Of a DNA stretch of 64,000 nucleotides, positions 1 through 64,000 are shown one piece after another (position 1 is the stretch's first letter; each line of letters opens with the position of its first letter). The notes below the pieces were generated by a model. That model did no database searches. It saw nothing but the letters and a program-made list of their open reading frames with translations, and was not told the origin of the DNA. This DNA is from a virus. The position numbers and the translations under genes are program-made. Location of the stretch: positions 1-64,000 of IMG/VR virus record IMGVR_UViG_3300025138_009100; one strand, 5' to 3'.

Positions 1-1
1 A

Positions 2-634
2 GATCAAGCCAAGGAGGATGAAGACAAGAGAAGAAAATCGGAAAAAGATCTACAAGAGGCAGATTCAGCAGACGTTAAAGTTGGTAAAGGTGGAAAAGTG
101 TATGTCGATGGAGAGGAAGTGAAGGAGTTTGCAAGAGGTGGAGCAGTCTATGCCAGTCGCGGCATGTTTATTCCTCGCGGTACAGATACAGTACCGGCTA
201 TGCTCACGCCCGGCGAGTTTGTTGTAAATCGAGCTTCTGTACAAAGAGGTAATAACCTACAAGTACTACAAGCCATGAATGGAAACAGCGCAGCAGCCGC
301 TCCTGCTCAGGGGATGTCTAAGGGCGGTCCTGTCTACATGGATGGCGGAGGTACAGTACCATCTACTCCAGATATGACTGCTATGTTCAAAACGTTTGAG
401 TCTTCTGCGAGAATGTTTAATGACGCTGTAACCAAACTAGCTGGATTTAAATTAAACATCCAGTTAGATCCAACAAACGTGAATGTAAATCTTAACGGTG
501 GAACATTCTTAAATCAAATGAAAAAAGAACTTAAAGACGAACTACTTGTGATAGTTAGCGAAAGAATTAGAGGGTCAAGCTTTGACTTTACTGGTGACAT
601 AAACATGGACCCGTACACTCAAAACTTATCTTAA
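2..634 (+). CDS. Tail tape-measure protein, C-terminal part (5' partial)
   Basis: The frame is open from position 2 (DQAKEDEDKRR...) into the 98..634 ORF. It contains FARGG and RGTDTVPAMLTPGEFVVNR, typical of tape-measure C-termini, and is followed by tail-like genes. Confidence 0.75.
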   Translation, partial: DQAKEDEDKRRKSEKDLQEADSADVKVGKGGKVYVDGEEVKEFARGGAVYASRGMFIPRGTDTVPAMLTPGEFVVNRASVQRGNNLQVLQAMNGNSAAAAPAQGMSKGGPVYMDGGGTVPSTPDMTAMFKTFESSARMFNDAVTKLAGFKLNIQLDPTNVNVNLNGGTFLNQMKKELKDELLVIVSERIRGSSFDFTGDINMDPYTQNLS

Positions 635-653
635 ATGCCATCAAGGACAAACA

Positions 654-3600
654 ATGAAATCTTGTGAAACAATTTCGGTTACAATGGAGGGCGTAGGATC
701 TTTTAATTCTACGGCCAGTGTTGATTTAGGCGCATCTCAAGAATTAATTGGTAAAGGAAGTATAACTTCTCCAGACATAGAGAAAATATGTACTTCTAAA
801 AAATTAATAACAACTGCTATCGGGTCTGGTCCTCTTTACGACATAACTATTGATGAAGATATTGAAGATCATCACAGAAGTTATTTTGACGATAATACTA
901 TACCAGTAGAAGCTGTAATAGAGTATGACAGAACATTAGAAAAACCAGAAATATTAAAAGCTCTTTTGGGCGGAGAGCAGTTTTGGTTATCACCCAGTCT
1001 GTACGATCCTAATTATGAAATACAACAGGATTATCTAGAATATCTCTTCACGCGAGGAGAAAATCAAAACGTCACCAGAATTCTTAAATCTAAATTAAGC
1101 GGCGATGGCTCTAGGCTCGCCGTCCTTGTTGACAAAGATTTAGACTCCGATAGTAAATATTACATACGATTATTTATCTTTCAAAGGTCGGGAGATCGTT
1201 GGACTCGCATTGAGAATATAAAAGTCCGCGAAGACACATTACACATAAATGAATACTACGGTCAAAGAAACACGCTTCCTTCTATAGATATAGACTATGA
1301 TGGAGATACAGTAGTTTTATGCGACCCTCAAGAATTGGAGGGTATTGGGCAACTTAAAATTTACAGACTCGACACTACAACTAATAAATATTTGTCTATA
1401 GACGGAGATTTAATTATAGGTAGTTATAGTATTTTCAATTCCAGAGTCAGGGTTGGTCCAGATGTTTCTATTAGTGACGACGGAGAAATAGTTGCTGTTT
1501 CTGAAAGGGAGCCTACCTCATCTATATACTTCGGGGGTAATGTTTTAGTATACAAAAGAAACTCTAGTACGGAAATTTGGGAGCAGCTTGGAGTAAAACT
1601 TTCTCAACAGACTGGAAGATACGCTAGAATAAATACTTTTGGAGAAAAGATATGTCTTTCTAGTGACGGGTTGAGGCTCATTGTTCTTGTTTTAGATACC
1701 GATAATTATTATTATAGTACTTCAGAATCCGTAAAAACTAAGATCAATGTTTACGACTATCAGGATTCTTCTTGGGTCAAAACAAAGGTTCTTGACTCAT
1801 TTAAAATTGATCCCGGAGAGGGAGCGATAGATACAACAGACAATTACAATTTTGATGAAGATGGATACAGACAGGAGTCTTGGACTCCTGCTTTTGATAT
1901 TTCTATAAGTAGTGACGGAAGTACAGTCGCTTTTGGTGCTACAGACCCATACCAAGACGTAGCTTATTCAGAGGCTCGTTCTGGAAAAGTTGAAATCTGG
2001 AAAGAAGGTTCTGGTGACTGGGAAAGTTTAATCATAGAACCTGATTATATTAGAGAAAGAAATGATTTTGAACGATTTGACCCAGTTTCACTAGGGCGTA
2101 TTATACAACTATCAAACGACGGAAACAAAGTATTGATAGCCCAGAGTCAGGCTGCTTGTATATATGAATATAGCTTAGATGGTCCTTCTATTGTAAGCGG
2201 GAGCGCAAATATTATAATTGGCGATAATGATATTGCCTCTAGCTTTTTCTCGGAAGATAATTTTGATTCTTTTATAATTGGTTCTACTACTGAAAATCGT
2301 GGTAAATTTGGTTTTGATAAAACTACCTATAACGTAAACGAGGGCGCAGGCTCTGTAGAGCTAACGATTGTTCGCACAGAAGGGTTTAAGGGAAAAGTTT
2401 CTGTTTCCTATCAAACTGTTTCAGACACCGCTATTGCCAATGAGGATTTTATACCCAAGAATTCTGTTATTACATTTGCAGAAGGAGAAACGCAAAAGAA
2501 AATAAATATTAAAATAATAGACGACTCCGATATAGAGGGTGAACATCAATTTAGTGTCAAAATAACCGACGTGTCGGTGTTGCAAGAGCCAACTTATTTT
2601 GTTGTTGGTCAGACAACTCTGGAGGGATGGGTTAAAGTTTCTCAGATAGACACCTTTTATTGTCCTGCTATAACATTTAATGATAATGTCGCAAGAACAT
2701 TTTCTTCAAATTTTCTGATTACCGACGTGTCTATGAGTCAAGATGGGTCGTATGTAAATATTTTGAAGAATAATTGGTTTTGGGACGAGTACCATAATTA
2801 TGGAGATGACTCTTTCAGTAATGTTATTTACAAGGTTGATTACACAAGGCCGCTTAATAAACTTGATTATGACACACTGGGTTCAAATTATATAAATTGG
2901 AATCAAGCGCACATATCCTGTAAAAATATACTTCAAAACGGGACAACTCCTATACATCCAGACTCTGTTCAGGATTATAGATCTATAGACTGCCTCCATG
3001 ACGCAGGGGTACGCACAGCAGGGCAATCCGACCATTCCATAGGTCGAGTTTTAGCTGCGGACCACCAGTCTATTGAAGAAAATATGACTTTTTCTTTCTT
3101 TATTAATGGAGAATTTGAAGGAACTCTATTAAGATTAGTTGAAGATCAGAAAAGTGTAAACGATATCTTGATAAAGTTAAAAAATAATAGTTCGCAGGAA
3201 TCTTCTAATACTGTAGAAGTACAGGTTTATGACTCACAATTTTTATCCAACGACCCTCACAAAAGCCACATATTACGAGGACTAACTCAAGCTCAAAATT
3301 CAACAACCGAGATAAAAAGTCCAAGTTACGATTCTTCTTGGAATCACTATGTTATAACTATTGACTCTACGTCTATCTCTCCTAGCATTAAGGTTTATGA
3401 AAACGGAGAGTTTATATCTTCCACCCCGCTTAAAGTAAAGTTAACACCTTGTTTTGGTGCTTATCTTGAATTATATGACGGCCAACGCTGCATAGATGAC
3501 AATGCAGGTTGTGATTCTGTTGATAATAAGTACCTTGCTTTTGACGACATAAGAATATTTAACAGAGAAATATCCAGAGATGAAGTAAAACTACTTGCTA

Positions 3601-6600
3601 GTCACAGAAAAAGAGTCACGTTAAACGAAATATATTATTATGACTATTTAGGTGATAGCAATGGAACATTTTCTTTAGAGTATAATAGATCTACTTATAC
3701 AGATACTCCGATAAATAAATTTTGCGTGAATAATGTTATTGACGAGTGCGGAACTATAGACTGTGTTATTGACGCTAGAATTAGTTTCTGCTACAATTCT
3801 AATCTTCCAAATATAGTTCCTGTTTTTGGGTTATATGCAAGCGGAATAAGCGGCCTAGGGTTTATTGAAGGTAATTCTCCTCCACGTCTCCAAATAGAAC
3901 AGTATCATTCAAAAGAACTAGAAGGTGTAGGAAGAATATTCACAGAGGGTGCTGTAGGTCAATATAGTCTGACACAAAAAATATCAGGCATCTCTGATTT
4001 ATCTACGGGGTTTGCTGACAAGTATAACGGTGACTTCTTTGATTTATCTTGTGTTCAGAAGCTTTATCCTTCCAGTGATATTTCTAGCATAGGTTTTGTA
4101 AGCTCTGAGGGCGAAAATACGCTGTTCCCTCGAATAGACGAAGGTGTATACGAAGGTGACTGGAAGATAGATAGCACTAGAATTTCTGACGACTCTCAAT
4201 CTTACATACAGCTAATTGCACCTGATACAGAGGGTAGTTTTTCCTATAAGTGTGGAATGACTAATACTCTAGTAGACCCAGAAGATTCAGTTATTAAATT
4301 TAGACTGTCTGGTCCAACCTCTACGTTTGACTGCGGTGTTCCTCCTAAATATACAATAAGCAATATTAAACTAGAAGACCCGCAAGGAACACTAATAGTA
4401 CAATATGAAGATATAATTTTTATTGGCGACTCTGACTTTACAAATGATATAAACTACACAACTGTTGTTCGTCAGGAAAAAATAAATAATGTCAAAGGTT
4501 TTTATAGATGGGGCGATAATTATCCTACTCTAGATAGTGGTAACGCCCCTAATGGGTTTTCATTATCGTTTGATATTGACGCTGAAGATCCCGGCGCAGA
4601 GTTTACTCTGGGGTATAATCAAGCATTCAAAGAAAGCACGACTAGAAGCTCTCTTGGTCAATTGAACCCCGCCCTAAGAATATCTGCAATAGAAATTTGC
4701 AGTAGCGGCAGACTGTCTAATTATCAAGAAGAATACATAAACTTAATGACACCAGTTGTTGATACTGGTAGAAGAATTGAGAAGTGTTTTCATCCTACAT
4801 TCTTCCCTAAATTTGATTTTGACACTGGTGTTTGGCCGTCAGTTAGTAGTGTTTGGTATGCTAACGGAGACGCATCTCTCTCCAACCAAAGTTCACAAGG
4901 GTCTATACAGCTACTAGAAAACATTAGAGATTCAGAAGATACCACGTTTGCTACTTTACATTCTATGGGTTCCATAGAAAATTCTGGTAAATTAACGCTA
5001 AGGTTCGGCTATTCACCAACCTCTCAACAGCAAGTTGAAGCTGGGTCTTTTTCTGACGCTTTCGGTGAGGGTAGGAACAAAAGAGATAATATTTGGTTTA
5101 GTCCTCTTGGCGCTTTCTCTGGCTTGACTACTACAGATCAAGACATTGATCATAATTATTTTGAGTTTGATTCTATAACACTTAAAGTTAGAGCTAAAAA
5201 ATCGAGCGGCAGTAGAGATTACGTATTAGACGTTGTTGGATATAGTGATGACTGTCTAATTAACGTCACCCCTGCTGTTGGCGGATTTTTACAAAATACT
5301 TCCGGCGTGATTTTACCAGACCATTCAGATGATAGTCTAGTGTTCTATGGTAATACCGGAAGTATACCTACAACATCAGGATTTAAAGACGTAGACGATC
5401 TAGGTTTATCCACTGAGCCATTTTCTAACAAAGATGAATACTTTGAATCTAGCACAACAAACAACGATGGTGGAGATCACTATCTTTTAACAACTTATCC
5501 TACAGTTACGTCTACTGATTTTGAATGGTACGAGATTCCACTGAAAGTTTACGATGATAACGTTGATCTAGGAGCTTCAAGAAAATACAACCTAAGCTCT
5601 TTACTTGAAAGATTATATTTAGACATCTATCCACTCCCAACTGGCGCTGCTATATCTAACATTCATCTGTGCGTTAGATATGCTCCTCAGAATGCATTCA
5701 ATTTAATGTCTCAAGGTGGAGAGAGAATACGTAGCATACAAGACGGAAGAACAGAAGGGTCTTACTATCCTACGTCAAGACAGTCTAACGACCAAATGCT
5801 TAACGCAGGTTCTGGACTCTCTCCTTTGTCTTATATATCTGGAATACCTCAAGCCTTTACTACTCCTGATAGTATTAAATCAAATTACTCCAGAAGATGG
5901 AGAGGCATGGAGGGTACTGTTCAAGGTCCGTATGACGTGGATCAATTTGGGTTTGGTTTCTCTAACCCTCTGTTAGATTATCCCTTCTTGTCTGGTTTCT
6001 ATCTCTTTGAAGATAACTCAACCTCAATTAAACCCGTCGTTGGCGGCCTAGAGGGAACTCTTACCACTTCGTACAATAACTTCCACTTTACAAATATAGG
6101 TTGGAGATTTTCTAATAGCGGGATATTTGAAGATCAAAAACCGGGATACTCTTCTGCTCACACCACTACGGATTGGACCTCACTATCTAATGGTAGTAAT
6201 AATCTTCAGGGACATGAGTTGTACGGCCAAATAGCAGATGCTTTCAAACATGCTGTTAGAATTTCTGGCGATAACTCCTTTATTAACTTTGGGAATACCC
6301 ACTACGGAACAGAAGGAGACCAAGGACTTTCTGTCTATATGAGATTTACGCCTGATATTAATGTGTCTGGAACTAATTACGACTGTTTTGAAAGCGGCGT
6401 ACTTGTTTCTAAGTGGGATGCCGGTCAGGACATGGAGTTTACTCTCGCTTATTCTGGTGGGTATTTAGCAGCAAGAGCTAAAGATTCGCAAACAGGTAAC
6501 ATCAAAGAAGTTTACGATACTGTACCTTATTCTGGATATCAGTTTCCACTAAGTGTTATCATGACTTACAATGATGACGAAAGCCAAAAATTAAAATTAT

Positions 6601-9600
6601 ATACCGACAACGAATTTGAATCTGACTGGAATGTTCTTCGTGGTTCATCAGATTCGTTTTATATTGACACTAACAGTAGTGATTTGAGAGTTGGGTACTG
6701 CCCGTCTTCTGGTGTTGGTTTTAATATGTTCTTGTTTGAGTTTGGTCTTTCATCTGGAAATATTGTCGAGTCAAATCCTGACGCTACACATAAAGAAGTT
6801 ACTGCTCAAAAATTCTTTGAAAACAATAGAGTTTACTGGTCTGACGAAAAAGAGGGAGTCGCTAACGACACTTCTAAACTTTGGGATTATGTAAATGAAA
6901 ATACATATAGCGATTGGCATATAGGCGCGTTTAAGCATTGTTACTTTAATTTTGAGTTTGATAATCTTGGAAGTAGAACTGGTAAGCGAACTAACAGGGA
7001 TTTAATTAATTTTAATATAAATCATCATGGCTCAGGGTATTCTCAGTATGCAACCCTAGAAATGCCTACAAGTATAGACTCTGGAGTTTCTTATCATACT
7101 CAAATAGAAAACGATTTTCTTAGGTTTCACCTAAGTGATACTCCTGATAATTTTTACTCAGCTTATCCTAGAGTTAGTAAAAACTTACCTCATGGATACA
7201 ACTTTGCAGAAAAAGCCTTAGTTGTAGAAACAATACTTGATCATAAATCTGATAGTCATAATATTGTATGGGAAGACGGTAGCGTCGGACCTAAACTTAT
7301 AGTAAGTCTCTATACAAAGAATCAAGAACCAGAGCATCCTTTGGTTGAGCCATTCACAGAGCCTAACTGGGGCCTTGTGAATAGAGCTATACATTATCTA
7401 CCACCTTCTAGCTGCTTGATGAGATTTGACAGTACGTTCAACTATGATGATTATTGTGATGATTCTGAACAGTGGGCGCTATTCCCGCATGAGCCAAGAT
7501 TAACAGAGTTGACAGAGAAGTATTTCTCTAAAGATGTTGACGATATGTTTTTGCAATATGATTTGGTGTATCCATCTGGCCCAGCTTTTGATTCTCGTAT
7601 TGATATGCACACATGTCATGTGAGAGCAGAAGACGCTTTTGTAAATGCGACTGCTAATTCTGGAAGCTTTAATTTATATGCTAGTGGCGATCCTAGCCCT
7701 GTAGTCAATAGTTTAGATCTACATCTATTTAGTACTTCTGGTATGGAAGATTCCGGTTGGGGTCCAGCAAGTGGTCTTAACTTGGTAACACTTGGGCCAG
7801 TGAACGTTAGCGACTCTGGTTTTATACTGTATGCTAGTGGCGAAACAATTTCTACAGGCGCTTTATCTGCGTTTATTGACGGTCACATTTTAATTAAAGA
7901 ATCTGGCTTTAACTTAATCGCTTCTGGTGACGGTAGAACTTGGACTTCTTACCCTCCTGCGGGTGATGGTGTTGTCGGAGGGATGATTGTTGGCGAAGAA
8001 TTTGTTGTTGGCGCTGCTCCAACGATTCCTCCCTTGCCGATGTTCGTGTATGGAAAAGGAGTTGAAAGCGGCATATTACCATTAGTTGTTAATAACAATG
8101 AATCAGCATCTTCTCCAGATGGCCCTGTTCTTCCGCTGTCACTATTTCCTTCAAACCCCGGCTCTGGTGGTATACGTGACTTCATGCCAGTATATATGTT
8201 GCAAAACTTTGCGAATGAGCCGGGACCAAGATCTGGAACTTTGGATCTAAGTATTATTGGCGCTGCCGCACTTTCTTCTAGATACAGAAACGCATCTACA
8301 AACCTGTCTTTACGCGCACCAGATCAGCTACCTCTTCTAGAAAAAATGAATATCACTTTATATGGTGATAATTTATCAGAAGTTGTTTCTACTGGTAGTT
8401 TAAATTTGTTTAGTTCAAATTACACTGGATTTAATACACCGTTTTATCTTTGGTATAATAATAACTACGGAACTGGAATAACACTTCAAGACAATCAGAT
8501 TGCTAGCGTTGATGTAGGCGATGAAATTCGCGGCGTTGACCTGTTTGGTTACGGGTCATGCACTGGTGACAGTCCTAGAAAAGCAGTAGACTCTGCGTTA
8601 ATTACAGACGATACTATCTGGAGACCAGAAACATGCAATGAAGGCGGTATATTCAGAGCTACTCAGACTTATACAAATTTGAGTGCTGGATATAGCGGAA
8701 ATTATTACGGTATAAGAAAACTACAAGGTCTTATTCCAGACGCTCCATATATTACAACCCTTAAAATAACAACGGGGTCTACAGAGGCTATTAAAGTACC
8801 TAGAGATTGGGAAGAATGGGAGTATGGAACCTGTGGGCCAGATACGATTGGCGGTTGTTGTCCAGATGACCCTTGCTCCAGAAATATAAACTTTAGTGGA
8901 ATCAAGTTGATTGGCGACTACCCCTATCTAAGCGGTCAGCCTGCCCTTTATGATTCTAGCTCTAGGCTGGCTGGAGACAATTATGGACGATCCGTAGCAG
9001 TCAAGAAAGACCTAATGGTAGTGGGCGCTCCAAAGCATAAAATATATGACGAAAGAGGTGATCTATTAAATGACGCTGGTGCTGTATTCTTGTATAGAAG
9101 AGACGAAGATCTTGCAGGACTAAAAGCAGATTGGGCGTTAGAGGAGAAGATAATACTTCCTTCTGGGTATAGACAAGACTACATCAGTGAAACATATCAA
9201 AACCTTCTATGCTATCCTAACAACTTAGCTAAAGAGTTCTGTATTTCTGGTCAACAGTGGAATATAGGTCAACAGGGTAGAGAGTTTGGTCACTCGTTAG
9301 ACTTGGCAAGCAGTGGAGACAGAGAAACACTTGTAGTTGGTGCGCCGGGAGCTTATTGGAACAGGACATTTGAAGACATTGTTGTTTCAGGTGTGCCTGT
9401 ATTTATGCTTGTGTTTACCGATAAATTTTCATACAACAAAGAGAAAATTGCCGCTATAGGTAACACTGCTTTAAAATATGATATACTGTACAAATATTTT
9501 TCTGCACCTTGGGTTCTTGATGGGTCTCAGTTCCAACCTGAGCTAGATATAAATGTTCTACTATGTCAAATTTACGATAACGATCAAAAAGACAGCTTAC

Positions 9601-12600
9601 CAAAAGTTAGATCAGATAAACCTTGGTTCCATCACTTATACATAAATAATTTACTTGATGACAATGAAGATCCTGCGGTATTAAAAAACACCGCTTTGAG
9701 TGGAATACAGAAGAAGTTCTTTGAAATGTTCCCTTACGGAGACGCTCTTTATAGCGGTGTTCCTCCTATTGTCGGAGTGTTTGGTGACGATACTCCATCA
9801 ACATTCAATAAAGCTGCATTCCAGCCAGCGCTAGATGAATTTTTGTCTTTCTATCAAGAGTACGCATATGAAAGTGGTATTAAAGACTTAACGAATGACA
9901 CCTCTCAGTCCGGGTATGTTAAGCAGATTTATTCTGATAGTTTTGCTTGGGACAAAGCTTCTGTCAAAATACTTAGTGATACTTTGGCTACCGGAAATTT
10001 ACTCACGCAAAAACAATCTAGATTCCCAGACTACAACTTTACTGGCAATCCAGTTATGAATTATGTAACCAGTGGAGTAGGTCAAGAGTGGGCTAGAAGT
10101 AATTCTTATGAGTTTCAAATTCCGCCAGAATCTGGTGGTCGTGCTTACATCTTTGAAAAAGAGAATGGTAGATTTAACCTTGTGCAAGAGATTGTTTCTC
10201 CTCAAGAAGATTTACAGCTTTTTAGCAGTGATGATTTCGCAGGGGCGATGGACCAGACAGGACTTCCATACGGAACAAAACCAAACGACAGGTTCGGCCA
10301 TTCTGTTTCAATAAGTAACAATTCTGAAGTTGTTACTATTGGATCTCCTTACTCAACAGAAGCTTGCTTAATCTATGAGCGAGACGAAAAAGAAAACACA
10401 AGAATGTATAAGAAGATTAGAGAGTGGTTAGTCTCTAAGTCTTTGGACGAAGAAGTTACAAAGTATGATAATCTCCTAGTTGTGTCTGGAGAGTTACAGG
10501 TACAGAAAGCGACATATAACGAGCTTAATCAAACTAATAAGTTTGCACTAAGAACAGACAAGAGTTTTTGGGGTAAAACTCCTATTAATTTATATAAGAA
10601 AATATTCAAGTACGACTACACAGATATTGCGTATACAGGAACTTGGGGTTTCATTCCTCAAGAATTTGCTGGAACTTCTAGACTTGGTTACAGTACCGCT
10701 ATTAGTGAAGACGGCGGCGTAGCAGCTTTTGGTGCGCCAACAGACTCCTTTAATGAATTTGATGATTATAACGTGTATCACAGGTCAGAGGATACTTGGG
10801 CTTCTTATATGCAAGCTGGAGCGGTTAGGGTATTTGAATCTAGAAGGTATCACCCACACAGTGGTGCTGTTGAGTTCACAAGGTTTGGAAATCTTGACAG
10901 AAGCGTTCATGGTTCTGGAGACATGGCTCAGTTCTACGACCAGATGGGTCTTTATCTCAAGCCTAAGAATATTTCGTTTGAAAGACTTCCGTTTTCCGAG
11001 ATAGAAATACCCGAAAGCGCAGGTCTCGCATTTATCATTACTCCTGAATTAGATGCTGCTAGTGACGAAATTATAGATAATATTAAATCTTGGCTTGCTC
11101 TAGGTGACAGAACTTTAGTTCTGGCTGGTAACGACCCAATCTGGGAAGAGAATGGACTATACTTCGATTCTAATAAAATAGTAAATAAGATTCTTAAAAA
11201 GCTTGGATCAAGAATGAGACTTGTTCCTGCTAGAAATGAATATGAATCATTAGTAGGTGGTGTTTCTGAGTTAGATTATAATAATGATAAATACAATGTA
11301 ACCAAAGCATTTATTCCTGAGTACATACATGATACACATCTAACAAATAATAATATGTTTGCTAGTGGTGTTGCAGATATTAGAATAGATATTTCCGATT
11401 TGGAGTTACAAGATTTACTACTACATTCTCCTTGTGATACAATTAACACAAAGTGTGAGCATACTATTCAGCATCTAGGAGATTTGAGAACACAGTGGAA
11501 CTCTGAGTGTATTGTTGCCGGTACTCCTCCCGGTAAAATAGAATACAAGACAAACTGGCCTTTCCATTTTAATAATCCAAATCCAGCAAGAGGTTGCAGT
11601 TTCTGGCCTCAAAATCCAAAACCTTATGTAGATCGACCGGGAGAGGCAATTAGACCTGTCCTCACGGCTGCTGAACACATAACACCACCACCAGTTATTA
11701 TACCTGCTTCCAGCGGCGAAGATAAAAAATGCACTACCAGTCTTTCTGGGATTATAACGACTACTTATGAAACAAGTACTAAACTCTATGAATTTGCCGA
11801 CACGCAACTTGACGAGTTGGCGTTTTCCATAAGTCAACCCTCTGGATCGTTTCTGTCTGGAATATTTGAAGATTTTACTAGAGGTGAGTTCTTTGACCCA
11901 GAGCCTTTTGAGACTAGAAACTCATTCATGCAAGCCGCAGGTACTTCTTACGAAGTAGATGTTCCTCCTAGTGATTTTGTTGTTTCGCCAGAGAGTGTTT
12001 GGGCCACGGAAGAGTCTTACTACAACAACTCCGTTAACACTAACTCTAAAGTAATACTGTTTGCTTCTATGCAGGCTGAAACAGATTTTGCTGTAGGTAA
12101 GTCAAATAACGCAGGAGAAGATCCTAATAATAAAGATCAAAATATATACTTCTACAACAACCTTGTTTCTCAGGATTGCAATAGCGCTGGAAACATTATT
12201 CAGCTTGGTGGCTGGACGGGAAGAGACTCTTTCAGTTCTGCATTTGCTAATTCGGCAGTAGCCAAGGTCTTAAAACAGGGACAGCATGAAGTTTCTTCTG
12301 GAGTGATATTTACTGAAACTGATTCAATTTCTGTTATACATAATGTCGTCTGGATTGCAGATCCTATCGCCAAACCTTCTGATTCAGATATAAATAGAAT
12401 CAAGAACTGGTTAGATACAGGAGATAAAAAACTCGTAATAACATATTCTAACAGTCAAGAAAAAGCAAACCACGTAGAGTATATTTGTGATAAGTTGGGA
12501 TTGAACACTAAGCCTTACTACTCTAAGGCGAACGGCGCGTATTTTGTTCAGGATACAGATCTGATAGCTCAAGGTAACACTCAAGCTATACCTTATGATA

Positions 12601-15524
12601 ATACGGGAGGTTTTGAACCAGCCCAATTGATTGATGAGACCGCATCTGTGTTTATAGGATGTCCTGACGGATATGCTTTCAACGCAATTACAGCAGAGAC
12701 AAAAGTTGAAAAACTTGCAATTATTCCAGAAAACGCCAACCCTATTGATTACTCTTCGGAGATAGACTTTACTACGGGTTACACTGAGTATGCGTTTATT
12801 CCGCTCAAGGTTGGCGACAATACTAAGAAGTTGGTTCGCTATCAAGCGCCATTAATCGAGAAAAGATACAATAATCCTTATGTTTACTGGAAGATAGACG
12901 CTAATGCTAGCTCTGACTTTAAAGTAGTTCCAAACTCTGGATATAAAATGTTTATAGATTATATATCAGAAAGCCCCGACGAGAAGTACGATATAACCCT
13001 AGATATTGACGGCGTTTCTTTCTCTCCTTATCCAGATGACAGAGAAGAGTCTGGAGATGGAAACGTAGATGATAGCAGTAGAAAACTACAAAGAACAGAG
13101 ACTTATAAAAAACAAACGAAGATATTTGACTTTAGGGTTAAGAAAGAGATTAGCGAGATATCGTTAAGACTTGACACTAAAGAATGGAGACAGATTAAGA
13201 GCGAAGACTTTGATGGAAATAGACCTTTGACACCAAGAGTTATTTCTGTTTCAGGTTGCCCTCTTCCGATCAATGTCGAAACAATAACATCAACAAGAAC
13301 AAAAGAAAGAAAGATTTATATCACTAAATGCTCTGGTGTACCTTGGTATAACCCAGAGCAGGCTATTACTTTTGATCCAGAGTTTAGACCTATTAAAACT
13401 CTTAATGATAAATATTGCTCGTCCTCTCCTGCTTGCGATGGATATGGAAATCAATTTATTGAAGATGGCCCTGTCATCGCGGCAGATGAGCTAGAACATT
13501 TTACTACGTTTAATGTGGGTAGGAATAGATCTAGAATCGTTCTTCTTTCCGACTCTACTATAATACAAGGGCAATCCCCTTACTTCATGAATGATGCTAT
13601 AGAAGAAAACCAAAAGTTTATTCGTAGCCTGTATCCGACAAGTCCAGAAAAATACGGAAACATGGAGTATAGTGAGGATACAAACTTTGTTGACGGAGTC
13701 AGGAAATTCTCATTTACTCAAAAAGTCTTGTCTCCACAAAGAGGAAGTGCTGCTAAATATTACGCTGCTAGTGGCTTGGATAATTTAGTAGAAAGATACA
13801 CAATAGGAGGTGTTGCCGGGTCTCTGCAAAACTATACAGATTCTGAGAACAACAAAAATCCCGGAGATGTCTTTAGAGAGTTTTCACCAGAAACACCCGA
13901 AAGAGTAGAACAAGAACTAGAAAGGTTTGGCGAAGATATTATCCCTATCTACGGAGTCTATCCAAGATATAGCGGGATTATAGACGGCAAGCTTTACATA
14001 GATGCTGGAATAGAGGGTGGCATTCCAGATTTCATGGTAGATAAAGATAAAGATTATATTGATTTTGATATGCTCGCTTCTGGATATGCTGGCGATCTGT
14101 TTGGCATATCTATTGATATTCATGAAGACAAGTTAATTGTTGGCGCGCCATTTAATGGATTCTTAAATGAAGATATTGAATCATGGTCTGGTATATATAA
14201 TTTACATGAATCTGGCGCTATAGGGTCTGGCCTCAAATTGAGTGGTAACGGTGGTGCTGGCGCTGCATTTTACTACGAAAGAACTGGACGTGGAAAAAAT
14301 GCTGTTTCAGAATTTCTACCTTGGGAATTCCAACAAAAAATTAGACCTAGTAGTATCAATGTTGGCATAGAAAATTCAACACTAGGAAAACTTAAAGAAG
14401 AAAAAGCCCACAAGCCAATTAACATTACTAGTGATTTTGTTATGAAGAATGCAATCATGACAGATAGATTTGGATATTCGGTTTCAATAGATTCTGACTT
14501 TGCTGCCATAGGCGCGCCTGCACACGATTTTGAGACAATCCATGATCACATATATAGTGGTAACGCTGCGTTTATAAGAAAAGAATTTGGTGGACAATTT
14601 GATATTCCTCAACATTCATTCTTTGACCTCGGAAGCTCTGGTGTAAGGATAGACGATTTCAGTAGAACTAGTGGAGATATGGTGTTGAATAATGGCGCAG
14701 TCTTTACTTATCGTCACAAAATTACAAGTTGGACAGCAAGATCTAAGAAGTGGGTTTATGCGCAAAAAATGAATCCAGAAGGATACAAAGATAGAAATAA
14801 TGTAGATCCTACTGGTTGTGAAAATGATTTCTTTGGTTTTTCTGTTGGTATAGATAGAGCTAGACGTGGAGATAGTGATTATGTTCTGGTTGCGGGTTCT
14901 CCTAATCACAACTTCTCAACCAGCGGAGATCATCCAACGCAAACACTTGAAGACGCTGGAGCTTCATACACCTTTGACGCCATGCTCAGAGAACAAATTG
15001 CCTCCGTACCTAATTCTGGGAGCTATATTGACGCTCAGGTATTTGGACACAAGCCGGAAAGCCAAGCGGACAGGTTGAGAAATATTGTATACCAAAACAC
15101 TACAGGTCAGCAAGAAGGCTATGAAGTAAGCGGAATAATAATTGCAAATGAAAATGGAGATGTGTTCATAGAAGTTTCAGGCCAAGACCCCGCAGAGAAG
15201 GGGTTCGTTGCTCATCGTCCATATGTAGAATATGTTAGAGGTGAGTTAATTTCTGGAACAGGTGTCAATCAAGAGTTTAATTTGATAGCGTCTGGAAGCC
15301 CAGTTTCTGTTAGTGGACAAATAATAAACTTATCTATTCCCGGTCCATCGTCTGATATAGTGTATAATAATGTGAATCTATATAGTTTCGGATCTTACGT
15401 AGGAAGCGGAGACATGCCTTTGTACATGCAGGTTTATAGCGGTATTTATAATAATTCTTTGAATTTGAATTTAACTAGTACTCAAACCATAGCGAATCTA
15501 AATTTAAGGATGAGGGGTAAATAA
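654..15524 (+). CDS. Giant (4956 aa) multidomain virion/tail adhesin-like protein with two beta-propellers (one FG-GAP type), Calx-beta, LamG-like and GIFT/GATase-like domains
   Basis: SxDG blades at 1095-2756; Calx-beta (FGFDKTTYNVNEGAGSVELTIVR...ITFAEGETQKKINIKIIDD) at ~2300-2570; LamG (WNHYVITID...FDDIRIFNREIS) at ~3080-3600; FG..GAP blades at 8970-14980. It directly follows the tape-measure gene. Confidence 0.75.
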   Translation: MKSCETISVTMEGVGSFNSTASVDLGASQELIGKGSITSPDIEKICTSKKLITTAIGSGPLYDITIDEDIEDHHRSYFDDNTIPVEAVIEYDRTLEKPEILKALLGGEQFWLSPSLYDPNYEIQQDYLEYLFTRGENQNVTRILKSKLSGDGSRLAVLVDKDLDSDSKYYIRLFIFQRSGDRWTRIENIKVREDTLHINEYYGQRNTLPSIDIDYDGDTVVLCDPQELEGIGQLKIYRLDTTTNKYLSIDGDLIIGSYSIFNSRVRVGPDVSISDDGEIVAVSEREPTSSIYFGGNVLVYKRNSSTEIWEQLGVKLSQQTGRYARINTFGEKICLSSDGLRLIVLVLDTDNYYYSTSESVKTKINVYDYQDSSWVKTKVLDSFKIDPGEGAIDTTDNYNFDEDGYRQESWTPAFDISISSDGSTVAFGATDPYQDVAYSEARSGKVEIWKEGSGDWESLIIEPDYIRERNDFERFDPVSLGRIIQLSNDGNKVLIAQSQAACIYEYSLDGPSIVSGSANIIIGDNDIASSFFSEDNFDSFIIGSTTENRGKFGFDKTTYNVNEGAGSVELTIVRTEGFKGKVSVSYQTVSDTAIANEDFIPKNSVITFAEGETQKKINIKIIDDSDIEGEHQFSVKITDVSVLQEPTYFVVGQTTLEGWVKVSQIDTFYCPAITFNDNVARTFSSNFLITDVSMSQDGSYVNILKNNWFWDEYHNYGDDSFSNVIYKVDYTRPLNKLDYDTLGSNYINWNQAHISCKNILQNGTTPIHPDSVQDYRSIDCLHDAGVRTAGQSDHSIGRVLAADHQSIEENMTFSFFINGEFEGTLLRLVEDQKSVNDILIKLKNNSSQESSNTVEVQVYDSQFLSNDPHKSHILRGLTQAQNSTTEIKSPSYDSSWNHYVITIDSTSISPSIKVYENGEFISSTPLKVKLTPCFGAYLELYDGQRCIDDNAGCDSVDNKYLAFDDIRIFNREISRDEVKLLASHRKRVTLNEIYYYDYLGDSNGTFSLEYNRSTYTDTPINKFCVNNVIDECGTIDCVIDARISFCYNSNLPNIVPVFGLYASGISGLGFIEGNSPPRLQIEQYHSKELEGVGRIFTEGAVGQYSLTQKISGISDLSTGFADKYNGDFFDLSCVQKLYPSSDISSIGFVSSEGENTLFPRIDEGVYEGDWKIDSTRISDDSQSYIQLIAPDTEGSFSYKCGMTNTLVDPEDSVIKFRLSGPTSTFDCGVPPKYTISNIKLEDPQGTLIVQYEDIIFIGDSDFTNDINYTTVVRQEKINNVKGFYRWGDNYPTLDSGNAPNGFSLSFDIDAEDPGAEFTLGYNQAFKESTTRSSLGQLNPALRISAIEICSSGRLSNYQEEYINLMTPVVDTGRRIEKCFHPTFFPKFDFDTGVWPSVSSVWYANGDASLSNQSSQGSIQLLENIRDSEDTTFATLHSMGSIENSGKLTLRFGYSPTSQQQVEAGSFSDAFGEGRNKRDNIWFSPLGAFSGLTTTDQDIDHNYFEFDSITLKVRAKKSSGSRDYVLDVVGYSDDCLINVTPAVGGFLQNTSGVILPDHSDDSLVFYGNTGSIPTTSGFKDVDDLGLSTEPFSNKDEYFESSTTNNDGGDHYLLTTYPTVTSTDFEWYEIPLKVYDDNVDLGASRKYNLSSLLERLYLDIYPLPTGAAISNIHLCVRYAPQNAFNLMSQGGERIRSIQDGRTEGSYYPTSRQSNDQMLNAGSGLSPLSYISGIPQAFTTPDSIKSNYSRRWRGMEGTVQGPYDVDQFGFGFSNPLLDYPFLSGFYLFEDNSTSIKPVVGGLEGTLTTSYNNFHFTNIGWRFSNSGIFEDQKPGYSSAHTTTDWTSLSNGSNNLQGHELYGQIADAFKHAVRISGDNSFINFGNTHYGTEGDQGLSVYMRFTPDINVSGTNYDCFESGVLVSKWDAGQDMEFTLAYSGGYLAARAKDSQTGNIKEVYDTVPYSGYQFPLSVIMTYNDDESQKLKLYTDNEFESDWNVLRGSSDSFYIDTNSSDLRVGYCPSSGVGFNMFLFEFGLSSGNIVESNPDATHKEVTAQKFFENNRVYWSDEKEGVANDTSKLWDYVNENTYSDWHIGAFKHCYFNFEFDNLGSRTGKRTNRDLINFNINHHGSGYSQYATLEMPTSIDSGVSYHTQIENDFLRFHLSDTPDNFYSAYPRVSKNLPHGYNFAEKALVVETILDHKSDSHNIVWEDGSVGPKLIVSLYTKNQEPEHPLVEPFTEPNWGLVNRAIHYLPPSSCLMRFDSTFNYDDYCDDSEQWALFPHEPRLTELTEKYFSKDVDDMFLQYDLVYPSGPAFDSRIDMHTCHVRAEDAFVNATANSGSFNLYASGDPSPVVNSLDLHLFSTSGMEDSGWGPASGLNLVTLGPVNVSDSGFILYASGETISTGALSAFIDGHILIKESGFNLIASGDGRTWTSYPPAGDGVVGGMIVGEEFVVGAAPTIPPLPMFVYGKGVESGILPLVVNNNESASSPDGPVLPLSLFPSNPGSGGIRDFMPVYMLQNFANEPGPRSGTLDLSIIGAAALSSRYRNASTNLSLRAPDQLPLLEKMNITLYGDNLSEVVSTGSLNLFSSNYTGFNTPFYLWYNNNYGTGITLQDNQIASVDVGDEIRGVDLFGYGSCTGDSPRKAVDSALITDDTIWRPETCNEGGIFRATQTYTNLSAGYSGNYYGIRKLQGLIPDAPYITTLKITTGSTEAIKVPRDWEEWEYGTCGPDTIGGCCPDDPCSRNINFSGIKLIGDYPYLSGQPALYDSSSRLAGDNYGRSVAVKKDLMVVGAPKHKIYDERGDLLNDAGAVFLYRRDEDLAGLKADWALEEKIILPSGYRQDYISETYQNLLCYPNNLAKEFCISGQQWNIGQQGREFGHSLDLASSGDRETLVVGAPGAYWNRTFEDIVVSGVPVFMLVFTDKFSYNKEKIAAIGNTALKYDILYKYFSAPWVLDGSQFQPELDINVLLCQIYDNDQKDSLPKVRSDKPWFHHLYINNLLDDNEDPAVLKNTALSGIQKKFFEMFPYGDALYSGVPPIVGVFGDDTPSTFNKAAFQPALDEFLSFYQEYAYESGIKDLTNDTSQSGYVKQIYSDSFAWDKASVKILSDTLATGNLLTQKQSRFPDYNFTGNPVMNYVTSGVGQEWARSNSYEFQIPPESGGRAYIFEKENGRFNLVQEIVSPQEDLQLFSSDDFAGAMDQTGLPYGTKPNDRFGHSVSISNNSEVVTIGSPYSTEACLIYERDEKENTRMYKKIREWLVSKSLDEEVTKYDNLLVVSGELQVQKATYNELNQTNKFALRTDKSFWGKTPINLYKKIFKYDYTDIAYTGTWGFIPQEFAGTSRLGYSTAISEDGGVAAFGAPTDSFNEFDDYNVYHRSEDTWASYMQAGAVRVFESRRYHPHSGAVEFTRFGNLDRSVHGSGDMAQFYDQMGLYLKPKNISFERLPFSEIEIPESAGLAFIITPELDAASDEIIDNIKSWLALGDRTLVLAGNDPIWEENGLYFDSNKIVNKILKKLGSRMRLVPARNEYESLVGGVSELDYNNDKYNVTKAFIPEYIHDTHLTNNNMFASGVADIRIDISDLELQDLLLHSPCDTINTKCEHTIQHLGDLRTQWNSECIVAGTPPGKIEYKTNWPFHFNNPNPARGCSFWPQNPKPYVDRPGEAIRPVLTAAEHITPPPVIIPASSGEDKKCTTSLSGIITTTYETSTKLYEFADTQLDELAFSISQPSGSFLSGIFEDFTRGEFFDPEPFETRNSFMQAAGTSYEVDVPPSDFVVSPESVWATEESYYNNSVNTNSKVILFASMQAETDFAVGKSNNAGEDPNNKDQNIYFYNNLVSQDCNSAGNIIQLGGWTGRDSFSSAFANSAVAKVLKQGQHEVSSGVIFTETDSISVIHNVVWIADPIAKPSDSDINRIKNWLDTGDKKLVITYSNSQEKANHVEYICDKLGLNTKPYYSKANGAYFVQDTDLIAQGNTQAIPYDNTGGFEPAQLIDETASVFIGCPDGYAFNAITAETKVEKLAIIPENANPIDYSSEIDFTTGYTEYAFIPLKVGDNTKKLVRYQAPLIEKRYNNPYVYWKIDANASSDFKVVPNSGYKMFIDYISESPDEKYDITLDIDGVSFSPYPDDREESGDGNVDDSSRKLQRTETYKKQTKIFDFRVKKEISEISLRLDTKEWRQIKSEDFDGNRPLTPRVISVSGCPLPINVETITSTRTKERKIYITKCSGVPWYNPEQAITFDPEFRPIKTLNDKYCSSSPACDGYGNQFIEDGPVIAADELEHFTTFNVGRNRSRIVLLSDSTIIQGQSPYFMNDAIEENQKFIRSLYPTSPEKYGNMEYSEDTNFVDGVRKFSFTQKVLSPQRGSAAKYYAASGLDNLVERYTIGGVAGSLQNYTDSENNKNPGDVFREFSPETPERVEQELERFGEDIIPIYGVYPRYSGIIDGKLYIDAGIEGGIPDFMVDKDKDYIDFDMLASGYAGDLFGISIDIHEDKLIVGAPFNGFLNEDIESWSGIYNLHESGAIGSGLKLSGNGGAGAAFYYERTGRGKNAVSEFLPWEFQQKIRPSSINVGIENSTLGKLKEEKAHKPINITSDFVMKNAIMTDRFGYSVSIDSDFAAIGAPAHDFETIHDHIYSGNAAFIRKEFGGQFDIPQHSFFDLGSSGVRIDDFSRTSGDMVLNNGAVFTYRHKITSWTARSKKWVYAQKMNPEGYKDRNNVDPTGCENDFFGFSVGIDRARRGDSDYVLVAGSPNHNFSTSGDHPTQTLEDAGASYTFDAMLREQIASVPNSGSYIDAQVFGHKPESQADRLRNIVYQNTTGQQEGYEVSGIIIANENGDVFIEVSGQDPAEKGFVAHRPYVEYVRGELISGTGVNQEFNLIASGSPVSVSGQIINLSIPGPSSDIVYNNVNLYSFGSYVGSGDMPLYMQVYSGIYNNSLNLNLTSTQTIANLNLRMRGK
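15360..15369 (+). promoter_or_regulatory. Candidate phage late-promoter motif GTGTATAATA inside the 3' end of the giant gene
   Basis: The same 10-mer occurs at 28054; this copy lies ~155 nt upstream of the 15524 start. Confidence 0.3.
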
Positions 15525-17326
15525 TGCCGATCAGAATAAGATACAATAACGATCCTAATCAACCCTGTACGCTAAGACCTACGCCTTTTATGTCTATAGG
15601 CACGTCTATTTTAAAAAACGGAGCGGGAGAAGCGTTCGGTAGCGTGTATACAATTACTTTAAACGGAACATTGTTAGCGGACCAAGGCACTCCCTACGCA
15701 ACAAAACCTGTAGCGGTTGGACAATCCCACGAAAGGTTTGACTTTCATACTTACCCAGCAGACTACCCGGTCGTGGAAAACAGCAAGGTTGGTCCTTATC
15801 TTGGGTTTGACGCTGTATTAGGGGCAGATAAATACCCTCCTAAGCAACAAATCTCTGCAAACGCTTCTTCTCATTCTTTATTTGTGAAACAGAAAGCTTT
15901 AAGAGCGCTTTTCGCTAGAGATGGACAAAGGTTTGAATTGTCAGACTGGGATGACGACGAAGAGTCTATTATTTGTTATCCTAGAGTTATAGATATTAGC
16001 TTTGAGGAAGGGATATACGTAGATAAGTGTTCTTACACAATAACTTTAGAAGCAGACACTCTTTTAAACAGTAAGTTGCATGTAGACGCAGAAGGTGCGC
16101 TTATACTCGGAGATGGAATAGCTAGAAGCGGACTTCTAGAGCAAGACCTACTGAGAGATGGAGTCAAGCAGCATCACCCAGATCTACACCCCACCTTAGC
16201 TAGTCTTAGTGGCGCATTTATAAATGATTTTTCTGAAGACTGGTCTTTAGAGGTGGACGAGTCTCTTTCAGAGCAGCCTAATATAAATAAATCATATAGA
16301 ATCACTCATAGTATTAATGCTACTGGCAAGACGCACTATGGCCCTAAAGATAACACAGAGAATGAAATAGTAAAAAGAGAAGCGTGGGAGCAAGCGAGAT
16401 TGTTTGTTCAAGATAAACTTTGTAGTAACATAAAAGATGTGTATCCAAATAGCGCTGGTATTATTGGTAAAGGTATAATAAATTTACACAGCTCTTACCA
16501 AGGCTATAACCACACAAGAACAGAGCAAATAAATCAAAGTGCTGGAAGTTATTCTGTTACAGAGACATTTTTATTAGCTAGCGGAAATGCTTACGAAACG
16601 TACAACATGAGCATCTCTAGTGACACAAGTAATCCGTTTGTATCTGTTTCTGTTGACGGTAATGTAAAAGGTTTAACACCTATAGACCCTAGTGGCGCTG
16701 CGTTTGGAGGAGTACATTTAGAAAACGCTACATCTGGAGCTTACGATGTAGCTATAAGTAAGTATATGTCGATATCAAATAGTGGACAGTTTGGACTTGG
16801 TTGCGATTTATATAAAAGAGCAAACGCTTCCGTTGCTGTTCAGCTTAATTCTCAACCAAACTCTATCTCTTTAGGTATGAATGAAAACACGGGAGAGATA
16901 ACCTATAATCTTTCTTTTGACAACAGACCTACAAACATTATATCTGGAGTGCTATCGGAAAACATAACCGTGAATGATACTTACCCCGGAGACATATTCG
17001 CGGTCATCCCTGTTCTTGGTCGTCCAACCGGGCCTGTTCTTCAGTACATTGGCGGTAGAACTGAATATAGAAGAGAAGTACAACTTAGTCTACAAATGGA
17101 TTACACTAAAATACCTTACGGTTCCACTAGAAAGTCTTTACTCCTAAAGAAACCTAGCGTTGTAGAACCAACCGCTAGTCAAATTGGCAGTTTAATAAAA
17201 GAATTAAGTCCAGAAGGAGAACAAGGCGTTAGAAAGTATTTTTTATCTGCGCCGCAGGAGACTTGGAGTCCAAAAGAAGGTTCTTACAACATTAGTTTGT
17301 CTTGGGTTTATGAGTTGGATAAATGA
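15524..17326 (+). CDS. Putative tail/baseplate structural protein (600 aa)
   Basis: Long ORF coupled to the giant gene (TAATG overlap); beta-rich repeated YxITxxxxA/SYxxTE pattern; located in the tail module. Confidence 0.55.
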   Translation: MPIRIRYNNDPNQPCTLRPTPFMSIGTSILKNGAGEAFGSVYTITLNGTLLADQGTPYATKPVAVGQSHERFDFHTYPADYPVVENSKVGPYLGFDAVLGADKYPPKQQISANASSHSLFVKQKALRALFARDGQRFELSDWDDDEESIICYPRVIDISFEEGIYVDKCSYTITLEADTLLNSKLHVDAEGALILGDGIARSGLLEQDLLRDGVKQHHPDLHPTLASLSGAFINDFSEDWSLEVDESLSEQPNINKSYRITHSINATGKTHYGPKDNTENEIVKREAWEQARLFVQDKLCSNIKDVYPNSAGIIGKGIINLHSSYQGYNHTRTEQINQSAGSYSVTETFLLASGNAYETYNMSISSDTSNPFVSVSVDGNVKGLTPIDPSGAAFGGVHLENATSGAYDVAISKYMSISNSGQFGLGCDLYKRANASVAVQLNSQPNSISLGMNENTGEITYNLSFDNRPTNIISGVLSENITVNDTYPGDIFAVIPVLGRPTGPVLQYIGGRTEYRREVQLSLQMDYTKIPYGSTRKSLLLKKPSVVEPTASQIGSLIKELSPEGEQGVRKYFLSAPQETWSPKEGSYNISLSWVYELDK

Positions 17327-18153
17327 GCCATAGTGGAATAACACCTTTAACAGAGCAGCAAAAATTAGTTTCCGGCAAGCAGTTAGTTGCTTCTGGTGAA
17401 GCTAATTTTGTTGATTTTAGGCAGCATACATCTTCTGATTGGGATTCTACAATCCCTACCGGAAATGTTTATGTTATATCAACTCCTCAAGTTAGACATA
17501 AAGAGTTTGATGTAAACAAACCTGAAAAATATATTATTGCCTCTGGAATTAATTTTCCTTTTCCTAATCCTTATAATATTTCTTATCCAGCGAATGTTAC
17601 AGGAGAAATGTTTTCTTTGGCTTGGTGGGAAGTTAGTGGTGTATTTAAAACCTACCCCGCATCAACACTTTTACTTATAGACCAAGAAAGACAAAGTGGC
17701 ATTCTTCATTGGGAGGGTTTTAAACAAGTAGAAGATTTTTCAAACTCTCCTAACGTTGCACCTCTTGTTCCAGAAGTAAAGTTTAATAATTATATTCATT
17801 ACTTTCCAGAATATCCTAACCATATGCATAATCCTCCTTCTAAATTGGAGGCTCCAGACTACTCAGACCCTAGCACTACGCTTGCAAAACTAAGAAGTAA
17901 ACAAAGTAGAAAATATATAGAAATAGAATATCTGTCAGATGTTACCAAAAGAACTAAGCCTTCAAGTAATAATAATCAAAACTACGAATATGATGACGAC
18001 GGACTATTTCCTTCTGTGAAATCAGAAGTGCCTTTCGTAGAAGGTAGGTGTGAATACACAGACGGAACTTGTAGAAATAACATTTCGGAAGAAGCTTGTA
18101 CGGCTTACCCCGGAGCTATTTGGACTTCAGGAGAATCTTGCCCAGAGGAATAA
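17323..18153 (+). CDS. Hypothetical virion-associated protein, SG-rich, with a C-terminal 4-Cys module
   Basis: ATGA overlap with the upstream gene; C-terminus GRCEYTDGTCRNNISEEACTAYPGAIWTSGESC. Confidence 0.55.
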   Translation: MSHSGITPLTEQQKLVSGKQLVASGEANFVDFRQHTSSDWDSTIPTGNVYVISTPQVRHKEFDVNKPEKYIIASGINFPFPNPYNISYPANVTGEMFSLAWWEVSGVFKTYPASTLLLIDQERQSGILHWEGFKQVEDFSNSPNVAPLVPEVKFNNYIHYFPEYPNHMHNPPSKLEAPDYSDPSTTLAKLRSKQSRKYIEIEYLSDVTKRTKPSSNNNQNYEYDDDGLFPSVKSEVPFVEGRCEYTDGTCRNNISEEACTAYPGAIWTSGESCPEE

Positions 18154-18154
18154 G

Positions 18155-21100
18155 ATGTCAGAAAAACATAAACCAGACTATTCAGTAGTGCCTCCTACGG
18201 GAGCTTTTGATCAAGACCAAGCAGCCGGATCAGGTTCTGAGTGGCCTAGTAAATTTGTATTACCTCAAGGTCCGTCAGGAACTTTTTCTAACGGAGGGTG
18301 GACTGAAGGAAACGAGGGGTTTGTTCAACAAACATTCTTAGGCGCTAGTATAAGAAATTTTAATATAGCTGGCGGATTTGGAGATAGTAGCTCTAACCTG
18401 TCTGTAGAATTAATAGAAGATGAATATAATAAATCGGACTCTACATTTTTAGGTTTAGGAGACGACGTTTATCATTCTGGAAATGGAGACAAGTTTGTTG
18501 CTCCTCCGGTTGGATCTCCTGTATTTTTTAAGTTTGGTAAAAACTGGGCGACCGTAGAGCAGGCTTACAGAAGAATAATTGATGAAACATACGGAATATC
18601 TTCTATTGACTTAGAAAAGTGGAACTTTGAAGACGAATTAATCCAGACTAGTGGAGCTTTTTCTAGGACTCCTTATGAAGCTTCTGGAGAATGGCCCAAC
18701 GAAAGGGAAAAATACTATCTTAGAAACCAAGAAAAAACAAAGCTTTTTTCAGACATAGAAGATCCAAGAGACGACTTGAGGACTTGGGTAGATAAAAGCT
18801 TTCTGTATACCCACGACGACAAGGACAGAGGCTACCAACACTTTACGTTTGGTGGTATATTGCAAAGCACAAGTGAAACGAGGGGGGCAAACGGAAACCC
18901 TTCTCATAGCGCGAAAGTGACAGACCCTAGAGAAATATTGTCAAATTGCGCTATTATTTTAAATGATTACGCAGGAACTACCTTTAATAATAAAAATCTT
19001 TTTAACGTATATGGATTTTTAGAATACGACCCAAGCGATGAATTACAAAAAAGATTAGACGAGAAAGCTCAGTATAAATGGACTATAAAAAAACAGGTAA
19101 GTAGTACAGGCCAAGTAAAACATGTTGGGTTTGACGCAAAACTTGGTACATCAGCATTAAATCCATCTGATACAAATTGGGATCTATACAAATTTCCTCA
19201 AACGGTTCAGAGTGCTGGTTCTGCTGGTAAAATTTTCACAGCCGAAGCTATAGACACAGACGTAGGGGCAGCTAGCGAGCTATATCCTAAATTTTTCCCA
19301 ATAACTGGAGAGGGTTTTTCCAGAAGGTCAGAACAAGGTATTCCTTGGTATAGGGTTAGTCATGCTTTAGCAGCCCTTTTTGAACAATACGGAAAGCTTC
19401 CTGAAGAGTACTTAGAAGCTGGTTTTGGTGGAACCATAGATTTTAGGGGTTTCAATTATATCGTAGATTTTGGTGGAATACCCACTGAGAAAATTCCCAA
19501 TATCTATATGATGAACTATAATCAAACAGATTTATTATCAATAGCTCAAGAGCTTTGTGATATAATTAGCCATGATTTATTTGTCAGTTTATTCCCTGTT
19601 ATAGATCCTTTAACGAGCTTAAAAGAAGACACAGACGAAAAAGCTGCGATTATGAATTCTGCTTTTGCAAAAAATAATTATTGGACAAAGAAAGCTTCTG
19701 GGTATGATCCTAGTAGCGACAAGTATAAACAATACATGTCTAATATTATTCATGGTATAATTCGAGTCGATGCTATTGATAGATCAAAACAACCTACCTA
19801 CGGTTCTATACAGTCGTATATAAATAGGCTTGAGAATCAAGGGATATATGTCGAGAATAGAAATCTTGGATTTGAGCTTGCTAATATAACTACTGATAAA
19901 TTTGTGGCTGGCGCGCAAGAAGTCGAGATGCATTATTTTTCCACCTACAAAGATAGAGACAGCTTAGAAGCTAGAAAACAAGCTGCGGGAATACCAAACA
20001 AATTACAATATATTAACGAAAAACAATGGAGCCTAGAAGCTTCCTTGAAGCAACAAGTGCTTCCTTTTTATGGTTTTTTAGGTAAGGGCGCTTTATCTAT
20101 ACCTAGAGGGTTTGGTTCTTATCAGCAAATAATGTTAGACACCAGCGCTTTAGATGCCCACGGTGTTGGTAATTATTATGTAGCCACAGAAATAGAGCTT
20201 AGGGCAGCTTTGGTATCTTACGATAACTGGGCGGATCTTTTAGCTAGACAATATAACGAAACTTATATTCAAGAAGTAGGAAACTTGAAGGGATTTTACA
20301 ATGAGCTATTCAGAACTAAATCCGAAGATATAGAGGGTCTTGGAAACATACCAGAGGGAGACCCTTTTAATATTAGGGATTTAGAAAATAGAGAATTTGG
20401 CGTCTCTGTTCCCAGATGTGTCTTTAACTCAGAAAAGAATTTCATGGGTCCAGACGGATATCCTGCTAGTCCATGCTCGCCTCCTTATGGATATCCACTT
20501 TATTATAAACGCGCAGAAAAACTAGGGATAAATAGAGCTAGCCTTGCTAATCTCTCTAGTAAAATAGATGAAGTAATCACACAGGTAAACAAGATAGAGG
20601 ATTTCGCTAACTCTGACGAAGACACAAACTCTTTAAAGATAGAAAAAAGATCATTAGAACAGATACTCACCACTAGTTATAATCTAATTGTTGCTACTTC
20701 TTCGCAAGCTGCATTCGACGGCAGTTCCAGATATTATACTAATGAAGCTTTTAACGAAGCAAATACCTGTGTTTTCTCGCAAATAGAAGCAATTGAAGAG
20801 GAAATTGAGAAATTCACAGAGGCTGGGAATCATCCTGCAATACTAAGCCATATCAAAGAGTCAGCAGTCGCGTTAAGCGCAGAGGTCGGAAGGATGTCCA
20901 GAAGGGGTTACAAGAATTCTAAAAAGGTTTACGATTTTATAAGAAAAATAGCAGAAGAAAACCTAGGCAAGAAATTTCTTGTTAAAATTCCTCGGTATTG
21001 CAACGTAAACTATAGCGAAGATATTAAATTAAAAAAACAAATTGGAATCCAAGGCGTTGATGAAGATGAAAATCCAATATATGGAGACTTTACGGACTCT

Positions 21101-23485
21101 GTAAGAGAGGTTTATAGGGGGCCATTTGGATTTAAACCTTTACCTGTTAACGCAAGTGGTCAAGATTTGATTGAATCTCAGTCTTATATATTTAAGATGG
21201 AGCAAATTAGATCTGATCAATTAAAGGTAAAGAGTTGGAATTACGAAAGATTTTTATATAAAGATAACTACGAGGATAGTATTGACCCTTTGACGGCTGA
21301 TAAAACATATGGATACGGCGCACTTAAAGGAAATTATAATCCTATTTCTGAAAAATGGGCGTTTAATTATAAACCAGAACCGCAGGGTGGATTTTTTAAT
21401 TTTGCTCTTTATCCTAGAAACCTTTCTCTTTCTGAGATAGAGTCTAGGTCTATGCCGGATAGTAAACTGTCTCCTGCTACTCGTTATAAGTTTATTCCAA
21501 AAGATCTAACTAATTTTGTGTCAGAAAACGGAAGAATACATTGCTATGTCAGGTACGATAATAGTCAGTATTTAGATTTTAGAGGAATATCTGCTGATTC
21601 TATTACACAGGAAGTTGTTGCAGGAAACACTCTTATTCCCGACATGCTCTCTGAGTTAGATAATGTTTCAGTGAACATACCTCTTCCAGAAGGTAGCAAA
21701 AGCAGAAGAGAATCAAGCGATGAAAAAAGAAAACCTGCTGTAGCTTTTGTCAAATGTGATGTTGACGAAAAATTGTATATGCCACCGAAAAGCGAAAATA
21801 CCCCCGCAATGGTTTACGGGAGAGATATAAAATACATTCCAAATTATTCTGCGCCAGAGGTTATAGAAGGAGAAGATGAGGATGGCTGCCGAACTTTTAC
21901 TTGCGTCCAAGCTTATTCTCAGCCCATATTTGCTCCGAACGACAGGACGGTTAAGATAACAGCATCTGATGTCGGATACGAAAGAATATTACCACCTCAA
22001 ACTATAGCATATAATGATACAGAGTTCATTGTTCGTCCTACATTTGGAAATCCTAATAGAATACTTGTAGGTGGAGGTCTAGATAGAACCGTTATAACAC
22101 ACGAAGAATACGCAAGGAGGTATGACAAAGAGCAAGATGCTTTTATTATAGACACAGAAAAAGAGAATTTAGACAGCGATCATGTATATGCTCTTATAAC
22201 CGTTCCGGGTAGAGTCACGACTACTATTAATCAAAGATATATGGATTCTGATTTCTTTAGCTTGGAAACAGTCAGTATTAAGAATGCTTTGACTCAAGAT
22301 GTTGTTAGGGGTCCAAAAGGATTTGAAAAGCCAGCGGAAATTGTTAACGAAAAAGTTCCCATAGATTGTTCACAGTTTACCTTTGAAGAATTAGAATCCG
22401 CAGCGAACACTCAAAGAGAGGCTATGAAATCCTCTGCAAATTCGAGGATGGATCGGCAGTATGCTACAACGCAACCTTCACCAATTTATCCAAACATTGT
22501 TGCTTTACCTCTCATGTCAACGGAAAGGTGCTATGGACCTTGGAGGTCTGCTGCAAATATAGCTGGTGGTAAAGATAGATATACAGACATTGGAGGTAAA
22601 ATAGAATTTGTTAAAGATGAAAATCTAGCGCCTTGGAATTACGCTGGATATCAATTAATGGACGAGGGTGGAAAACTTCAAGCGGAATTTTCTAATAGTT
22701 TGATGTTGTTTTCCGAAAGAGGTGGATTTGTTTTTCCTTCTACTCCATCTGGGATATCAATAGGAAAATCACTACAGGAAGGTGGACCGCTAGTAACATC
22801 TCTGTCAATCAATGTTTCTGAGGCGGGTGTAAAAAGTACTATTAAAATGGATCTTTATACTTCTAGGTTTGGTAAGCTTCAAAAACAAAAAGAAGAGGCT
22901 ATAGCACAAATCGTTAGAGAAAGACAAAAAATTATTGATACTAATAATGAAATGATCAGGAAGGGTATGATCAAAAGCGCTTCTAGTTCAAATATGAGTG
23001 CAGCGATTGCTAGTCAGGTGAATCAATTTTTCGCCACTACTGATGATTTCACTGGCATAGAAAGAAATAAAGAAGCTTCCCAGAATCTTACTTACGAAGT
23101 TAGAAAAAGCTCAAGGGTCGTTAAAAATCTTGAAACTGGTGAATCTTTCACTAAAGAGGAGCAGGCACAAATGGTGGCAGACTTTGATGCATATGGAAAA
23201 GAACTTGGGGATTATTGGAGTCCCATTGACTGGGAGCTTATGTTCACCCCCCAGCCCGGTCATAATACTTCAATATATGACACGGAGACTATTCTTCCTG
23301 ATGGTCTCGCGGGAAGTCGATCAAAATTCGCCACGACATCAAACCGTAACTTGGGTCAGATGGTATTTGGACCGAGACCTATGCCTACGGAGGAATCGCC
23401 AGACACGCAAGCTATCATAGAGAGGACGTATGGAGAAGGGTTCAAGCTCAATGAGAGATTTAATAGCACTCTAGAAGGCTTTTAA
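18155..23485 (+). CDS. Large putative tail/baseplate hub-like protein (~1776 aa)
   Basis: ATG 18155 (MSEKHK) follows the upstream stop with GAGGA upstream, so it is preferred to GTG 18050. The C-terminal GPLVTSLSINVSEAGVKSTIKM followed by a coiled coil resembles tail-tip proteins. Confidence 0.55.
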   Translation: MSEKHKPDYSVVPPTGAFDQDQAAGSGSEWPSKFVLPQGPSGTFSNGGWTEGNEGFVQQTFLGASIRNFNIAGGFGDSSSNLSVELIEDEYNKSDSTFLGLGDDVYHSGNGDKFVAPPVGSPVFFKFGKNWATVEQAYRRIIDETYGISSIDLEKWNFEDELIQTSGAFSRTPYEASGEWPNEREKYYLRNQEKTKLFSDIEDPRDDLRTWVDKSFLYTHDDKDRGYQHFTFGGILQSTSETRGANGNPSHSAKVTDPREILSNCAIILNDYAGTTFNNKNLFNVYGFLEYDPSDELQKRLDEKAQYKWTIKKQVSSTGQVKHVGFDAKLGTSALNPSDTNWDLYKFPQTVQSAGSAGKIFTAEAIDTDVGAASELYPKFFPITGEGFSRRSEQGIPWYRVSHALAALFEQYGKLPEEYLEAGFGGTIDFRGFNYIVDFGGIPTEKIPNIYMMNYNQTDLLSIAQELCDIISHDLFVSLFPVIDPLTSLKEDTDEKAAIMNSAFAKNNYWTKKASGYDPSSDKYKQYMSNIIHGIIRVDAIDRSKQPTYGSIQSYINRLENQGIYVENRNLGFELANITTDKFVAGAQEVEMHYFSTYKDRDSLEARKQAAGIPNKLQYINEKQWSLEASLKQQVLPFYGFLGKGALSIPRGFGSYQQIMLDTSALDAHGVGNYYVATEIELRAALVSYDNWADLLARQYNETYIQEVGNLKGFYNELFRTKSEDIEGLGNIPEGDPFNIRDLENREFGVSVPRCVFNSEKNFMGPDGYPASPCSPPYGYPLYYKRAEKLGINRASLANLSSKIDEVITQVNKIEDFANSDEDTNSLKIEKRSLEQILTTSYNLIVATSSQAAFDGSSRYYTNEAFNEANTCVFSQIEAIEEEIEKFTEAGNHPAILSHIKESAVALSAEVGRMSRRGYKNSKKVYDFIRKIAEENLGKKFLVKIPRYCNVNYSEDIKLKKQIGIQGVDEDENPIYGDFTDSVREVYRGPFGFKPLPVNASGQDLIESQSYIFKMEQIRSDQLKVKSWNYERFLYKDNYEDSIDPLTADKTYGYGALKGNYNPISEKWAFNYKPEPQGGFFNFALYPRNLSLSEIESRSMPDSKLSPATRYKFIPKDLTNFVSENGRIHCYVRYDNSQYLDFRGISADSITQEVVAGNTLIPDMLSELDNVSVNIPLPEGSKSRRESSDEKRKPAVAFVKCDVDEKLYMPPKSENTPAMVYGRDIKYIPNYSAPEVIEGEDEDGCRTFTCVQAYSQPIFAPNDRTVKITASDVGYERILPPQTIAYNDTEFIVRPTFGNPNRILVGGGLDRTVITHEEYARRYDKEQDAFIIDTEKENLDSDHVYALITVPGRVTTTINQRYMDSDFFSLETVSIKNALTQDVVRGPKGFEKPAEIVNEKVPIDCSQFTFEELESAANTQREAMKSSANSRMDRQYATTQPSPIYPNIVALPLMSTERCYGPWRSAANIAGGKDRYTDIGGKIEFVKDENLAPWNYAGYQLMDEGGKLQAEFSNSLMLFSERGGFVFPSTPSGISIGKSLQEGGPLVTSLSINVSEAGVKSTIKMDLYTSRFGKLQKQKEEAIAQIVRERQKIIDTNNEMIRKGMIKSASSSNMSAAIASQVNQFFATTDDFTGIERNKEASQNLTYEVRKSSRVVKNLETGESFTKEEQAQMVADFDAYGKELGDYWSPIDWELMFTPQPGHNTSIYDTETILPDGLAGSRSKFATTSNRNLGQMVFGPRPMPTEESPDTQAIIERTYGEGFKLNERFNSTLEGF

Positions 23486-23534
23486 TGCAGATAATCTTAC
23501 GGAATAAGAATAACTAAGGACAAGAGAGAAAAAA

Positions 23535-26500
23535 ATGAAACCAAATTTATATTCTAATCAAGAAAAAAGCAAAAGCGAAAGCTTTCACTCTATAACTACA
23601 GATAATCTCAGATTTCAAGATTTGGGACTAGGAGTATTTACAACCGGAACGCTCTACGACTGGATTTGCACTTTACCGCAGGGGCCAAAAAGAGTAGATT
23701 TTGAATATATTGGTGCAGTTTACGACAGGATAAGAGGTGAGCCTGATACTCCAAGCGAAGAAGATTATTACAAACAGCAGGTAGGACAATATAAAAACCT
23801 TAGATTCTGGTTGAATAAATTTTCAGGAACTGTTTCTTCTACTAGCAACTCATTATACTCTCAACTTCCGCTACAGAATATTTTCGAGCCAATCGCAGCA
23901 TCCATCGACGAATCCTGTTCGCGTTACGAATTTCCGTACACCGTATCTTTTTACGCTTGGAGAAACAGCGGAAGAAATGGAGAATATATTCTTGTGAAGG
24001 GAGGGGGAGACACAGAGCAAGACGTGATGAACTGGGAGTTTTCTGAAGGTAGTGAAAACTACAGATGGAGTGATCTTAGGATAGAAGATCTTGTTGGCAG
24101 AACATATAATAGAAACTCTAAATATCTTTATAATATAGAAAAGTTTCCTCTTGGTTCCAGAGGTGATTCTCTCCTAATAAGAAATATTATAGAGATGAAT
24201 AATTATGTCAACACCCTGAGAAGTGTAAACTATAATGATTGGACGAGTACAGATAGGGCTAGATATAGATTTATACAAGACATCAAGTCTAGCAAATATG
24301 GATGTCTTGAATGGAAAGCCAATATTACTTTTCTTTTGGATATACCTAACGTTTTAGTTGAAGAAGGTATAAGTCTTGACGGATGTAATGATTGCGCAAA
24401 AGAAGTTACTACTACATTTAAACTGCGTCTGTTCGGTATAGATACTAAAAAAAGAACGGGAAGATCTGTTGCTTCTACAGACACGACGATAATTCAAACA
24501 AAAACCACTCCTGTTGGCACACCTTATATCTATAGAGACGAAACTGGTGCTGATCCACCAAGTATAAATCCAAGCCCTAGAAACGGAACCGCTGGCGAGC
24601 TTTCTAATCACTACGTACCGCTTGAAGGTAAATTCGAGTCTGGAACTACTCAGGTTTTTGCCATAATGACGGAAGACCTCCCCGGCGCAGAGCAGCCTAC
24701 AGTGCAAGAGACGCTAGAGGAAGATTCTCCCTTTTTGACAAATAAAAGTACTGGATTCGGTGTACAGACTGGGAAGGCGGTTGTCGTAAGTATGCAAAAT
24801 GCAAACCCTAAACAATGGATGCCAGACTTTGCAAGCCCTAGAAAATGTAGAAACAAAGATAACACAAAGGTTGTTTTAACTGTTCATAATCCTACAAGTA
24901 GATCGTTTACTAAGGGTGAGAATGTAATATTACAAAAATTAGACGGTGTCTGGGTTCCACTTAGCGTTGGAGAGGGTTCTGCCTCCATAGCTCCCGCCGA
25001 CCCCAACTGGGATTTTATGTACTTAATGACTAATAGTATGTTTTTCTTTAGAAATCATGATTGGGTAAGAAAGCAAGCAAAACGCGGTAATACAAAACTA
25101 ACAGATTGGGATGATATTGGCGGAGAAGATCAAACCATATCCAAACCAAATAATTACGAACAGTCTTTTTATTATAACTACTATCGAAGACAAGAAGAAC
25201 AAGAGAGACAACAAGTCTCATTCACTAATCCTTCCATAATTGATATCACAGACAATCAACAGAGATATCCAACGTCTGTTTTTCATTATGCTGGTGTTAT
25301 TAATGGGTATATGCAGGTTACCTCTTGGGATTTTATGGGTATTGGAATTGGTGGCACAAGAAGAAATATGTCTGCCAACAGCAATCCTGTACTATCAGAA
25401 GCAGCGGCTACCGGCGAGGCATACGCTGGTGACGACGGTATAAATGGTAACGCGCTTTCTACAACCCAGTTTAGCATAGACACAAATGGTAACCCATTTG
25501 ATAATGGTGGTATTGATGGCAAATTTAATTCCTACCCTTTCTTTGGGTGTGTTTTTCCAGAGGGGTATCAGGCTCAGTCTCAGTACGCCGAATTAATGGC
25601 GGACGACACTGATTTCTTTTTAGCGCCCAAAAACTTTCAATCAACCAATGACAAATATGAAGCTAATGGTAAATTCTTCTATGCTTCTAACGGTAAGCCA
25701 TTTGAAAATTTAAATAATGTTGCAAATGCTATTACTACTACTAAACATCAGGAGGCGGGAATGTTCCCTCAGTCAGAGGTCGGTACTTTAAAACATCTAC
25801 CTGCTGATATAGGAACGAACTGTGAGCCAAGCGGAACTTACGGAAGACCTATTTCAAATATTGGAATGATTGGATCTTTAAATCATCATATTGGAGATTT
25901 AACTTTTAGAAACACAGTAGCTGACTATTTTCAAGACGATAACCAAGGTCAGCCTAAAAGATATTCTTGGATGCATAAAAAAGACAGGACACAGGCTGAT
26001 GTAAATAAAACACATGAAAATGCACAAGACTTTATTTATGATTATAGTGATAGTGTGTTTGATCTTCAGCCAATGAACTCTTCTAAAATAGAATTTAGAC
26101 CTTTATCTCAAGAGGTTTATGCTTGTTTTGAATCTATAAACTTCGCCCCAAATACTAATCGAGTTTCTTTTGACGGTCTTTACGATCACCTTGGAGTAGG
26201 TACAGATAAAAGAGGTAAATTTTCTGTTAATGGTTATCAATTCGTACAAGCTTGGTTCAATGCCGACATCTCACCTTACGTTCCTGTTATATCTCCATTT
26301 GCTCTTTATAGAAATCCTCAAATTGTGCAAGTACCTGTGATCGCAGATCTTACGGACGTTAACGACGGAAGTAGCAATATAACAAAAGATTTGACGCTGT
26401 ATCATACATATAGAACTACTAATACGCCTGATAATACTAATGGTCTTAAATATAATATAGACTTAGCTGAATCAACTTTGGGTAGTCCCGTTGGACACTT

Positions 26501-28007
26501 ACCGGAAGGTCCAAACCACTCTTCTCAACGTTGGTTTGATGAGAACTGGATGACTCAGGATTTGAGTCCAGCGGGTGCTGTCGGAGTTATAGGCGCTGTT
26601 GCTACTTTTGCTACAAGAGATGCTTTACAGTTTGTTACAGAAAATGCCGTTGGCTTGGATGACTATATAGTTGGAATTGGCGCTGGTAGCGATTATTTTC
26701 CTTCTTATAGGGGCGGGGACTATGCTACTCTTGACACTACTCAGTTATACGCTAGAGTTTATCAGCAGTGGCCCAGAGATCAAATGATTTATGATCCTAG
26801 ATTTTTTGTTGTACATCACTTTAATGATGGTATTAAAATTTCAAGAGATACTGTAAATAAGGAATATTACGTAAACGGATCTCCCATAGATCGTGAACCA
26901 ACAGAAGAAGAACTCTCAGAGGGGTATCCGCTAGGAGCCTACGAAGTCGATAAAAAAGAAGCTGATGTTGACTTCAGGATTCCTACATCTTGGAATAACT
27001 CGCTCTTTGAAGTCGGAGGTTATGTTTATTCTGATTCTAAAAATGCCATTTTAAACGAACCCCATGCGGAGGCAGTATCTAAAATTAGAGAAAAATCTCA
27101 CTGGAGAATACAGCCACAGAGGAGGGGTAAGTTATTGCCCTATACTTATTCTAACGTAACAATTGGTATATCTAAAGAGCCAAAACAAGGAACGTTATTG
27201 GAAGGTCAATTTGCCTCTGCTAAACTTCACGACATTGTAATCATAAATCCCGGCTCTAAGTATGGAAAAGGCGATACATTCAAGCTTTCTGGAGCTAGCG
27301 GAGGTGGAGTTGTATTAAAAGCAAAGACATTAAATGATGAAGGGGGAGTTAGGACGTTTGAGGTTCTTGAGGTAGGTCTGGTTTTTGATACTAATGATTT
27401 TTTAAGTTCTGACCAAGAGATGAGATGGGAGACGGGAGGATCGTCTCCAACAGCACCGACTTCTATAATCGCAAGAGAAGTTGATAAGGGAACCGGACTT
27501 GAAGCTTATGTTATAAGGGGTCGAATGACAACAACGAAGATGACTGACACGAAACCCGCAGAAGCACTAGAAACAACGGGTCCAATAAAATTAGGGCCAG
27601 ATCCGTCTCTAGCTAACTCAGCAGTGCTGCAATTACAGCAAACAGACCCTAAAAATCAAATACTAAAGATAAATCCCAACGCAAGATCTAAGAATAATCA
27701 ATATGACGTGTTTTTTCACTACCATAATGACATTTCTCACAATAGAGTAAGTGAAACGGGTCCACCAAACGGTGTAGAACAAATGATTAGATTGAATGTG
27801 ATAACAGACGGCGGAGGGGGTAGCGCTGGCTCATTAACCTCTAACGCTCAGGGTGTTGGCTCAGATATTGACTTCCCTCCCGGTGGTGGTCCAGATCAAT
27901 TTGCCGGGTCGGACTGGGCTTTTCAGTCTAATGGTTTTGGAGGAGGGTTTTTAAATGGCGCTGGCGATTTCTTTGGCGCTGGTGGTATTGGTGGTGGCGG
28001 TTTTTAA
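23535..28007 (+). CDS. Large putative virion protein (1490 aa) with Gly/Phe-rich C-terminus
   Basis: Long ORF with AAGGA upstream; IVIINPGSKYGKGDTFKLSG resembles the 'ITNPGSGY' fibre motif; ends GFGGGFLNGAGDFFGAGGIGGGGF. Confidence 0.55.
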   Translation: MKPNLYSNQEKSKSESFHSITTDNLRFQDLGLGVFTTGTLYDWICTLPQGPKRVDFEYIGAVYDRIRGEPDTPSEEDYYKQQVGQYKNLRFWLNKFSGTVSSTSNSLYSQLPLQNIFEPIAASIDESCSRYEFPYTVSFYAWRNSGRNGEYILVKGGGDTEQDVMNWEFSEGSENYRWSDLRIEDLVGRTYNRNSKYLYNIEKFPLGSRGDSLLIRNIIEMNNYVNTLRSVNYNDWTSTDRARYRFIQDIKSSKYGCLEWKANITFLLDIPNVLVEEGISLDGCNDCAKEVTTTFKLRLFGIDTKKRTGRSVASTDTTIIQTKTTPVGTPYIYRDETGADPPSINPSPRNGTAGELSNHYVPLEGKFESGTTQVFAIMTEDLPGAEQPTVQETLEEDSPFLTNKSTGFGVQTGKAVVVSMQNANPKQWMPDFASPRKCRNKDNTKVVLTVHNPTSRSFTKGENVILQKLDGVWVPLSVGEGSASIAPADPNWDFMYLMTNSMFFFRNHDWVRKQAKRGNTKLTDWDDIGGEDQTISKPNNYEQSFYYNYYRRQEEQERQQVSFTNPSIIDITDNQQRYPTSVFHYAGVINGYMQVTSWDFMGIGIGGTRRNMSANSNPVLSEAAATGEAYAGDDGINGNALSTTQFSIDTNGNPFDNGGIDGKFNSYPFFGCVFPEGYQAQSQYAELMADDTDFFLAPKNFQSTNDKYEANGKFFYASNGKPFENLNNVANAITTTKHQEAGMFPQSEVGTLKHLPADIGTNCEPSGTYGRPISNIGMIGSLNHHIGDLTFRNTVADYFQDDNQGQPKRYSWMHKKDRTQADVNKTHENAQDFIYDYSDSVFDLQPMNSSKIEFRPLSQEVYACFESINFAPNTNRVSFDGLYDHLGVGTDKRGKFSVNGYQFVQAWFNADISPYVPVISPFALYRNPQIVQVPVIADLTDVNDGSSNITKDLTLYHTYRTTNTPDNTNGLKYNIDLAESTLGSPVGHLPEGPNHSSQRWFDENWMTQDLSPAGAVGVIGAVATFATRDALQFVTENAVGLDDYIVGIGAGSDYFPSYRGGDYATLDTTQLYARVYQQWPRDQMIYDPRFFVVHHFNDGIKISRDTVNKEYYVNGSPIDREPTEEELSEGYPLGAYEVDKKEADVDFRIPTSWNNSLFEVGGYVYSDSKNAILNEPHAEAVSKIREKSHWRIQPQRRGKLLPYTYSNVTIGISKEPKQGTLLEGQFASAKLHDIVIINPGSKYGKGDTFKLSGASGGGVVLKAKTLNDEGGVRTFEVLEVGLVFDTNDFLSSDQEMRWETGGSSPTAPTSIIAREVDKGTGLEAYVIRGRMTTTKMTDTKPAEALETTGPIKLGPDPSLANSAVLQLQQTDPKNQILKINPNARSKNNQYDVFFHYHNDISHNRVSETGPPNGVEQMIRLNVITDGGGGSAGSLTSNAQGVGSDIDFPPGGGPDQFAGSDWAFQSNGFGGGFLNGAGDFFGAGGIGGGGF

Positions 28008-28053
28008 ATAACACTGGCTTTTGTATGAGTTAAATAAACAAATAATTTTTTTC

Positions 28054-28063
28054 GTGTATAATA
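28054..28063 (+). promoter_or_regulatory. Candidate late promoter GTGTATAATA (TATAAT core, no -35), upstream of SD AGGAGA
   Basis: AT-rich intergenic region 32 nt before ATG 28096; no TTGACA-like hexamer at 17-18 bp. Confidence 0.45.
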
Positions 28064-28095
28064 TAACAGAATATTTCTTAATAGGAGATTAAATA

Positions 28096-28818
28096 ATGGC
28101 AGCTATAACATTTCATGTAAACCAAACTGGTTTTACAGCTACAGATAGAGACGCTACGCTCATTGGTCACGCACAGGGGTCTGGACTTGGCTTCTTTGGT
28201 AACAGTTTTGGCCTATCTGTTCCGGTTGGTCAATATCAAGAAAGTACGTTTGTTAGTAATTCAAACGGAACTGCATCTGGAGTTAAAGCCTCTAACACTA
28301 AATATATGAGTGCTAGCGGAGTATCTCACAACGGAGAAGGTGAGCTTGATAATGAAAAGATGCCAAATTACTACGCCCCATTGAATATTAGGTTTACTCA
28401 TGACGAGGCGGTTAGAGTTCAAAATTGTAAACTACGTATTTTTGACAGAGCAGACATTGCAAATCAAGCTAGCGGAGTGACAACCAAAGTTTATGAGGTT
28501 CGACATCCAAACCCACTTGCTACAGACACAACAAAGCTAGCCCATAGAGGTATATCTACTCATGACTGGTACGAATTCGATCCAGAAGAAAACATGACAG
28601 ACATGGCTCTAACCTCATCTCCGGGGATCAGCGGTCTAAATACAACTGCTGGAGACACCGTTAGTGCGGACGATGGAACTTATATAAATCAGACTTCAAA
28701 AGAAGGTGCTGCCCACGAATCTCTTCGTCACGATTGGTTTACTGCTCTTAGCGCTTCTCCCGATAGTATTGGTAGTAAAACGCAATATGGATTATATTTT
28801 ACTTTAGAATATCTATAA
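28096..28818 (+). CDS. Putative virion structural protein (240 aa, three ASGV motifs)
   Basis: Strong SD; Ser/Thr/Gly-rich and beta-rich; last gene of the + strand module. Confidence 0.55.
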   Translation: MAAITFHVNQTGFTATDRDATLIGHAQGSGLGFFGNSFGLSVPVGQYQESTFVSNSNGTASGVKASNTKYMSASGVSHNGEGELDNEKMPNYYAPLNIRFTHDEAVRVQNCKLRIFDRADIANQASGVTTKVYEVRHPNPLATDTTKLAHRGISTHDWYEFDPEENMTDMALTSSPGISGLNTTAGDTVSADDGTYINQTSKEGAAHESLRHDWFTALSASPDSIGSKTQYGLYFTLEYL

Positions 28819-28846
28819 AAAAAGAGCCGCCTTTCGACGACTCTCT
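28817..28846 (-). terminator. Intrinsic terminator for the minus-strand transcript
   Basis: Minus strand reads GAGTCGTC-GAAA-GGCGGCTC followed by a T7 tract; the stem has G-U pairs that form only on this strand, and the loop is a GNRA tetraloop. Confidence 0.8.
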
Positions 28847-28850
28847 AACT

Positions 28851-28881
28851 AGGCCAGTAGTGGTGTGCTACTGGCCTTTTC
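28851..28881 (+). terminator. Intrinsic terminator for the plus-strand structural transcript
   Basis: Perfect 10-bp stem AGGCCAGTAG/CTACTGGCCT with a 7-nt loop, followed by TTTCTATT. Confidence 0.7.
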
Positions 28882-29216
28882 TATTCATTCTGGCCTGTTT
28901 TGGCATTCCATTTTACCCAACCTCGATCTGGCAGCCAATTGCCGTCCCCATCCTTACGTTTAGGGAATAGGGTTCCACCCTTCTTGTTAACTCCAAACGC
29001 CAGACGCGCCCCGCAGTCTGCACATCTTAGTTCGTAATAGTCGTTCTCTTCTACGCTTCTTACTACAAATTTGACGTTGTCACTTCCGCACTTAGCACAA
29101 GTAGTCTCTTCAAAGACCTCTTGAAACCTAGCGATTTCTGCAAAGATTGACTTCTGGTCATCTCCAGAAAGTTCTACATTGAGGCGACCGTTTCTTGTTT
29201 GATATACTACTTTCAT
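28881..29216 (-). CDS. Small zinc-ribbon protein
   Basis: CAKCGS...RCADCGA; start MKVVYQ at 29216 gives an ATGA overlap with the upstream gene. Confidence 0.65.
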   Translation of the reverse strand: MKVVYQTRNGRLNVELSGDDQKSIFAEIARFQEVFEETTCAKCGSDNVKFVVRSVEENDYYELRCADCGARLAFGVNKKGGTLFPKRKDGDGNWLPDRGWVKWNAKTGQNE

Positions 29217-29968
29217 ACATTTCTCCAATCTTGTTGATAACCAGTAATTGAACTAGGGATTGTCCCTTTGTCTTGTTGATATTCGTTTAGCTTTTCAATA
29301 GCGTCACTTGCTTGTTTCTTGTCTATCTTCTTTGAGACAGACAAATTAAATACTTCCTTAAACAATTTTGCTGGATGGATATCCAGTTGTTTAGACTTTC
29401 CGTCTACGAACCGCTCTTGGTTCTCTGTCATTCTACCTGCTGATTGATATTCTCCTTGCGTAGTGTGTACCGCATTAGTTTGACTAATACTCTTAGCGAT
29501 CTCTGCGGTATTCTTTTTAGTGACTTCTTCTGCGGCTACAACACGTATTCTAAGCGCTTTCCTCAGAGCGCGACCTTCTGCTCGCGTTGCTGCTGTAGCA
29601 GTGTTATAGACACAAAATGTGTCGTCTGTGTTGCCCTCCCAAGAGTCAGCAACATCAGAGAAAGCAGACCCGTCTTCAAACTCTACCCGCCAAACGACAG
29701 TGGACCTGCCTATCTCGTTTCCTCCCTGCGGAGGAAAGACCTGAGTGGGACCACTAAATACGATTCTACCCATCAACAACTCTGCAACTCTCCTGAGTCC
29801 ATTACAGAGAGGCATCTTTTCAAACATCTCATTCTTCTCAAAGTGTCCTAGCACATAGTCATTCCACTCTGGATCTGTAGGACAAACTGCGCTCTCTACA
29901 ACATCCTTAGTTCCAGCCTTGGCGTTAGACGGGGTGCTAAGTTCAACATCTTCAAACAAATCGCTCAT
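29213..29968 (-). CDS. Putative Rad52/Sak-like single-strand annealing protein
   Basis: GLRRVAE...ATAATRAEGRALRKALRIRVVAAEE core and a C-terminal TENQ...KKQASDAIEKL module, as in phage annealing proteins. Confidence 0.5.
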   Translation of the reverse strand: MSDLFEDVELSTPSNAKAGTKDVVESAVCPTDPEWNDYVLGHFEKNEMFEKMPLCNGLRRVAELLMGRIVFSGPTQVFPPQGGNEIGRSTVVWRVEFEDGSAFSDVADSWEGNTDDTFCVYNTATAATRAEGRALRKALRIRVVAAEEVTKKNTAEIAKSISQTNAVHTTQGEYQSAGRMTENQERFVDGKSKQLDIHPAKLFKEVFNLSVSKKIDKKQASDAIEKLNEYQQDKGTIPSSITGYQQDWRNV

Positions 29969-30735
29969 AATTCAACCTCTATAAATCTTTTAGTCTTTGG
30001 TGGAAACTTTTCTTCAATGCTTTTTAATGTACTTACAATATTAGATATTAGGTTCTCCTTCTTTTTCAAACTGGCATTTGCTATTGCCTTGACTCTTATT
30101 ATAGCGAATCCACGGCTTAAAATTCTACCGCTTTTCTGTAAATCCGCTTTTATTTGTTTCTGTAGCTTCTCCTCTCCCCAGATAGGAAGGAAGTGTGAAG
30201 GTCCATCCACTTCTATTATAGTCTTGAGAGAAGGAATGTAAAGGTCTATTTCTAGTTTTTCATTAGGAATTAAATTCTTATTATGAAAATCTACTGTATA
30301 TCCGTTTGTGCTTAACTTGTCTGCTACAAACTTCTCTAGCTTAGACCCTTCCCTTCCAGCTTTTCTGATGGCATCAGTTGCTAATTTACACATTTTATCT
30401 CTTTGTGCAGCATCCATGTTTTTCCATCTTTCTTTAGCTTGGTCTACACGACCCTGCCGTTCTTCCTTTGTCATTGACTCCCAATGATTTTCCATTCCTT
30501 CACTAATTTTCAGCTTTTCATCCTCTGTTCTTTTTTTTCCCGCAGTAGGATGTTCACATCTTCCGCTCTGTAAAGCATTCTTCTGCGCCTCGCTCTTATT
30601 CTTTAGCTTGTATCCATTCTTAATCAAAGTCCTTCTTACTTTATTTGGATATGTATCCAGAGACTTAGCTATTTCATAAGTGCTTTTACTTTCTTCATTG
30701 TACATCTCTATAATTTGTTTGTCAAGATTGCTCAT
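29965..30735 (-). CDS. Vsr/DUF559-like endonuclease with HTH and NUMOD3-like repeats (free-standing homing endonuclease-like)
   Basis: GKKRTEDEKLKISE (NUMOD3-like); EIDLYIPSLKTIIEVDGPSHF catalytic motif; GFAIIRV C-terminus. Confidence 0.7.
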   Translation of the reverse strand: MSNLDKQIIEMYNEESKSTYEIAKSLDTYPNKVRRTLIKNGYKLKNKSEAQKNALQSGRCEHPTAGKKRTEDEKLKISEGMENHWESMTKEERQGRVDQAKERWKNMDAAQRDKMCKLATDAIRKAGREGSKLEKFVADKLSTNGYTVDFHNKNLIPNEKLEIDLYIPSLKTIIEVDGPSHFLPIWGEEKLQKQIKADLQKSGRILSRGFAIIRVKAIANASLKKKENLISNIVSTLKSIEEKFPPKTKRFIEVEL

Positions 30736-31165
30736 CGAAAACCTCTCTTATTTTTTCTAGGTCCATAGATTCTACCAGTTTTGGCTCTTTACCAGTTATT
30801 CTTTTAATGTAGTCATAGTCTTCCTTATTTTTTACAATAAAAGGAAGTGTATTATAGATCTGGATAATTTGCATAATGTTTTTTTCTTGCTGTTTTGTGT
30901 ACAAGAAAACCGCTTTGAATTTATTAATTACATTATGGATTGAAGACGCTGCATTATAGCTTGTTATAATTAAATTACCTGTAAACTGCCATATGTCGGT
31001 AGAATTGAACAGTCCGAATTTAGGGGTTATAGAGTTAAATCCTATATCCTCATAAAATAAGCTTCCATTATCAATATCTTTGCTGTCAATCCATTTATTC
31101 AAGCACTCGTATATTTCCTGAGCGCTAGGGTCGGCTGATGAATTTACATAAAATCCTAAGTTCAT
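30722..31165 (-). CDS. Hypothetical protein, possible GT-B half-domain
   Basis: Coupled ORF; Rossmann-like MNLGFYV start; no catalytic motif recognised. Confidence 0.45.
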   Translation of the reverse strand: MNLGFYVNSSADPSAQEIYECLNKWIDSKDIDNGSLFYEDIGFNSITPKFGLFNSTDIWQFTGNLIITSYNAASSIHNVINKFKAVFLYTKQQEKNIMQIIQIYNTLPFIVKNKEDYDYIKRITGKEPKLVESMDLEKIREVFDEQS

Positions 31166-32103
31166 TATTGTATCTCCCAGTTATTATCGTTCATAAACCA
31201 GTCAATGGTTTGTTTTAGTCCTGTTTTTAAATCTGTTTTCGCTTCAAAGTCTAGCAGTTGTTTAGCCTTTGTCGTGTCTAAACAACGTCGGGGTTGACCG
31301 TCTGGTTTACTGTCATCATACTTGATAAATCCAGTATAACCCATTTGATCGGATATCTCAGTTACTAACTCCTTGATTGTTATTTCTTTTCCTGTACCTA
31401 TGTTTATTGGTTGGAGTCCCGGTTCTGTCTCTATCGCTCTGGCAATCGCCTCTACGCAGTCTGGCGCATATAAAAATTCCCTAGAAGCTTTTCCTGATCC
31501 CCACGCCGTTACCATTTTCTCCCCATTTTTAATAGCATTATAGAATTTAAGAATCAAAGCAGGAATAACATGACTACTAGTTGTGTTAAAGTGATCGTGT
31601 GGTCCGTACATGTTGACCGGAATCAAGTTAGCACCCCTCATGCCATACTGCTCTCCATACGCTTGCAGAAGCCGCACAAGGGTCTTCTTGGCGATCCCGT
31701 ATGGAGCATTGGTTTCTTCTGGGTATCCATCCCACAAGCTTTCCTCTAAGAAAGGGACAGGAGTGTGTTTAGGGTAGGCGCATACCGTTCCAAGTAGAAT
31801 GAATTTAGGGGTCTTCTCTATCCTAGCTCTTTCTATAAGGTTTACTCCCATAATAAGATTTTCATACATAAACTTGCCGGGATTTTCTTTGTTAGCACCA
31901 ATCCCACCCACAGATCCAGCCGCATGTACTATTACATCTGGATTGTGATATTGCATCATCTTTCGGCAGGCATGTTGACACCGAAGATCATAGACGCTAG
32001 AACCCATCACGCTTAATGAGTAGTCTTGATTCATAAATTGACCAAGGTTTTCTTGAATGTTTTTCCCAAGAAACCCCGTACCGCCAGTTATTAATATTCT
32101 CAT
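31165..32103 (-). CDS. fcl: GDP-L-fucose synthase (epimerase/reductase)
   Basis: GGTGFLG, HAAGSVGGIGAN, GTVCAYPK, YGIAK, PVNMYGPHDHF, SHVIPAL, WGSGKASREFLY, KPDGQPRR. Confidence 0.92.
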   Translation of the reverse strand: MRILITGGTGFLGKNIQENLGQFMNQDYSLSVMGSSVYDLRCQHACRKMMQYHNPDVIVHAAGSVGGIGANKENPGKFMYENLIMGVNLIERARIEKTPKFILLGTVCAYPKHTPVPFLEESLWDGYPEETNAPYGIAKKTLVRLLQAYGEQYGMRGANLIPVNMYGPHDHFNTTSSHVIPALILKFYNAIKNGEKMVTAWGSGKASREFLYAPDCVEAIARAIETEPGLQPINIGTGKEITIKELVTEISDQMGYTGFIKYDDSKPDGQPRRCLDTTKAKQLLDFEAKTDLKTGLKQTIDWFMNDNNWEIQ

Positions 32104-32123
32104 GTATAGTTCTCCTTACTCCT

Positions 32124-32153
32124 ATTATAGTTTAGGAAATACATTTTTGTCAA
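32124..32153 (-). promoter_or_regulatory. Sigma70-type promoter upstream of fcl
   Basis: Minus strand TTGACA-18 nt-TATAAT, then SD AAGGAG. Confidence 0.75.
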
Positions 32154-32168
32154 GTAAAATAAATAAAT

Positions 32169-32960
32169 TTACCAATAACATCCACCCTCTACATAATTCT
32201 TCATGGGTGGAATTTCATGAGGTAATGGCCTAATCCAGTCGCCTGTGCCATACCAATCATGGTGTTTAAATCCTTCGTCCCATCTTCTTCCTCTTATTCC
32301 GTAAAGTATTTGGTTGCCACCCCCAAGATGAACACATGGTTTACCTAGTTTTTTTATGTAATCACAAACAATTAAAGAAAATCCACCACAACCCACGGTG
32401 GCGAAATCAAAATCAGTTTTTTCTATCTGCTCAAGCATTTGGTTGAGTTTATCTTCCCAAGGTTTTGGCGGTTTGCCAGTAAGCGCTTCTGAGTAAGGAG
32501 ACTCAACAGTAATCACTTCGCCTATCTCTGCTCCATCCCATATTTTACTGAATTTTTTTGCTTGAGTTTGAACTGTATCTGGAAAAGGAGAGACGCACAA
32601 AACCTTTTTATTTTTTAGATGGTAGTGCCATCCCTCGCGCCCAAAGACAAAAGGTTCTATTCCTTCAAAAGAATGAAATATCTCTCCAGTGTATCCTATA
32701 TTAGATAGTACAGCTTCGTCTTCTTTACACCACTGTAGCACGCAGTCTAGATTTTTTACTGCTTCTAAGTATTCAAAACACCACTTATTAAATGTCTCTA
32801 GTGAATCAACATAGATTCCAGCATTAATAAACAACTGCTGTCCAATTAATGAAGGTTGATTGTTTAAGTGTGTCAGTAAATGTGAAGCTTCTATATTTCC
32901 CATTTTACCAAAAGATTTACTAGTTTTATTTTTTAGGCATTCTATAATTAAGTTATTCAT
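32169..32960 (-). CDS. Putative GT-D-fold (DUF1792-like) glycosyltransferase
   Basis: KNKKVLCVSPF and DFDFATVGCGGFSLIVCDYIKKLGKPCVHLGG, typical of capsule-locus GT-D-like proteins. Confidence 0.55.
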   Translation of the reverse strand: MNNLIIECLKNKTSKSFGKMGNIEASHLLTHLNNQPSLIGQQLFINAGIYVDSLETFNKWCFEYLEAVKNLDCVLQWCKEDEAVLSNIGYTGEIFHSFEGIEPFVFGREGWHYHLKNKKVLCVSPFPDTVQTQAKKFSKIWDGAEIGEVITVESPYSEALTGKPPKPWEDKLNQMLEQIEKTDFDFATVGCGGFSLIVCDYIKKLGKPCVHLGGGNQILYGIRGRRWDEGFKHHDWYGTGDWIRPLPHEIPPMKNYVEGGCYW

Positions 32961-33333
32961 TTATAATCCTTAAAAATTGTTGGTAATCTTTTATATAGTC
33001 TTTTTCGTCATATTCCATAGAACATAAAACCAATAAAATATCTTTACCTGTTAAATAAGTTTGTTCTCCCCATACCATGTTTTTCATAAGTAAAGACTGT
33101 CCGGGCTGCATTATTTCTTTTTTTGTTTCTTTCCCGTCGTCTAATGAAACTAAAATTTTTCCACTTACACAAATTAAAAGCTGCTTATCTTTTAAGTGTG
33201 CGTGATTACCTCTAGTTTCTCCTTTTGGAACGTCTGACACAAAGAACATTCTTTGTGCAACTAAATCAATATTTTTATTGATCGCAAAAAGAGTTCCTCC
33301 AGAGCTTTGAAATTTATCTAAATCTTTTAACAC
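32953..33333 (-). CDS. dTDP-4-keto-6-deoxyglucose 3,4-ketoisomerase (FdtA/QdtA/WxcM-like cupin)
   Basis: RMFFVSDVPKGETRGNHAH, LLICVSG, ILLVLCSMEYDEKDYIKDY. Confidence 0.85.
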   Translation of the reverse strand: MLKDLDKFQSSGGTLFAINKNIDLVAQRMFFVSDVPKGETRGNHAHLKDKQLLICVSGKILVSLDDGKETKKEIMQPGQSLLMKNMVWGEQTYLTGKDILLVLCSMEYDEKDYIKDYQQFLRIINE

Positions 33334-34231
33334 AGGATATTACCCTTTCTACATCTTCTTGAGTAAGTTGTTCGTGGAATGGCAAGCTTACTGTTTGCCT
33401 AGATTCTTTTTCTGAATTTGGTAAAGTTTCTAATATTATCTGTCTATGTGCGTATGCAACTTTTCCATGACAGTGTTCATAATGAATTCCGCATTGAATA
33501 TCATCTTCTTTCATTCTATATAAAAATCTAGTGTTAGATTTAACACGTATTCTATATAGATGCCTACTTGTATTATTATAGCCAAACGCATCATTATATG
33601 CAAGTTTTATTTCATCTAATTTGTTATTTTTTTTATCTAAATTTTTAAGATTTTCATTTGCTACATACGCTTGCACTGATGTCCAGTGCATTTTGTAACC
33701 TGCGAGCCATTGCTTTCTTTTCCAGCTATTTTTATCAAAAGTTGTACCGTTCATGGTCATCATTCTAAAGTCTTCTATTTTCTTCTCATTGTTTGATACT
33801 ATGATGCCTCCGTCACAACCGCTGACAGGTTTTGTTGGATAAAAGCTAAATATCATGAGCGCATCATCATCTTTTAGCTCTGCATACTGATTTTTACTAA
33901 CTTGCTGCGCTGAATCATAAATGTCATCGTGCAAGTGATAGTAGCTCCCAACCCATTCCACGTCGTCGTAAAATTCTATTTTATGACCTGCGTTAACAAT
34001 AGCGTTAGGAACAACGATTGGCATTGTGCTTGGAATTTTTACTATTTGATTTTGATATCTTTTTAGCGCTAATAATATTAAGCTAGAAGCGCTATTTGCT
34101 GTGCAGGCGTATCTTGCGCCAACGTAATTGGCAAAGTTTTGCTCAAATTCTTGTACAATATCACCGTGAAGAAGGTTGCCAAGCTTAGATGTATCTATAT
34201 TGTGATTCGGTATATTAAAAAGTTGAATCAT
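33314..34231 (-). CDS. DegT/DnrJ/EryC1/StrS PLP-dependent sugar aminotransferase
   Basis: FEQNFANYVG, DSAQ, FSFYPTKPVSGCDGG, GIHY, VSLPFH. Confidence 0.88.
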   Translation of the reverse strand: MIQLFNIPNHNIDTSKLGNLLHGDIVQEFEQNFANYVGARYACTANSASSLILLALKRYQNQIVKIPSTMPIVVPNAIVNAGHKIEFYDDVEWVGSYYHLHDDIYDSAQQVSKNQYAELKDDDALMIFSFYPTKPVSGCDGGIIVSNNEKKIEDFRMMTMNGTTFDKNSWKRKQWLAGYKMHWTSVQAYVANENLKNLDKKNNKLDEIKLAYNDAFGYNNTSRHLYRIRVKSNTRFLYRMKEDDIQCGIHYEHCHGKVAYAHRQIILETLPNSEKESRQTVSLPFHEQLTQEDVERVISCVKRFR

Positions 34232-34829
34232 TTTTTCTTTCTAATAAGAATGTTTTTTTACTGTCTAATCCTTCAAAAGAATTACAAATATGAATCATAT
34301 CAAATCCGCTTTTTTCTATTGCCTTGTGCAGATCTTGTTCTAAGATTACACAATTTGTTGCTATCAGAGATGACTCATATGGAGTATATTTCTCAAGGCG
34401 ACTTTCTTCTCCAACGTCTTGTCTATGTATTATTACATATTTTTTTGAATGATATAATATTTTACTTAATATATCAATCGGATTTTTCATTTCGCTAATA
34501 AAAGCATTAATTAAAATTACATCATAATCACCTAAAAATTTTAAATCGTCTTTAAACATATCAAATTTTACATAATTAAAGTTTGGTCTTTGCGCTAAAG
34601 CAACTTTTTCTATTATGTGAGGAAGGTCTGCGCCAGTATAATCTATATGTTTATAGATGTCACCGAACTCAGCGTTGCCGCATCCCATATCAATTAATTT
34701 TTTTGAGTCTTGTATTTTTTCTACACAGCTATGCAAACTATTAAAATGATCGCTATGCATTATGTGTGGAAAGTTTCTATTGAGTATTAAGTCGCAAATT
34801 TTTTCGTCTTGCCACGCTGTCTTTTCCAT
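34215..34829 (-). CDS. Class I SAM-dependent methyltransferase
   Basis: LIDMGCGNAE motif I; YTGAD motif II. Confidence 0.75.
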   Translation of the reverse strand: MEKTAWQDEKICDLILNRNFPHIMHSDHFNSLHSCVEKIQDSKKLIDMGCGNAEFGDIYKHIDYTGADLPHIIEKVALAQRPNFNYVKFDMFKDDLKFLGDYDVILINAFISEMKNPIDILSKILYHSKKYVIIHRQDVGEESRLEKYTPYESSLIATNCVILEQDLHKAIEKSGFDMIHICNSFEGLDSKKTFLLERKNDSTF

Positions 34830-34833
34830 GATT

Positions 34834-35475
34834 TTAGTTCCCGTTTGTTTTTATAAAATGTTCTGGTACAGGTTTTTTAAAGGGTGTAAGCGCTTTTCGT
34901 TTAGCAAAGCAACATATGAGAGAGTCATTAGGTATACTGCTAATAAAGTCTCCAGAGTCTTGTTGAAAGTCTAAATTTGCGCTCCTAAGATATGTATTAT
35001 TTGCGTCAAACTGCCTCCATCCTCCCCCTCTTGGTTTAGTTGCTGTAAATTCTATATTAAATCCATTAACATTGTAAAAATCCTTAAATAGCGATGGACT
35101 TAAAGAGTAAAATCCACGACCAAAAAAACCACAAAGGTTGCTGGTGTGCATCACGCAGCCACTTTCTTTTAGCATAAAAAGTATATTTCTAAAAACAGTA
35201 CACGGATCAAAACAACAGTATAGCGTTCCAGAGTCTATCACCCAGTCATATTTTTTTTCAAGCTGCTTGCTTACAGGTTCGTTTAGATCAATTTTGTAAG
35301 TAGGACTTCCGTTTATATCGAATGTGTCCAAGGTGGCAAACCCCATACTATCTTTAAAAGAGTCTAAGGAATGACCATAAATATGACAATCCCCTAATAT
35401 TGCACAGCTTTCCCCTTCTGGGTTTTGTTGTCTTATTGTCTTCAAAAGATGAAAATCTTCTGGTTCAATAGCCAT
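34834..35475 (-). CDS. Class I SAM-dependent methyltransferase-like protein
   Basis: DTFDING...IDLNEP...YDWVIDSGTLYCCFD...LKESG...GFYSLSP, typical of glycan-locus methyltransferases. Confidence 0.65.
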   Translation of the reverse strand: MAIEPEDFHLLKTIRQQNPEGESCAILGDCHIYGHSLDSFKDSMGFATLDTFDINGSPTYKIDLNEPVSKQLEKKYDWVIDSGTLYCCFDPCTVFRNILFMLKESGCVMHTSNLCGFFGRGFYSLSPSLFKDFYNVNGFNIEFTATKPRGGGWRQFDANNTYLRSANLDFQQDSGDFISSIPNDSLICCFAKRKALTPFKKPVPEHFIKTNGN

Positions 35476-36283
35476 TATAGTGCCTCTCTATTATTTTTTT
35501 AAGTAATTGTATATCCGTTTCTACAACCTTCATCCCTTGTGGCACTTCTTCTGTGATTTTCTCGACAGAAAAAGAATCGTAATCATCCACCTTATCGTAA
35601 TTGTGATATTCCATAAAAGCTTTTGATAACTCATGTAAACTTACTTTATAGCATTTTTCTAACCTTATATATTCGCCTTTAGTCTCTAGGTTGTCTAGAA
35701 TTTTATTGGCTATTTCACAGGTTTCTACAAAGTATCTAGTAGTATCTCTAGCATTAAGTAAAATGGGTTTATTTTCTGACACCGCCTTATTCCACAAATA
35801 AAGAACGCTACCGCTAGAAAAAAGAAAATTTACACCCTGAACCACGGAGTATCCATTTTCAAGCATCAAGCTCTCCATCAGTAGCTTAGTGCAACCGTAA
35901 ACACACGAAGGATTTATAGCCTTATCTGTACTTACGGCTATCATATTTTTTACACCAAGCTTTTTGCAGATGGTAATCAGATTTCTGCTTCCGATAATAT
36001 TAATATCTATCGCCCTTCCGGGGTTATTTTCGCATATTCCTACATGTTTCATTGCCGCTGTATGAATCACATAGTCTATATCATGTTTTTTAAATATGTT
36101 TTCTATTTGATCTGAATTTAAAATATCTTGACAGTACATAGGAACGTTTTGAAATTTATTTTTTAGCGACTGCGATCTTTCTTCTGAGTGTCCAAGGGCT
36201 ATTGGTGAATACCCTCTTCTCAAGCATATCTTGACAAGTTCTGCGCCTAATGTGCCGGTAGCTCCTGTTATAAGTATATTCAT
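35465..36283 (-). CDS. UDP-GlcNAc 4,6-dehydratase-like SDR (PseB/CapD, Polysacc_synt_2)
   Basis: ITGATGTLG, HTAAMKHV..CENNP, STDKAINP..YGCTK; start MNILITG at 36283 (ATGA overlap). Confidence 0.8.
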   Translation of the reverse strand: MNILITGATGTLGAELVKICLRRGYSPIALGHSEERSQSLKNKFQNVPMYCQDILNSDQIENIFKKHDIDYVIHTAAMKHVGICENNPGRAIDINIIGSRNLITICKKLGVKNMIAVSTDKAINPSCVYGCTKLLMESLMLENGYSVVQGVNFLFSSGSVLYLWNKAVSENKPILLNARDTTRYFVETCEIANKILDNLETKGEYIRLEKCYKVSLHELSKAFMEYHNYDKVDDYDSFSVEKITEEVPQGMKVVETDIQLLKKIIERHYNGY

Positions 36284-37008
36284 CTGTACCACCCCTTACC
36301 CGCTGGGGAGTCTAAATTATTATGTATATTTTCAAATATTTCAAATCCTTTATCATCCAAAAAATAAAGACTTTCTACACAACTATCCCAAGAGGCGTAT
36401 CCTTCATAATGTTCCTCTAGGTTTATAGATTGATAACATTCTAGCATTTCATTTTTTACATCACAGTCAACCCTAAATTGAATAAAATGTTTTATTGCCT
36501 CATGCTCACAGTCTCCATAGCTGATAACGTGAGTCTTTTCGGATCTTCTCATGTCTATTTGTTTTCCAATCATTTTTATTGAAGGAATAGAAAAGGTTGA
36601 GAAGAAAGCAAACGGAATGTTTTTAACATTACAAAAACTTCCTACATACTGAAATAACTGTGAATGTTGCGCATGTTGGTGTTCATCTCCATAGTAGGAA
36701 TGAGTAACTACTAAATCTAAATCCTCTAGCCCCATTTCAGAAATACCTTCTTCAATAGACTCTGCTAGATTTGTTAGTGCGATGCCTCCGCGATCAGGTA
36801 TGTTTTCCGCCGCTATAAATCTATTTTTAATTCCTGCTATATCTAGCGCATTTTGAAACTCATTGTTTCTTTGTGGATGATGTCTACCAGTAACACATAT
36901 TACATATGGGTCAACTTCATTTCTTTCGCTCAAAAACTTTAACGTACCCCCTATCCAAAGACTTTCATCGTCAGGATGAGCAACTACAAATAGTACTTTA
37001 CTTTTCAT
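36280..37008 (-). CDS. PIG-L/LmbE family N-acetylsugar deacetylase
   Basis: VAHPDDESL, VTHSYYGDEHQHAQH, YQS. Confidence 0.85.
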   Translation of the reverse strand: MKSKVLFVVAHPDDESLWIGGTLKFLSERNEVDPYVICVTGRHHPQRNNEFQNALDIAGIKNRFIAAENIPDRGGIALTNLAESIEEGISEMGLEDLDLVVTHSYYGDEHQHAQHSQLFQYVGSFCNVKNIPFAFFSTFSIPSIKMIGKQIDMRRSEKTHVISYGDCEHEAIKHFIQFRVDCDVKNEMLECYQSINLEEHYEGYASWDSCVESLYFLDDKGFEIFENIHNNLDSPAGKGWYR

Positions 37009-37018
37009 TATCTTTTCC

Positions 37019-38074
37019 TTAAATTAATTGTGATTCAAATATTTCAAACTGATCTCTATCTACCATGTGTCCATTATAAAATCTATTTTTAGCCCAAGGC
37101 AATTCAGTATAATGAGATGGAAGCCTGCTAACCAAGTCGTCTGTATTAATTAATTCGCCATCAAAGACTTGTCCGTGATTATCGTACAGTCTAGTAAAAT
37201 ATTCTTTAACTTTCTTTAGACCATAGTCTTCTCTGTAGTTATCGTATATTGTATCTATATCAAATTCAAACTTGTCATAGTTTTCAACAGCTTTTATTAG
37301 AGCTTCATGAGCTAAGTTGTCGTCGTGCCAATAAACAGAATTTTTTGTATTTAAAAAATCTCTTCCGCTGCCAGATTGATTTCCGTGTATCACCACCGGC
37401 ACTTCAGACAACAAAGATTCTGCTACTACACCCGGACTGCCTTCACACATAGAAAACAGAGTAGAAACTTTAGACGCTTGGTAAAAAAAGGATAACTGTG
37501 TTTTACTGAGACCTTTAAATTCTAAATTCTCATCTAATCGCATTAAAGTAAATAATTGGCGTTCTTCGTTTGTAAACATTTCATAGTAAACATCTTCTAT
37601 GTCCATAAAATGGTCTTGAGGCCAAAGTTTCTCTTCATTTCTTTTTGCGCACACAAGGAGTATTTTGTACTTCTTTCCGCTTTCGTATATCTTTTTTATT
37701 TCCCTAAAAAACAAATCTAGCCTTTTTACATTTCCTGATCTTGAAACATTAATAATATCCCAATACTTTTTAACATCTGGATCTTTTTTGAAAACAGTTG
37801 ACGTAAAATTAGAGCTAACAACCGGAATCTCAAAAGAATGAGGACATCTTACTGCTATATCAGTTACGGAGGGTCTACCCATAAAGAAGTCGGCAAAGCT
37901 TGGGTACAAAGCGCCCAATGAAAGGCCGCCATAATGTATCCCTATAAAATATCCTTTATCTTTTATTTTTTGTATAATGTCTCCATGACTCTCAAAAGCG
38001 CGGTATGCCTCTTGGTGAGAGATAACTATTATGCCTTTTTGCTCAGGCGTTGTTTTTTTAAATATATGAGCCAT
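37019..38074 (-). CDS. GT-B (GT4-like) glycosyltransferase
   Basis: INVSRSGNVKR...FYQASKV...EGSPGVVAESLLSEVPVV. Confidence 0.75.
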   Translation of the reverse strand: MAHIFKKTTPEQKGIIVISHQEAYRAFESHGDIIQKIKDKGYFIGIHYGGLSLGALYPSFADFFMGRPSVTDIAVRCPHSFEIPVVSSNFTSTVFKKDPDVKKYWDIINVSRSGNVKRLDLFFREIKKIYESGKKYKILLVCAKRNEEKLWPQDHFMDIEDVYYEMFTNEERQLFTLMRLDENLEFKGLSKTQLSFFYQASKVSTLFSMCEGSPGVVAESLLSEVPVVIHGNQSGSGRDFLNTKNSVYWHDDNLAHEALIKAVENYDKFEFDIDTIYDNYREDYGLKKVKEYFTRLYDNHGQVFDGELINTDDLVSRLPSHYTELPWAKNRFYNGHMVDRDQFEIFESQLI

Positions 38075-38075
38075 T

Positions 38076-38372
38076 CTATTCCTTAAAAAATTCTTCCGAG
38101 TTTATATTTTTGTCATCAATAAATAGGTCGTAGTAGGGCTTTCCCATTCTTAATTCAGAGTATTTGCAGTCCCATCGTTCTAATTGCTCTTGCGTGACTT
38201 TAAACCAGTTCATATTTGTAATAGTTCCTCTGGCCGTCCAATAAATTATAGTATTGCCCTGTTCATATAGCTTATTTATTTTTTTAATTCTATCTTCAAT
38301 TGGTTCTGCTAAAGAATACTTTCCATCCGTAAAAGAGCAAATTGTTTCATCTATATCAACAAATATAATCAT
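38076..38372 (-). CDS. Minimal HAD phosphatase (capsule-biosynthesis type)
   Basis: FVDIDETIC, YWTARG, GKPYYDLFIDDK. Confidence 0.85.
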   Translation of the reverse strand: MIIFVDIDETICSFTDGKYSLAEPIEDRIKKINKLYEQGNTIIYWTARGTITNMNWFKVTQEQLERWDCKYSELRMGKPYYDLFIDDKNINSEEFFKE

Positions 38373-39184
38373 TTTCTTAAACTTTCTTTTTTCATCCTTT
38401 CGCTTCCTAATATTTTTCTTTCGCTGGGTGGATTTTTTAAACTTAGTTCTATATCCCTTGTACCCTTTACTAATTTTATTAACCCTTGAGGTTCTACAGA
38501 TGCTAGTTGATCGCTACCCCACATAGTCCTATCTATTGTTATGTGTCTTTCTATCCATTCCGCGCCAATTGCAACTGCTGCAAAAGTTGTACATAGTCCA
38601 TATTCATGACCACTATAACCAATCTGTTTTGTTGGATACTTATCTTTTAACCATTTTATGTAATTTAGATTTAGTTCATCTATTGGTGATGGGTAAGTTG
38701 AGTTTGTGTGGAATATTATATCTGGATTACAGTGAGCTATACACTTTACTATTTCTTGTTCTTCACTCATACCCGTAGATACCATTAAAGTTTTAAATTT
38801 CTCTCTAGCGTACTTACATAATTCTAAATCTGTAATTAATGCTGATGGTATTTTTGCAACTTCTGTGTACTCTGACATGAAATCTACAGAGTCAATATCC
38901 CAAACAGAAGCAAAGGTTTTAATCTTATCGTCACAGTATGAAAATATTTCATCATACTCCTTTTTTCCAAATTCTATCTTGTGCTTATATTCAATATATG
39001 TCATATCACCCCAAGGTGTAGACTTGTTTTTTAGTTTTTGCTTTTCTGGAACGCAGATGTCAGGATTTCTTTTTTGAAATTTTACATATTCACAACCAGC
39101 AAGCACAGCAGAATCAATTAATTTTTTTGCGGTTTGTAGGCAACCGTTGTGGTTTATACCTATCTCAGCAATTATATTAGTCAT
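38369..39184 (-). CDS. neuB: Nonulosonic acid synthase (NeuB family), short form lacking the C-terminal AFL/SAF domain
   Basis: IIAEIGINHNG, VKFQKR, KIPSA, STGMS, HTNSTYP, GYSGHE, IERHIT..GSDQLASVEP; 271 aa ending ESLRK. Confidence 0.9.
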   Translation of the reverse strand: MTNIIAEIGINHNGCLQTAKKLIDSAVLAGCEYVKFQKRNPDICVPEKQKLKNKSTPWGDMTYIEYKHKIEFGKKEYDEIFSYCDDKIKTFASVWDIDSVDFMSEYTEVAKIPSALITDLELCKYAREKFKTLMVSTGMSEEQEIVKCIAHCNPDIIFHTNSTYPSPIDELNLNYIKWLKDKYPTKQIGYSGHEYGLCTTFAAVAIGAEWIERHITIDRTMWGSDQLASVEPQGLIKLVKGTRDIELSLKNPPSERKILGSERMKKESLRK

Positions 39185-39797
39185 TTAATTTTTCCAAATC
39201 TGACGGGGTATCTATATCTAATGTTTTTGTTATAGGGAAGTATATGGTATCTTCGTTGTATATATTTGAGTTAAGATTGTGTATTTCTTCATGATTAAAA
39301 ATGGCTATTTTATGACAAATTTTAAAACACTTGGGATAGTCTTGCCTTCTACACAAATTGTGTTTTACAATCTGCTTACCCCTAAAATTTTTATCTTCGT
39401 AAAGACATAGATATGGGTGTACTTCCACTTCTTCTTTACATAGAAGCGATCTAGCCCTGTGTTTATGGTAAAATACTTGCGCCCTTTCTACTTCTTGCCA
39501 AGTTCTCTGAGGATATGTTAAGTATAACATACAAATATCCCCCATCAAGCATAAATCGCTAATTACTTCTAAGATAAAGTCTTTTGTGGACGCTTGATCG
39601 CTAGAGGTAAATTCACTTCTAACATGAACTTTAAATCCATGCTCTTTTGCTAGATCAATTATATGGCTATCATTAGTCGATACTATTGTATTTTGGTGTT
39701 CGCTTTTAGGAATAGTCTTTGCCGTATAGCCAAATAGCCTCCTGTTTTTAAGAGGAATTCCTTTAGAATCTTTTCTCGCCGGTATAATTATTTTCAT
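39177..39797 (-). CDS. neuA: CMP-nonulosonate synthetase (NeuA family)
   Basis: IIIPARKDSKGIPLKN, VSTND, LTYPQR, RRQD, LDIDTPSD. Confidence 0.88.
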   Translation of the reverse strand: MKIIIPARKDSKGIPLKNRRLFGYTAKTIPKSEHQNTIVSTNDSHIIDLAKEHGFKVHVRSEFTSSDQASTKDFILEVISDLCLMGDICMLYLTYPQRTWQEVERAQVFYHKHRARSLLCKEEVEVHPYLCLYEDKNFRGKQIVKHNLCRRQDYPKCFKICHKIAIFNHEEIHNLNSNIYNEDTIYFPITKTLDIDTPSDLEKLND

Positions 39798-40543
39798 AAT
39801 GGCCTACTATGTATATAAATTGCCAACCTTTCTTTGCCTTTTTCCTCTATTAGTCCTCCGCCGTGATACATATCTGTGTCTACAACGCAAAGGTCTCTCG
39901 GAGTACACTCCATATAAACAACCTCGTTTTCGTTTCTTGTCACTAATTCTGCACATTGTTTTTTAAATTCTTGCATGGTGTGCGCCACACCCCCATTTAA
40001 ACCTGCTGGATTTTTAGACATAAACTTTATCCTTATATTTGCGCCTTCTTGCCTTGAGCCGGGAATGACCCTCAATGCGCCGTTTGATTTACTTGCCCCA
40101 CTAGGGAAAAATGCTATTTTTAAAGCTGCATAAGGATCTACATGAAGTCTACTATGTCTACCCAAGTCTTTGTCTTTAACAACTTTGTTTTCATATGTAC
40201 AAAAGGTTTGTAAAAATTTTTGACATCTTCCAGAGTAATATGTATCTATCACACTGTTTAGAAACGGGTCATAAAATATATTTTTAACCAGATAAGGAAA
40301 AGCGTTGTAGCTTTGTGGATATAATGCCATAGCCTTACCTTGGTTAAATTCTTCTTGTTCTTTTCTGTCTCCTAAAAACATAACTCTTTTATTATCTTCT
40401 ATATCACTATAAAATTCTAATTGCTCATCTTTTAGGTCTTTTGCTTGATTTTCTGTAAACCAGTTCTTTATTATACATAATCCCTGATCCCTAACGGTTT
40501 GTACAACAGTGGTTAAGTCTATGTCTTCTTTTTCAAATATCAT
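39794..40543 (-). CDS. PhyH-like 2OG-Fe(II) dioxygenase
   Basis: LHVD...NGALRVIPGS...DTDMYHGGG...R (HxD..H triad). Confidence 0.8.
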   Translation of the reverse strand: MIFEKEDIDLTTVVQTVRDQGLCIIKNWFTENQAKDLKDEQLEFYSDIEDNKRVMFLGDRKEQEEFNQGKAMALYPQSYNAFPYLVKNIFYDPFLNSVIDTYYSGRCQKFLQTFCTYENKVVKDKDLGRHSRLHVDPYAALKIAFFPSGASKSNGALRVIPGSRQEGANIRIKFMSKNPAGLNGGVAHTMQEFKKQCAELVTRNENEVVYMECTPRDLCVVDTDMYHGGGLIEEKGKERLAIYIHSRPL

Positions 40544-41220
40544 AAGTACCTCTCTGCTATTTCTAGTGATTCTTTTGTTGCTTCAATTGTATTGCCTATT
40601 TTTAAAGGCTGTTCATCAAGTATATCGCAGAACGTTGCATCTACTAATCCTAAGTTATGCATTTTAATAATTAAATCACACTCTAGATCATCTTTGTGAC
40701 ATTGATTTACTTTCTCAATAGCTTTAGTATTAAACGCATGTTTTCCTAGACTAGATGGGTTTAAAGAATAACCAACTAGAAAAGGCTTAATGTTTTCTGA
40801 GACAAGCTTGAAAGCAAAAGATAATCCAGTTTTCAGTAACGTCTGCTCTTTCCTAAATGGATGGTCTATGTTATGTTTTTGTAAAATTGATTGCATCAAT
40901 CCTGTATTATTGTCTAAAAAGTGGACAACTTGAGGTTTCTGATTTTTCATATAATCTAAAAATTTTATTATATGCGCTTCCGATAAACCGTATTCTTCAC
41001 AATAAATATCAAACCATTCTTGATTGCTGATTTTTTCGTTATAGAATTTGTTTATGTGAGAGTTTATAACCTGAATGCTAGAAGTTTTTTTTCCATAACC
41101 TGAATCTGGAATAAGCATATTGTGCCGTATTATAAAATCAAAACTGTCTACAAGTCTATCTAGATTTAAATTATCATACTTTCTTGATCCACAACAAATA
41201 AATGAGTTATTTCTTCCCAT
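40540..41220 (-). CDS. GT29-like sialyltransferase (divergent)
   Basis: Sialylmotif L-like FICCGS...LVDSFDFIIRHN, S-like KTGLSFAFKL...FLVGYS, VS-like HKDDLE; lies near neuA/neuB. Confidence 0.6.
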   Translation of the reverse strand: MGRNNSFICCGSRKYDNLNLDRLVDSFDFIIRHNMLIPDSGYGKKTSSIQVINSHINKFYNEKISNQEWFDIYCEEYGLSEAHIIKFLDYMKNQKPQVVHFLDNNTGLMQSILQKHNIDHPFRKEQTLLKTGLSFAFKLVSENIKPFLVGYSLNPSSLGKHAFNTKAIEKVNQCHKDDLECDLIIKMHNLGLVDATFCDILDEQPLKIGNTIEATKESLEIAERYL

Positions 41221-41229
41221 TTCGTTTTC

Positions 41230-42114
41230 CTAGTATTTATTTAATTGATTTGTAAATTTATATTTTAATTCGTTAATATTGTCTTGTATGCTTTTAGGAT
41301 GTTTGCCTTCAAACTTGTCCGTAAAACATTCGCCTCTCACATTTGGCTTGAATTCATGAACTCCCATCCACCTTTTCTCTATTTCTAATCTTTTATCGTC
41401 ATCGCCTTTCACCCAAGGTAAATAAATCTGATCATAATAATTATCAATACAAAGTTCTTTAGAGACACTATCTTTGTAATATGAAACTTTTTTGTGGACC
41501 TGATACGGAAAGACATAAGAGTAATGATACATTTGCGCTCCCGTCATATTATATAAAGTGTTGCTATCTACGTGCTTTCTTGGTATATCAGGATTATATT
41601 TCATTGTTGGCGGGCGATGTGTGAGCCAAGTAGATCCCGGCTGGTACTTAAATATTCTTAAAAAGTTATCACGATTTAATTCAAATCCAGTTAAGTAATG
41701 ATCTAATCCACCGTAAAATGAGCAGCTTCTAACACCTACACTTGTGGGTCCATACTCTTCCAAGAAAGAAATTATATTTTCTAAATCTTTTGATTTGTAA
41801 ACTTCGTCAGAATCTAGATTCCACAAATAATCTGTATCGTCATCAATAAATTTCATATACGCTTTACATTGGTCGTCTTTTTCCGAATATTGACCGTGTG
41901 TAATTTTTATTTTATTTTCTGGGTCTGGAAAACTATCTAGTATTTCATTGGTTTTGTCTGTAGAAGTTATTCTACCCTGCCTCTGCCAATAATCAACTGG
42001 CCCTTCTGCTATAAGTATCTGATGCGCAAAGGGGTATACTTGCTCTAAACACTCTTTTAAAACATAGTCGCCTTCAAATACTATCATGCCAAATGTTATT
42101 TTTAAATCAGACAA
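41230..42114 (-). CDS. GT-A (GT2-like) glycosyltransferase
   Basis: ITFGMIVFEG...LEQVYP..ILIAEG...STDKT...WNLDSDEVY...YHYSYV. Confidence 0.75.
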   Translation of the reverse strand: MSDLKITFGMIVFEGDYVLKECLEQVYPFAHQILIAEGPVDYWQRQGRITSTDKTNEILDSFPDPENKIKITHGQYSEKDDQCKAYMKFIDDDTDYLWNLDSDEVYKSKDLENIISFLEEYGPTSVGVRSCSFYGGLDHYLTGFELNRDNFLRIFKYQPGSTWLTHRPPTMKYNPDIPRKHVDSNTLYNMTGAQMYHYSYVFPYQVHKKVSYYKDSVSKELCIDNYYDQIYLPWVKGDDDKRLEIEKRWMGVHEFKPNVRGECFTDKFEGKHPKSIQDNINELKYKFTNQLNKY

Positions 42115-43006
42115 ATTTATATAGCTCCTTTTTAATAGGCTGCCAGTTTAGATTTTTCCTAAGTTTAGAAGAATTAATCGAATATCTCCAGTCTTGTCCC
42201 ATTCTATTTTCTGTAAATTCTATGTGATCGCTTGCATTATCTATACCCTTCCACTCGCAAACGTTTGTTACTATATCTAAGTTTGTCATATAGTTATATG
42301 CTGATACATTCCAAATTTCATTTTCTAGTTCAGTAAAGCAAATCTTATATATCGCATCTACGTTATCTTTGACGTAAAGCCAGTCTCTTACATAGCTTCC
42401 GTCTCCATGCAGTGGTATCTTTTGTCCTGTATCTAAGCTATGGAGTATCTTGGGGATTAGCTTCTCTGGGTATTGTCTGAGACCGTAATTATTTGTACTT
42501 CTAACAATCTGGTAATTCACGCCAAACGTTCTAGCATAAGCAAAAATAAGCATCTCTGCTGCTGCTTTCGTTGCGGAGTATGGATTACTAGGATCTAGTA
42601 TACTTTCTTCTGTTTTATCTTCTTCGTTTAGGTTTACGTCGCCGTACACTTCGTCTGTGCTTATATGAACAAACTTAGGCTTCTGATACACCTTAGCTCT
42701 AAGGAGGCTTAGAATGTTAAATACGCCCTCTACGTTTGATTTTAGAAATACCTTGGGCGCTTCTATTGAATTATCTACGTGAGACTCTGCTGCGAAGTTT
42801 ACAAACACATCGCAGACTGGTATATGTGTTAGGTCACATATGTCTTCTTTGATATGTGTATATTTTGGGTTATCATCCCAAGGTAAAGTTTTATTCGATG
42901 CGTAGGTCATCTTGTCTATATCAACGACTTCGTGACCTTCACTTAGTACCTTCTCAACAAAATGGCTGCCGATAAACCCCCTACCCCCTGTTACCACAAA
43001 GATCAT
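42107..43006 (-). CDS. rmlB: dTDP-glucose 4,6-dehydratase
   Basis: TGGRGFIGS, DKMTYA, NFAAESHVDNSI, HISTDEVYG, PSNPYSATKA, NNYGLRQYPEKLIP, GDGSYVRDWLYV. Confidence 0.92.
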   Translation of the reverse strand: MIFVVTGGRGFIGSHFVEKVLSEGHEVVDIDKMTYASNKTLPWDDNPKYTHIKEDICDLTHIPVCDVFVNFAAESHVDNSIEAPKVFLKSNVEGVFNILSLLRAKVYQKPKFVHISTDEVYGDVNLNEEDKTEESILDPSNPYSATKAAAEMLIFAYARTFGVNYQIVRSTNNYGLRQYPEKLIPKILHSLDTGQKIPLHGDGSYVRDWLYVKDNVDAIYKICFTELENEIWNVSAYNYMTNLDIVTNVCEWKGIDNASDHIEFTENRMGQDWRYSINSSKLRKNLNWQPIKKELYKFV

Positions 43007-43887
43007 TTAATACCCTCCAGATTATATTTCTTGTATGTGTTCTTTATTTGATTAAAATAATCATCGTATATAAATTTTAAATTCTCGTCTTCTTCGTATA
43101 GCTTCATTGGCGTAAAGCAGTGGTGTGTAGTAGACGGCATGTAGTTATTTTCTTCTACCGAATACTCAAACTGCGAAAAATGACTAAACACTAATTTTTC
43201 TACCTTCCCGTTCCAATTAATTGTACCGTTTTTTTGGTAGTTACTAAAATCATAAAGTTGCCATTCCCAAGGAGATCCATGCCCAACGGTTCCGTCTATG
43301 AATAAATTTTTAGGGTCAATTTCTAAAAAGGCATCTAAGTATCTCTGATCTCCGCAGGTCGCTAACTCAGGATATTTTTGATACAAAACTGCATCCTTCC
43401 ACCAAAAAAGATATTTCTTTGCTAATTCTGAATTTTTAAAATGAACAACACCGACGTTAAATCTTCCGTTTGGGTTAGGTATGTTAATCGGATATTGTCT
43501 ATGCCTAAAAATTCCAATGTCTTTTTTTTCTATTTCGTCTAATAAAATCTTTATACTTTGATGAAAATAAATATCACTATCTATATATGTAACAGTGTCT
43601 TGTATCTTGTTTACTAGAAAATTTGTAAAGTATGAAGCTAGCGACCAACAAAAATATCTATAGTCTTTATTTTTTAAATTTAAGAGCGCGGTATCATTTT
43701 CTAGAAATTGACTTATATTGTAGGGAATTATTCTTTTGTTTTCTAGGCTTTTGAGTTTTGTATATGTTTCATTGTCTGCGCACAAATAGTGCATATTAAA
43801 ATCATCGTCAAATCTTTCTAGAGAATCATATAATGTTAGCCCTCTAGACAAAAATTTAAAATCAGACCCACAGCATAAATTAATCAT
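43003..43887 (-). CDS. GT-A glycosyltransferase (GT8/GT77-like)
   Basis: TYIDSDIYF, GRFNVGVV, GDQRYLD, FSHFS; start MINLCC at 43887 (ATGA overlap). Confidence 0.75.
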   Translation of the reverse strand: MINLCCGSDFKFLSRGLTLYDSLERFDDDFNMHYLCADNETYTKLKSLENKRIIPYNISQFLENDTALLNLKNKDYRYFCWSLASYFTNFLVNKIQDTVTYIDSDIYFHQSIKILLDEIEKKDIGIFRHRQYPINIPNPNGRFNVGVVHFKNSELAKKYLFWWKDAVLYQKYPELATCGDQRYLDAFLEIDPKNLFIDGTVGHGSPWEWQLYDFSNYQKNGTINWNGKVEKLVFSHFSQFEYSVEENNYMPSTTHHCFTPMKLYEEDENLKFIYDDYFNQIKNTYKKYNLEGIK

Positions 43888-44528
43888 TTTCTTACCTTTA
43901 AATAGAGTCCATCGCCCCAAGTCCCACCGTCCTGCTGCCAGTACGTAGCGATTCTTTGAAAGTCTCTTTCAAATAAGTATTGGTCCATGTCCTCAACTAA
44001 AACACAGTTTTCGTACATTTCTTCTTTGTTTATCTCTGTTAATATCAAATCTACATGCTTTAGTGTTTCTTCTGCGCCTTTAAAAACCTCTAGCTCGTAG
44101 CCCTGAACGTCTATATTTATAAAATTATATTTTTCTCTGTCAAATTCTTCGTCGTCTAGTTTTGCTATTTTAACGGTTTCTGTTTTGTCGAATTTGATCT
44201 GTGGGTACTGCTCAAGATGATATTTTGGTTTTAGCACAGAAGATGACAATCCTCTATCCTCCAAGTGCATTTCGACGGTTCCATTTTTATTACCAAGCGC
44301 TATATTCCTAGCGTCTACAAGAAAGTCTGTTCCTATGGTTTTTTTTAGTTTTTCAAAATTGTCGGGCAACGCCTCGTAAAAAAGAAGGTTATCTATGCCG
44401 AAGTGCTTGTAAAGCGGGTATTCTTGACCTTCATGCGCTCCAATATGTATACAGCCTTCTATTATTAAATCTATACCTTGGTTTTTCATGTGACCCATCA
44501 AGCTGGGTAGCTGTTGTAATATTTCCAC
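43884..44528 (-). CDS. FkbM-family methyltransferase
   Basis: IHIGAHEGQE, SSSVLKP, NIDVQGYELEVFKG, WGDGLY. Confidence 0.88.
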   Translation of the reverse strand: MEILQQLPSLMGHMKNQGIDLIIEGCIHIGAHEGQEYPLYKHFGIDNLLFYEALPDNFEKLKKTIGTDFLVDARNIALGNKNGTVEMHLEDRGLSSSVLKPKYHLEQYPQIKFDKTETVKIAKLDDEEFDREKYNFINIDVQGYELEVFKGAEETLKHVDLILTEINKEEMYENCVLVEDMDQYLFERDFQRIATYWQQDGGTWGDGLYLKVRK

Positions 44529-44536
44529 GTTTTCTC

Positions 44537-45238
44537 CTAATCGCTTGTTATTCTTTGTTTTGGGAATCCTAATTCTTTTCTTTTATTGAAAACCATCTGA
44601 TCTCTACCGGAATAATATAAAGTTTTTTGAGTAGCATTGTCGTGCTGAAGGCTTTCCATAAGGCTATAATGCTCATGCGTAATAATCACCTTATCAATAT
44701 ACTTCTCTTTACTCAACCTCTTTACCTCTTGTGTAAATTCATCATCACAATATAAACTCTTGTAGTCGGGGTGATACACGTAACCAAAATGCTCATATAA
44801 TTTTCGACCCAGAATAGAAAAAGTAATAAGCTTCCCCTCAGTGTTCCCATCGTTGAAATGAACACACCCGTCTAGGTCTGGGAAATGTTCCTTCATGGCG
44901 ATAGCGATTTCGTTGTCCCAACTGTGAGCCTTTGGTATCATGTCGTCAGAGGCGCAAATCACGATATCAAAGTCTCTACCTTCAATGTGGTCGTTGATAG
45001 CACTGATCTTATCTGTGTCTTTATCAAAGTTTACAATACCTCTTATCCAAGATTTACGCATCAAAAGTTTAGTTATTTGGTTCTGCACATGAGAGTCTGT
45101 CATCGTCAAATCATCCGAGTCACAATTAATATTAAAAAATATCTCATGCTTCTCTCCACAGGTATCAATATACTGCTTTAGTACGTCAAGGAACTTTTGT
45201 GGTCTACTGTATGTGGGGAATTGTATTAATAACTTCAT
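44537..45238 (-). CDS. GT2-like glycosyltransferase
   Basis: FPTYSRP, KISAIND, ASDDMIP, YKSLYCDDEFT. Confidence 0.75.
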   Translation of the reverse strand: MKLLIQFPTYSRPQKFLDVLKQYIDTCGEKHEIFFNINCDSDDLTMTDSHVQNQITKLLMRKSWIRGIVNFDKDTDKISAINDHIEGRDFDIVICASDDMIPKAHSWDNEIAIAMKEHFPDLDGCVHFNDGNTEGKLITFSILGRKLYEHFGYVYHPDYKSLYCDDEFTQEVKRLSKEKYIDKVIITHEHYSLMESLQHDNATQKTLYYSGRDQMVFNKRKELGFPKQRITSD

Positions 45239-46110
45239 AATTGTTTTACCGATTCTAGTAGTGTTTTTGAAACCTCTTCTTCTCCTAGCTCTAGTGCTAG
45301 CTTCGCCGCCCTGTTAAAACAACTGTGATGTTTTTTTATCTGCTGTTTTATATTATCTATATTTGGTGTGTCTTCTTCTTCGTAAAACAGTGTTGCTAAA
45401 ACTTGATTGAAAAGTTCTTTCTGTTCTTCTGGAACTCTTACTGTCAATTTCTTTGCTTTTACAAACCCGTCAAAGAATACTTGAGAACATGTAAAGTTTA
45501 CATCGCCTACAACAACAACTTCTTCGTATTTTTCGTACAGTGAGTCCATATTAAGGACGTTAGCCTGTAAGTCAAAATTAAGATCTGGGTTATCTGCCAT
45601 TATGATTTTGTGATATGTTTTATACATAGAACACGCTTCTGTGAATTTATCGCAAACCTTGTTGGAGACGACTGCTGCTTCTATATTATAGTCTGGAGTA
45701 GGTGTTGCTATAGCAAAAATATCGTAACAAGGCAAAAGATTTACAATCTTTTTATCTGTTTTAAGATTTGATAAAAATTTATAATCTTGTGATACAAAAA
45801 AGGGACAATCTATATCCTGATTCTTAACCATTGCTTCTAGATTATTTAATATATTCTGATCTATACCAGTAATATCTACGACGAGTTTAACCTGTTTGTT
45901 CTGGGAGATATATGCAATTAAATCTTGATGCATAGTTTGAAAGCTTGTCAGTACTAAGTCTGGTTTTTCTGAGTCTAGCTTGTCGTATACACTGGTGGGT
46001 TCATTTAAATTCCAAAGCTTAGAATCTAAACCTACCCTAGAAAGGCATTCGTTTAAATACATAGGCTGACTAGAACATGAGTTTGAGTAATTCTGAATTA
46101 ATAGTTTCAT
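45235..46110 (-). CDS. Hypothetical protein, degenerate GT-B/CgeB-like
   Basis: KPDLVL Rossmann strand and C-terminal KKHHSCFNRA (like HTyxhR of CgeB-type GTs); no clear catalytic motif. Confidence 0.45.
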   Translation of the reverse strand: MKLLIQNYSNSCSSQPMYLNECLSRVGLDSKLWNLNEPTSVYDKLDSEKPDLVLTSFQTMHQDLIAYISQNKQVKLVVDITGIDQNILNNLEAMVKNQDIDCPFFVSQDYKFLSNLKTDKKIVNLLPCYDIFAIATPTPDYNIEAAVVSNKVCDKFTEACSMYKTYHKIIMADNPDLNFDLQANVLNMDSLYEKYEEVVVVGDVNFTCSQVFFDGFVKAKKLTVRVPEEQKELFNQVLATLFYEEEDTPNIDNIKQQIKKHHSCFNRAAKLALELGEEEVSKTLLESVKQL

Positions 46111-46850
46111 TTTTTAATTCTCTTTAGGGTTTTTATATCGTTTAGTTTCGTTACTTTTTGTTTTCCAACATCTGTTACTGAGACGGTATCGTTTTTCAAA
46201 AGTTCGTTAATCGCTTCAAACATAAATTTATTTTTAAAGTCTGGATCAGATACTATCGAGTAAAACCGATCAACTACATCTTGTCCGTTTAAGTATAAAG
46301 TCTCTGTCCAAAAGTCTGTTTTTTCACCCAAACAAAAAGACTGTAGCTTTTTATTGTTTACAATTGCTGAGACAAAAAATTCTGATTTAAAATTTTCTTG
46401 CTGTACGTTTATGGAGGTTCTTTTATAATTAATAGCAGCGAGGTACGAGGGTGTTAAAAGTATGTTTCCTGAGCATATTAAAATTTTTGTATTCATCGTA
46501 TTATTCAGGCATAGTCTCGCGCTTTCACAACAGTTTGAATTGTAATGTAGTTGATTTTCTACAATTCTTATATTCTCTTTCTTAAAATTAGCTTTTACGT
46601 ATTCCGTTGTTTTCTGCGCATCAAAACCAGAACATAGTATTATTTCGTACTTTGGAAACACTGCCTTTATTGCATCTATTTGCTTGTGTAGCAGTGTCTT
46701 GGTGTCTACTTTTATTAAGGGTATAGGTCCGTAGGACTTCATTCTGTGACCATGATTCTCTCCAAGTAAAATCACTGTTACAGAATCTTTTATATTATTT
46801 TCTTTGTATTCAGATTCTTTAGCTGATACAATGTATTTATCATTTCTCAT
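46107..46850 (-). CDS. Sugar-phosphate nucleotidyltransferase-like protein (degenerate motif)
   Basis: VILLGENHGHRMKSYGPIPLIKV..TLLHKQI; IRIVENQLHYNSNCCES; canonical LAAGxGxR..PK is altered. Confidence 0.6.
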   Translation of the reverse strand: MRNDKYIVSAKESEYKENNIKDSVTVILLGENHGHRMKSYGPIPLIKVDTKTLLHKQIDAIKAVFPKYEIILCSGFDAQKTTEYVKANFKKENIRIVENQLHYNSNCCESARLCLNNTMNTKILICSGNILLTPSYLAAINYKRTSINVQQENFKSEFFVSAIVNNKKLQSFCLGEKTDFWTETLYLNGQDVVDRFYSIVSDPDFKNKFMFEAINELLKNDTVSVTDVGKQKVTKLNDIKTLKRIKK

Positions 46851-47448
46851 TTAATCTCAAATAATTACTAGAGTCCGATTGATCAATCAAATATTGAGAC
46901 ATTTTATCATAGCTATTAAAGTATAAATAATTTTTTGAAACCATCCTACGGGGAATAGCCGTTACATCTCCTTGGCTAATAATCAAATCAATATTCTTTG
47001 ACGCTTCATCAACTTCGTAGGAGCGATTTCCAGTTTTAGATATTCTAGGTTTATGATAACTATCACACACTCTATTAAAAAAATCTGGTTGAATTTTTTC
47101 GTCGTGGTTCATTTTTACCAAATAATTTGCATGAGAGCAAATTGAAAAGGCGTTATGATCTACGTCCTGTTCCTTTTCTAACTGATGATTCATAAGTAAT
47201 CTAGTGTGTTTAAATTTTTCCAGTAAAACATTAGCATGGTGTACATAATTATTTAAGCTTTTTTCTGCTGATAGATATGAACATAAGATTATTTTTAATT
47301 TATCAGCAGGGTAGTTTATTTTTAATATAGACCCAATTGCTTGCTCTATTTGTGACTTCTCTTTAGAATCAAATAAAACCAATCCAAACAATAACTTTTT
47401 ATTGGACTGCGGCTCGTCTTTCTGCTGTGACTTCATAAACGACTCCAT
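46840..47448 (-). CDS. Hypothetical protein, GT-A-like fragment
   Basis: AIGSILKINYPADKLKIIL resembles a GT2 N-terminus; the DxD position reads NHD; start uncertain. Confidence 0.4.
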   Translation of the reverse strand: MESFMKSQQKDEPQSNKKLLFGLVLFDSKEKSQIEQAIGSILKINYPADKLKIILCSYLSAEKSLNNYVHHANVLLEKFKHTRLLMNHQLEKEQDVDHNAFSICSHANYLVKMNHDEKIQPDFFNRVCDSYHKPRISKTGNRSYEVDEASKNIDLIISQGDVTAIPRRMVSKNYLYFNSYDKMSQYLIDQSDSSNYLRLNEK

Positions 47449-47827
47449 TTATAGTGGAAGATTTGATAAAAAGATTTAAAGATCTAAGTAAGTCTTTTAC
47501 TGACCCTATAGTAGATAGTGATAGGTTTTTACCAATTAATAAAGATGCATCTTCTTCTTTAATGATTCCGTTAATAACATTTTTGAAAAAACATCTTAAC
47601 TCAACGCCAGATACCACAATAGAACCACCGGATCTTAGCTTACTGCAAATTTTAACCAATGATTCTTGCGAACTTGAAGTAGAGTCCAAAGTATTCTTGC
47701 TTATAATTAATTCGCACGAATTATTTGGTATATGGTCTAAGTTTAAACTTGAGTTTTGCTGGTTAACGATAACTGTTTCAAATCCATCAATTTTTTGTGA
47801 CTCGTCTTCTATTATTTGTAGTTTCAT
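47399..47827 (-). CDS. Truncated methyltransferase-fold protein
   Basis: LDHIPNNSCELIISKNTLD...KLRSGGSIVV present; SAM motif I absent. Confidence 0.5.
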   Translation of the reverse strand: MKLQIIEDESQKIDGFETVIVNQQNSSLNLDHIPNNSCELIISKNTLDSTSSSQESLVKICSKLRSGGSIVVSGVELRCFFKNVINGIIKEEDASLLIGKNLSLSTIGSVKDLLRSLNLFIKSSTINGVVYEVTAERRAAVQ

Positions 47828-48810
47828 TTTTTCATCCTATATGCGAGGTCAAATGTTTCATTCCAATTATTTATAAATGACTGCTCAGAAAATTTTTCTA
47901 GTATTGTTTCTCTGGCGCAGCTTCCTAGTTTTTTAGCAAGTTTGGAGTCTTCTAGCAACTGTTGAGTATATTCTCTTAGTTCATCTTCATCGTTTGAAAT
48001 AAAGCCGTTAACACCATTCTCAATGATTTCTGGGATCATACAAGTTGCGGTACTAACAATCGCACAGCCGCATGACATGGCTTCTAAGAGAGATGTAGGA
48101 ACAGGACTAATAGTAGACGTATTTAGAAAGACAGACGCTTGCTGATACTCTGAGGCCAGTTCATGTATATCTTTTGCTGGCTCTGACAATCCGGGAGTAT
48201 TACCCACAAGTCTTACCGGCAACTCGTTTGTAACTCTTTGCCAACCAGAATAGTTACAGCAGTAGTCTCTGTTTGCAAAATCATTAACAACACTAAGAAC
48301 TTTTCCGTTTTTCTTTACGTCCGATGAAGTAAAAAGCTCTGTGTCAACTGAGTGGTGAATTACTTTGTTGTCACAATTTATATTCCACTCATTAACAGAA
48401 TATTCCGAGATAAAAACATTAATATCTCCTCTCATCTGCCTAAACGCCTCTGTTTGTTGTTCAGGCCAACTAGGAATGGGCAGTGTGTGTTCTAGAGAAA
48501 GGACTGGTAAACCAAGGGTTTGATTTATTCTTTGAGCCATTTGAAATTGACCAAACTTGCTATGAGAAAGTATGAAGTCAAAGTCAATACTTGTCATTAT
48601 GGAATTTTTGGGCATACTATAGTAATTTTCTGGTCTTTCTGAATAGGTTGTATCCCATTCTTTTCCTCCTTCGTAATTAAACGCAAAGAAGTTATGACCA
48701 GTTTTAGCTTGCTGAAACTGGTATCGTTCGTGTGTGTCAAAAGTTAGTATATTGTATTTATCTTTCTTTTGTGTAGCGGTGCTTATTATAGACGCTGTTT
48801 GACTACTCAT
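47824..48810 (-). CDS. GT4 glycosyltransferase
   Basis: HSVDTELF, VFLNTS..SPVPTSLLEAMSCGCAIVST, EIIENGVNGF. Confidence 0.88.
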   Translation of the reverse strand: MSSQTASIISTATQKKDKYNILTFDTHERYQFQQAKTGHNFFAFNYEGGKEWDTTYSERPENYYSMPKNSIMTSIDFDFILSHSKFGQFQMAQRINQTLGLPVLSLEHTLPIPSWPEQQTEAFRQMRGDINVFISEYSVNEWNINCDNKVIHHSVDTELFTSSDVKKNGKVLSVVNDFANRDYCCNYSGWQRVTNELPVRLVGNTPGLSEPAKDIHELASEYQQASVFLNTSTISPVPTSLLEAMSCGCAIVSTATCMIPEIIENGVNGFISNDEDELREYTQQLLEDSKLAKKLGSCARETILEKFSEQSFINNWNETFDLAYRMKK

Positions 48811-49939
48811 TTATAATCTCCTTCATGCATTTTCCAATGTTCTCGTAAGAGTAGTTCTCTGCTCTTTTTAGTCCTGCTGCTTGATTTCTACTTTTATACA
48901 TTATGGGATTATTTTTCCACGACTCAAAATACTTTCTCATTTGCTCTCGTATGTTTCTTTCACAGGGTTGGAACCAGTACTCTCTACCTGTAAATATATC
49001 TGGAAAGGCAGCGTCTGAGCATTTGCATACAGAAAAAACACCCCTAGCTAGGTGTCCTGTTCTCCAGCTAGACTTGTCGATAAATTCCTTTGGTCCACCA
49101 AAGTCGCTACAGATCGGGGTATTCCCAAAGCACATTGCGTCAAACGATGGTATTGACCAAGCTTCTCCGTGGCTTGGGCAGATAAAACAATCCATATGTT
49201 TATGAATTGCGAATATATCTTCGTCAGAAACTTCGTCAGAAATAATTACAAGCTTCTTATACTCAGTAATATTGTCGTGCATTCTTAAAGAAGTCTTTAC
49301 TTTTGAAGCTATAGCATCTACAAGTTTTGATGTCTGTTCTGGAGAATGTCCAAACTTTTTAACTTTTAAAATTAGATTTGCTTGCTCTGACTTGTCAAAC
49401 TCACTGTAAAAACAAGTTATTATAGACTCTATGTTTTTTCTATCGTTTACGTCTCCGATATAATAAAACTTAAAAGAATTCTCTGTATCTGGAATGCTAA
49501 TATCTCTATACTGTTTCTTATATTTTTCCATTTTACATGTGTGCGGGACCACTTTTACAGATTCTATCCCCCCATCAACTAGGGTTTGTCGTGAGTCAAT
49601 ATTAGCAACCCAAACTTGATCAACCTGTTTAAGATGTTCCACCCAAGGTAAATGTTTAATACTTAAAGTTTCTGTTTCCATGAAGGCGATATTCTTCTTA
49701 AAACTATCAGACCCGACCAAGTGATGAGGTAGAACGTGTTGAATACAAATATCGCAATCTTCTGTAGTCTTTTTTTCTATCTCTAACAACCTTGGATCTA
49801 TATTTTGCTTATCCTGCGTCAGTGTGACGTTTCTGCAAACAACATCTACACCAACCTTGTCGAGCGCTAAGATATTGTCCGTGGCAGCTTGCGCCCAGCC
49901 ACCAAATTCTTTGTAGTGTCCTATGTATAGTACTTTCAT
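48803..49939 (-). CDS. GT4 glycosyltransferase
   Basis: METET, RKNIE, DCFICPSHGEAWSIPSFDAMCFG; start MKVLYIG at 49939 (ATGA overlap). Confidence 0.85.
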   Translation of the reverse strand: MKVLYIGHYKEFGGWAQAATDNILALDKVGVDVVCRNVTLTQDKQNIDPRLLEIEKKTTEDCDICIQHVLPHHLVGSDSFKKNIAFMETETLSIKHLPWVEHLKQVDQVWVANIDSRQTLVDGGIESVKVVPHTCKMEKYKKQYRDISIPDTENSFKFYYIGDVNDRKNIESIITCFYSEFDKSEQANLILKVKKFGHSPEQTSKLVDAIASKVKTSLRMHDNITEYKKLVIISDEVSDEDIFAIHKHMDCFICPSHGEAWSIPSFDAMCFGNTPICSDFGGPKEFIDKSSWRTGHLARGVFSVCKCSDAAFPDIFTGREYWFQPCERNIREQMRKYFESWKNNPIMYKSRNQAAGLKRAENYSYENIGKCMKEIINE

Positions 49940-50574
49940 ATATTCATTGTCTCCAAGCAATTAGCATACTCTTTGTAGATATGCTTATGTTTATCAAATG
50001 TTTCCTCATCCACAAACCAATCTTCTACAGGTCCGTATTCATTTAGGCATACATTAGCCCATAATAATTTATATCCGTAGTCTGATAAGACCTTTCTGTA
50101 GTAAGTGTGTTCTTTTAATATATTCTTCTTATGTTCTTCTGATCCATCCTGAGTGCATTCCGGTAAAGACTGGAACAGATTATGCTCTAATGTCAATACT
50201 TTGAATTTATATCTGTCAAAATCAAAATCGTTAAACACTTTTAATTGTGCGTCATCTACGTCTATAGACAGATAATCAATTTCTTCTGGGCAATTGTAAT
50301 CATCTAATACTTCATTTATATTTTTTTCTAGAAGGTCTACACACACGCAATCTGCTAATCTTAATTGACTAGTTCTTGACCACCAATTAGTATCATAGTC
50401 AATAGCTATACCTTTCCAGTTTTTAAATGTCTCAAAATAATAGGTATTGCTATAAAAACCCGGAGTGTGGGTGGGGAGACCACCCGTTCCTGCGCCTATG
50501 TCAACAAAAAACCCTTCTGTTTTATTAACAATTTTGTCCACAAATATATCTTGACAAGCTTGCGCATTATACAT
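49936..50574 (-). CDS. FkbM/Methyltransf_21-like methyltransferase
   Basis: QDIFV...GFFVDIGAG...SNTYYFE..WKGIAID...IDYLSIDVD...LTLEHN...EDWFV. Confidence 0.8.
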   Translation of the reverse strand: MYNAQACQDIFVDKIVNKTEGFFVDIGAGTGGLPTHTPGFYSNTYYFETFKNWKGIAIDYDTNWWSRTSQLRLADCVCVDLLEKNINEVLDDYNCPEEIDYLSIDVDDAQLKVFNDFDFDRYKFKVLTLEHNLFQSLPECTQDGSEEHKKNILKEHTYYRKVLSDYGYKLLWANVCLNEYGPVEDWFVDEETFDKHKHIYKEYANCLETMNI

Positions 50575-52261
50575 TAGCCACCTGTTGACTCTGAGATAGC
50601 TGTTGTATCTTTTGCACTCTAGCTTGCTCCCAATGATTTCTTAAATCACACTGCATCTTCATTTGATCGTAAGCAACGTTAAAATTAAAGGGAGTTCTGT
50701 GGTTCTGGCCGTCGAAAGCGGCGGAAGACTCATTAAAATACATACCTCCAGTAGAAGAGGTACTTTGATTGTAAATTAAGTCTCTTGTCATTCTAGATTC
50801 AAAGAAAGTATTTAGCTTACTTTGATCTCCTAATACGTTTGTTATTAGCCATTTTGAGAGATGGGAATGATTTTCATTTCCTTTTATCTCAATTTTTTGA
50901 GCAGATTGATGTAGCTTTGGTTGAGATGCCCAACCCTTCTCGTAAGAAACTGGCTCTGTTTCATCAAAATATTTTTCCCAAACAGAACCGCTCAGATGCC
51001 ACTGGTAATATTCTTCAAACTGTTCTCTTGTATGTTCACCCTTGATATATCTCCATTCGTCTGATTTGCTGAAAAAATTCAAGAAATAGTTAGCAGCTTC
51101 TTGATTGTCTGGGACTGCGCGTAAACATCCAGTTTCTAACTCTTTATATAAAGCCGCTGGCTTGATGGGGTATCCGCCTAACTTCCTTAAAACACTTTCC
51201 ATAGCAGAATAATCTGTTCCGCAGACGGGAACCCCACAAGCCGCAGCTTCTACTTGAGGTAGTCCAAAACCCTCAGAGTTTGCATATTGAGTATATAGGT
51301 CAAAACAATTCATAACCTTTGCTAATTCTTCATAGCTTAATCCGTTCTTTACATTAGACAGCGTAGAACCCCATTTGTCAGTATATGGAGACTGAGCTAT
51401 AGCACCTTTAAAGGTTGATACGAATGATTTTTTTGTTTCTGGGCAGATATATGTAAACAACACGTTAGAAGCTAGTTCGTGTTGATGTAATAATTCTGGA
51501 ATATCCCATCCCAAATCTGGATAAGATGTATGACAGTAGAGATAATATTTTTTATTCTCTGACTTATCTAAGAATAACTTGAACGCTTCAAACAAGTCCG
51601 GGTAAAGCTTACGTCTTTGGTTTCGCATGACCGTTCCGATAACTTTATACTCTGGGTCAATACCCATAGAAAGTTTATGCGCATCTTTATCTTCTACAGG
51701 TTTGTAGGCAGGATGAGCAGAAGGGGGCGAGCTACCTAAATAGTTAATTTTACCTCCAGATTGATCTTCTAAAACACCTCCAGCCCAATCAGAGTATGTT
51801 AAACACGCATCTGCGTTAGCGTAAGTGGCAATCCACTGTCTAGCTTGCGGTCTCGCATCTACTGTTGGCATTATAACCCATTTAAAGTAAGGTCTAAATG
51901 GTGAGCGTTCCGCAAAGTCTAACATCCAGAAGTCACGAATATCACAAACAAAATCTGGTAAGAAATCTAAACACACATGCTCAAAAGCCCATCCACCAAA
52001 CTGATTTGTTGGGTTTGAGTTATAGGTATTGATTTCTTCTTCGGAAGATTTTGGTTCGCACTCTGTGTTAGGAGCTACTCCGTAGTATTTCCAAGGAATA
52101 TTTGCTGCTCTAGGGTCATTCTTTTGACCGTAGGATGCCATCTCAGCAATTTCATACTTGCCAGTGCTGTGCAAATAGTTTAGGATTTCTCTAGTATAGG
52201 TTGCATACCCCGTGTTTAGAAAGGTAGCTTCGCTGCAAAACAAAATTCTTTTCTTTCTCAT
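50567..52261 (-). CDS. GT4 glycosyltransferase (564 aa)
   Basis: TGYA, VMRNQRRKLYP, LYCHT..PDLGWDIP, SEGFGLPQVEAAACGVPV. Confidence 0.88.
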   Translation of the reverse strand: MRKKRILFCSEATFLNTGYATYTREILNYLHSTGKYEIAEMASYGQKNDPRAANIPWKYYGVAPNTECEPKSSEEEINTYNSNPTNQFGGWAFEHVCLDFLPDFVCDIRDFWMLDFAERSPFRPYFKWVIMPTVDARPQARQWIATYANADACLTYSDWAGGVLEDQSGGKINYLGSSPPSAHPAYKPVEDKDAHKLSMGIDPEYKVIGTVMRNQRRKLYPDLFEAFKLFLDKSENKKYYLYCHTSYPDLGWDIPELLHQHELASNVLFTYICPETKKSFVSTFKGAIAQSPYTDKWGSTLSNVKNGLSYEELAKVMNCFDLYTQYANSEGFGLPQVEAAACGVPVCGTDYSAMESVLRKLGGYPIKPAALYKELETGCLRAVPDNQEAANYFLNFFSKSDEWRYIKGEHTREQFEEYYQWHLSGSVWEKYFDETEPVSYEKGWASQPKLHQSAQKIEIKGNENHSHLSKWLITNVLGDQSKLNTFFESRMTRDLIYNQSTSSTGGMYFNESSAAFDGQNHRTPFNFNVAYDQMKMQCDLRNHWEQARVQKIQQLSQSQQVANV

Positions 52262-52262
52262 C

Positions 52263-52583
52263 TTATTCCTTATCTAAACACCCAAAGTCAAATTCGTTAA
52301 TTCTAAATAGAACATCGTCTCTAGCGTCTGTTTTCATGAAGCCGTTTCTAGCCGAAGCGTAGACGGTCATTTTAGTTCCCTTCTTTCCTAGTTTAGCGAT
52401 TGTTTCAGCGCCGCTAGCCCAAGCTTGTAGGGTGATAGTCGTTGGAACCTTTTTCTTTTCTCCACGCTTGTTCTTTCGGTATTCGTAAGTTACCATTTTT
52501 ACGGTACAACAAGCTGGCCCATCTTCATCGCTATCTATCTGTGGGTCATGAAGTAGATACCCAGTAAAAGTGCAATTATTCAT
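52263..52583 (-). CDS. Single-stranded DNA-binding protein (short OB fold)
   Basis: MNNCTFTGYL..DP...AWASGAETIAKLGKKG; no long acidic tail. Confidence 0.7.
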   Translation of the reverse strand: MNNCTFTGYLLHDPQIDSDEDGPACCTVKMVTYEYRKNKRGEKKKVPTTITLQAWASGAETIAKLGKKGTKMTVYASARNGFMKTDARDDVLFRINEFDFGCLDKE

Positions 52584-52614
52584 AAATTTCTCCTGTCAAA
52601 CTGTCTTACTTAAT

Positions 52615-52643
52615 ATTATAGTATATAAGAGTAAAAAAGTCAA
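52615..52643 (-). promoter_or_regulatory. Sigma70-type promoter upstream of the SSB gene and glycan cluster
   Basis: Minus strand TTGACT-17 nt-TATAAT, followed by AGGAGA. Confidence 0.75.
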
Positions 52644-54206
52644 TTATATTTCATGTATTTTATTAATAATAAACGAACCGTCTTTTTCTACCTCTCCGCA
52701 GAATAATAAATTAAGACCTTCGTCTAATATGTATTTAGTTTTCTCTGTAGTTTCTGGGAAAACTACCACGTTATCAATAGAACATGTTTCATCTTCTAGT
52801 GTTAAAAAACACATGTCCTTACCCTTACTCTTTCCTTTCTTGCATTGATATTTTTGCAGCCTACTGACGTTTGCTACTATGCAGATATCTTTACCGTGTT
52901 TTCCATTTAGTATTTCTTTGCAGCTAGTATTAGAGTGAGATGTGTCAGCCGCTTCTACTTTAGAAAGAGAAATGGGACACCCTAGAAACTTCTTCTCTTG
53001 TTCTACAATCCACTCTGGGTCGTCAGACAGCTCATAAGGAGGATTCTTTATAAAGAATGTCTCATTCTCAATAATCTGTTTTCTGTCTACCTTAGATGTT
53101 CCTCCACCCTCTTTCTTTGTCGGCGCTAAAGATTTAAAAGCATCGTGTAAACTTGTCCATTTTCTTACGGGATAATTAACCGTTATCCATTTTAACTCTG
53201 CTTTTGTAAGATTCCTAAATATAAGGTACTCGTATAGCGCTTTGTTTCTCGTTACACCTGTAGACTTGGTGGAAAAGAATCCAACGGAACATAGAGCCTT
53301 AAAAGCTGTAGCGTTAATCTTAGGAGACAAGTAAATAAGAATGTCCAGCCAAGTTAATTGCTTTGGTTTCTTCTTTGTTTCTTGGCATCCTTCTGCTATT
53401 GCTGTAACAGTTTTCTCTCCGTTAACACCTGTTAAGGATTTAATATCTTTAAGTCCAAAGTAGACATTCTTCTTGTAAACACCGAACTCCTTGCTAAACA
53501 AACTTATGTTGGGTATCTTTACTTCTATATCAAATAACTTTGCTTCTGAGACAAGTTCGTATATTTCTTGATGTGGGTCTTGCTTCTCATTCGCATAGGT
53601 TAGGTATGACAGGAAGAACTCTTTAGTGTGGTTAGCTTTATACCAAGCGCTCTTATAAGAGTTATCTGCATAGCAGATAGCGTGAGATTTATTGAAAGAA
53701 TATCTAGAAGACTTTTCAATCCAACCAAAGATTTCCTCGGCAGTCTCTACGTTTACAGTTCCTTGTTTCACACAACCCTCTAGGAAGTCTTTTCTTACTT
53801 TAGCCATAAGGTCTGCTTTTTTCTTTCCAATCGCTTTACGTAGCACGTCTGCTTCTTTTAAGTTAAAACCGCCAAGCTCTTGGGCGATTCTCATGGATTG
53901 CTCTTGATAGATCAATACACCTTTGGTAGATTTTAATACCTCTGTTAGTGATTCATGTAAATACTTAATCACATCTAGTCCGCTTTTTCTATCAACGTAG
54001 TGCTGAGTCATAGACTTACCATCTGTTATCGCTTTTAGCGATCCCGGTCTAATCAAAGCAATCAAGGCTCCAAGTTCTTCAAGGTTAGTAGGTTGTAGTC
54101 TTTTGGACCAAGCGCGACCAAGATTGCTTTCTAACTGAAAGACACCTTTAGTTCTACCTTCTTTAAAAAGATCCCAAGTCTTTTCATCATTATAATCAAA
54201 GATCAA
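52644..54206 (-). CDS. dnaE: DNA polymerase III alpha, C-terminal polypeptide (fingers, HhH, OB)
   Basis: TKGVFQLES, ALIRPG, GVLIYQEQ, LRKAIGKK, YSFNKSHA, MCFLTLEDET; TTG start with GAGGT SD. Confidence 0.88.
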   Translation of the reverse strand: MIFDYNDEKTWDLFKEGRTKGVFQLESNLGRAWSKRLQPTNLEELGALIALIRPGSLKAITDGKSMTQHYVDRKSGLDVIKYLHESLTEVLKSTKGVLIYQEQSMRIAQELGGFNLKEADVLRKAIGKKKADLMAKVRKDFLEGCVKQGTVNVETAEEIFGWIEKSSRYSFNKSHAICYADNSYKSAWYKANHTKEFFLSYLTYANEKQDPHQEIYELVSEAKLFDIEVKIPNISLFSKEFGVYKKNVYFGLKDIKSLTGVNGEKTVTAIAEGCQETKKKPKQLTWLDILIYLSPKINATAFKALCSVGFFSTKSTGVTRNKALYEYLIFRNLTKAELKWITVNYPVRKWTSLHDAFKSLAPTKKEGGGTSKVDRKQIIENETFFIKNPPYELSDDPEWIVEQEKKFLGCPISLSKVEAADTSHSNTSCKEILNGKHGKDICIVANVSRLQKYQCKKGKSKGKDMCFLTLEDETCSIDNVVVFPETTEKTKYILDEGLNLLFCGEVEKDGSFIINKIHEI

Positions 54207-54576
54207 TTTGTTTTACCTCATTCTTCAAATTAAATTTCAACTCTTCGTAACTCATTCCATACATAGGTTTTTTAGGTATGGGTCTTTTATTGTGAGTTTG
54301 TTCCATGTGACAATTATGACAGAGTATTCTGCATTTCAATATTTCATCTAGTAGTACGTCGTTAGAATACTTTTTACCATAGAGCATAAACATTCCACCC
54401 GCATGGTTCCTTTTAGAGCAACCGTTCTTTGTCATTTCATGTTTATCATTAGTGTTCAAATGATCAAAACAAAGCGCTGATGGATGTTTATCATATCCGC
54501 AAATAGAACAACCATGAGACATTTTAAAAAGATTAATCCAATATCTTCTATGTTCTATGGTCTCTTTATTGTTCAT
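54196..54576 (-). CDS. HNH endonuclease (free-standing, homing-like)
   Basis: GCSICGY...LCFDH...EILKCRILCHNCH. Confidence 0.8.
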   Translation of the reverse strand: MNNKETIEHRRYWINLFKMSHGCSICGYDKHPSALCFDHLNTNDKHEMTKNGCSKRNHAGGMFMLYGKKYSNDVLLDEILKCRILCHNCHMEQTHNKRPIPKKPMYGMSYEELKFNLKNEVKQIDL

Positions 54577-55250
54577 AGGTAAGTATTTCCATCTGCAAAT
54601 GCTTTTTCAAGTTTTAGGTTTCTGTAAACAGCACGATGTGTCTTCATAAACTTAATCATTAGATTAGCCGTATCCTTAACGTCCTGTAGAGCATCGTGAG
54701 CATTCTCTGTTGACATGCCCATTCTGTCTCTAATCGCGTCCATACTCCTAGATTTTACACTAGGATCTCCCTCTGTCCACATATAATAGTTGTCCATCAT
54801 GTCGATTTTATGAATTTGATGAAACAACTTCTGTCTTTGTCTCTGGTCGTCCCAAGGTCCATGTTCTTTACAAAGCCTATCTACAATAATCATATCGTAT
54901 CCCAGAATATTATATCCCGCAGCAATAGGAGCGAAAAACGAAGTCCCCTTCCAGTTGTACTTGTCCACGAAAGCGCAGAACTTTTTCCACACAACTTTTG
55001 GCTTGGGTGCTTTTGCTATTTCTTCTCTAGTTTGCCCCGTCACTTTAAGCGCACCTTCTTCTATTGGACCCAGTCCTTTTTTAATAGCTTTATCGTCGTC
55101 CGTTTCAGCCCAGATTTTACTATTAAACTCACCCTTGAGTCTAAAATTTCTTCCGTCCAAAGCTATCGCTGCCAACTGAGTTGGTTGACATGTAACTGGA
55201 TTTCTACCACCTGTCTCAAAGTCAAAAACAATTATATCACGGTTCGACAT
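54573..55250 (-). CDS. DEDDh 3'-5' exonuclease (DnaQ/epsilon-like)
   Basis: VFDFETGG, AGYNILGYD, HDALQDV. Confidence 0.88.
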   Translation of the reverse strand: MSNRDIIVFDFETGGRNPVTCQPTQLAAIALDGRNFRLKGEFNSKIWAETDDDKAIKKGLGPIEEGALKVTGQTREEIAKAPKPKVVWKKFCAFVDKYNWKGTSFFAPIAAGYNILGYDMIIVDRLCKEHGPWDDQRQRQKLFHQIHKIDMMDNYYMWTEGDPSVKSRSMDAIRDRMGMSTENAHDALQDVKDTANLMIKFMKTHRAVYRNLKLEKAFADGNTYL

Positions 55251-56904
55251 TATTTTCCTTCATTTTTACGGAATCTGGATTGGCTACAATGTAGTCAATA
55301 TACATAAGTTTATCTAGCAGATTAATTGCTAAAACGTCAAACTTAACGTGACCAAGTGCCTCTAAGTCTGCCATCTCTAACCCTGCTATCTTTTCACTAC
55401 CACTTTTAGGGTTTACCATCGGACAAACTTCTGACAGTCTGTTAGCTGATATAACAACGCCAGCAGCATGTTTACCCTGCGTCTTTAGTGTCCCTTCAAT
55501 CTTAATTGCTTGTTCAAAATATTCTGCATAATCACCTTCAAGATAACCTTTCTCGTTTATGTGACAATAATCATATAGGTCTTGCTCGTTGTTTTGTAAT
55601 GCCCACCTAATAATAGACCTGTCTTCTTCGTCCATTTGAGAAAGTTGATCAGAAATAGCAGCTTCATCTGGGATGTATCTAGTAATCTCATTCATCACAC
55701 TGAATCCACAAGCTTCGTTTACACGTAAGATTTCTTTAATTGCACTGCGTCCCTGTAGCTTACCAAATGTCACCATCTGACTAACGTTACCGTGACCGTA
55801 TTTGTCTTTAATATACGATATGATCTCGTCTCTTTTCTTTCCCGGAATATCTATGTCGATATCAGGAAGAGATATGTTATCCTTGGTGTTTCTACCACTA
55901 TTATAGAAGCGTTCAAACAATAAGTCAAACTCAATCGGGTCAATTTGTGTAATTCCAATCAGATAAGATATCAAACATCCAGCAGCGGAGCCACGACCCG
56001 GACCTACCATCCATCCTTGACCTACCGCATAATTGATAATATCACGAACAATAAGAAAGTAACCAAACAAATCTGCTTCTTCAATAACTTCAAATTCTTT
56101 TCTGAATCTGTCTCCATATTTTTTTCTACCTTCTTCGTCTGTAATCTTGTCCGCCAATATTTCTTTCCATCCTTTTCTAGCCAGCGTCCTTAGATAATCT
56201 TTTTCTGACTCTCCGCTAGGAGTGTCGAATTTAGGAAGAACTGGTTTGCTCAGGATATTGTAGCTTTCGCATTGATTGTATATGTCATCAAGACTTTGCA
56301 ATCCTAAAGGATCTTCTATCATAACTTCTGTTGCTCCAGTTTGATCTGGAACATAAAAGTGAGAAAAGTCAAAGAACTTCTTATTTGGGAAGTCTTCTCC
56401 CTTCTGGTATTTTCTTCGTATCTTAGGAAGAGTAGTCTTCATTTCAGAGCAAAGCAAGATCCTGTGAAGATTGGAGTCTTCTGAATCTGTGTAATGCAAG
56501 TCTTGGAAGCATCTGCTTTTTTTAATCCAACCGTTTCTAATTGGGGAATCAGCGGCAGAGTTCGCTAGAACAATCAAGTCGCCTTTGTTGCAGATCTTAG
56601 ACAGGTCGCTACTATTGTAGTCTCCGTCTTCATTTAACAAAGATACAATTTTAATAAGATCGAACCAGCCGTCTTTGTTCTTTGCAAATAGGGTAAAATT
56701 ATCAAACGAACAGCCTATAATTGGCTTTATGTCATTTGCTATACAAGCTTGATAGAAAGCTACAGCGCCAGAGATAGTTTTATAGTCAGCAATACCGCAG
56801 GCGCGAAAACCATTTTTTTTACATTTCTTTGCAAGTGGTTTAGGTTTAGAAAAACCTTTAAGCAAAGAGTAATGCGTGTAATTACAAAGTGGGAACCAAG
56901 TCAT
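55237..56904 (-). CDS. dnaE: DNA polymerase III alpha, N-terminal polypeptide (degenerate PHP, palm, thumb)
   Basis: THYSLLKG, GYFLIV, GPGRGSAAGCL, LLFERF, PDIDID, GKHAAGVVI, VKFDVL; stops about 30 residues later. Confidence 0.9.
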   Translation of the reverse strand: MTWFPLCNYTHYSLLKGFSKPKPLAKKCKKNGFRACGIADYKTISGAVAFYQACIANDIKPIIGCSFDNFTLFAKNKDGWFDLIKIVSLLNEDGDYNSSDLSKICNKGDLIVLANSAADSPIRNGWIKKSRCFQDLHYTDSEDSNLHRILLCSEMKTTLPKIRRKYQKGEDFPNKKFFDFSHFYVPDQTGATEVMIEDPLGLQSLDDIYNQCESYNILSKPVLPKFDTPSGESEKDYLRTLARKGWKEILADKITDEEGRKKYGDRFRKEFEVIEEADLFGYFLIVRDIINYAVGQGWMVGPGRGSAAGCLISYLIGITQIDPIEFDLLFERFYNSGRNTKDNISLPDIDIDIPGKKRDEIISYIKDKYGHGNVSQMVTFGKLQGRSAIKEILRVNEACGFSVMNEITRYIPDEAAISDQLSQMDEEDRSIIRWALQNNEQDLYDYCHINEKGYLEGDYAEYFEQAIKIEGTLKTQGKHAAGVVISANRLSEVCPMVNPKSGSEKIAGLEMADLEALGHVKFDVLAINLLDKLMYIDYIVANPDSVKMKENNVEP

Positions 56905-56935
56905 TCAATTTCCTTTCAATTATGGGGTTCTAGTT

Positions 56936-56964
56936 ATTATAGAGGAATAATCAACTTTTGTCAA
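56936..56964 (-). promoter_or_regulatory. Perfect sigma70 consensus promoter upstream of dnaE-N
   Basis: Minus strand TTGACA-17 nt-TATAAT, followed by AAAGGA. Confidence 0.85.
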
Positions 56965-58079
56965 CCATCTTCTTTCCTTTCTGTGAAATAACTTAGAATA
57001 TCTTTCTCAATTCCGGGTTTTGTTCCTGATAGTTCTAATATCCCGTCTTTATTTACAAATGTATCTGTGTCTGGATGAAAGTTATATTTACCTAATACTT
57101 GATGTCTCGTTGTATACTGTCTATTCTTAGGGTCTCCATGCCATAAGTGGTAGCATTTCCCACTCGTAAAGCCAATGTTTAACTTCATGTTGGATATTTT
57201 ATCTAGGTAACACATTAAAGAATCTTGAACATCTAAAGAGTAAACATCTAATTGATCTTGCATGGGTTTTGATATATTTTTTGTTCCATAAAAACCATAC
57301 GCCAGCCACTCATCCCCACTGCCTATAACAATACTTGGGACTGGAAATATGTTCTTTAAAGTTTCTACGCGACCCATCCAGCCACCTCCGGGGCAGCCAT
57401 GAGCATTTCTAGACTGAAATTTAACGTTTAAGTTTTTCATCTTTTTAGATCTACCTACAGATCTATGAGAAACAATAGCCTTTTGATCCAAGTAAACAAC
57501 TTCTTCAAAAAGTTGTACTAAATCATTTCCCGATTCTAACTTTTGTACAGATTCTATTAGCCAGTTCTGGTTGCTAAACGGTAAGTCATGGTCTATCCAA
57601 GCAAAATATTTTTTATTGGTACTTATATTATAAAAAGCTAGATTTAAAAGCGATTCTTTTTGCCACAAGCAATGCTTTTCTAGAGACCCTCTGATTAGTA
57701 TAGAGTTTTTTATCTCTCTATCTCTATCGTCAAATACAATTTCGTAACATTTTACATATTTACCTAGATTACCTAAAGACTCTATCCACTCTGCGTAGGT
57801 TTCTTGTAGTCTTTTTGAGCCAGAAGTATTAAAGTGAAAAGTTACAATTTCTACTTCTTCAATGTTCTTTGGTATCCTGTATATAGCAGGAAGATGATAA
57901 GATTTTTTTACAAGATCAATATACCTTGTCTGTAAATCATTACCATTGTTACTAGCTTCGTATCTTTGTCTTTTCTGAGTATTAGTTTTTTTACACCACT
58001 CATGATTTTTAGCATCCATACTACGACAAAAAACGGGACAAAATCCCGCTTTTTCGCATTGACATTTTGATAAATCCAA
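56961..58079 (-). CDS. Glycosyltransferase-like (GT-A) protein with a Cys-rich N-terminal module
   Basis: CQCEKAGFCPVFC...WC; LWQKESLLN, AWIDHD, GCPGGGW, GSGD, HLWHG..KNRQY..R. Confidence 0.6.
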   Translation of the reverse strand: MDLSKCQCEKAGFCPVFCRSMDAKNHEWCKKTNTQKRQRYEASNNGNDLQTRYIDLVKKSYHLPAIYRIPKNIEEVEIVTFHFNTSGSKRLQETYAEWIESLGNLGKYVKCYEIVFDDRDREIKNSILIRGSLEKHCLWQKESLLNLAFYNISTNKKYFAWIDHDLPFSNQNWLIESVQKLESGNDLVQLFEEVVYLDQKAIVSHRSVGRSKKMKNLNVKFQSRNAHGCPGGGWMGRVETLKNIFPVPSIVIGSGDEWLAYGFYGTKNISKPMQDQLDVYSLDVQDSLMCYLDKISNMKLNIGFTSGKCYHLWHGDPKNRQYTTRHQVLGKYNFHPDTDTFVNKDGILELSGTKPGIEKDILSYFTERKEDG

Positions 58080-58080
58080 T

Positions 58081-58371
58081 TCACTTCCCTAGAAAAAATC
58101 CTACAAACGCTCCAAACCCCAAAGAAACAAAACAAGATAATATATACCCTGAAGTTCCGCAGCATAATCTTAATGTATACTTAGGTATATCTTCTTTATT
58201 TTGTTTTGCTCTTTCTGCACATCTTAACAAATCTGTATCGGAAAGTAATAGATTTGTTAAGATGTCGTCAGCGTCTTCTATAACTATCATGTTATAGCTT
58301 CTGTTTGCTGCCTTGTGCCTATCCTTGTTTATAACGGGATAGATTTTAGTGGGTGTTACTCCGTGAATCAT
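58081..58371 (-). CDS. Small protein with a C-terminal transmembrane helix
   Basis: Hydrophobic YILSCFVSLGFGAFVGFFLG; SD GGAGA upstream. Confidence 0.55.
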   Translation of the reverse strand: MIHGVTPTKIYPVINKDRHKAANRSYNMIVIEDADDILTNLLLSDTDLLRCAERAKQNKEDIPKYTLRLCCGTSGYILSCFVSLGFGAFVGFFLGK

Positions 58372-58380
58372 AATAATCTC

Positions 58381-59043
58381 CTACCATGCTCTACAGGACC
58401 AGTAACGTGCTTTCCAGCGAGGACCGGGACTAGAACACTTGTGTCTTGCCCTAAACGACTTGCGGTTCTTGGGTTGGTCTTTTTTAATGCTCATGTTTGG
58501 ATCACCAAACCTGACTATAACTACTTTGCCAGATCCGTTTTTCACATAGACGGCACTTTTCTTCGGTCCTTTTGGGGTTCTAAAAGGTTTACCAAGCTGA
58601 ACCTTGCGACCTTGATATTCTGCTGACTCTGTATAATCAAGTTCTGCCTTAACAGGAACGAGCGCTCTGCCGTCTTTTGTATAAATACCTTTACGGTCAT
58701 ACTCATATACTTGACCTGTTTTGGGATCTTTGTACTTATATTTAGACTGAGCCTTCTTCCAAGACTCTGGATCTGGACGATCCTTATCTCCTTTTTTGGC
58801 GGGTTTATATTTCTTACCTTCACGATCTTTCTTTTTGCGTATGTTGTCCCAGAGACCCGGACGATCTGCTGCCCAGTTCCATTCTTCCTCCGGTTCTCCT
58901 AAGTCTTCATACTCTGCTTCGGAGGGGACGTAAAAATTCTCTTCTGTAATCTCTTCCGTCCAGCCGTGTTCATCCATATCAAAACCTAAGTTTTTATTAT
59001 AGTGAATATTTTGATCCATATCGTTAATGTAATCTTTAGACAT
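58381..59043 (-). CDS. Conserved basic phage protein (DUF6321-like C-terminus)
   Basis: GRKVQLGKP...KKSAVYV...VRFGDPNM...KSFRARHKC...ARYWSC. Confidence 0.65.
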   Translation of the reverse strand: MSKDYINDMDQNIHYNKNLGFDMDEHGWTEEITEENFYVPSEAEYEDLGEPEEEWNWAADRPGLWDNIRKKKDREGKKYKPAKKGDKDRPDPESWKKAQSKYKYKDPKTGQVYEYDRKGIYTKDGRALVPVKAELDYTESAEYQGRKVQLGKPFRTPKGPKKSAVYVKNGSGKVVIVRFGDPNMSIKKDQPKNRKSFRARHKCSSPGPRWKARYWSCRAW

Positions 59044-59044
59044 T

Positions 59045-59716
59045 CTAGCTCCTAAAAGGTTTTAAATTGGGGAATAATTTGTATCTTACATCCTGCCAGA
59101 TAGCACCGGATATAACCATAGACGCTTCGTTGTCAGATGGATAATGTACACCTTGTAAACATCTCGCAAGCCCTGAAAGATTTATTGTCTTAAAAAATTC
59201 AGATGAGTGATGTGGATACATATCCGAAAAAAGATACGCACCCATAGCGGTATATACAGTATGTCCCGAAGGATATGCTGGCGTTTGATGTGTGTCTGTC
59301 TCTGTCACATTTACCTTAATATTTAATAAGTCACCTAGCTGCTTTGGTCTAGGTCTGTTAAACTTATGTTTAAGGTTCATCACCAAAGGTTCTGCGATTT
59401 TCCATATTTTCTGAAAATCTTCTTTGGGTATAGGCTGCCCTATTTTTTTAAAGATAGGAACAAAAAGCTCTAGCGGTTCTTTGTCAACTAGCGTCACTAA
59501 GTTCTTTTCTTCATAGTTTAAGTTTTTAGTTAAACTTTCTAAGTATTTTAATTCGTACTTAGTTTCTTCTGAGGTATTTTTATGTGGTGCTGGCAGAACC
59601 CCCTCCCAGTCTATTGTGATATGTTTGGACACCTTCCAAGTTTTTGGGTTAGATGTGTACACAACAGAGTCTAGCCTTGTTGACAACGATTTATTAAATT
59701 CAGATATGATATCCAT
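59045..59716 (-). CDS. PAP2/vanadium haloperoxidase superfamily phosphatase
   Basis: KHKFNRPRP, YPSGH, RCLQGVHYPSD. Confidence 0.85.
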   Translation of the reverse strand: MDIISEFNKSLSTRLDSVVYTSNPKTWKVSKHITIDWEGVLPAPHKNTSEETKYELKYLESLTKNLNYEEKNLVTLVDKEPLELFVPIFKKIGQPIPKEDFQKIWKIAEPLVMNLKHKFNRPRPKQLGDLLNIKVNVTETDTHQTPAYPSGHTVYTAMGAYLFSDMYPHHSSEFFKTINLSGLARCLQGVHYPSDNEASMVISGAIWQDVRYKLFPNLKPFRS

Positions 59717-60021
59717 TATCTTCTATAGTTAAAGTAGTGATTAGTTGGCGCTTGATAACCGTTATAGAAATTAAATGTATTAACCCGTGGGATGTGATAG
59801 AATTGAGCATTCACCCCAACGGTTACAGTCCTTCTGTATGGATCAACATACGCACCGTTTATATTTAAAGTAGTTCCTTGTGGGAGCCATACAACATGAG
59901 GTTGATACCCAACGACCCTTTGGCGATAGCTATAACCCCAAGGCCACTGAGCCGAAACTGTATCACTCATGCTACAAAAACAGAAAGTTAAAACCAATGC
60001 TGCTGCTAATTTTTTAATCAT
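59716..60021 (-). CDS. Small secreted protein resembling a planctomycete secretin beta-hairpin
   Basis: Sec-type signal (MIKKLAAALVLTFCFC...VSA); VVGYQPHVVWLPQGTTLNI...DPYRRTVTVGVNAQF..I..VNTFNF. Confidence 0.55.
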   Translation of the reverse strand: MIKKLAAALVLTFCFCSMSDTVSAQWPWGYSYRQRVVGYQPHVVWLPQGTTLNINGAYVDPYRRTVTVGVNAQFYHIPRVNTFNFYNGYQAPTNHYFNYRR

Positions 60022-61247
60022 ACTACATCCTTTAAAATGTTCTTAGAATCTTCTTTTACAATACTGTGAGGTCTGCCATCCGTAGCAGTATACCGTGTCA
60101 ATTTAACCATGTCAAGATGATTATAGATAGTCCACGCTAAATCTTCTGGTCCACATCTTCCGCTTTCAAAATCGTCTGCGTTAGGAGTTGATGCCCCAAT
60201 CGTTCTCCCCATTTCATAACTCCCGCAACTAATCATAAGGGGAGCGAGTTTCCCAAAATGGTCGCGTCCTTGATTTTGATTCACCTTTGGGGTACGACCA
60301 AACTCAGAGGTTACAACAAGCATAACCCGTTCGTACATCCCTCTTGCTTCTAGCGTATCCATAACTTTAGCGAGATAGTGGTCTAGTTCTACCTGTTTTG
60401 TTGCAAGAGATTGGCCTATGTTTGTGTGCATATCCCAGCCACCATAACTTAACGATACAAACTTAGAGCCAGCTTCTAACAATCTAATCGCAGTAAGGGC
60501 ATCCTGCCCCAATGTTGCTTCCTTGAACTTATCATAATCTTTGTCGTTTTCTACTCTAAATGCCTTAGAACCATCACCAAGAATAATATCTACCGACTGA
60601 TTTCGCAGATCTCGCCAATCTTTAGACATTTGTTGGTCTTTTGCTAAGAAATTATTATCAATTACATTTAAAGCCTGTAATCTACGGTGAAAATCTTCGC
60701 TTTGCCCCAGCAGTCTAAGGTCTTTTCTACCTTCTTTTGTTGCATCAAAACCTGTATACTTTCCACCAAGCCATGCAGCACCGTTATGGTCGTACTGTCC
60801 TAGCTTGACATATGTGGGCAACCCGTCATCAGTGTTTACTCCGTGATGCTTACTCATCATAGACCCGTAACTAGGCCATTTAGAGCTTGTTCCCGCTCCG
60901 AAATTAGCCTCGCCTGTAACCATCCAATGAACAGCGGAAGCATGGTTCTGATCTCTGTGACCAAATGCTCTTGGGATTGCAATTTTATCTGTACGTTTAG
61001 ATAGTTCTGTAAACAAACCTCCTAGCTCCACCCCTGCTACGTTGGTTTTTATAGCTCCGGTTACAGATCGTCGGTCAGCAGGAGCAAATGGTACAGGATT
61101 AAAAGTCTCAATATGAGAAGCCCCACCGCCAAGAAAAAGGAATAATACTGCTGTATCGTCCTTCTTCTCATCTTCTGCATAAGTCGCCGTGACATTTCCA
61201 TAAGCAAATGTTGTCGCTCCTAATTTAACAAAATCTCTTCTTTTCAT
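60018..61247 (-). CDS. DUF1501 family protein with Tat signal peptide
   Basis: MKRRDFVK; LFLGGGASHIETFNP; WPSYGS; AIRLLEAGSKFV..GGWDMH; SEFGRTPKVN..GRDH; TIYNHL. Confidence 0.88.
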   Translation of the reverse strand: MKRRDFVKLGATTFAYGNVTATYAEDEKKDDTAVLFLFLGGGASHIETFNPVPFAPADRRSVTGAIKTNVAGVELGGLFTELSKRTDKIAIPRAFGHRDQNHASAVHWMVTGEANFGAGTSSKWPSYGSMMSKHHGVNTDDGLPTYVKLGQYDHNGAAWLGGKYTGFDATKEGRKDLRLLGQSEDFHRRLQALNVIDNNFLAKDQQMSKDWRDLRNQSVDIILGDGSKAFRVENDKDYDKFKEATLGQDALTAIRLLEAGSKFVSLSYGGWDMHTNIGQSLATKQVELDHYLAKVMDTLEARGMYERVMLVVTSEFGRTPKVNQNQGRDHFGKLAPLMISCGSYEMGRTIGASTPNADDFESGRCGPEDLAWTIYNHLDMVKLTRYTATDGRPHSIVKEDSKNILKDVV

Positions 61248-61251
61248 AATA

Positions 61252-62289
61252 TCATCCCGGTGCTTCGTAATAACCTATTGAAAATCCTTCTTTTGTACAT
61301 TCTTTAACGGTCTTTTTCATTCCGTCTTTTTTTATCTTCTCTCCTATATGTATACACATTGGAGTGTCTGTTTCCGGCCAATTATTCTTATAAAAGTGGC
61401 ATAGCTTAGTGCATTTCCAATGACTCCTGTCCTCCTTTAATGGCTTGGGAGATACATTATCTCTTATTCCCTCGAATTGTTTTCTGAGCATTCCTAAGAA
61501 TCTTTTCTCATCTTCTGGCCCAAGACAAATACTGAATGGCATTGGGTCAACTTTTCCGTCCTTATCCTTATAAAAGAAAATACTCATAATTCTATGCGGA
61601 AAATCTTTATATATTTTAGATATAGCGTAAAAGTATAATAACAATTGAGGATCTTGTTCTAGTTTTTTATAATCCTTTACTTGTCCTGTTATCCAGTCCA
61701 TTCTGCGACCGCTCTTCCAGTCGATAACTTCAATTGTATCATCTGAAATCAGCGTTGTTAAGTCGATAGTACCTTTAATTGCTAGTTGACCTTTTACAGT
61801 TTCTCCATCAATTTCATATTCAAATGTAGCCCAATCTTCTTCAATTGGTATATCAAATTGCGCCTCTGGGTGATAAATGTGCCTTTGCCTTGGGTCAAAA
61901 AGGCTGTCTGAATGAGTAAGAAAAGTAAAAACGGTATCTCTAACAACCTTCCTGTCTCCTTTTGTAAAGTTATGAATTGATCCTTCTGCATAGTCTGTTA
62001 CGGCTAATTCACACATTCTTTCTACGAATTCGTCTGTGTACAACTCATCCTTGGTGATTCTAATTTTACCGCACTTGTCGTCTTCAATGACTAAGTACTT
62101 TCTCTTAGGGTTTTCTTGCTGAAACTTTTTTAGACCAGCCAGAATTTCCATTACCTTGTGAGCCATAGTTCCTAGATCTGCTTTTTTGTTGCTGTCAGAT
62201 CTGTAGCCAAGCACATAGGTTAAAAAGTATTGCATTTGACAGAAATCGTAGTTGTTATAACTTGACGACCTAATATATGTTACTATCAT
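61252..62289 (-). CDS. Cas4/AddB-like PD-(D/E)xK exonuclease
   Basis: GTMAHKVME, IKGTIDL, IDWKSG, QLLLY; N-terminal Cys plus C-terminal CTKLC...C (Fe-S staple-like). Confidence 0.8.
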   Translation of the reverse strand: MIVTYIRSSSYNNYDFCQMQYFLTYVLGYRSDSNKKADLGTMAHKVMEILAGLKKFQQENPKRKYLVIEDDKCGKIRITKDELYTDEFVERMCELAVTDYAEGSIHNFTKGDRKVVRDTVFTFLTHSDSLFDPRQRHIYHPEAQFDIPIEEDWATFEYEIDGETVKGQLAIKGTIDLTTLISDDTIEVIDWKSGRRMDWITGQVKDYKKLEQDPQLLLYFYAISKIYKDFPHRIMSIFFYKDKDGKVDPMPFSICLGPEDEKRFLGMLRKQFEGIRDNVSPKPLKEDRSHWKCTKLCHFYKNNWPETDTPMCIHIGEKIKKDGMKKTVKECTKEGFSIGYYEAPG

Positions 62290-63077
62290 TAAATTTTCTC
62301 CAGTATAGATCTAACTTCAATTATGGTTTGTCCAATGTCAATATCTCTATTATCTAATACTCTCCAGAAATTAGAGTGATTATAATTATCTACGTCTAGC
62401 GCAGTTTCACTATCATGCTTGTCTTGATGTACGTCTCTTTCTAATCTTAATACTTTGCCTCCAGCTTTATTAATTGCTTCTACTTCGTTGGGGAATCTAA
62501 CGTCTGCAACGATAGAAAATTCACTACCCTCTTTTGTTATTTTACTGAGGCAAGCGTTGGTCCACACATTTGGGTGTATCTTTCGCATAATATCTGTCCC
62601 AAGAAATTGCATGAACTCTCTTGCGGTCATTTCCCCTTCTCTCCACCCCCAGCTTTTTCTTGCGTCAATTGGCATCTTTACCATGAGATTCATGTTTTGA
62701 TGACGTGGCATGTCTTCCCACCTTATGTCAGCAAGGGTTTCATTCTTTTGTTCGTCTGTCCCGTATGCCTGCTCATATGTAAATCCAAATAGATTTATAC
62801 ACATATCTTTTACGGGGTCGGCATAATTATAGAGTTTAACATAAGGCCACATGTTGTAGTGAGCATACTCCATAAATTCTTCATCTTTACGTTCTATGTC
62901 AAATTCACCCCAACCCTCTTTACCTTGAGCGTTAGTCGTTTTTATAACTAGTTTTCCTTGATCGCTTATATTATAATCAGTTATCAGTTTGTTTTTTAGT
63001 AAAACTTCTCCGTGGATAATATTCGCTACAGTTGTCTTGCCTGCCTGCTTTCTTCCAGATATGCCTAGAATCATCAA
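62289..63077 (-). CDS. Deoxynucleoside monophosphate kinase
   Basis: GISGRKQAGKTT, YADPVKD, REFMQFLGTD, DVRFPNE, HDSE. Confidence 0.88.
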   Translation of the reverse strand: MMILGISGRKQAGKTTVANIIHGEVLLKNKLITDYNISDQGKLVIKTTNAQGKEGWGEFDIERKDEEFMEYAHYNMWPYVKLYNYADPVKDMCINLFGFTYEQAYGTDEQKNETLADIRWEDMPRHQNMNLMVKMPIDARKSWGWREGEMTAREFMQFLGTDIMRKIHPNVWTNACLSKITKEGSEFSIVADVRFPNEVEAINKAGGKVLRLERDVHQDKHDSETALDVDNYNHSNFWRVLDNRDIDIGQTIIEVRSILEKI

Positions 63078-64000
63078 TAAAGTCCTTCTGCTTGAGATAA
63101 AATATGTTTCTGTATCTTTTTAACGGATGTATCTCCCACATCTTTCTTGGGCATGGGGGGATAAATTAAATTAAACATTCTGTTCAATTCTCTTTGTATC
63201 TTCATTCTTCCTTCTCTACCTGCCTGATCATTATCTGTTAGTACGACTAAGTCTGTCACTCCTGACTTTATTAGTAGTGACTTTTGAGTTTCAGAAATAT
63301 CTTTACCAAAAAGACCTACACAGTTCGTAACTCCCGCTTCGTACATTCTCCAAACATCACCTTGTCCTTCCACTAAAAATAAAGCATGTTTTTCCTTCGC
63401 CGTTTCTATTGCGTTGTCGTAATTATAAAGATACTCTGTTTTCTTAAATCCGGTAGAGAATAAATACTTTGGTTGTATAAAATTCTTTACTGCTCTAGCG
63501 ATATATGCTATCTCTTTTTTTTCAAAGGTAACTGGGATTATCGCGCGATTCCACATCTTGGAGTTTTTATCTATACAATCTTGTACTTCAAAATGAGCTA
63601 ATGTGTCAGGTAAAAATCCTCTTTTTTCAAAATAAAAAGAATTGTTTAGAGTTTCTACATCTCTTACGTATTCTGACTGCACGGTCTTTCTCTTTTTACT
63701 GAAGATGTTAACTATCTCGTCAAACTCGCTTTTTTTATTCTTTGGCTTTGTAGAAGTAGACTGGTATTCGTTGCCGATGTTATAAAGTTGACATACGTAT
63801 CTTAATGTGTCTGAAAAAGTTGAGTCTTCCCTAACACCTCTTATAAATCCGAAAATATCTGTACCGAAATCTTCGTGACAACTACGAGTCCAGCACCTCC
63901 AGTTCTTTTGTTTTAAAGATATTGACAATCCTTTATCATTATCACCTCCATGTATAGGACACCTCATGAAAACATTGTCAGACATAGATTCATAGTCTAT
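63074..64000 (-). CDS. DnaG-like DNA primase (Zn finger + TOPRIM), 5' partial
   Basis: CPIH...WRCWTRSC, PKYL, LVEGQGDV, TDNDQAG, KDVGD; the frame stays open to the window edge (IDYESMSD...). Confidence 0.88.
   Translation of the reverse strand: MDYESMSDNVFMRCPIHGGDNDKGLSISLKQKNWRCWTRSCHEDFGTDIFGFIRGVREDSTFSDTLRYVCQLYNIGNEYQSTSTKPKNKKSEFDEIVNIFSKKRKTVQSEYVRDVETLNNSFYFEKRGFLPDTLAHFEVQDCIDKNSKMWNRAIIPVTFEKKEIAYIARAVKNFIQPKYLFSTGFKKTEYLYNYDNAIETAKEKHALFLVEGQGDVWRMYEAGVTNCVGLFGKDISETQKSLLIKSGVTDLVVLTDNDQAGREGRMKIQRELNRMFNLIYPPMPKKDVGDTSVKKIQKHILSQAEGLY

What the first reader, a model, noticed from the sequence alone, without database searches (positions are those of the whole stretch)
3834..52261. 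Candidate phage-encoded virion O-glycosylation system: Ser-Gly sites in structural proteins plus a 21-kb glycan cluster
Seen: a hand count finds about 80 Ser-Gly dipeptides in the last ~3900 aa of the giant protein (ASG, SSG, ESG, VSG, YSG, ISG...; ~2%). A rough estimate from composition would be ~0.7%. The 276-aa protein has 7 SG, the 240-aa protein 5 (three ASGV) and the 600-aa protein 7. The minus-strand enzymes show no obvious excess by eye. The SG sites are dispersed rather than in low-complexity tracts. The same genome has ~28 contiguous glycan-related genes with no flippase, Wzy, ABC exporter or initiating undecaprenyl transferase in the window, so these look like soluble cytoplasmic enzymes. 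Known: Ser-Gly is the attachment signal for proteoglycan chains in animals, and some mycobacteriophages and giant viruses glycosylate their own virions. Inference: the phage builds a glycan coat on SG sites during assembly.
Basis: partly seen in the sequence, partly recalled or inferred. Interest (0 to 1): 0.9.

Follow-up and report, generated by a model that had tools for sequence, protein, structure and literature searches.

The report
Conserved Ser-Gly signature in phage virion proteins
Several virion proteins of an abundant uncultured marine phage family carry many more Ser-Gly pairs than chance allows, next to a membrane-free sugar-building gene island, but nothing yet shows that the sugars are attached at those serines.

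Summary
The 4956-aa protein has 88 Ser-Gly (SG) against 39 expected. None of 5000 shuffles exceeded 62, and GS is 44. SG is its most over-represented dipeptide. The excess is in frame and uses both Ser codon families.

The bias is family-wide: all 120 listed homologues and all 53 related viral loci show it, with GS near 1. About 50 positionally conserved sites account for the excess. It recurs in a few other virion proteins (276-aa protein, fibres of relatives). It is absent from the 1811- and 1490-aa tail proteins, the enzymes, and T4 and phiST virion proteins.

The window is part of a roughly 165-175 kb marine phage. The glycan island has a conserved core (three GT4, a nucleotidyltransferase-like protein, unknowns) and swappable sugar cassettes; the NeuB cassette is specific to this phage. 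No polytopic membrane protein exists in the window or in three complete relatives.

No result ties the glycan to SG. TG is not enriched, flanks are hydrophobic, and sites are deeply conserved. My best reading is a lineage-specific structural motif plus a cytoplasmic glycan pathway that probably decorates virions. I put an SG sequon at about 0.2.

The parts
2..634 (+). C-terminal end of a tape-measure-like protein (5' open in the window)
   Evidence: PHROG hits to tape-measure and endolysin families. It is 85% identical to the end of a 2464-aa ORF in relative G002 that has several hydrophobic segments.
654..3653 (+). Giant protein, variable N-terminal ~1000 residues (Calx-beta at 548-646, weak Laminin_G_3 at 880-979); no SG excess
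   Evidence: Pfam and PDB sequence hits to Calx-beta only. Relatives match from about residue 1000 onward. SG is 6 against about 7 expected.
3654..15524 (+). Giant protein, conserved core (residues 1001-4956) with 82 SG; includes integrin-alpha-like FG-GAP propeller regions
   Evidence: The AF2 model of residues 2600-3500 has pLDDT 74.5, and its best Foldseek hits are integrin alpha chains.
15524..17326 (+). 600-aa conserved tail-module protein; SG 7 vs 5.0, not significant
17323..18153 (+). 276-aa SG-rich protein (7 vs 1.5). Its counterparts in three relatives are also SG-rich, and the SG motifs are the conserved islands of the alignment
18050..23485 (+). 1811-aa tail-module protein without SG excess (8 vs 10.8)
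23535..28007 (+). 1490-aa, most variable tail-module protein (43% identity to G002, 23-25% to G004 and G012), without SG excess (6 vs 10.6)
28096..28818 (+). 240-aa conserved protein with 5 SG (2.1 expected, p 0.06). Three SG are invariant in all 4 genomes and a fourth is kept in 3 of 4
31165..44528 (-). Variable part of the glycan island: epimerases/dehydratases, FdtA isomerase, DegT aminotransferase, methyltransferases, GT2 and others; lower G+C (0.31-0.36)
   Evidence: Pfam, composition. Most genes have no counterpart in G004 or G012.
34834..40543 (-). Nonulosonic-acid cassette: Polysacc_synt_2 dehydratase, PIG-L, GT1-like, NeuB, CMP-type cytidylyltransferase, PhyH-like
   Evidence: Pfam. 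Only the 275-aa Polysacc_synt_2 dehydratase has partial matches (28-33% identity) to genes elsewhere in G002, G004 and G012, and the 98-aa ORF matches a G004 gene; the other six cassette ORFs have no counterpart in any of the three. NeuB is absent from 5 of 5 complete relatives. G002 carries SDR, HMGL-like aldolase, cytidylyltransferase and UPF0047 in its place.
44537..52261 (-). Conserved core of the glycan island: GT 233 aa, 291 aa, 247 aa (nucleotidyltransferase-like), 202 aa, 142 aa, GT4 328 aa, GT4 385 aa, FkbM methyltransferase 212 aa, GT4 564 aa
   Evidence: Orthologues in G002 and G004, and mostly in G012; Pfam, PHROG and NCBIfam hits.
50567..52261 (-). 564-aa GT4-type glycosyltransferase with an extra C-terminal helical domain; one of the best conserved genes of the family
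   Evidence: 91, 73 and 60% identity to G002, G004 and G012. 3743 homologues at E<=1e-5. AF2 pLDDT 77.9. Foldseek: chlorovirus NY2A putative GT 3oy2, then MshA, SPS and BshA.

Best explanation
The window is a 64-kb piece of a roughly 165-175 kb tailed phage from an abundant, uncultured marine family. The SG excess is real and comes from purifying selection on fixed positions. About 50 dispersed hydrophobic-S-G-hydrophobic sites lie in the conserved core of the 4956-aa integrin-like tail protein. Similar motifs mark a few other virion proteins, including a periodic motif in fibres of relatives.

I read these most likely as a lineage-specific structural element: a small-residue turn, cap or rung position in beta-propeller, solenoid and fibre folds. 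I do not read them as modification sites (inferred).

The neighbouring island is a wholly soluble glycan pathway. It has a conserved core of three GT4 enzymes plus a nucleotidyltransferase-like protein, and strain-variable nucleotide-sugar cassettes; here the cassette makes a CMP-nonulosonic acid. With no flippase, polymerase or initiating transferase in the genome, it must act on a cytoplasmic acceptor. Virion proteins are the most likely acceptor (inferred, about 0.45 on its own). Whether SG serines are the attachment points is not shown.
For: The excess equals the conserved sites. Of 82 core SG, 53 are kept in at least 50% and 36 in at least 80% of 22 homologues at about 44-61% identity (the subset of these in alignment A1; homologues listed at 41-65%). 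The 29 unconserved sites match the chance expectation of 32. SG is the most conserved of 150 dipeptide types: 44% of sites are at least 80% conserved, against 9.9% overall. Ser in SG is 64% identical across homologues against 37% for other Ser.

TG is not enriched, and Thr rarely replaces the Ser. Flanks are hydrophobic: -1 is A/V/I/L and +2 is I/V/L. The fibre of G002 has SG at spacings of 7, 10, 11 and 15 residues, as in periodic fibre folds. There is no excess in the variable N-terminus or in the most variable tail protein.

The island is soluble, with no polytopic membrane protein in the window, G002, G004 or G012. The GT core is conserved in 24 of 27 related records. Cassettes are swapped between close relatives.
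Against: No single structural role fits. In the AF2 model of residues 2600-3500, the 13 SG in confident regions lie in loops before strands, inside strands, inside helices and at helix ends. The same Ser preference appears in proteins with no detected sequence similarity (giant, 276-aa protein, fibres, 320-aa and 314-aa proteins of G002). Other X-Gly pairs are depleted in the giant (NG 0.6, PG 0.55, KG 0.28), which points to a shared, non-fold-specific cause. T4 virion proteins (SG 82, GS 77, expected 75.6) and phiST virion proteins (35, 41, 39.4) show no such bias, so it is not generic to fibres or tails. Strict Ser with exclusion of Thr is also what a Ser-specific transferase would produce, as reported for TibC in PMC4358343 section 6. 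Solvent exposure could not be computed because no model coordinates were available.
Confidence: 0.5

Rival explanations
1. SG sequon. A phage-encoded, Ser-specific cytoplasmic glycosyltransferase (candidate: the highly conserved 564-aa GT4) starts O-glycans on the Ser of hydrophobic-S-G-hydrophobic motifs in folded or folding virion proteins. The other GTs extend the glycan, and the variable cassettes supply strain-specific terminal sugars.
For: The SG bias is restricted to virion proteins and absent from enzymes. It is absent from T4 and phiST. It is shared by proteins with no detected sequence similarity and found in mixed secondary-structure contexts. The Ser is as conserved as Gly. The giant protein and the GT core co-occur in every near-complete relative. 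All enzymes are soluble. There is a precedent for cytoplasmic, Ser-only hyperglycosylation of many sites in a beta-rich adhesin, with one mapped site in N-S-G-G (PMC4358343 section 6).
Against: There is no direct evidence. No GT shows a protein-acceptor signature: the 564-aa GT matches generic GT4 folds with small-molecule or lipid acceptors as well as it matches a viral GT. Sites do not turn over. Some conserved SG sit inside predicted helices or strands. The variable N-terminus and the 1811-aa and 1490-aa tail proteins lack the bias, and the putative G002 major capsid protein has 2 SG vs 2.6 expected. G012 has only the core island and a weaker bias (47 vs 27.7), but this is a single data point.
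Confidence: 0.2
2. Host-envelope target. The island builds or alters a lipid- or wall-linked host glycan at the inner face of the membrane and relies on host initiating, flipping and ligating enzymes, for example to block superinfection or re-adsorption. The SG bias is unrelated.
For: GT4 enzymes commonly act on lipid-linked or small acceptors; nearest folds include PimB', WaaG, MshA and BshA. The gene content resembles O-antigen or capsule loci, with cassette swapping and low G+C. The genes are co-oriented with the replication genes, not the virion genes.
Against: No initiating transferase, flippase, polymerase or ligase in the island or anywhere in three complete genomes. The GT core is a family-wide core gene set of apparently lytic phages of about 170 kb, and its 564-aa GT is more conserved than DnaE.
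Confidence: 0.2
3. DNA target. The conserved GTs glycosylate hypermodified bases in phage DNA, as in T-even phages.
For: The island abuts the replication module. A T4 gp1-type dNMP kinase is conserved in the family. Reviews quoted in PMC12619734 note DNA glycosylation as a common role of phage GTs.
Against: A thymidylate-synthase or hydroxymethylase homologue is present in only 2 of 5 complete relatives and not in the closest one. No TET/JBP match was found, though that control rang nowhere. A pathway with 5-7 GTs, O-methyltransferases and a CMP-nonulosonic acid is far more elaborate than the DNA-glycosylation systems I recall.
Confidence: 0.05

Closest known systems
Mycobacteriophage virion O-glycosylation (Freeman et al. 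2023; seen only as quoted in PMC12619734; the paper itself is not held)
   Same: Phage-encoded soluble glycosyltransferases that decorate the phage's own virion proteins in the cytoplasm.
   Different: There the glycans sit at the C-termini of capsid and tail-tube subunits, and this was shown by experiment. Here the acceptor is unknown, the candidate sites are internal SG motifs, and the gene island is much larger.
Autotransporter heptosyltransferases TibC/AAH acting on TibA/AIDA-I (PMC4358343; abstract and passages read)
   Same: Cytoplasmic GT-B enzymes that modify many dispersed Ser, not Thr, in a large beta-rich adhesin. One mapped site lies in N-S-G-G.
   Different: TibC is a dodecameric ADP-heptose transferase with an iron-finger. 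No window protein matched a heptosyltransferase family, the candidate here is GT4-like, and no heptose pathway was seen.
Cytoplasmic flagellin O-glycosylation with pseudaminic or legionaminic acid (FlmG paper PMC7591256; search listing and abstract start only)
   Same: A soluble pathway with a NeuB-type synthase and a CMP-activating enzyme, and a protein acceptor modified before export or assembly.
   Different: No Maf- or FlmG-type transferase was reported by Pfam for any window protein. The NeuB cassette is absent from 5 of 5 complete relatives.
Animal proteoglycan Ser-Gly xylosylation (recalled, no call)
   Same: The Ser-Gly dipeptide as an O-glycan acceptor, with Ser only.
   Different: As I recall, that signal has acidic flanks and a Golgi xylosyltransferase. 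Here the flanks are hydrophobic and no window protein matched a xylosyltransferase family.
Virus-encoded glycosylation in chloroviruses and giant viruses
   Same: The closest structural neighbour of the 564-aa GT is a putative GT of chlorovirus NY2A (3oy2, E 1.2e-14, TM 0.77 on the target).
   Different: The margin over bacterial GT4 enzymes is small. The function of that chlorovirus protein is not given in the entry title, and the hosts are eukaryotes.
Integrin alpha FG-GAP beta-propeller
   Same: Pfam FG-GAP_2 match and best Foldseek hits for residues 2600-3500, including chains with an inserted domain.
   Different: TM-scores are low (0.1-0.17). The phage protein is about 5000 residues and most of it has no recognised family.

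Membership tests
Phage virion glycosylation system (mycobacteriophage type) | Phage-encoded soluble glycosyltransferases | tested here: met
   Pfam GT1 and GT2 matches, a PHROG GT, and no membrane segments.
Phage virion glycosylation system (mycobacteriophage type) | Glycan demonstrated on virion proteins | not testable with these tools
   Needs mass spectrometry or glycan staining of virions. No cultured member was found: no match in 50,697 phage records.
Ser-Gly O-glycosylation sequon | SG over-represented against GS and against shuffles in the acceptor proteins | tested here: met
   Giant 88 vs 39.3, GS 44, z 8.5. SG O/E is above 1.6 in 120 of 120 homologues and 53 of 53 loci, with GS about 1.
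Ser-Gly O-glycosylation sequon | Acceptor serines exposed on the folded protein | tested here: inconclusive
   Only secondary structure was available. Contexts are mixed (loops, strands, helices). There were no coordinates to compute accessibility.
Ser-Gly O-glycosylation sequon | Bias tracks presence of the GT genes across relatives | tested here: inconclusive
   7 of 7 near-complete relatives have the GTs. The 3 of 27 records without a match are 53-67% complete fragments, so there is no informative contrast.
Wzx/Wzy- or ABC-dependent surface polysaccharide locus | Initiating phosphoglycosyl transferase, flippase or ABC exporter, polymerase or ligase | tested here: not met
   No Pfam match. 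No protein has two or more predicted membrane segments in the window; the three complete relatives have only small proteins under 190 aa with 2-4 segments, plus the tape measure of G002.
Nonulosonic acid biosynthesis pathway | NeuB-type condensing synthase plus CMP-activating cytidylyltransferase plus UDP-sugar 4,6-dehydratase and aminotransferase | tested here: met
   NeuB 1.3e-59, CTP_transf_3 1.4e-14, Polysacc_synt_2 1.8e-46, DegT 2.3e-35. The exact sugar was not determined.
BAHT (TibC/AAH) protein heptosyltransferases | Heptosyltransferase catalytic domain with iron-finger, encoded next to its substrate | tested here: not met
   No heptosyltransferase family match. The 564-aa GT folds as GT4.
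T-even-type DNA glycosylation | Hydroxymethylase of the thymidylate-synthase family together with the GT | tested here: not met
   PF00303 is present in 2 of 5 complete relatives and absent from the closest, G002.
Integrin-alpha-like FG-GAP propeller proteins | FG-GAP repeats forming a beta-propeller | tested here: met
   PF14312 8.5e-21. FG-GAP-like motifs appear in the family consensus. Foldseek hits to integrin alpha have probability 0.9-1.0 but low TM.

The most novel reading that the evidence does not exclude
An abundant, uncultured marine phage family hyper-O-glycosylates its own virion in the cytoplasm with a Ser-specific enzyme that reads hydrophobic-S-G-hydrophobic as a sequon. There would be about 50 fixed sites on a 5000-residue integrin-like tail protein and about 70 on a fibre. 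A conserved inner glycan would be made by three GT4 enzymes, with strain-variable acidic terminal sugars (a nonulosonic acid in this phage).
Probability: 0.2. Interest if true: 0.85.

Novelty: new variant of a known kind. Interest (0 to 1): 0.6.

Why it matters
As far as I know, virion glycosylation in phages has been shown experimentally only for some mycobacteriophages. Four full-text searches found no report of an SG signature, of this giant-protein family, or of nonulosonic acids on phage particles.

This family is very common in ocean metagenomes: 321 giant-protein homologues and 3743 homologues of its core GT. It couples a conserved, export-free glycan module with a sequence signature that gives exact, testable candidate sites.

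If the link is real, it would define a bacterial-virus protein glycosylation sequon and suggest that many marine virions carry variable sugar coats. That would bear on adsorption, particle stickiness and decay in the sea. If the link is not real, the conserved Ser-Gly positions are still an unexplained structural rule of a very large, uncharacterised tail protein.

Tried and rejected
- DNA-level cause: rejected. The excess is frame-specific and spread over several codons.
- Internal domain duplication as the source of SG: rejected. Self-BLAST shows only two weak repeats.
- Generic property of phage tail or fibre proteins: rejected by T4 and phiST.
- Avoidance of deamidation-prone Asn-Gly: considered. 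NG is depleted in the giant (15 vs 25.1), but the deficit of about 10 cannot explain an SG surplus of about 49, and DG is near neutral.
- Test with relatives lacking GT genes: not possible.
- Close relatives of the 276-aa protein in viral contigs: none found by pattern search.
- Cultured relatives: none by megablast of 12 kb or tblastn of 1000 residues of the giant. DnaE is at most 30% identical to known phages.
- PDB sequence search of the giant: only Calx-beta.
- PDB sequence and fold searches of the GTs: generic GT4, with no acceptor-specific signal.
- Co-fold of the 564-aa GT with the 240-aa protein: the job returned no answer (score 0.00, controls not run). This is no evidence either way.
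- Solvent accessibility of SG serines: model coordinates are not exposed to scripts.
Freeman et al. 2023 is not held. Supplements of the papers read were not consulted.


Full report
**What the window is**

The window is the first 64,000 bases of a single 72,368-base viral contig with no terminal repeat.

The plus strand (2..28818) carries:
- the end of a tape-measure-like protein (PHROG hits);
- a 4956-aa ORF;
- ORFs of 600, 276, 1811, 1490 and 240 aa, none with Pfam or PHROG matches.

The minus strand carries:
- four small conserved genes;
- a 21-kb glycan island (31165..52261);
- a replication module: SSB, a DnaE split in two around an RNase T-like exonuclease, a PD-(D/E)XK nuclease, a T4 gp1-type dNMP kinase and a primase.

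Nothing similar exists among 50,697 deposited phage genomes. DnaE is at most about 30% identical to known phages, and Cellulophaga phages share the split arrangement.

IMG/VR holds 53 related loci. Near-complete relatives are 157-176 kb, and one has direct terminal repeats. The closest relative, G002 (162,690 bases, 98% complete), is syntenic with the whole contig. It supplies the missing head and tail genes: large terminase, a probable major capsid protein, a head protein and tail fibres.

**The observation**

The giant protein:
- It has 88 SG against 39.3 expected from composition.
- 5000 shuffles gave mean 39.3, sd 5.7 and maximum 62 (z 8.5).
- SG is by far the most over-represented of the 400 dipeptides (z 7.8; the next is 3.0). 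GS is 44.
- The excess is in the reading frame (88 against 16 and 16 in the other two sense frames) and uses both TCN and AGY codons, so it acts at protein level.
- The sites are dispersed, and the protein has almost no internal sequence repeats.
- The first 1000 residues, which are variable in the family, carry no excess.

Other window proteins:
- The 276-aa protein is significant (7 vs 1.5, p 8e-4).
- The 240-aa protein is marginal (5 vs 2.1, p 0.06).
- The 600-aa, 1811-aa and 1490-aa proteins show nothing.
- Minus-strand proteins are at expectation (48 vs 40.5).

**The bias belongs to the family and to fixed positions**

A protein search found 321 homologues of the core. The 120 listed are 3322-5598 aa and 41-99% identical. 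All 120 have SG observed/expected between 1.91 and 3.37 (median 2.59), while GS lies between 0.66 and 1.33. The longest ORF of all 53 IMG/VR loci gives 1.64-3.09 for SG and 0.79-1.36 for GS.

I aligned the window protein with 22 of the 120 homologues, chosen to spread over the ranking:
- Ser within SG is 64% identical to the reference, against 37% for other Ser.
- 36 of 82 core SG are kept as SG in at least 80% of the homologues, and 53 in at least 50%.
- By comparison, 3 of 32 GS, 0 of 12 NG and 1 of 17 DG reach 80%.
- SG ranks first for conservation among 150 dipeptide types. The 29 poorly conserved SG match the chance expectation of 32.

So the whole surplus consists of old, fixed sites. 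Thr is not enriched before Gly (O/E 1.06-1.11). NG, PG and KG are depleted. Thr makes up only 10-13% of replacements at SG serines.

**Other virion proteins**

In G002, seven ORFs are SG outliers at p<0.01, and six lie in the virion block:
- the giant protein;
- the counterpart of the 276-aa protein;
- a 1320-aa fibre next to the head genes (72 vs 18.6; GS 13);
- proteins of 320, 314 and 161 aa.

There is one GS outlier. G004 has eight SG outliers and G012 three. Five of the G004 outliers match the G002 virion proteins above. Without the giant and the fibre, the G002 virion block has SG 175, GS 123 and 125 expected. The rest of the genome has 110, 126 and 99.3.

In the weakly conserved 276-aa protein, the SG motifs are the conserved islands. 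In the 240-aa protein, three SG are invariant in all four genomes. In the fibre, SG occurs as [AVIL]-S-G-[VLIA]-[LIA] at spacings of 7, 10, 11 and 15 residues.

Controls show no bias:
- 24 T4 virion proteins give SG 82, GS 77 and 75.6 expected. Among 124 ORFs in 99 kb of T4 there is no SG outlier. The first 70 kb of T4 were not examined.
- Eleven phiST virion-module proteins give 35, 41 and 39.4. Two further proteins annotated as structural elsewhere in that record were not included.

**Structure**

An AF2 model of residues 2600-3500 was built from 42 sequences (41 of the 53 loci plus the window; duplicates and partial copies were left out). It has mean pLDDT 74.5, with the first 170 residues poorly modelled. 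Its best PDB neighbours are integrin alpha chains, in line with the FG-GAP match, but TM-scores are low.

The 13 SG in confidently modelled parts sit in loops before strands, inside strands, inside helices and at helix C-termini. No single turn type explains them.

**The glycan island**

Twenty of 27 ORFs have glycan-related family matches. They include:
- a nonulosonic-acid set (NeuB, cytidylyltransferase, 4,6-dehydratase, aminotransferase);
- an FdtA isomerase;
- several methyltransferases;
- GT2- and GT4-type transferases.

A hydropathy scan finds no protein with two or more membrane segments in the window. In complete G002, G004 and G012 it finds only small 2-4-segment proteins, plus the tape measure of G002.

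Comparison with G002, G004 and G012 splits the island in two.
- The conserved core (44537..52261) is led by a 564-aa GT4 that is 91, 73 and 60% identical. That is more conserved than DnaE, and the protein has 3743 database homologues.
- The variable part (31165..44528) has lower G+C.

NeuB is absent from 5 of 5 complete relatives. G002 has a different cytidylyltransferase-containing cassette in its place. G012 has little beyond the core. PF00534 GTs are present in 24 of 27 related records searched (28 handles were given, one was not held) and in 7 of 7 that are at least 90% complete.

The 564-aa GT models as a GT-B enzyme with an extra C-terminal helical domain (pLDDT 77.9). Its nearest fold is a putative chlorovirus GT. 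MshA, sucrose-phosphate synthase and BshA follow closely, so the acceptor cannot be read from the fold.

**Weighing the readings**

For a structural motif:
- deep positional conservation with no turnover;
- hydrophobic flanks;
- periodic spacing in the fibre;
- no TG enrichment;
- no bias in the most variable, presumably most exposed, parts.

For a modification site:
- the same strict Ser preference in proteins with no detected sequence similarity and in mixed structural contexts;
- depletion of other X-Gly pairs;
- restriction to virion proteins;
- absence from two control phages;
- constant co-occurrence with a conserved soluble GT module;
- a documented bacterial precedent in which a cytoplasmic enzyme modifies many Ser, but not Thr, in a beta-rich adhesin, one site lying in N-S-G-G (PMC4358343 section 6).

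I put the structural reading at about 0.5 and the sequon at about 0.2. Independently of SG, the island's acceptor is most likely virion protein (about 0.45), then host envelope precursors handled by host export enzymes (about 0.3 on the same scale; 0.2 as the joint reading listed among the rivals), then DNA (about 0.05). A hydroxymethylase homologue is present in only 2 of 5 complete relatives.

**Literature**

Four full-text searches found no description of this family, of an SG signature in phage proteins, or of nonulosonic acids on virions. A paper on another aquatic phage lineage reports four core glycosyltransferase groups of unassigned role and cites the mycobacteriophage work (PMC12619734; outline and passages read).

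**Limits**

- ORFs in relatives were called as longest non-overlapping frames.
- Expected counts use each protein's own composition, and p-values are Poisson approximations.
- The 23-sequence alignment was made with a fast MAFFT mode.
- Both AF2 models are of moderate confidence.

Noticed in passing
window 52644..56904 (-): DnaE is split into a PHP plus NTPase part (555 aa) and a finger plus OB part (520 aa), with an RNase T-like exonuclease (225 aa) and a 126-aa ORF between them. Cellulophaga phages also annotate two DnaE pieces.
   Followed up: partly
window 654..15524 (+): The giant protein defines a large uncharacterised family: 321 hits, 3322-5598 aa among the 120 listed, with about 3900 conserved residues. 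It is common in Tara Oceans small-size fractions. Its N-terminal ~1000 residues are swapped between lineages (Calx-beta, LamG, RCC1-like and others).
   Followed up: partly
L065:8547-12509 (G002 22547..26509): A 1320-aa fibre encoded right after the head genes has 72 SG in [AVIL]-S-G-[VLIA]-[LIA] motifs at 7, 10, 11 and 15-residue spacing. The window contig does not reach its counterpart.
   Followed up: partly
window 34834..40543 (-) vs L058:10334-13701: The NeuB-type cassette of this phage is replaced in the 78%-identical relative G002 by SDR, HMGL-like aldolase, cytidylyltransferase and UPF0047. This suggests a different CMP-activated sugar at the same place.
   Followed up: partly
window 32001..48000: G+C drops to 0.31-0.36 across the variable part of the glycan island, against 0.37-0.42 elsewhere.
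   Followed up: no
window 29965..30735 (-): A 256-aa protein with PHROG HNH-endonuclease similarity is conserved in position in G002, G004 and G012 (46-90% identity). That is unusual for a mobile homing endonuclease.
   Followed up: no
window 59045..61247 (-): PAP2-superfamily and DUF1501 proteins sit inside the replication module. The PAP2 protein shows no predicted membrane segment by hydropathy.
   Followed up: no
L074:15933-18638 (G012): In the most divergent relative, the orthologue of the 564-aa GT is a 901-aa protein, so it carries an extra region of about 340 residues.
   Followed up: no
window 654..15524, reverse strand: SG-coding hexamers are also frequent in one antisense frame (46, against 16 and 5 in the other two). 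This is probably a by-product of codon composition.
   Followed up: no
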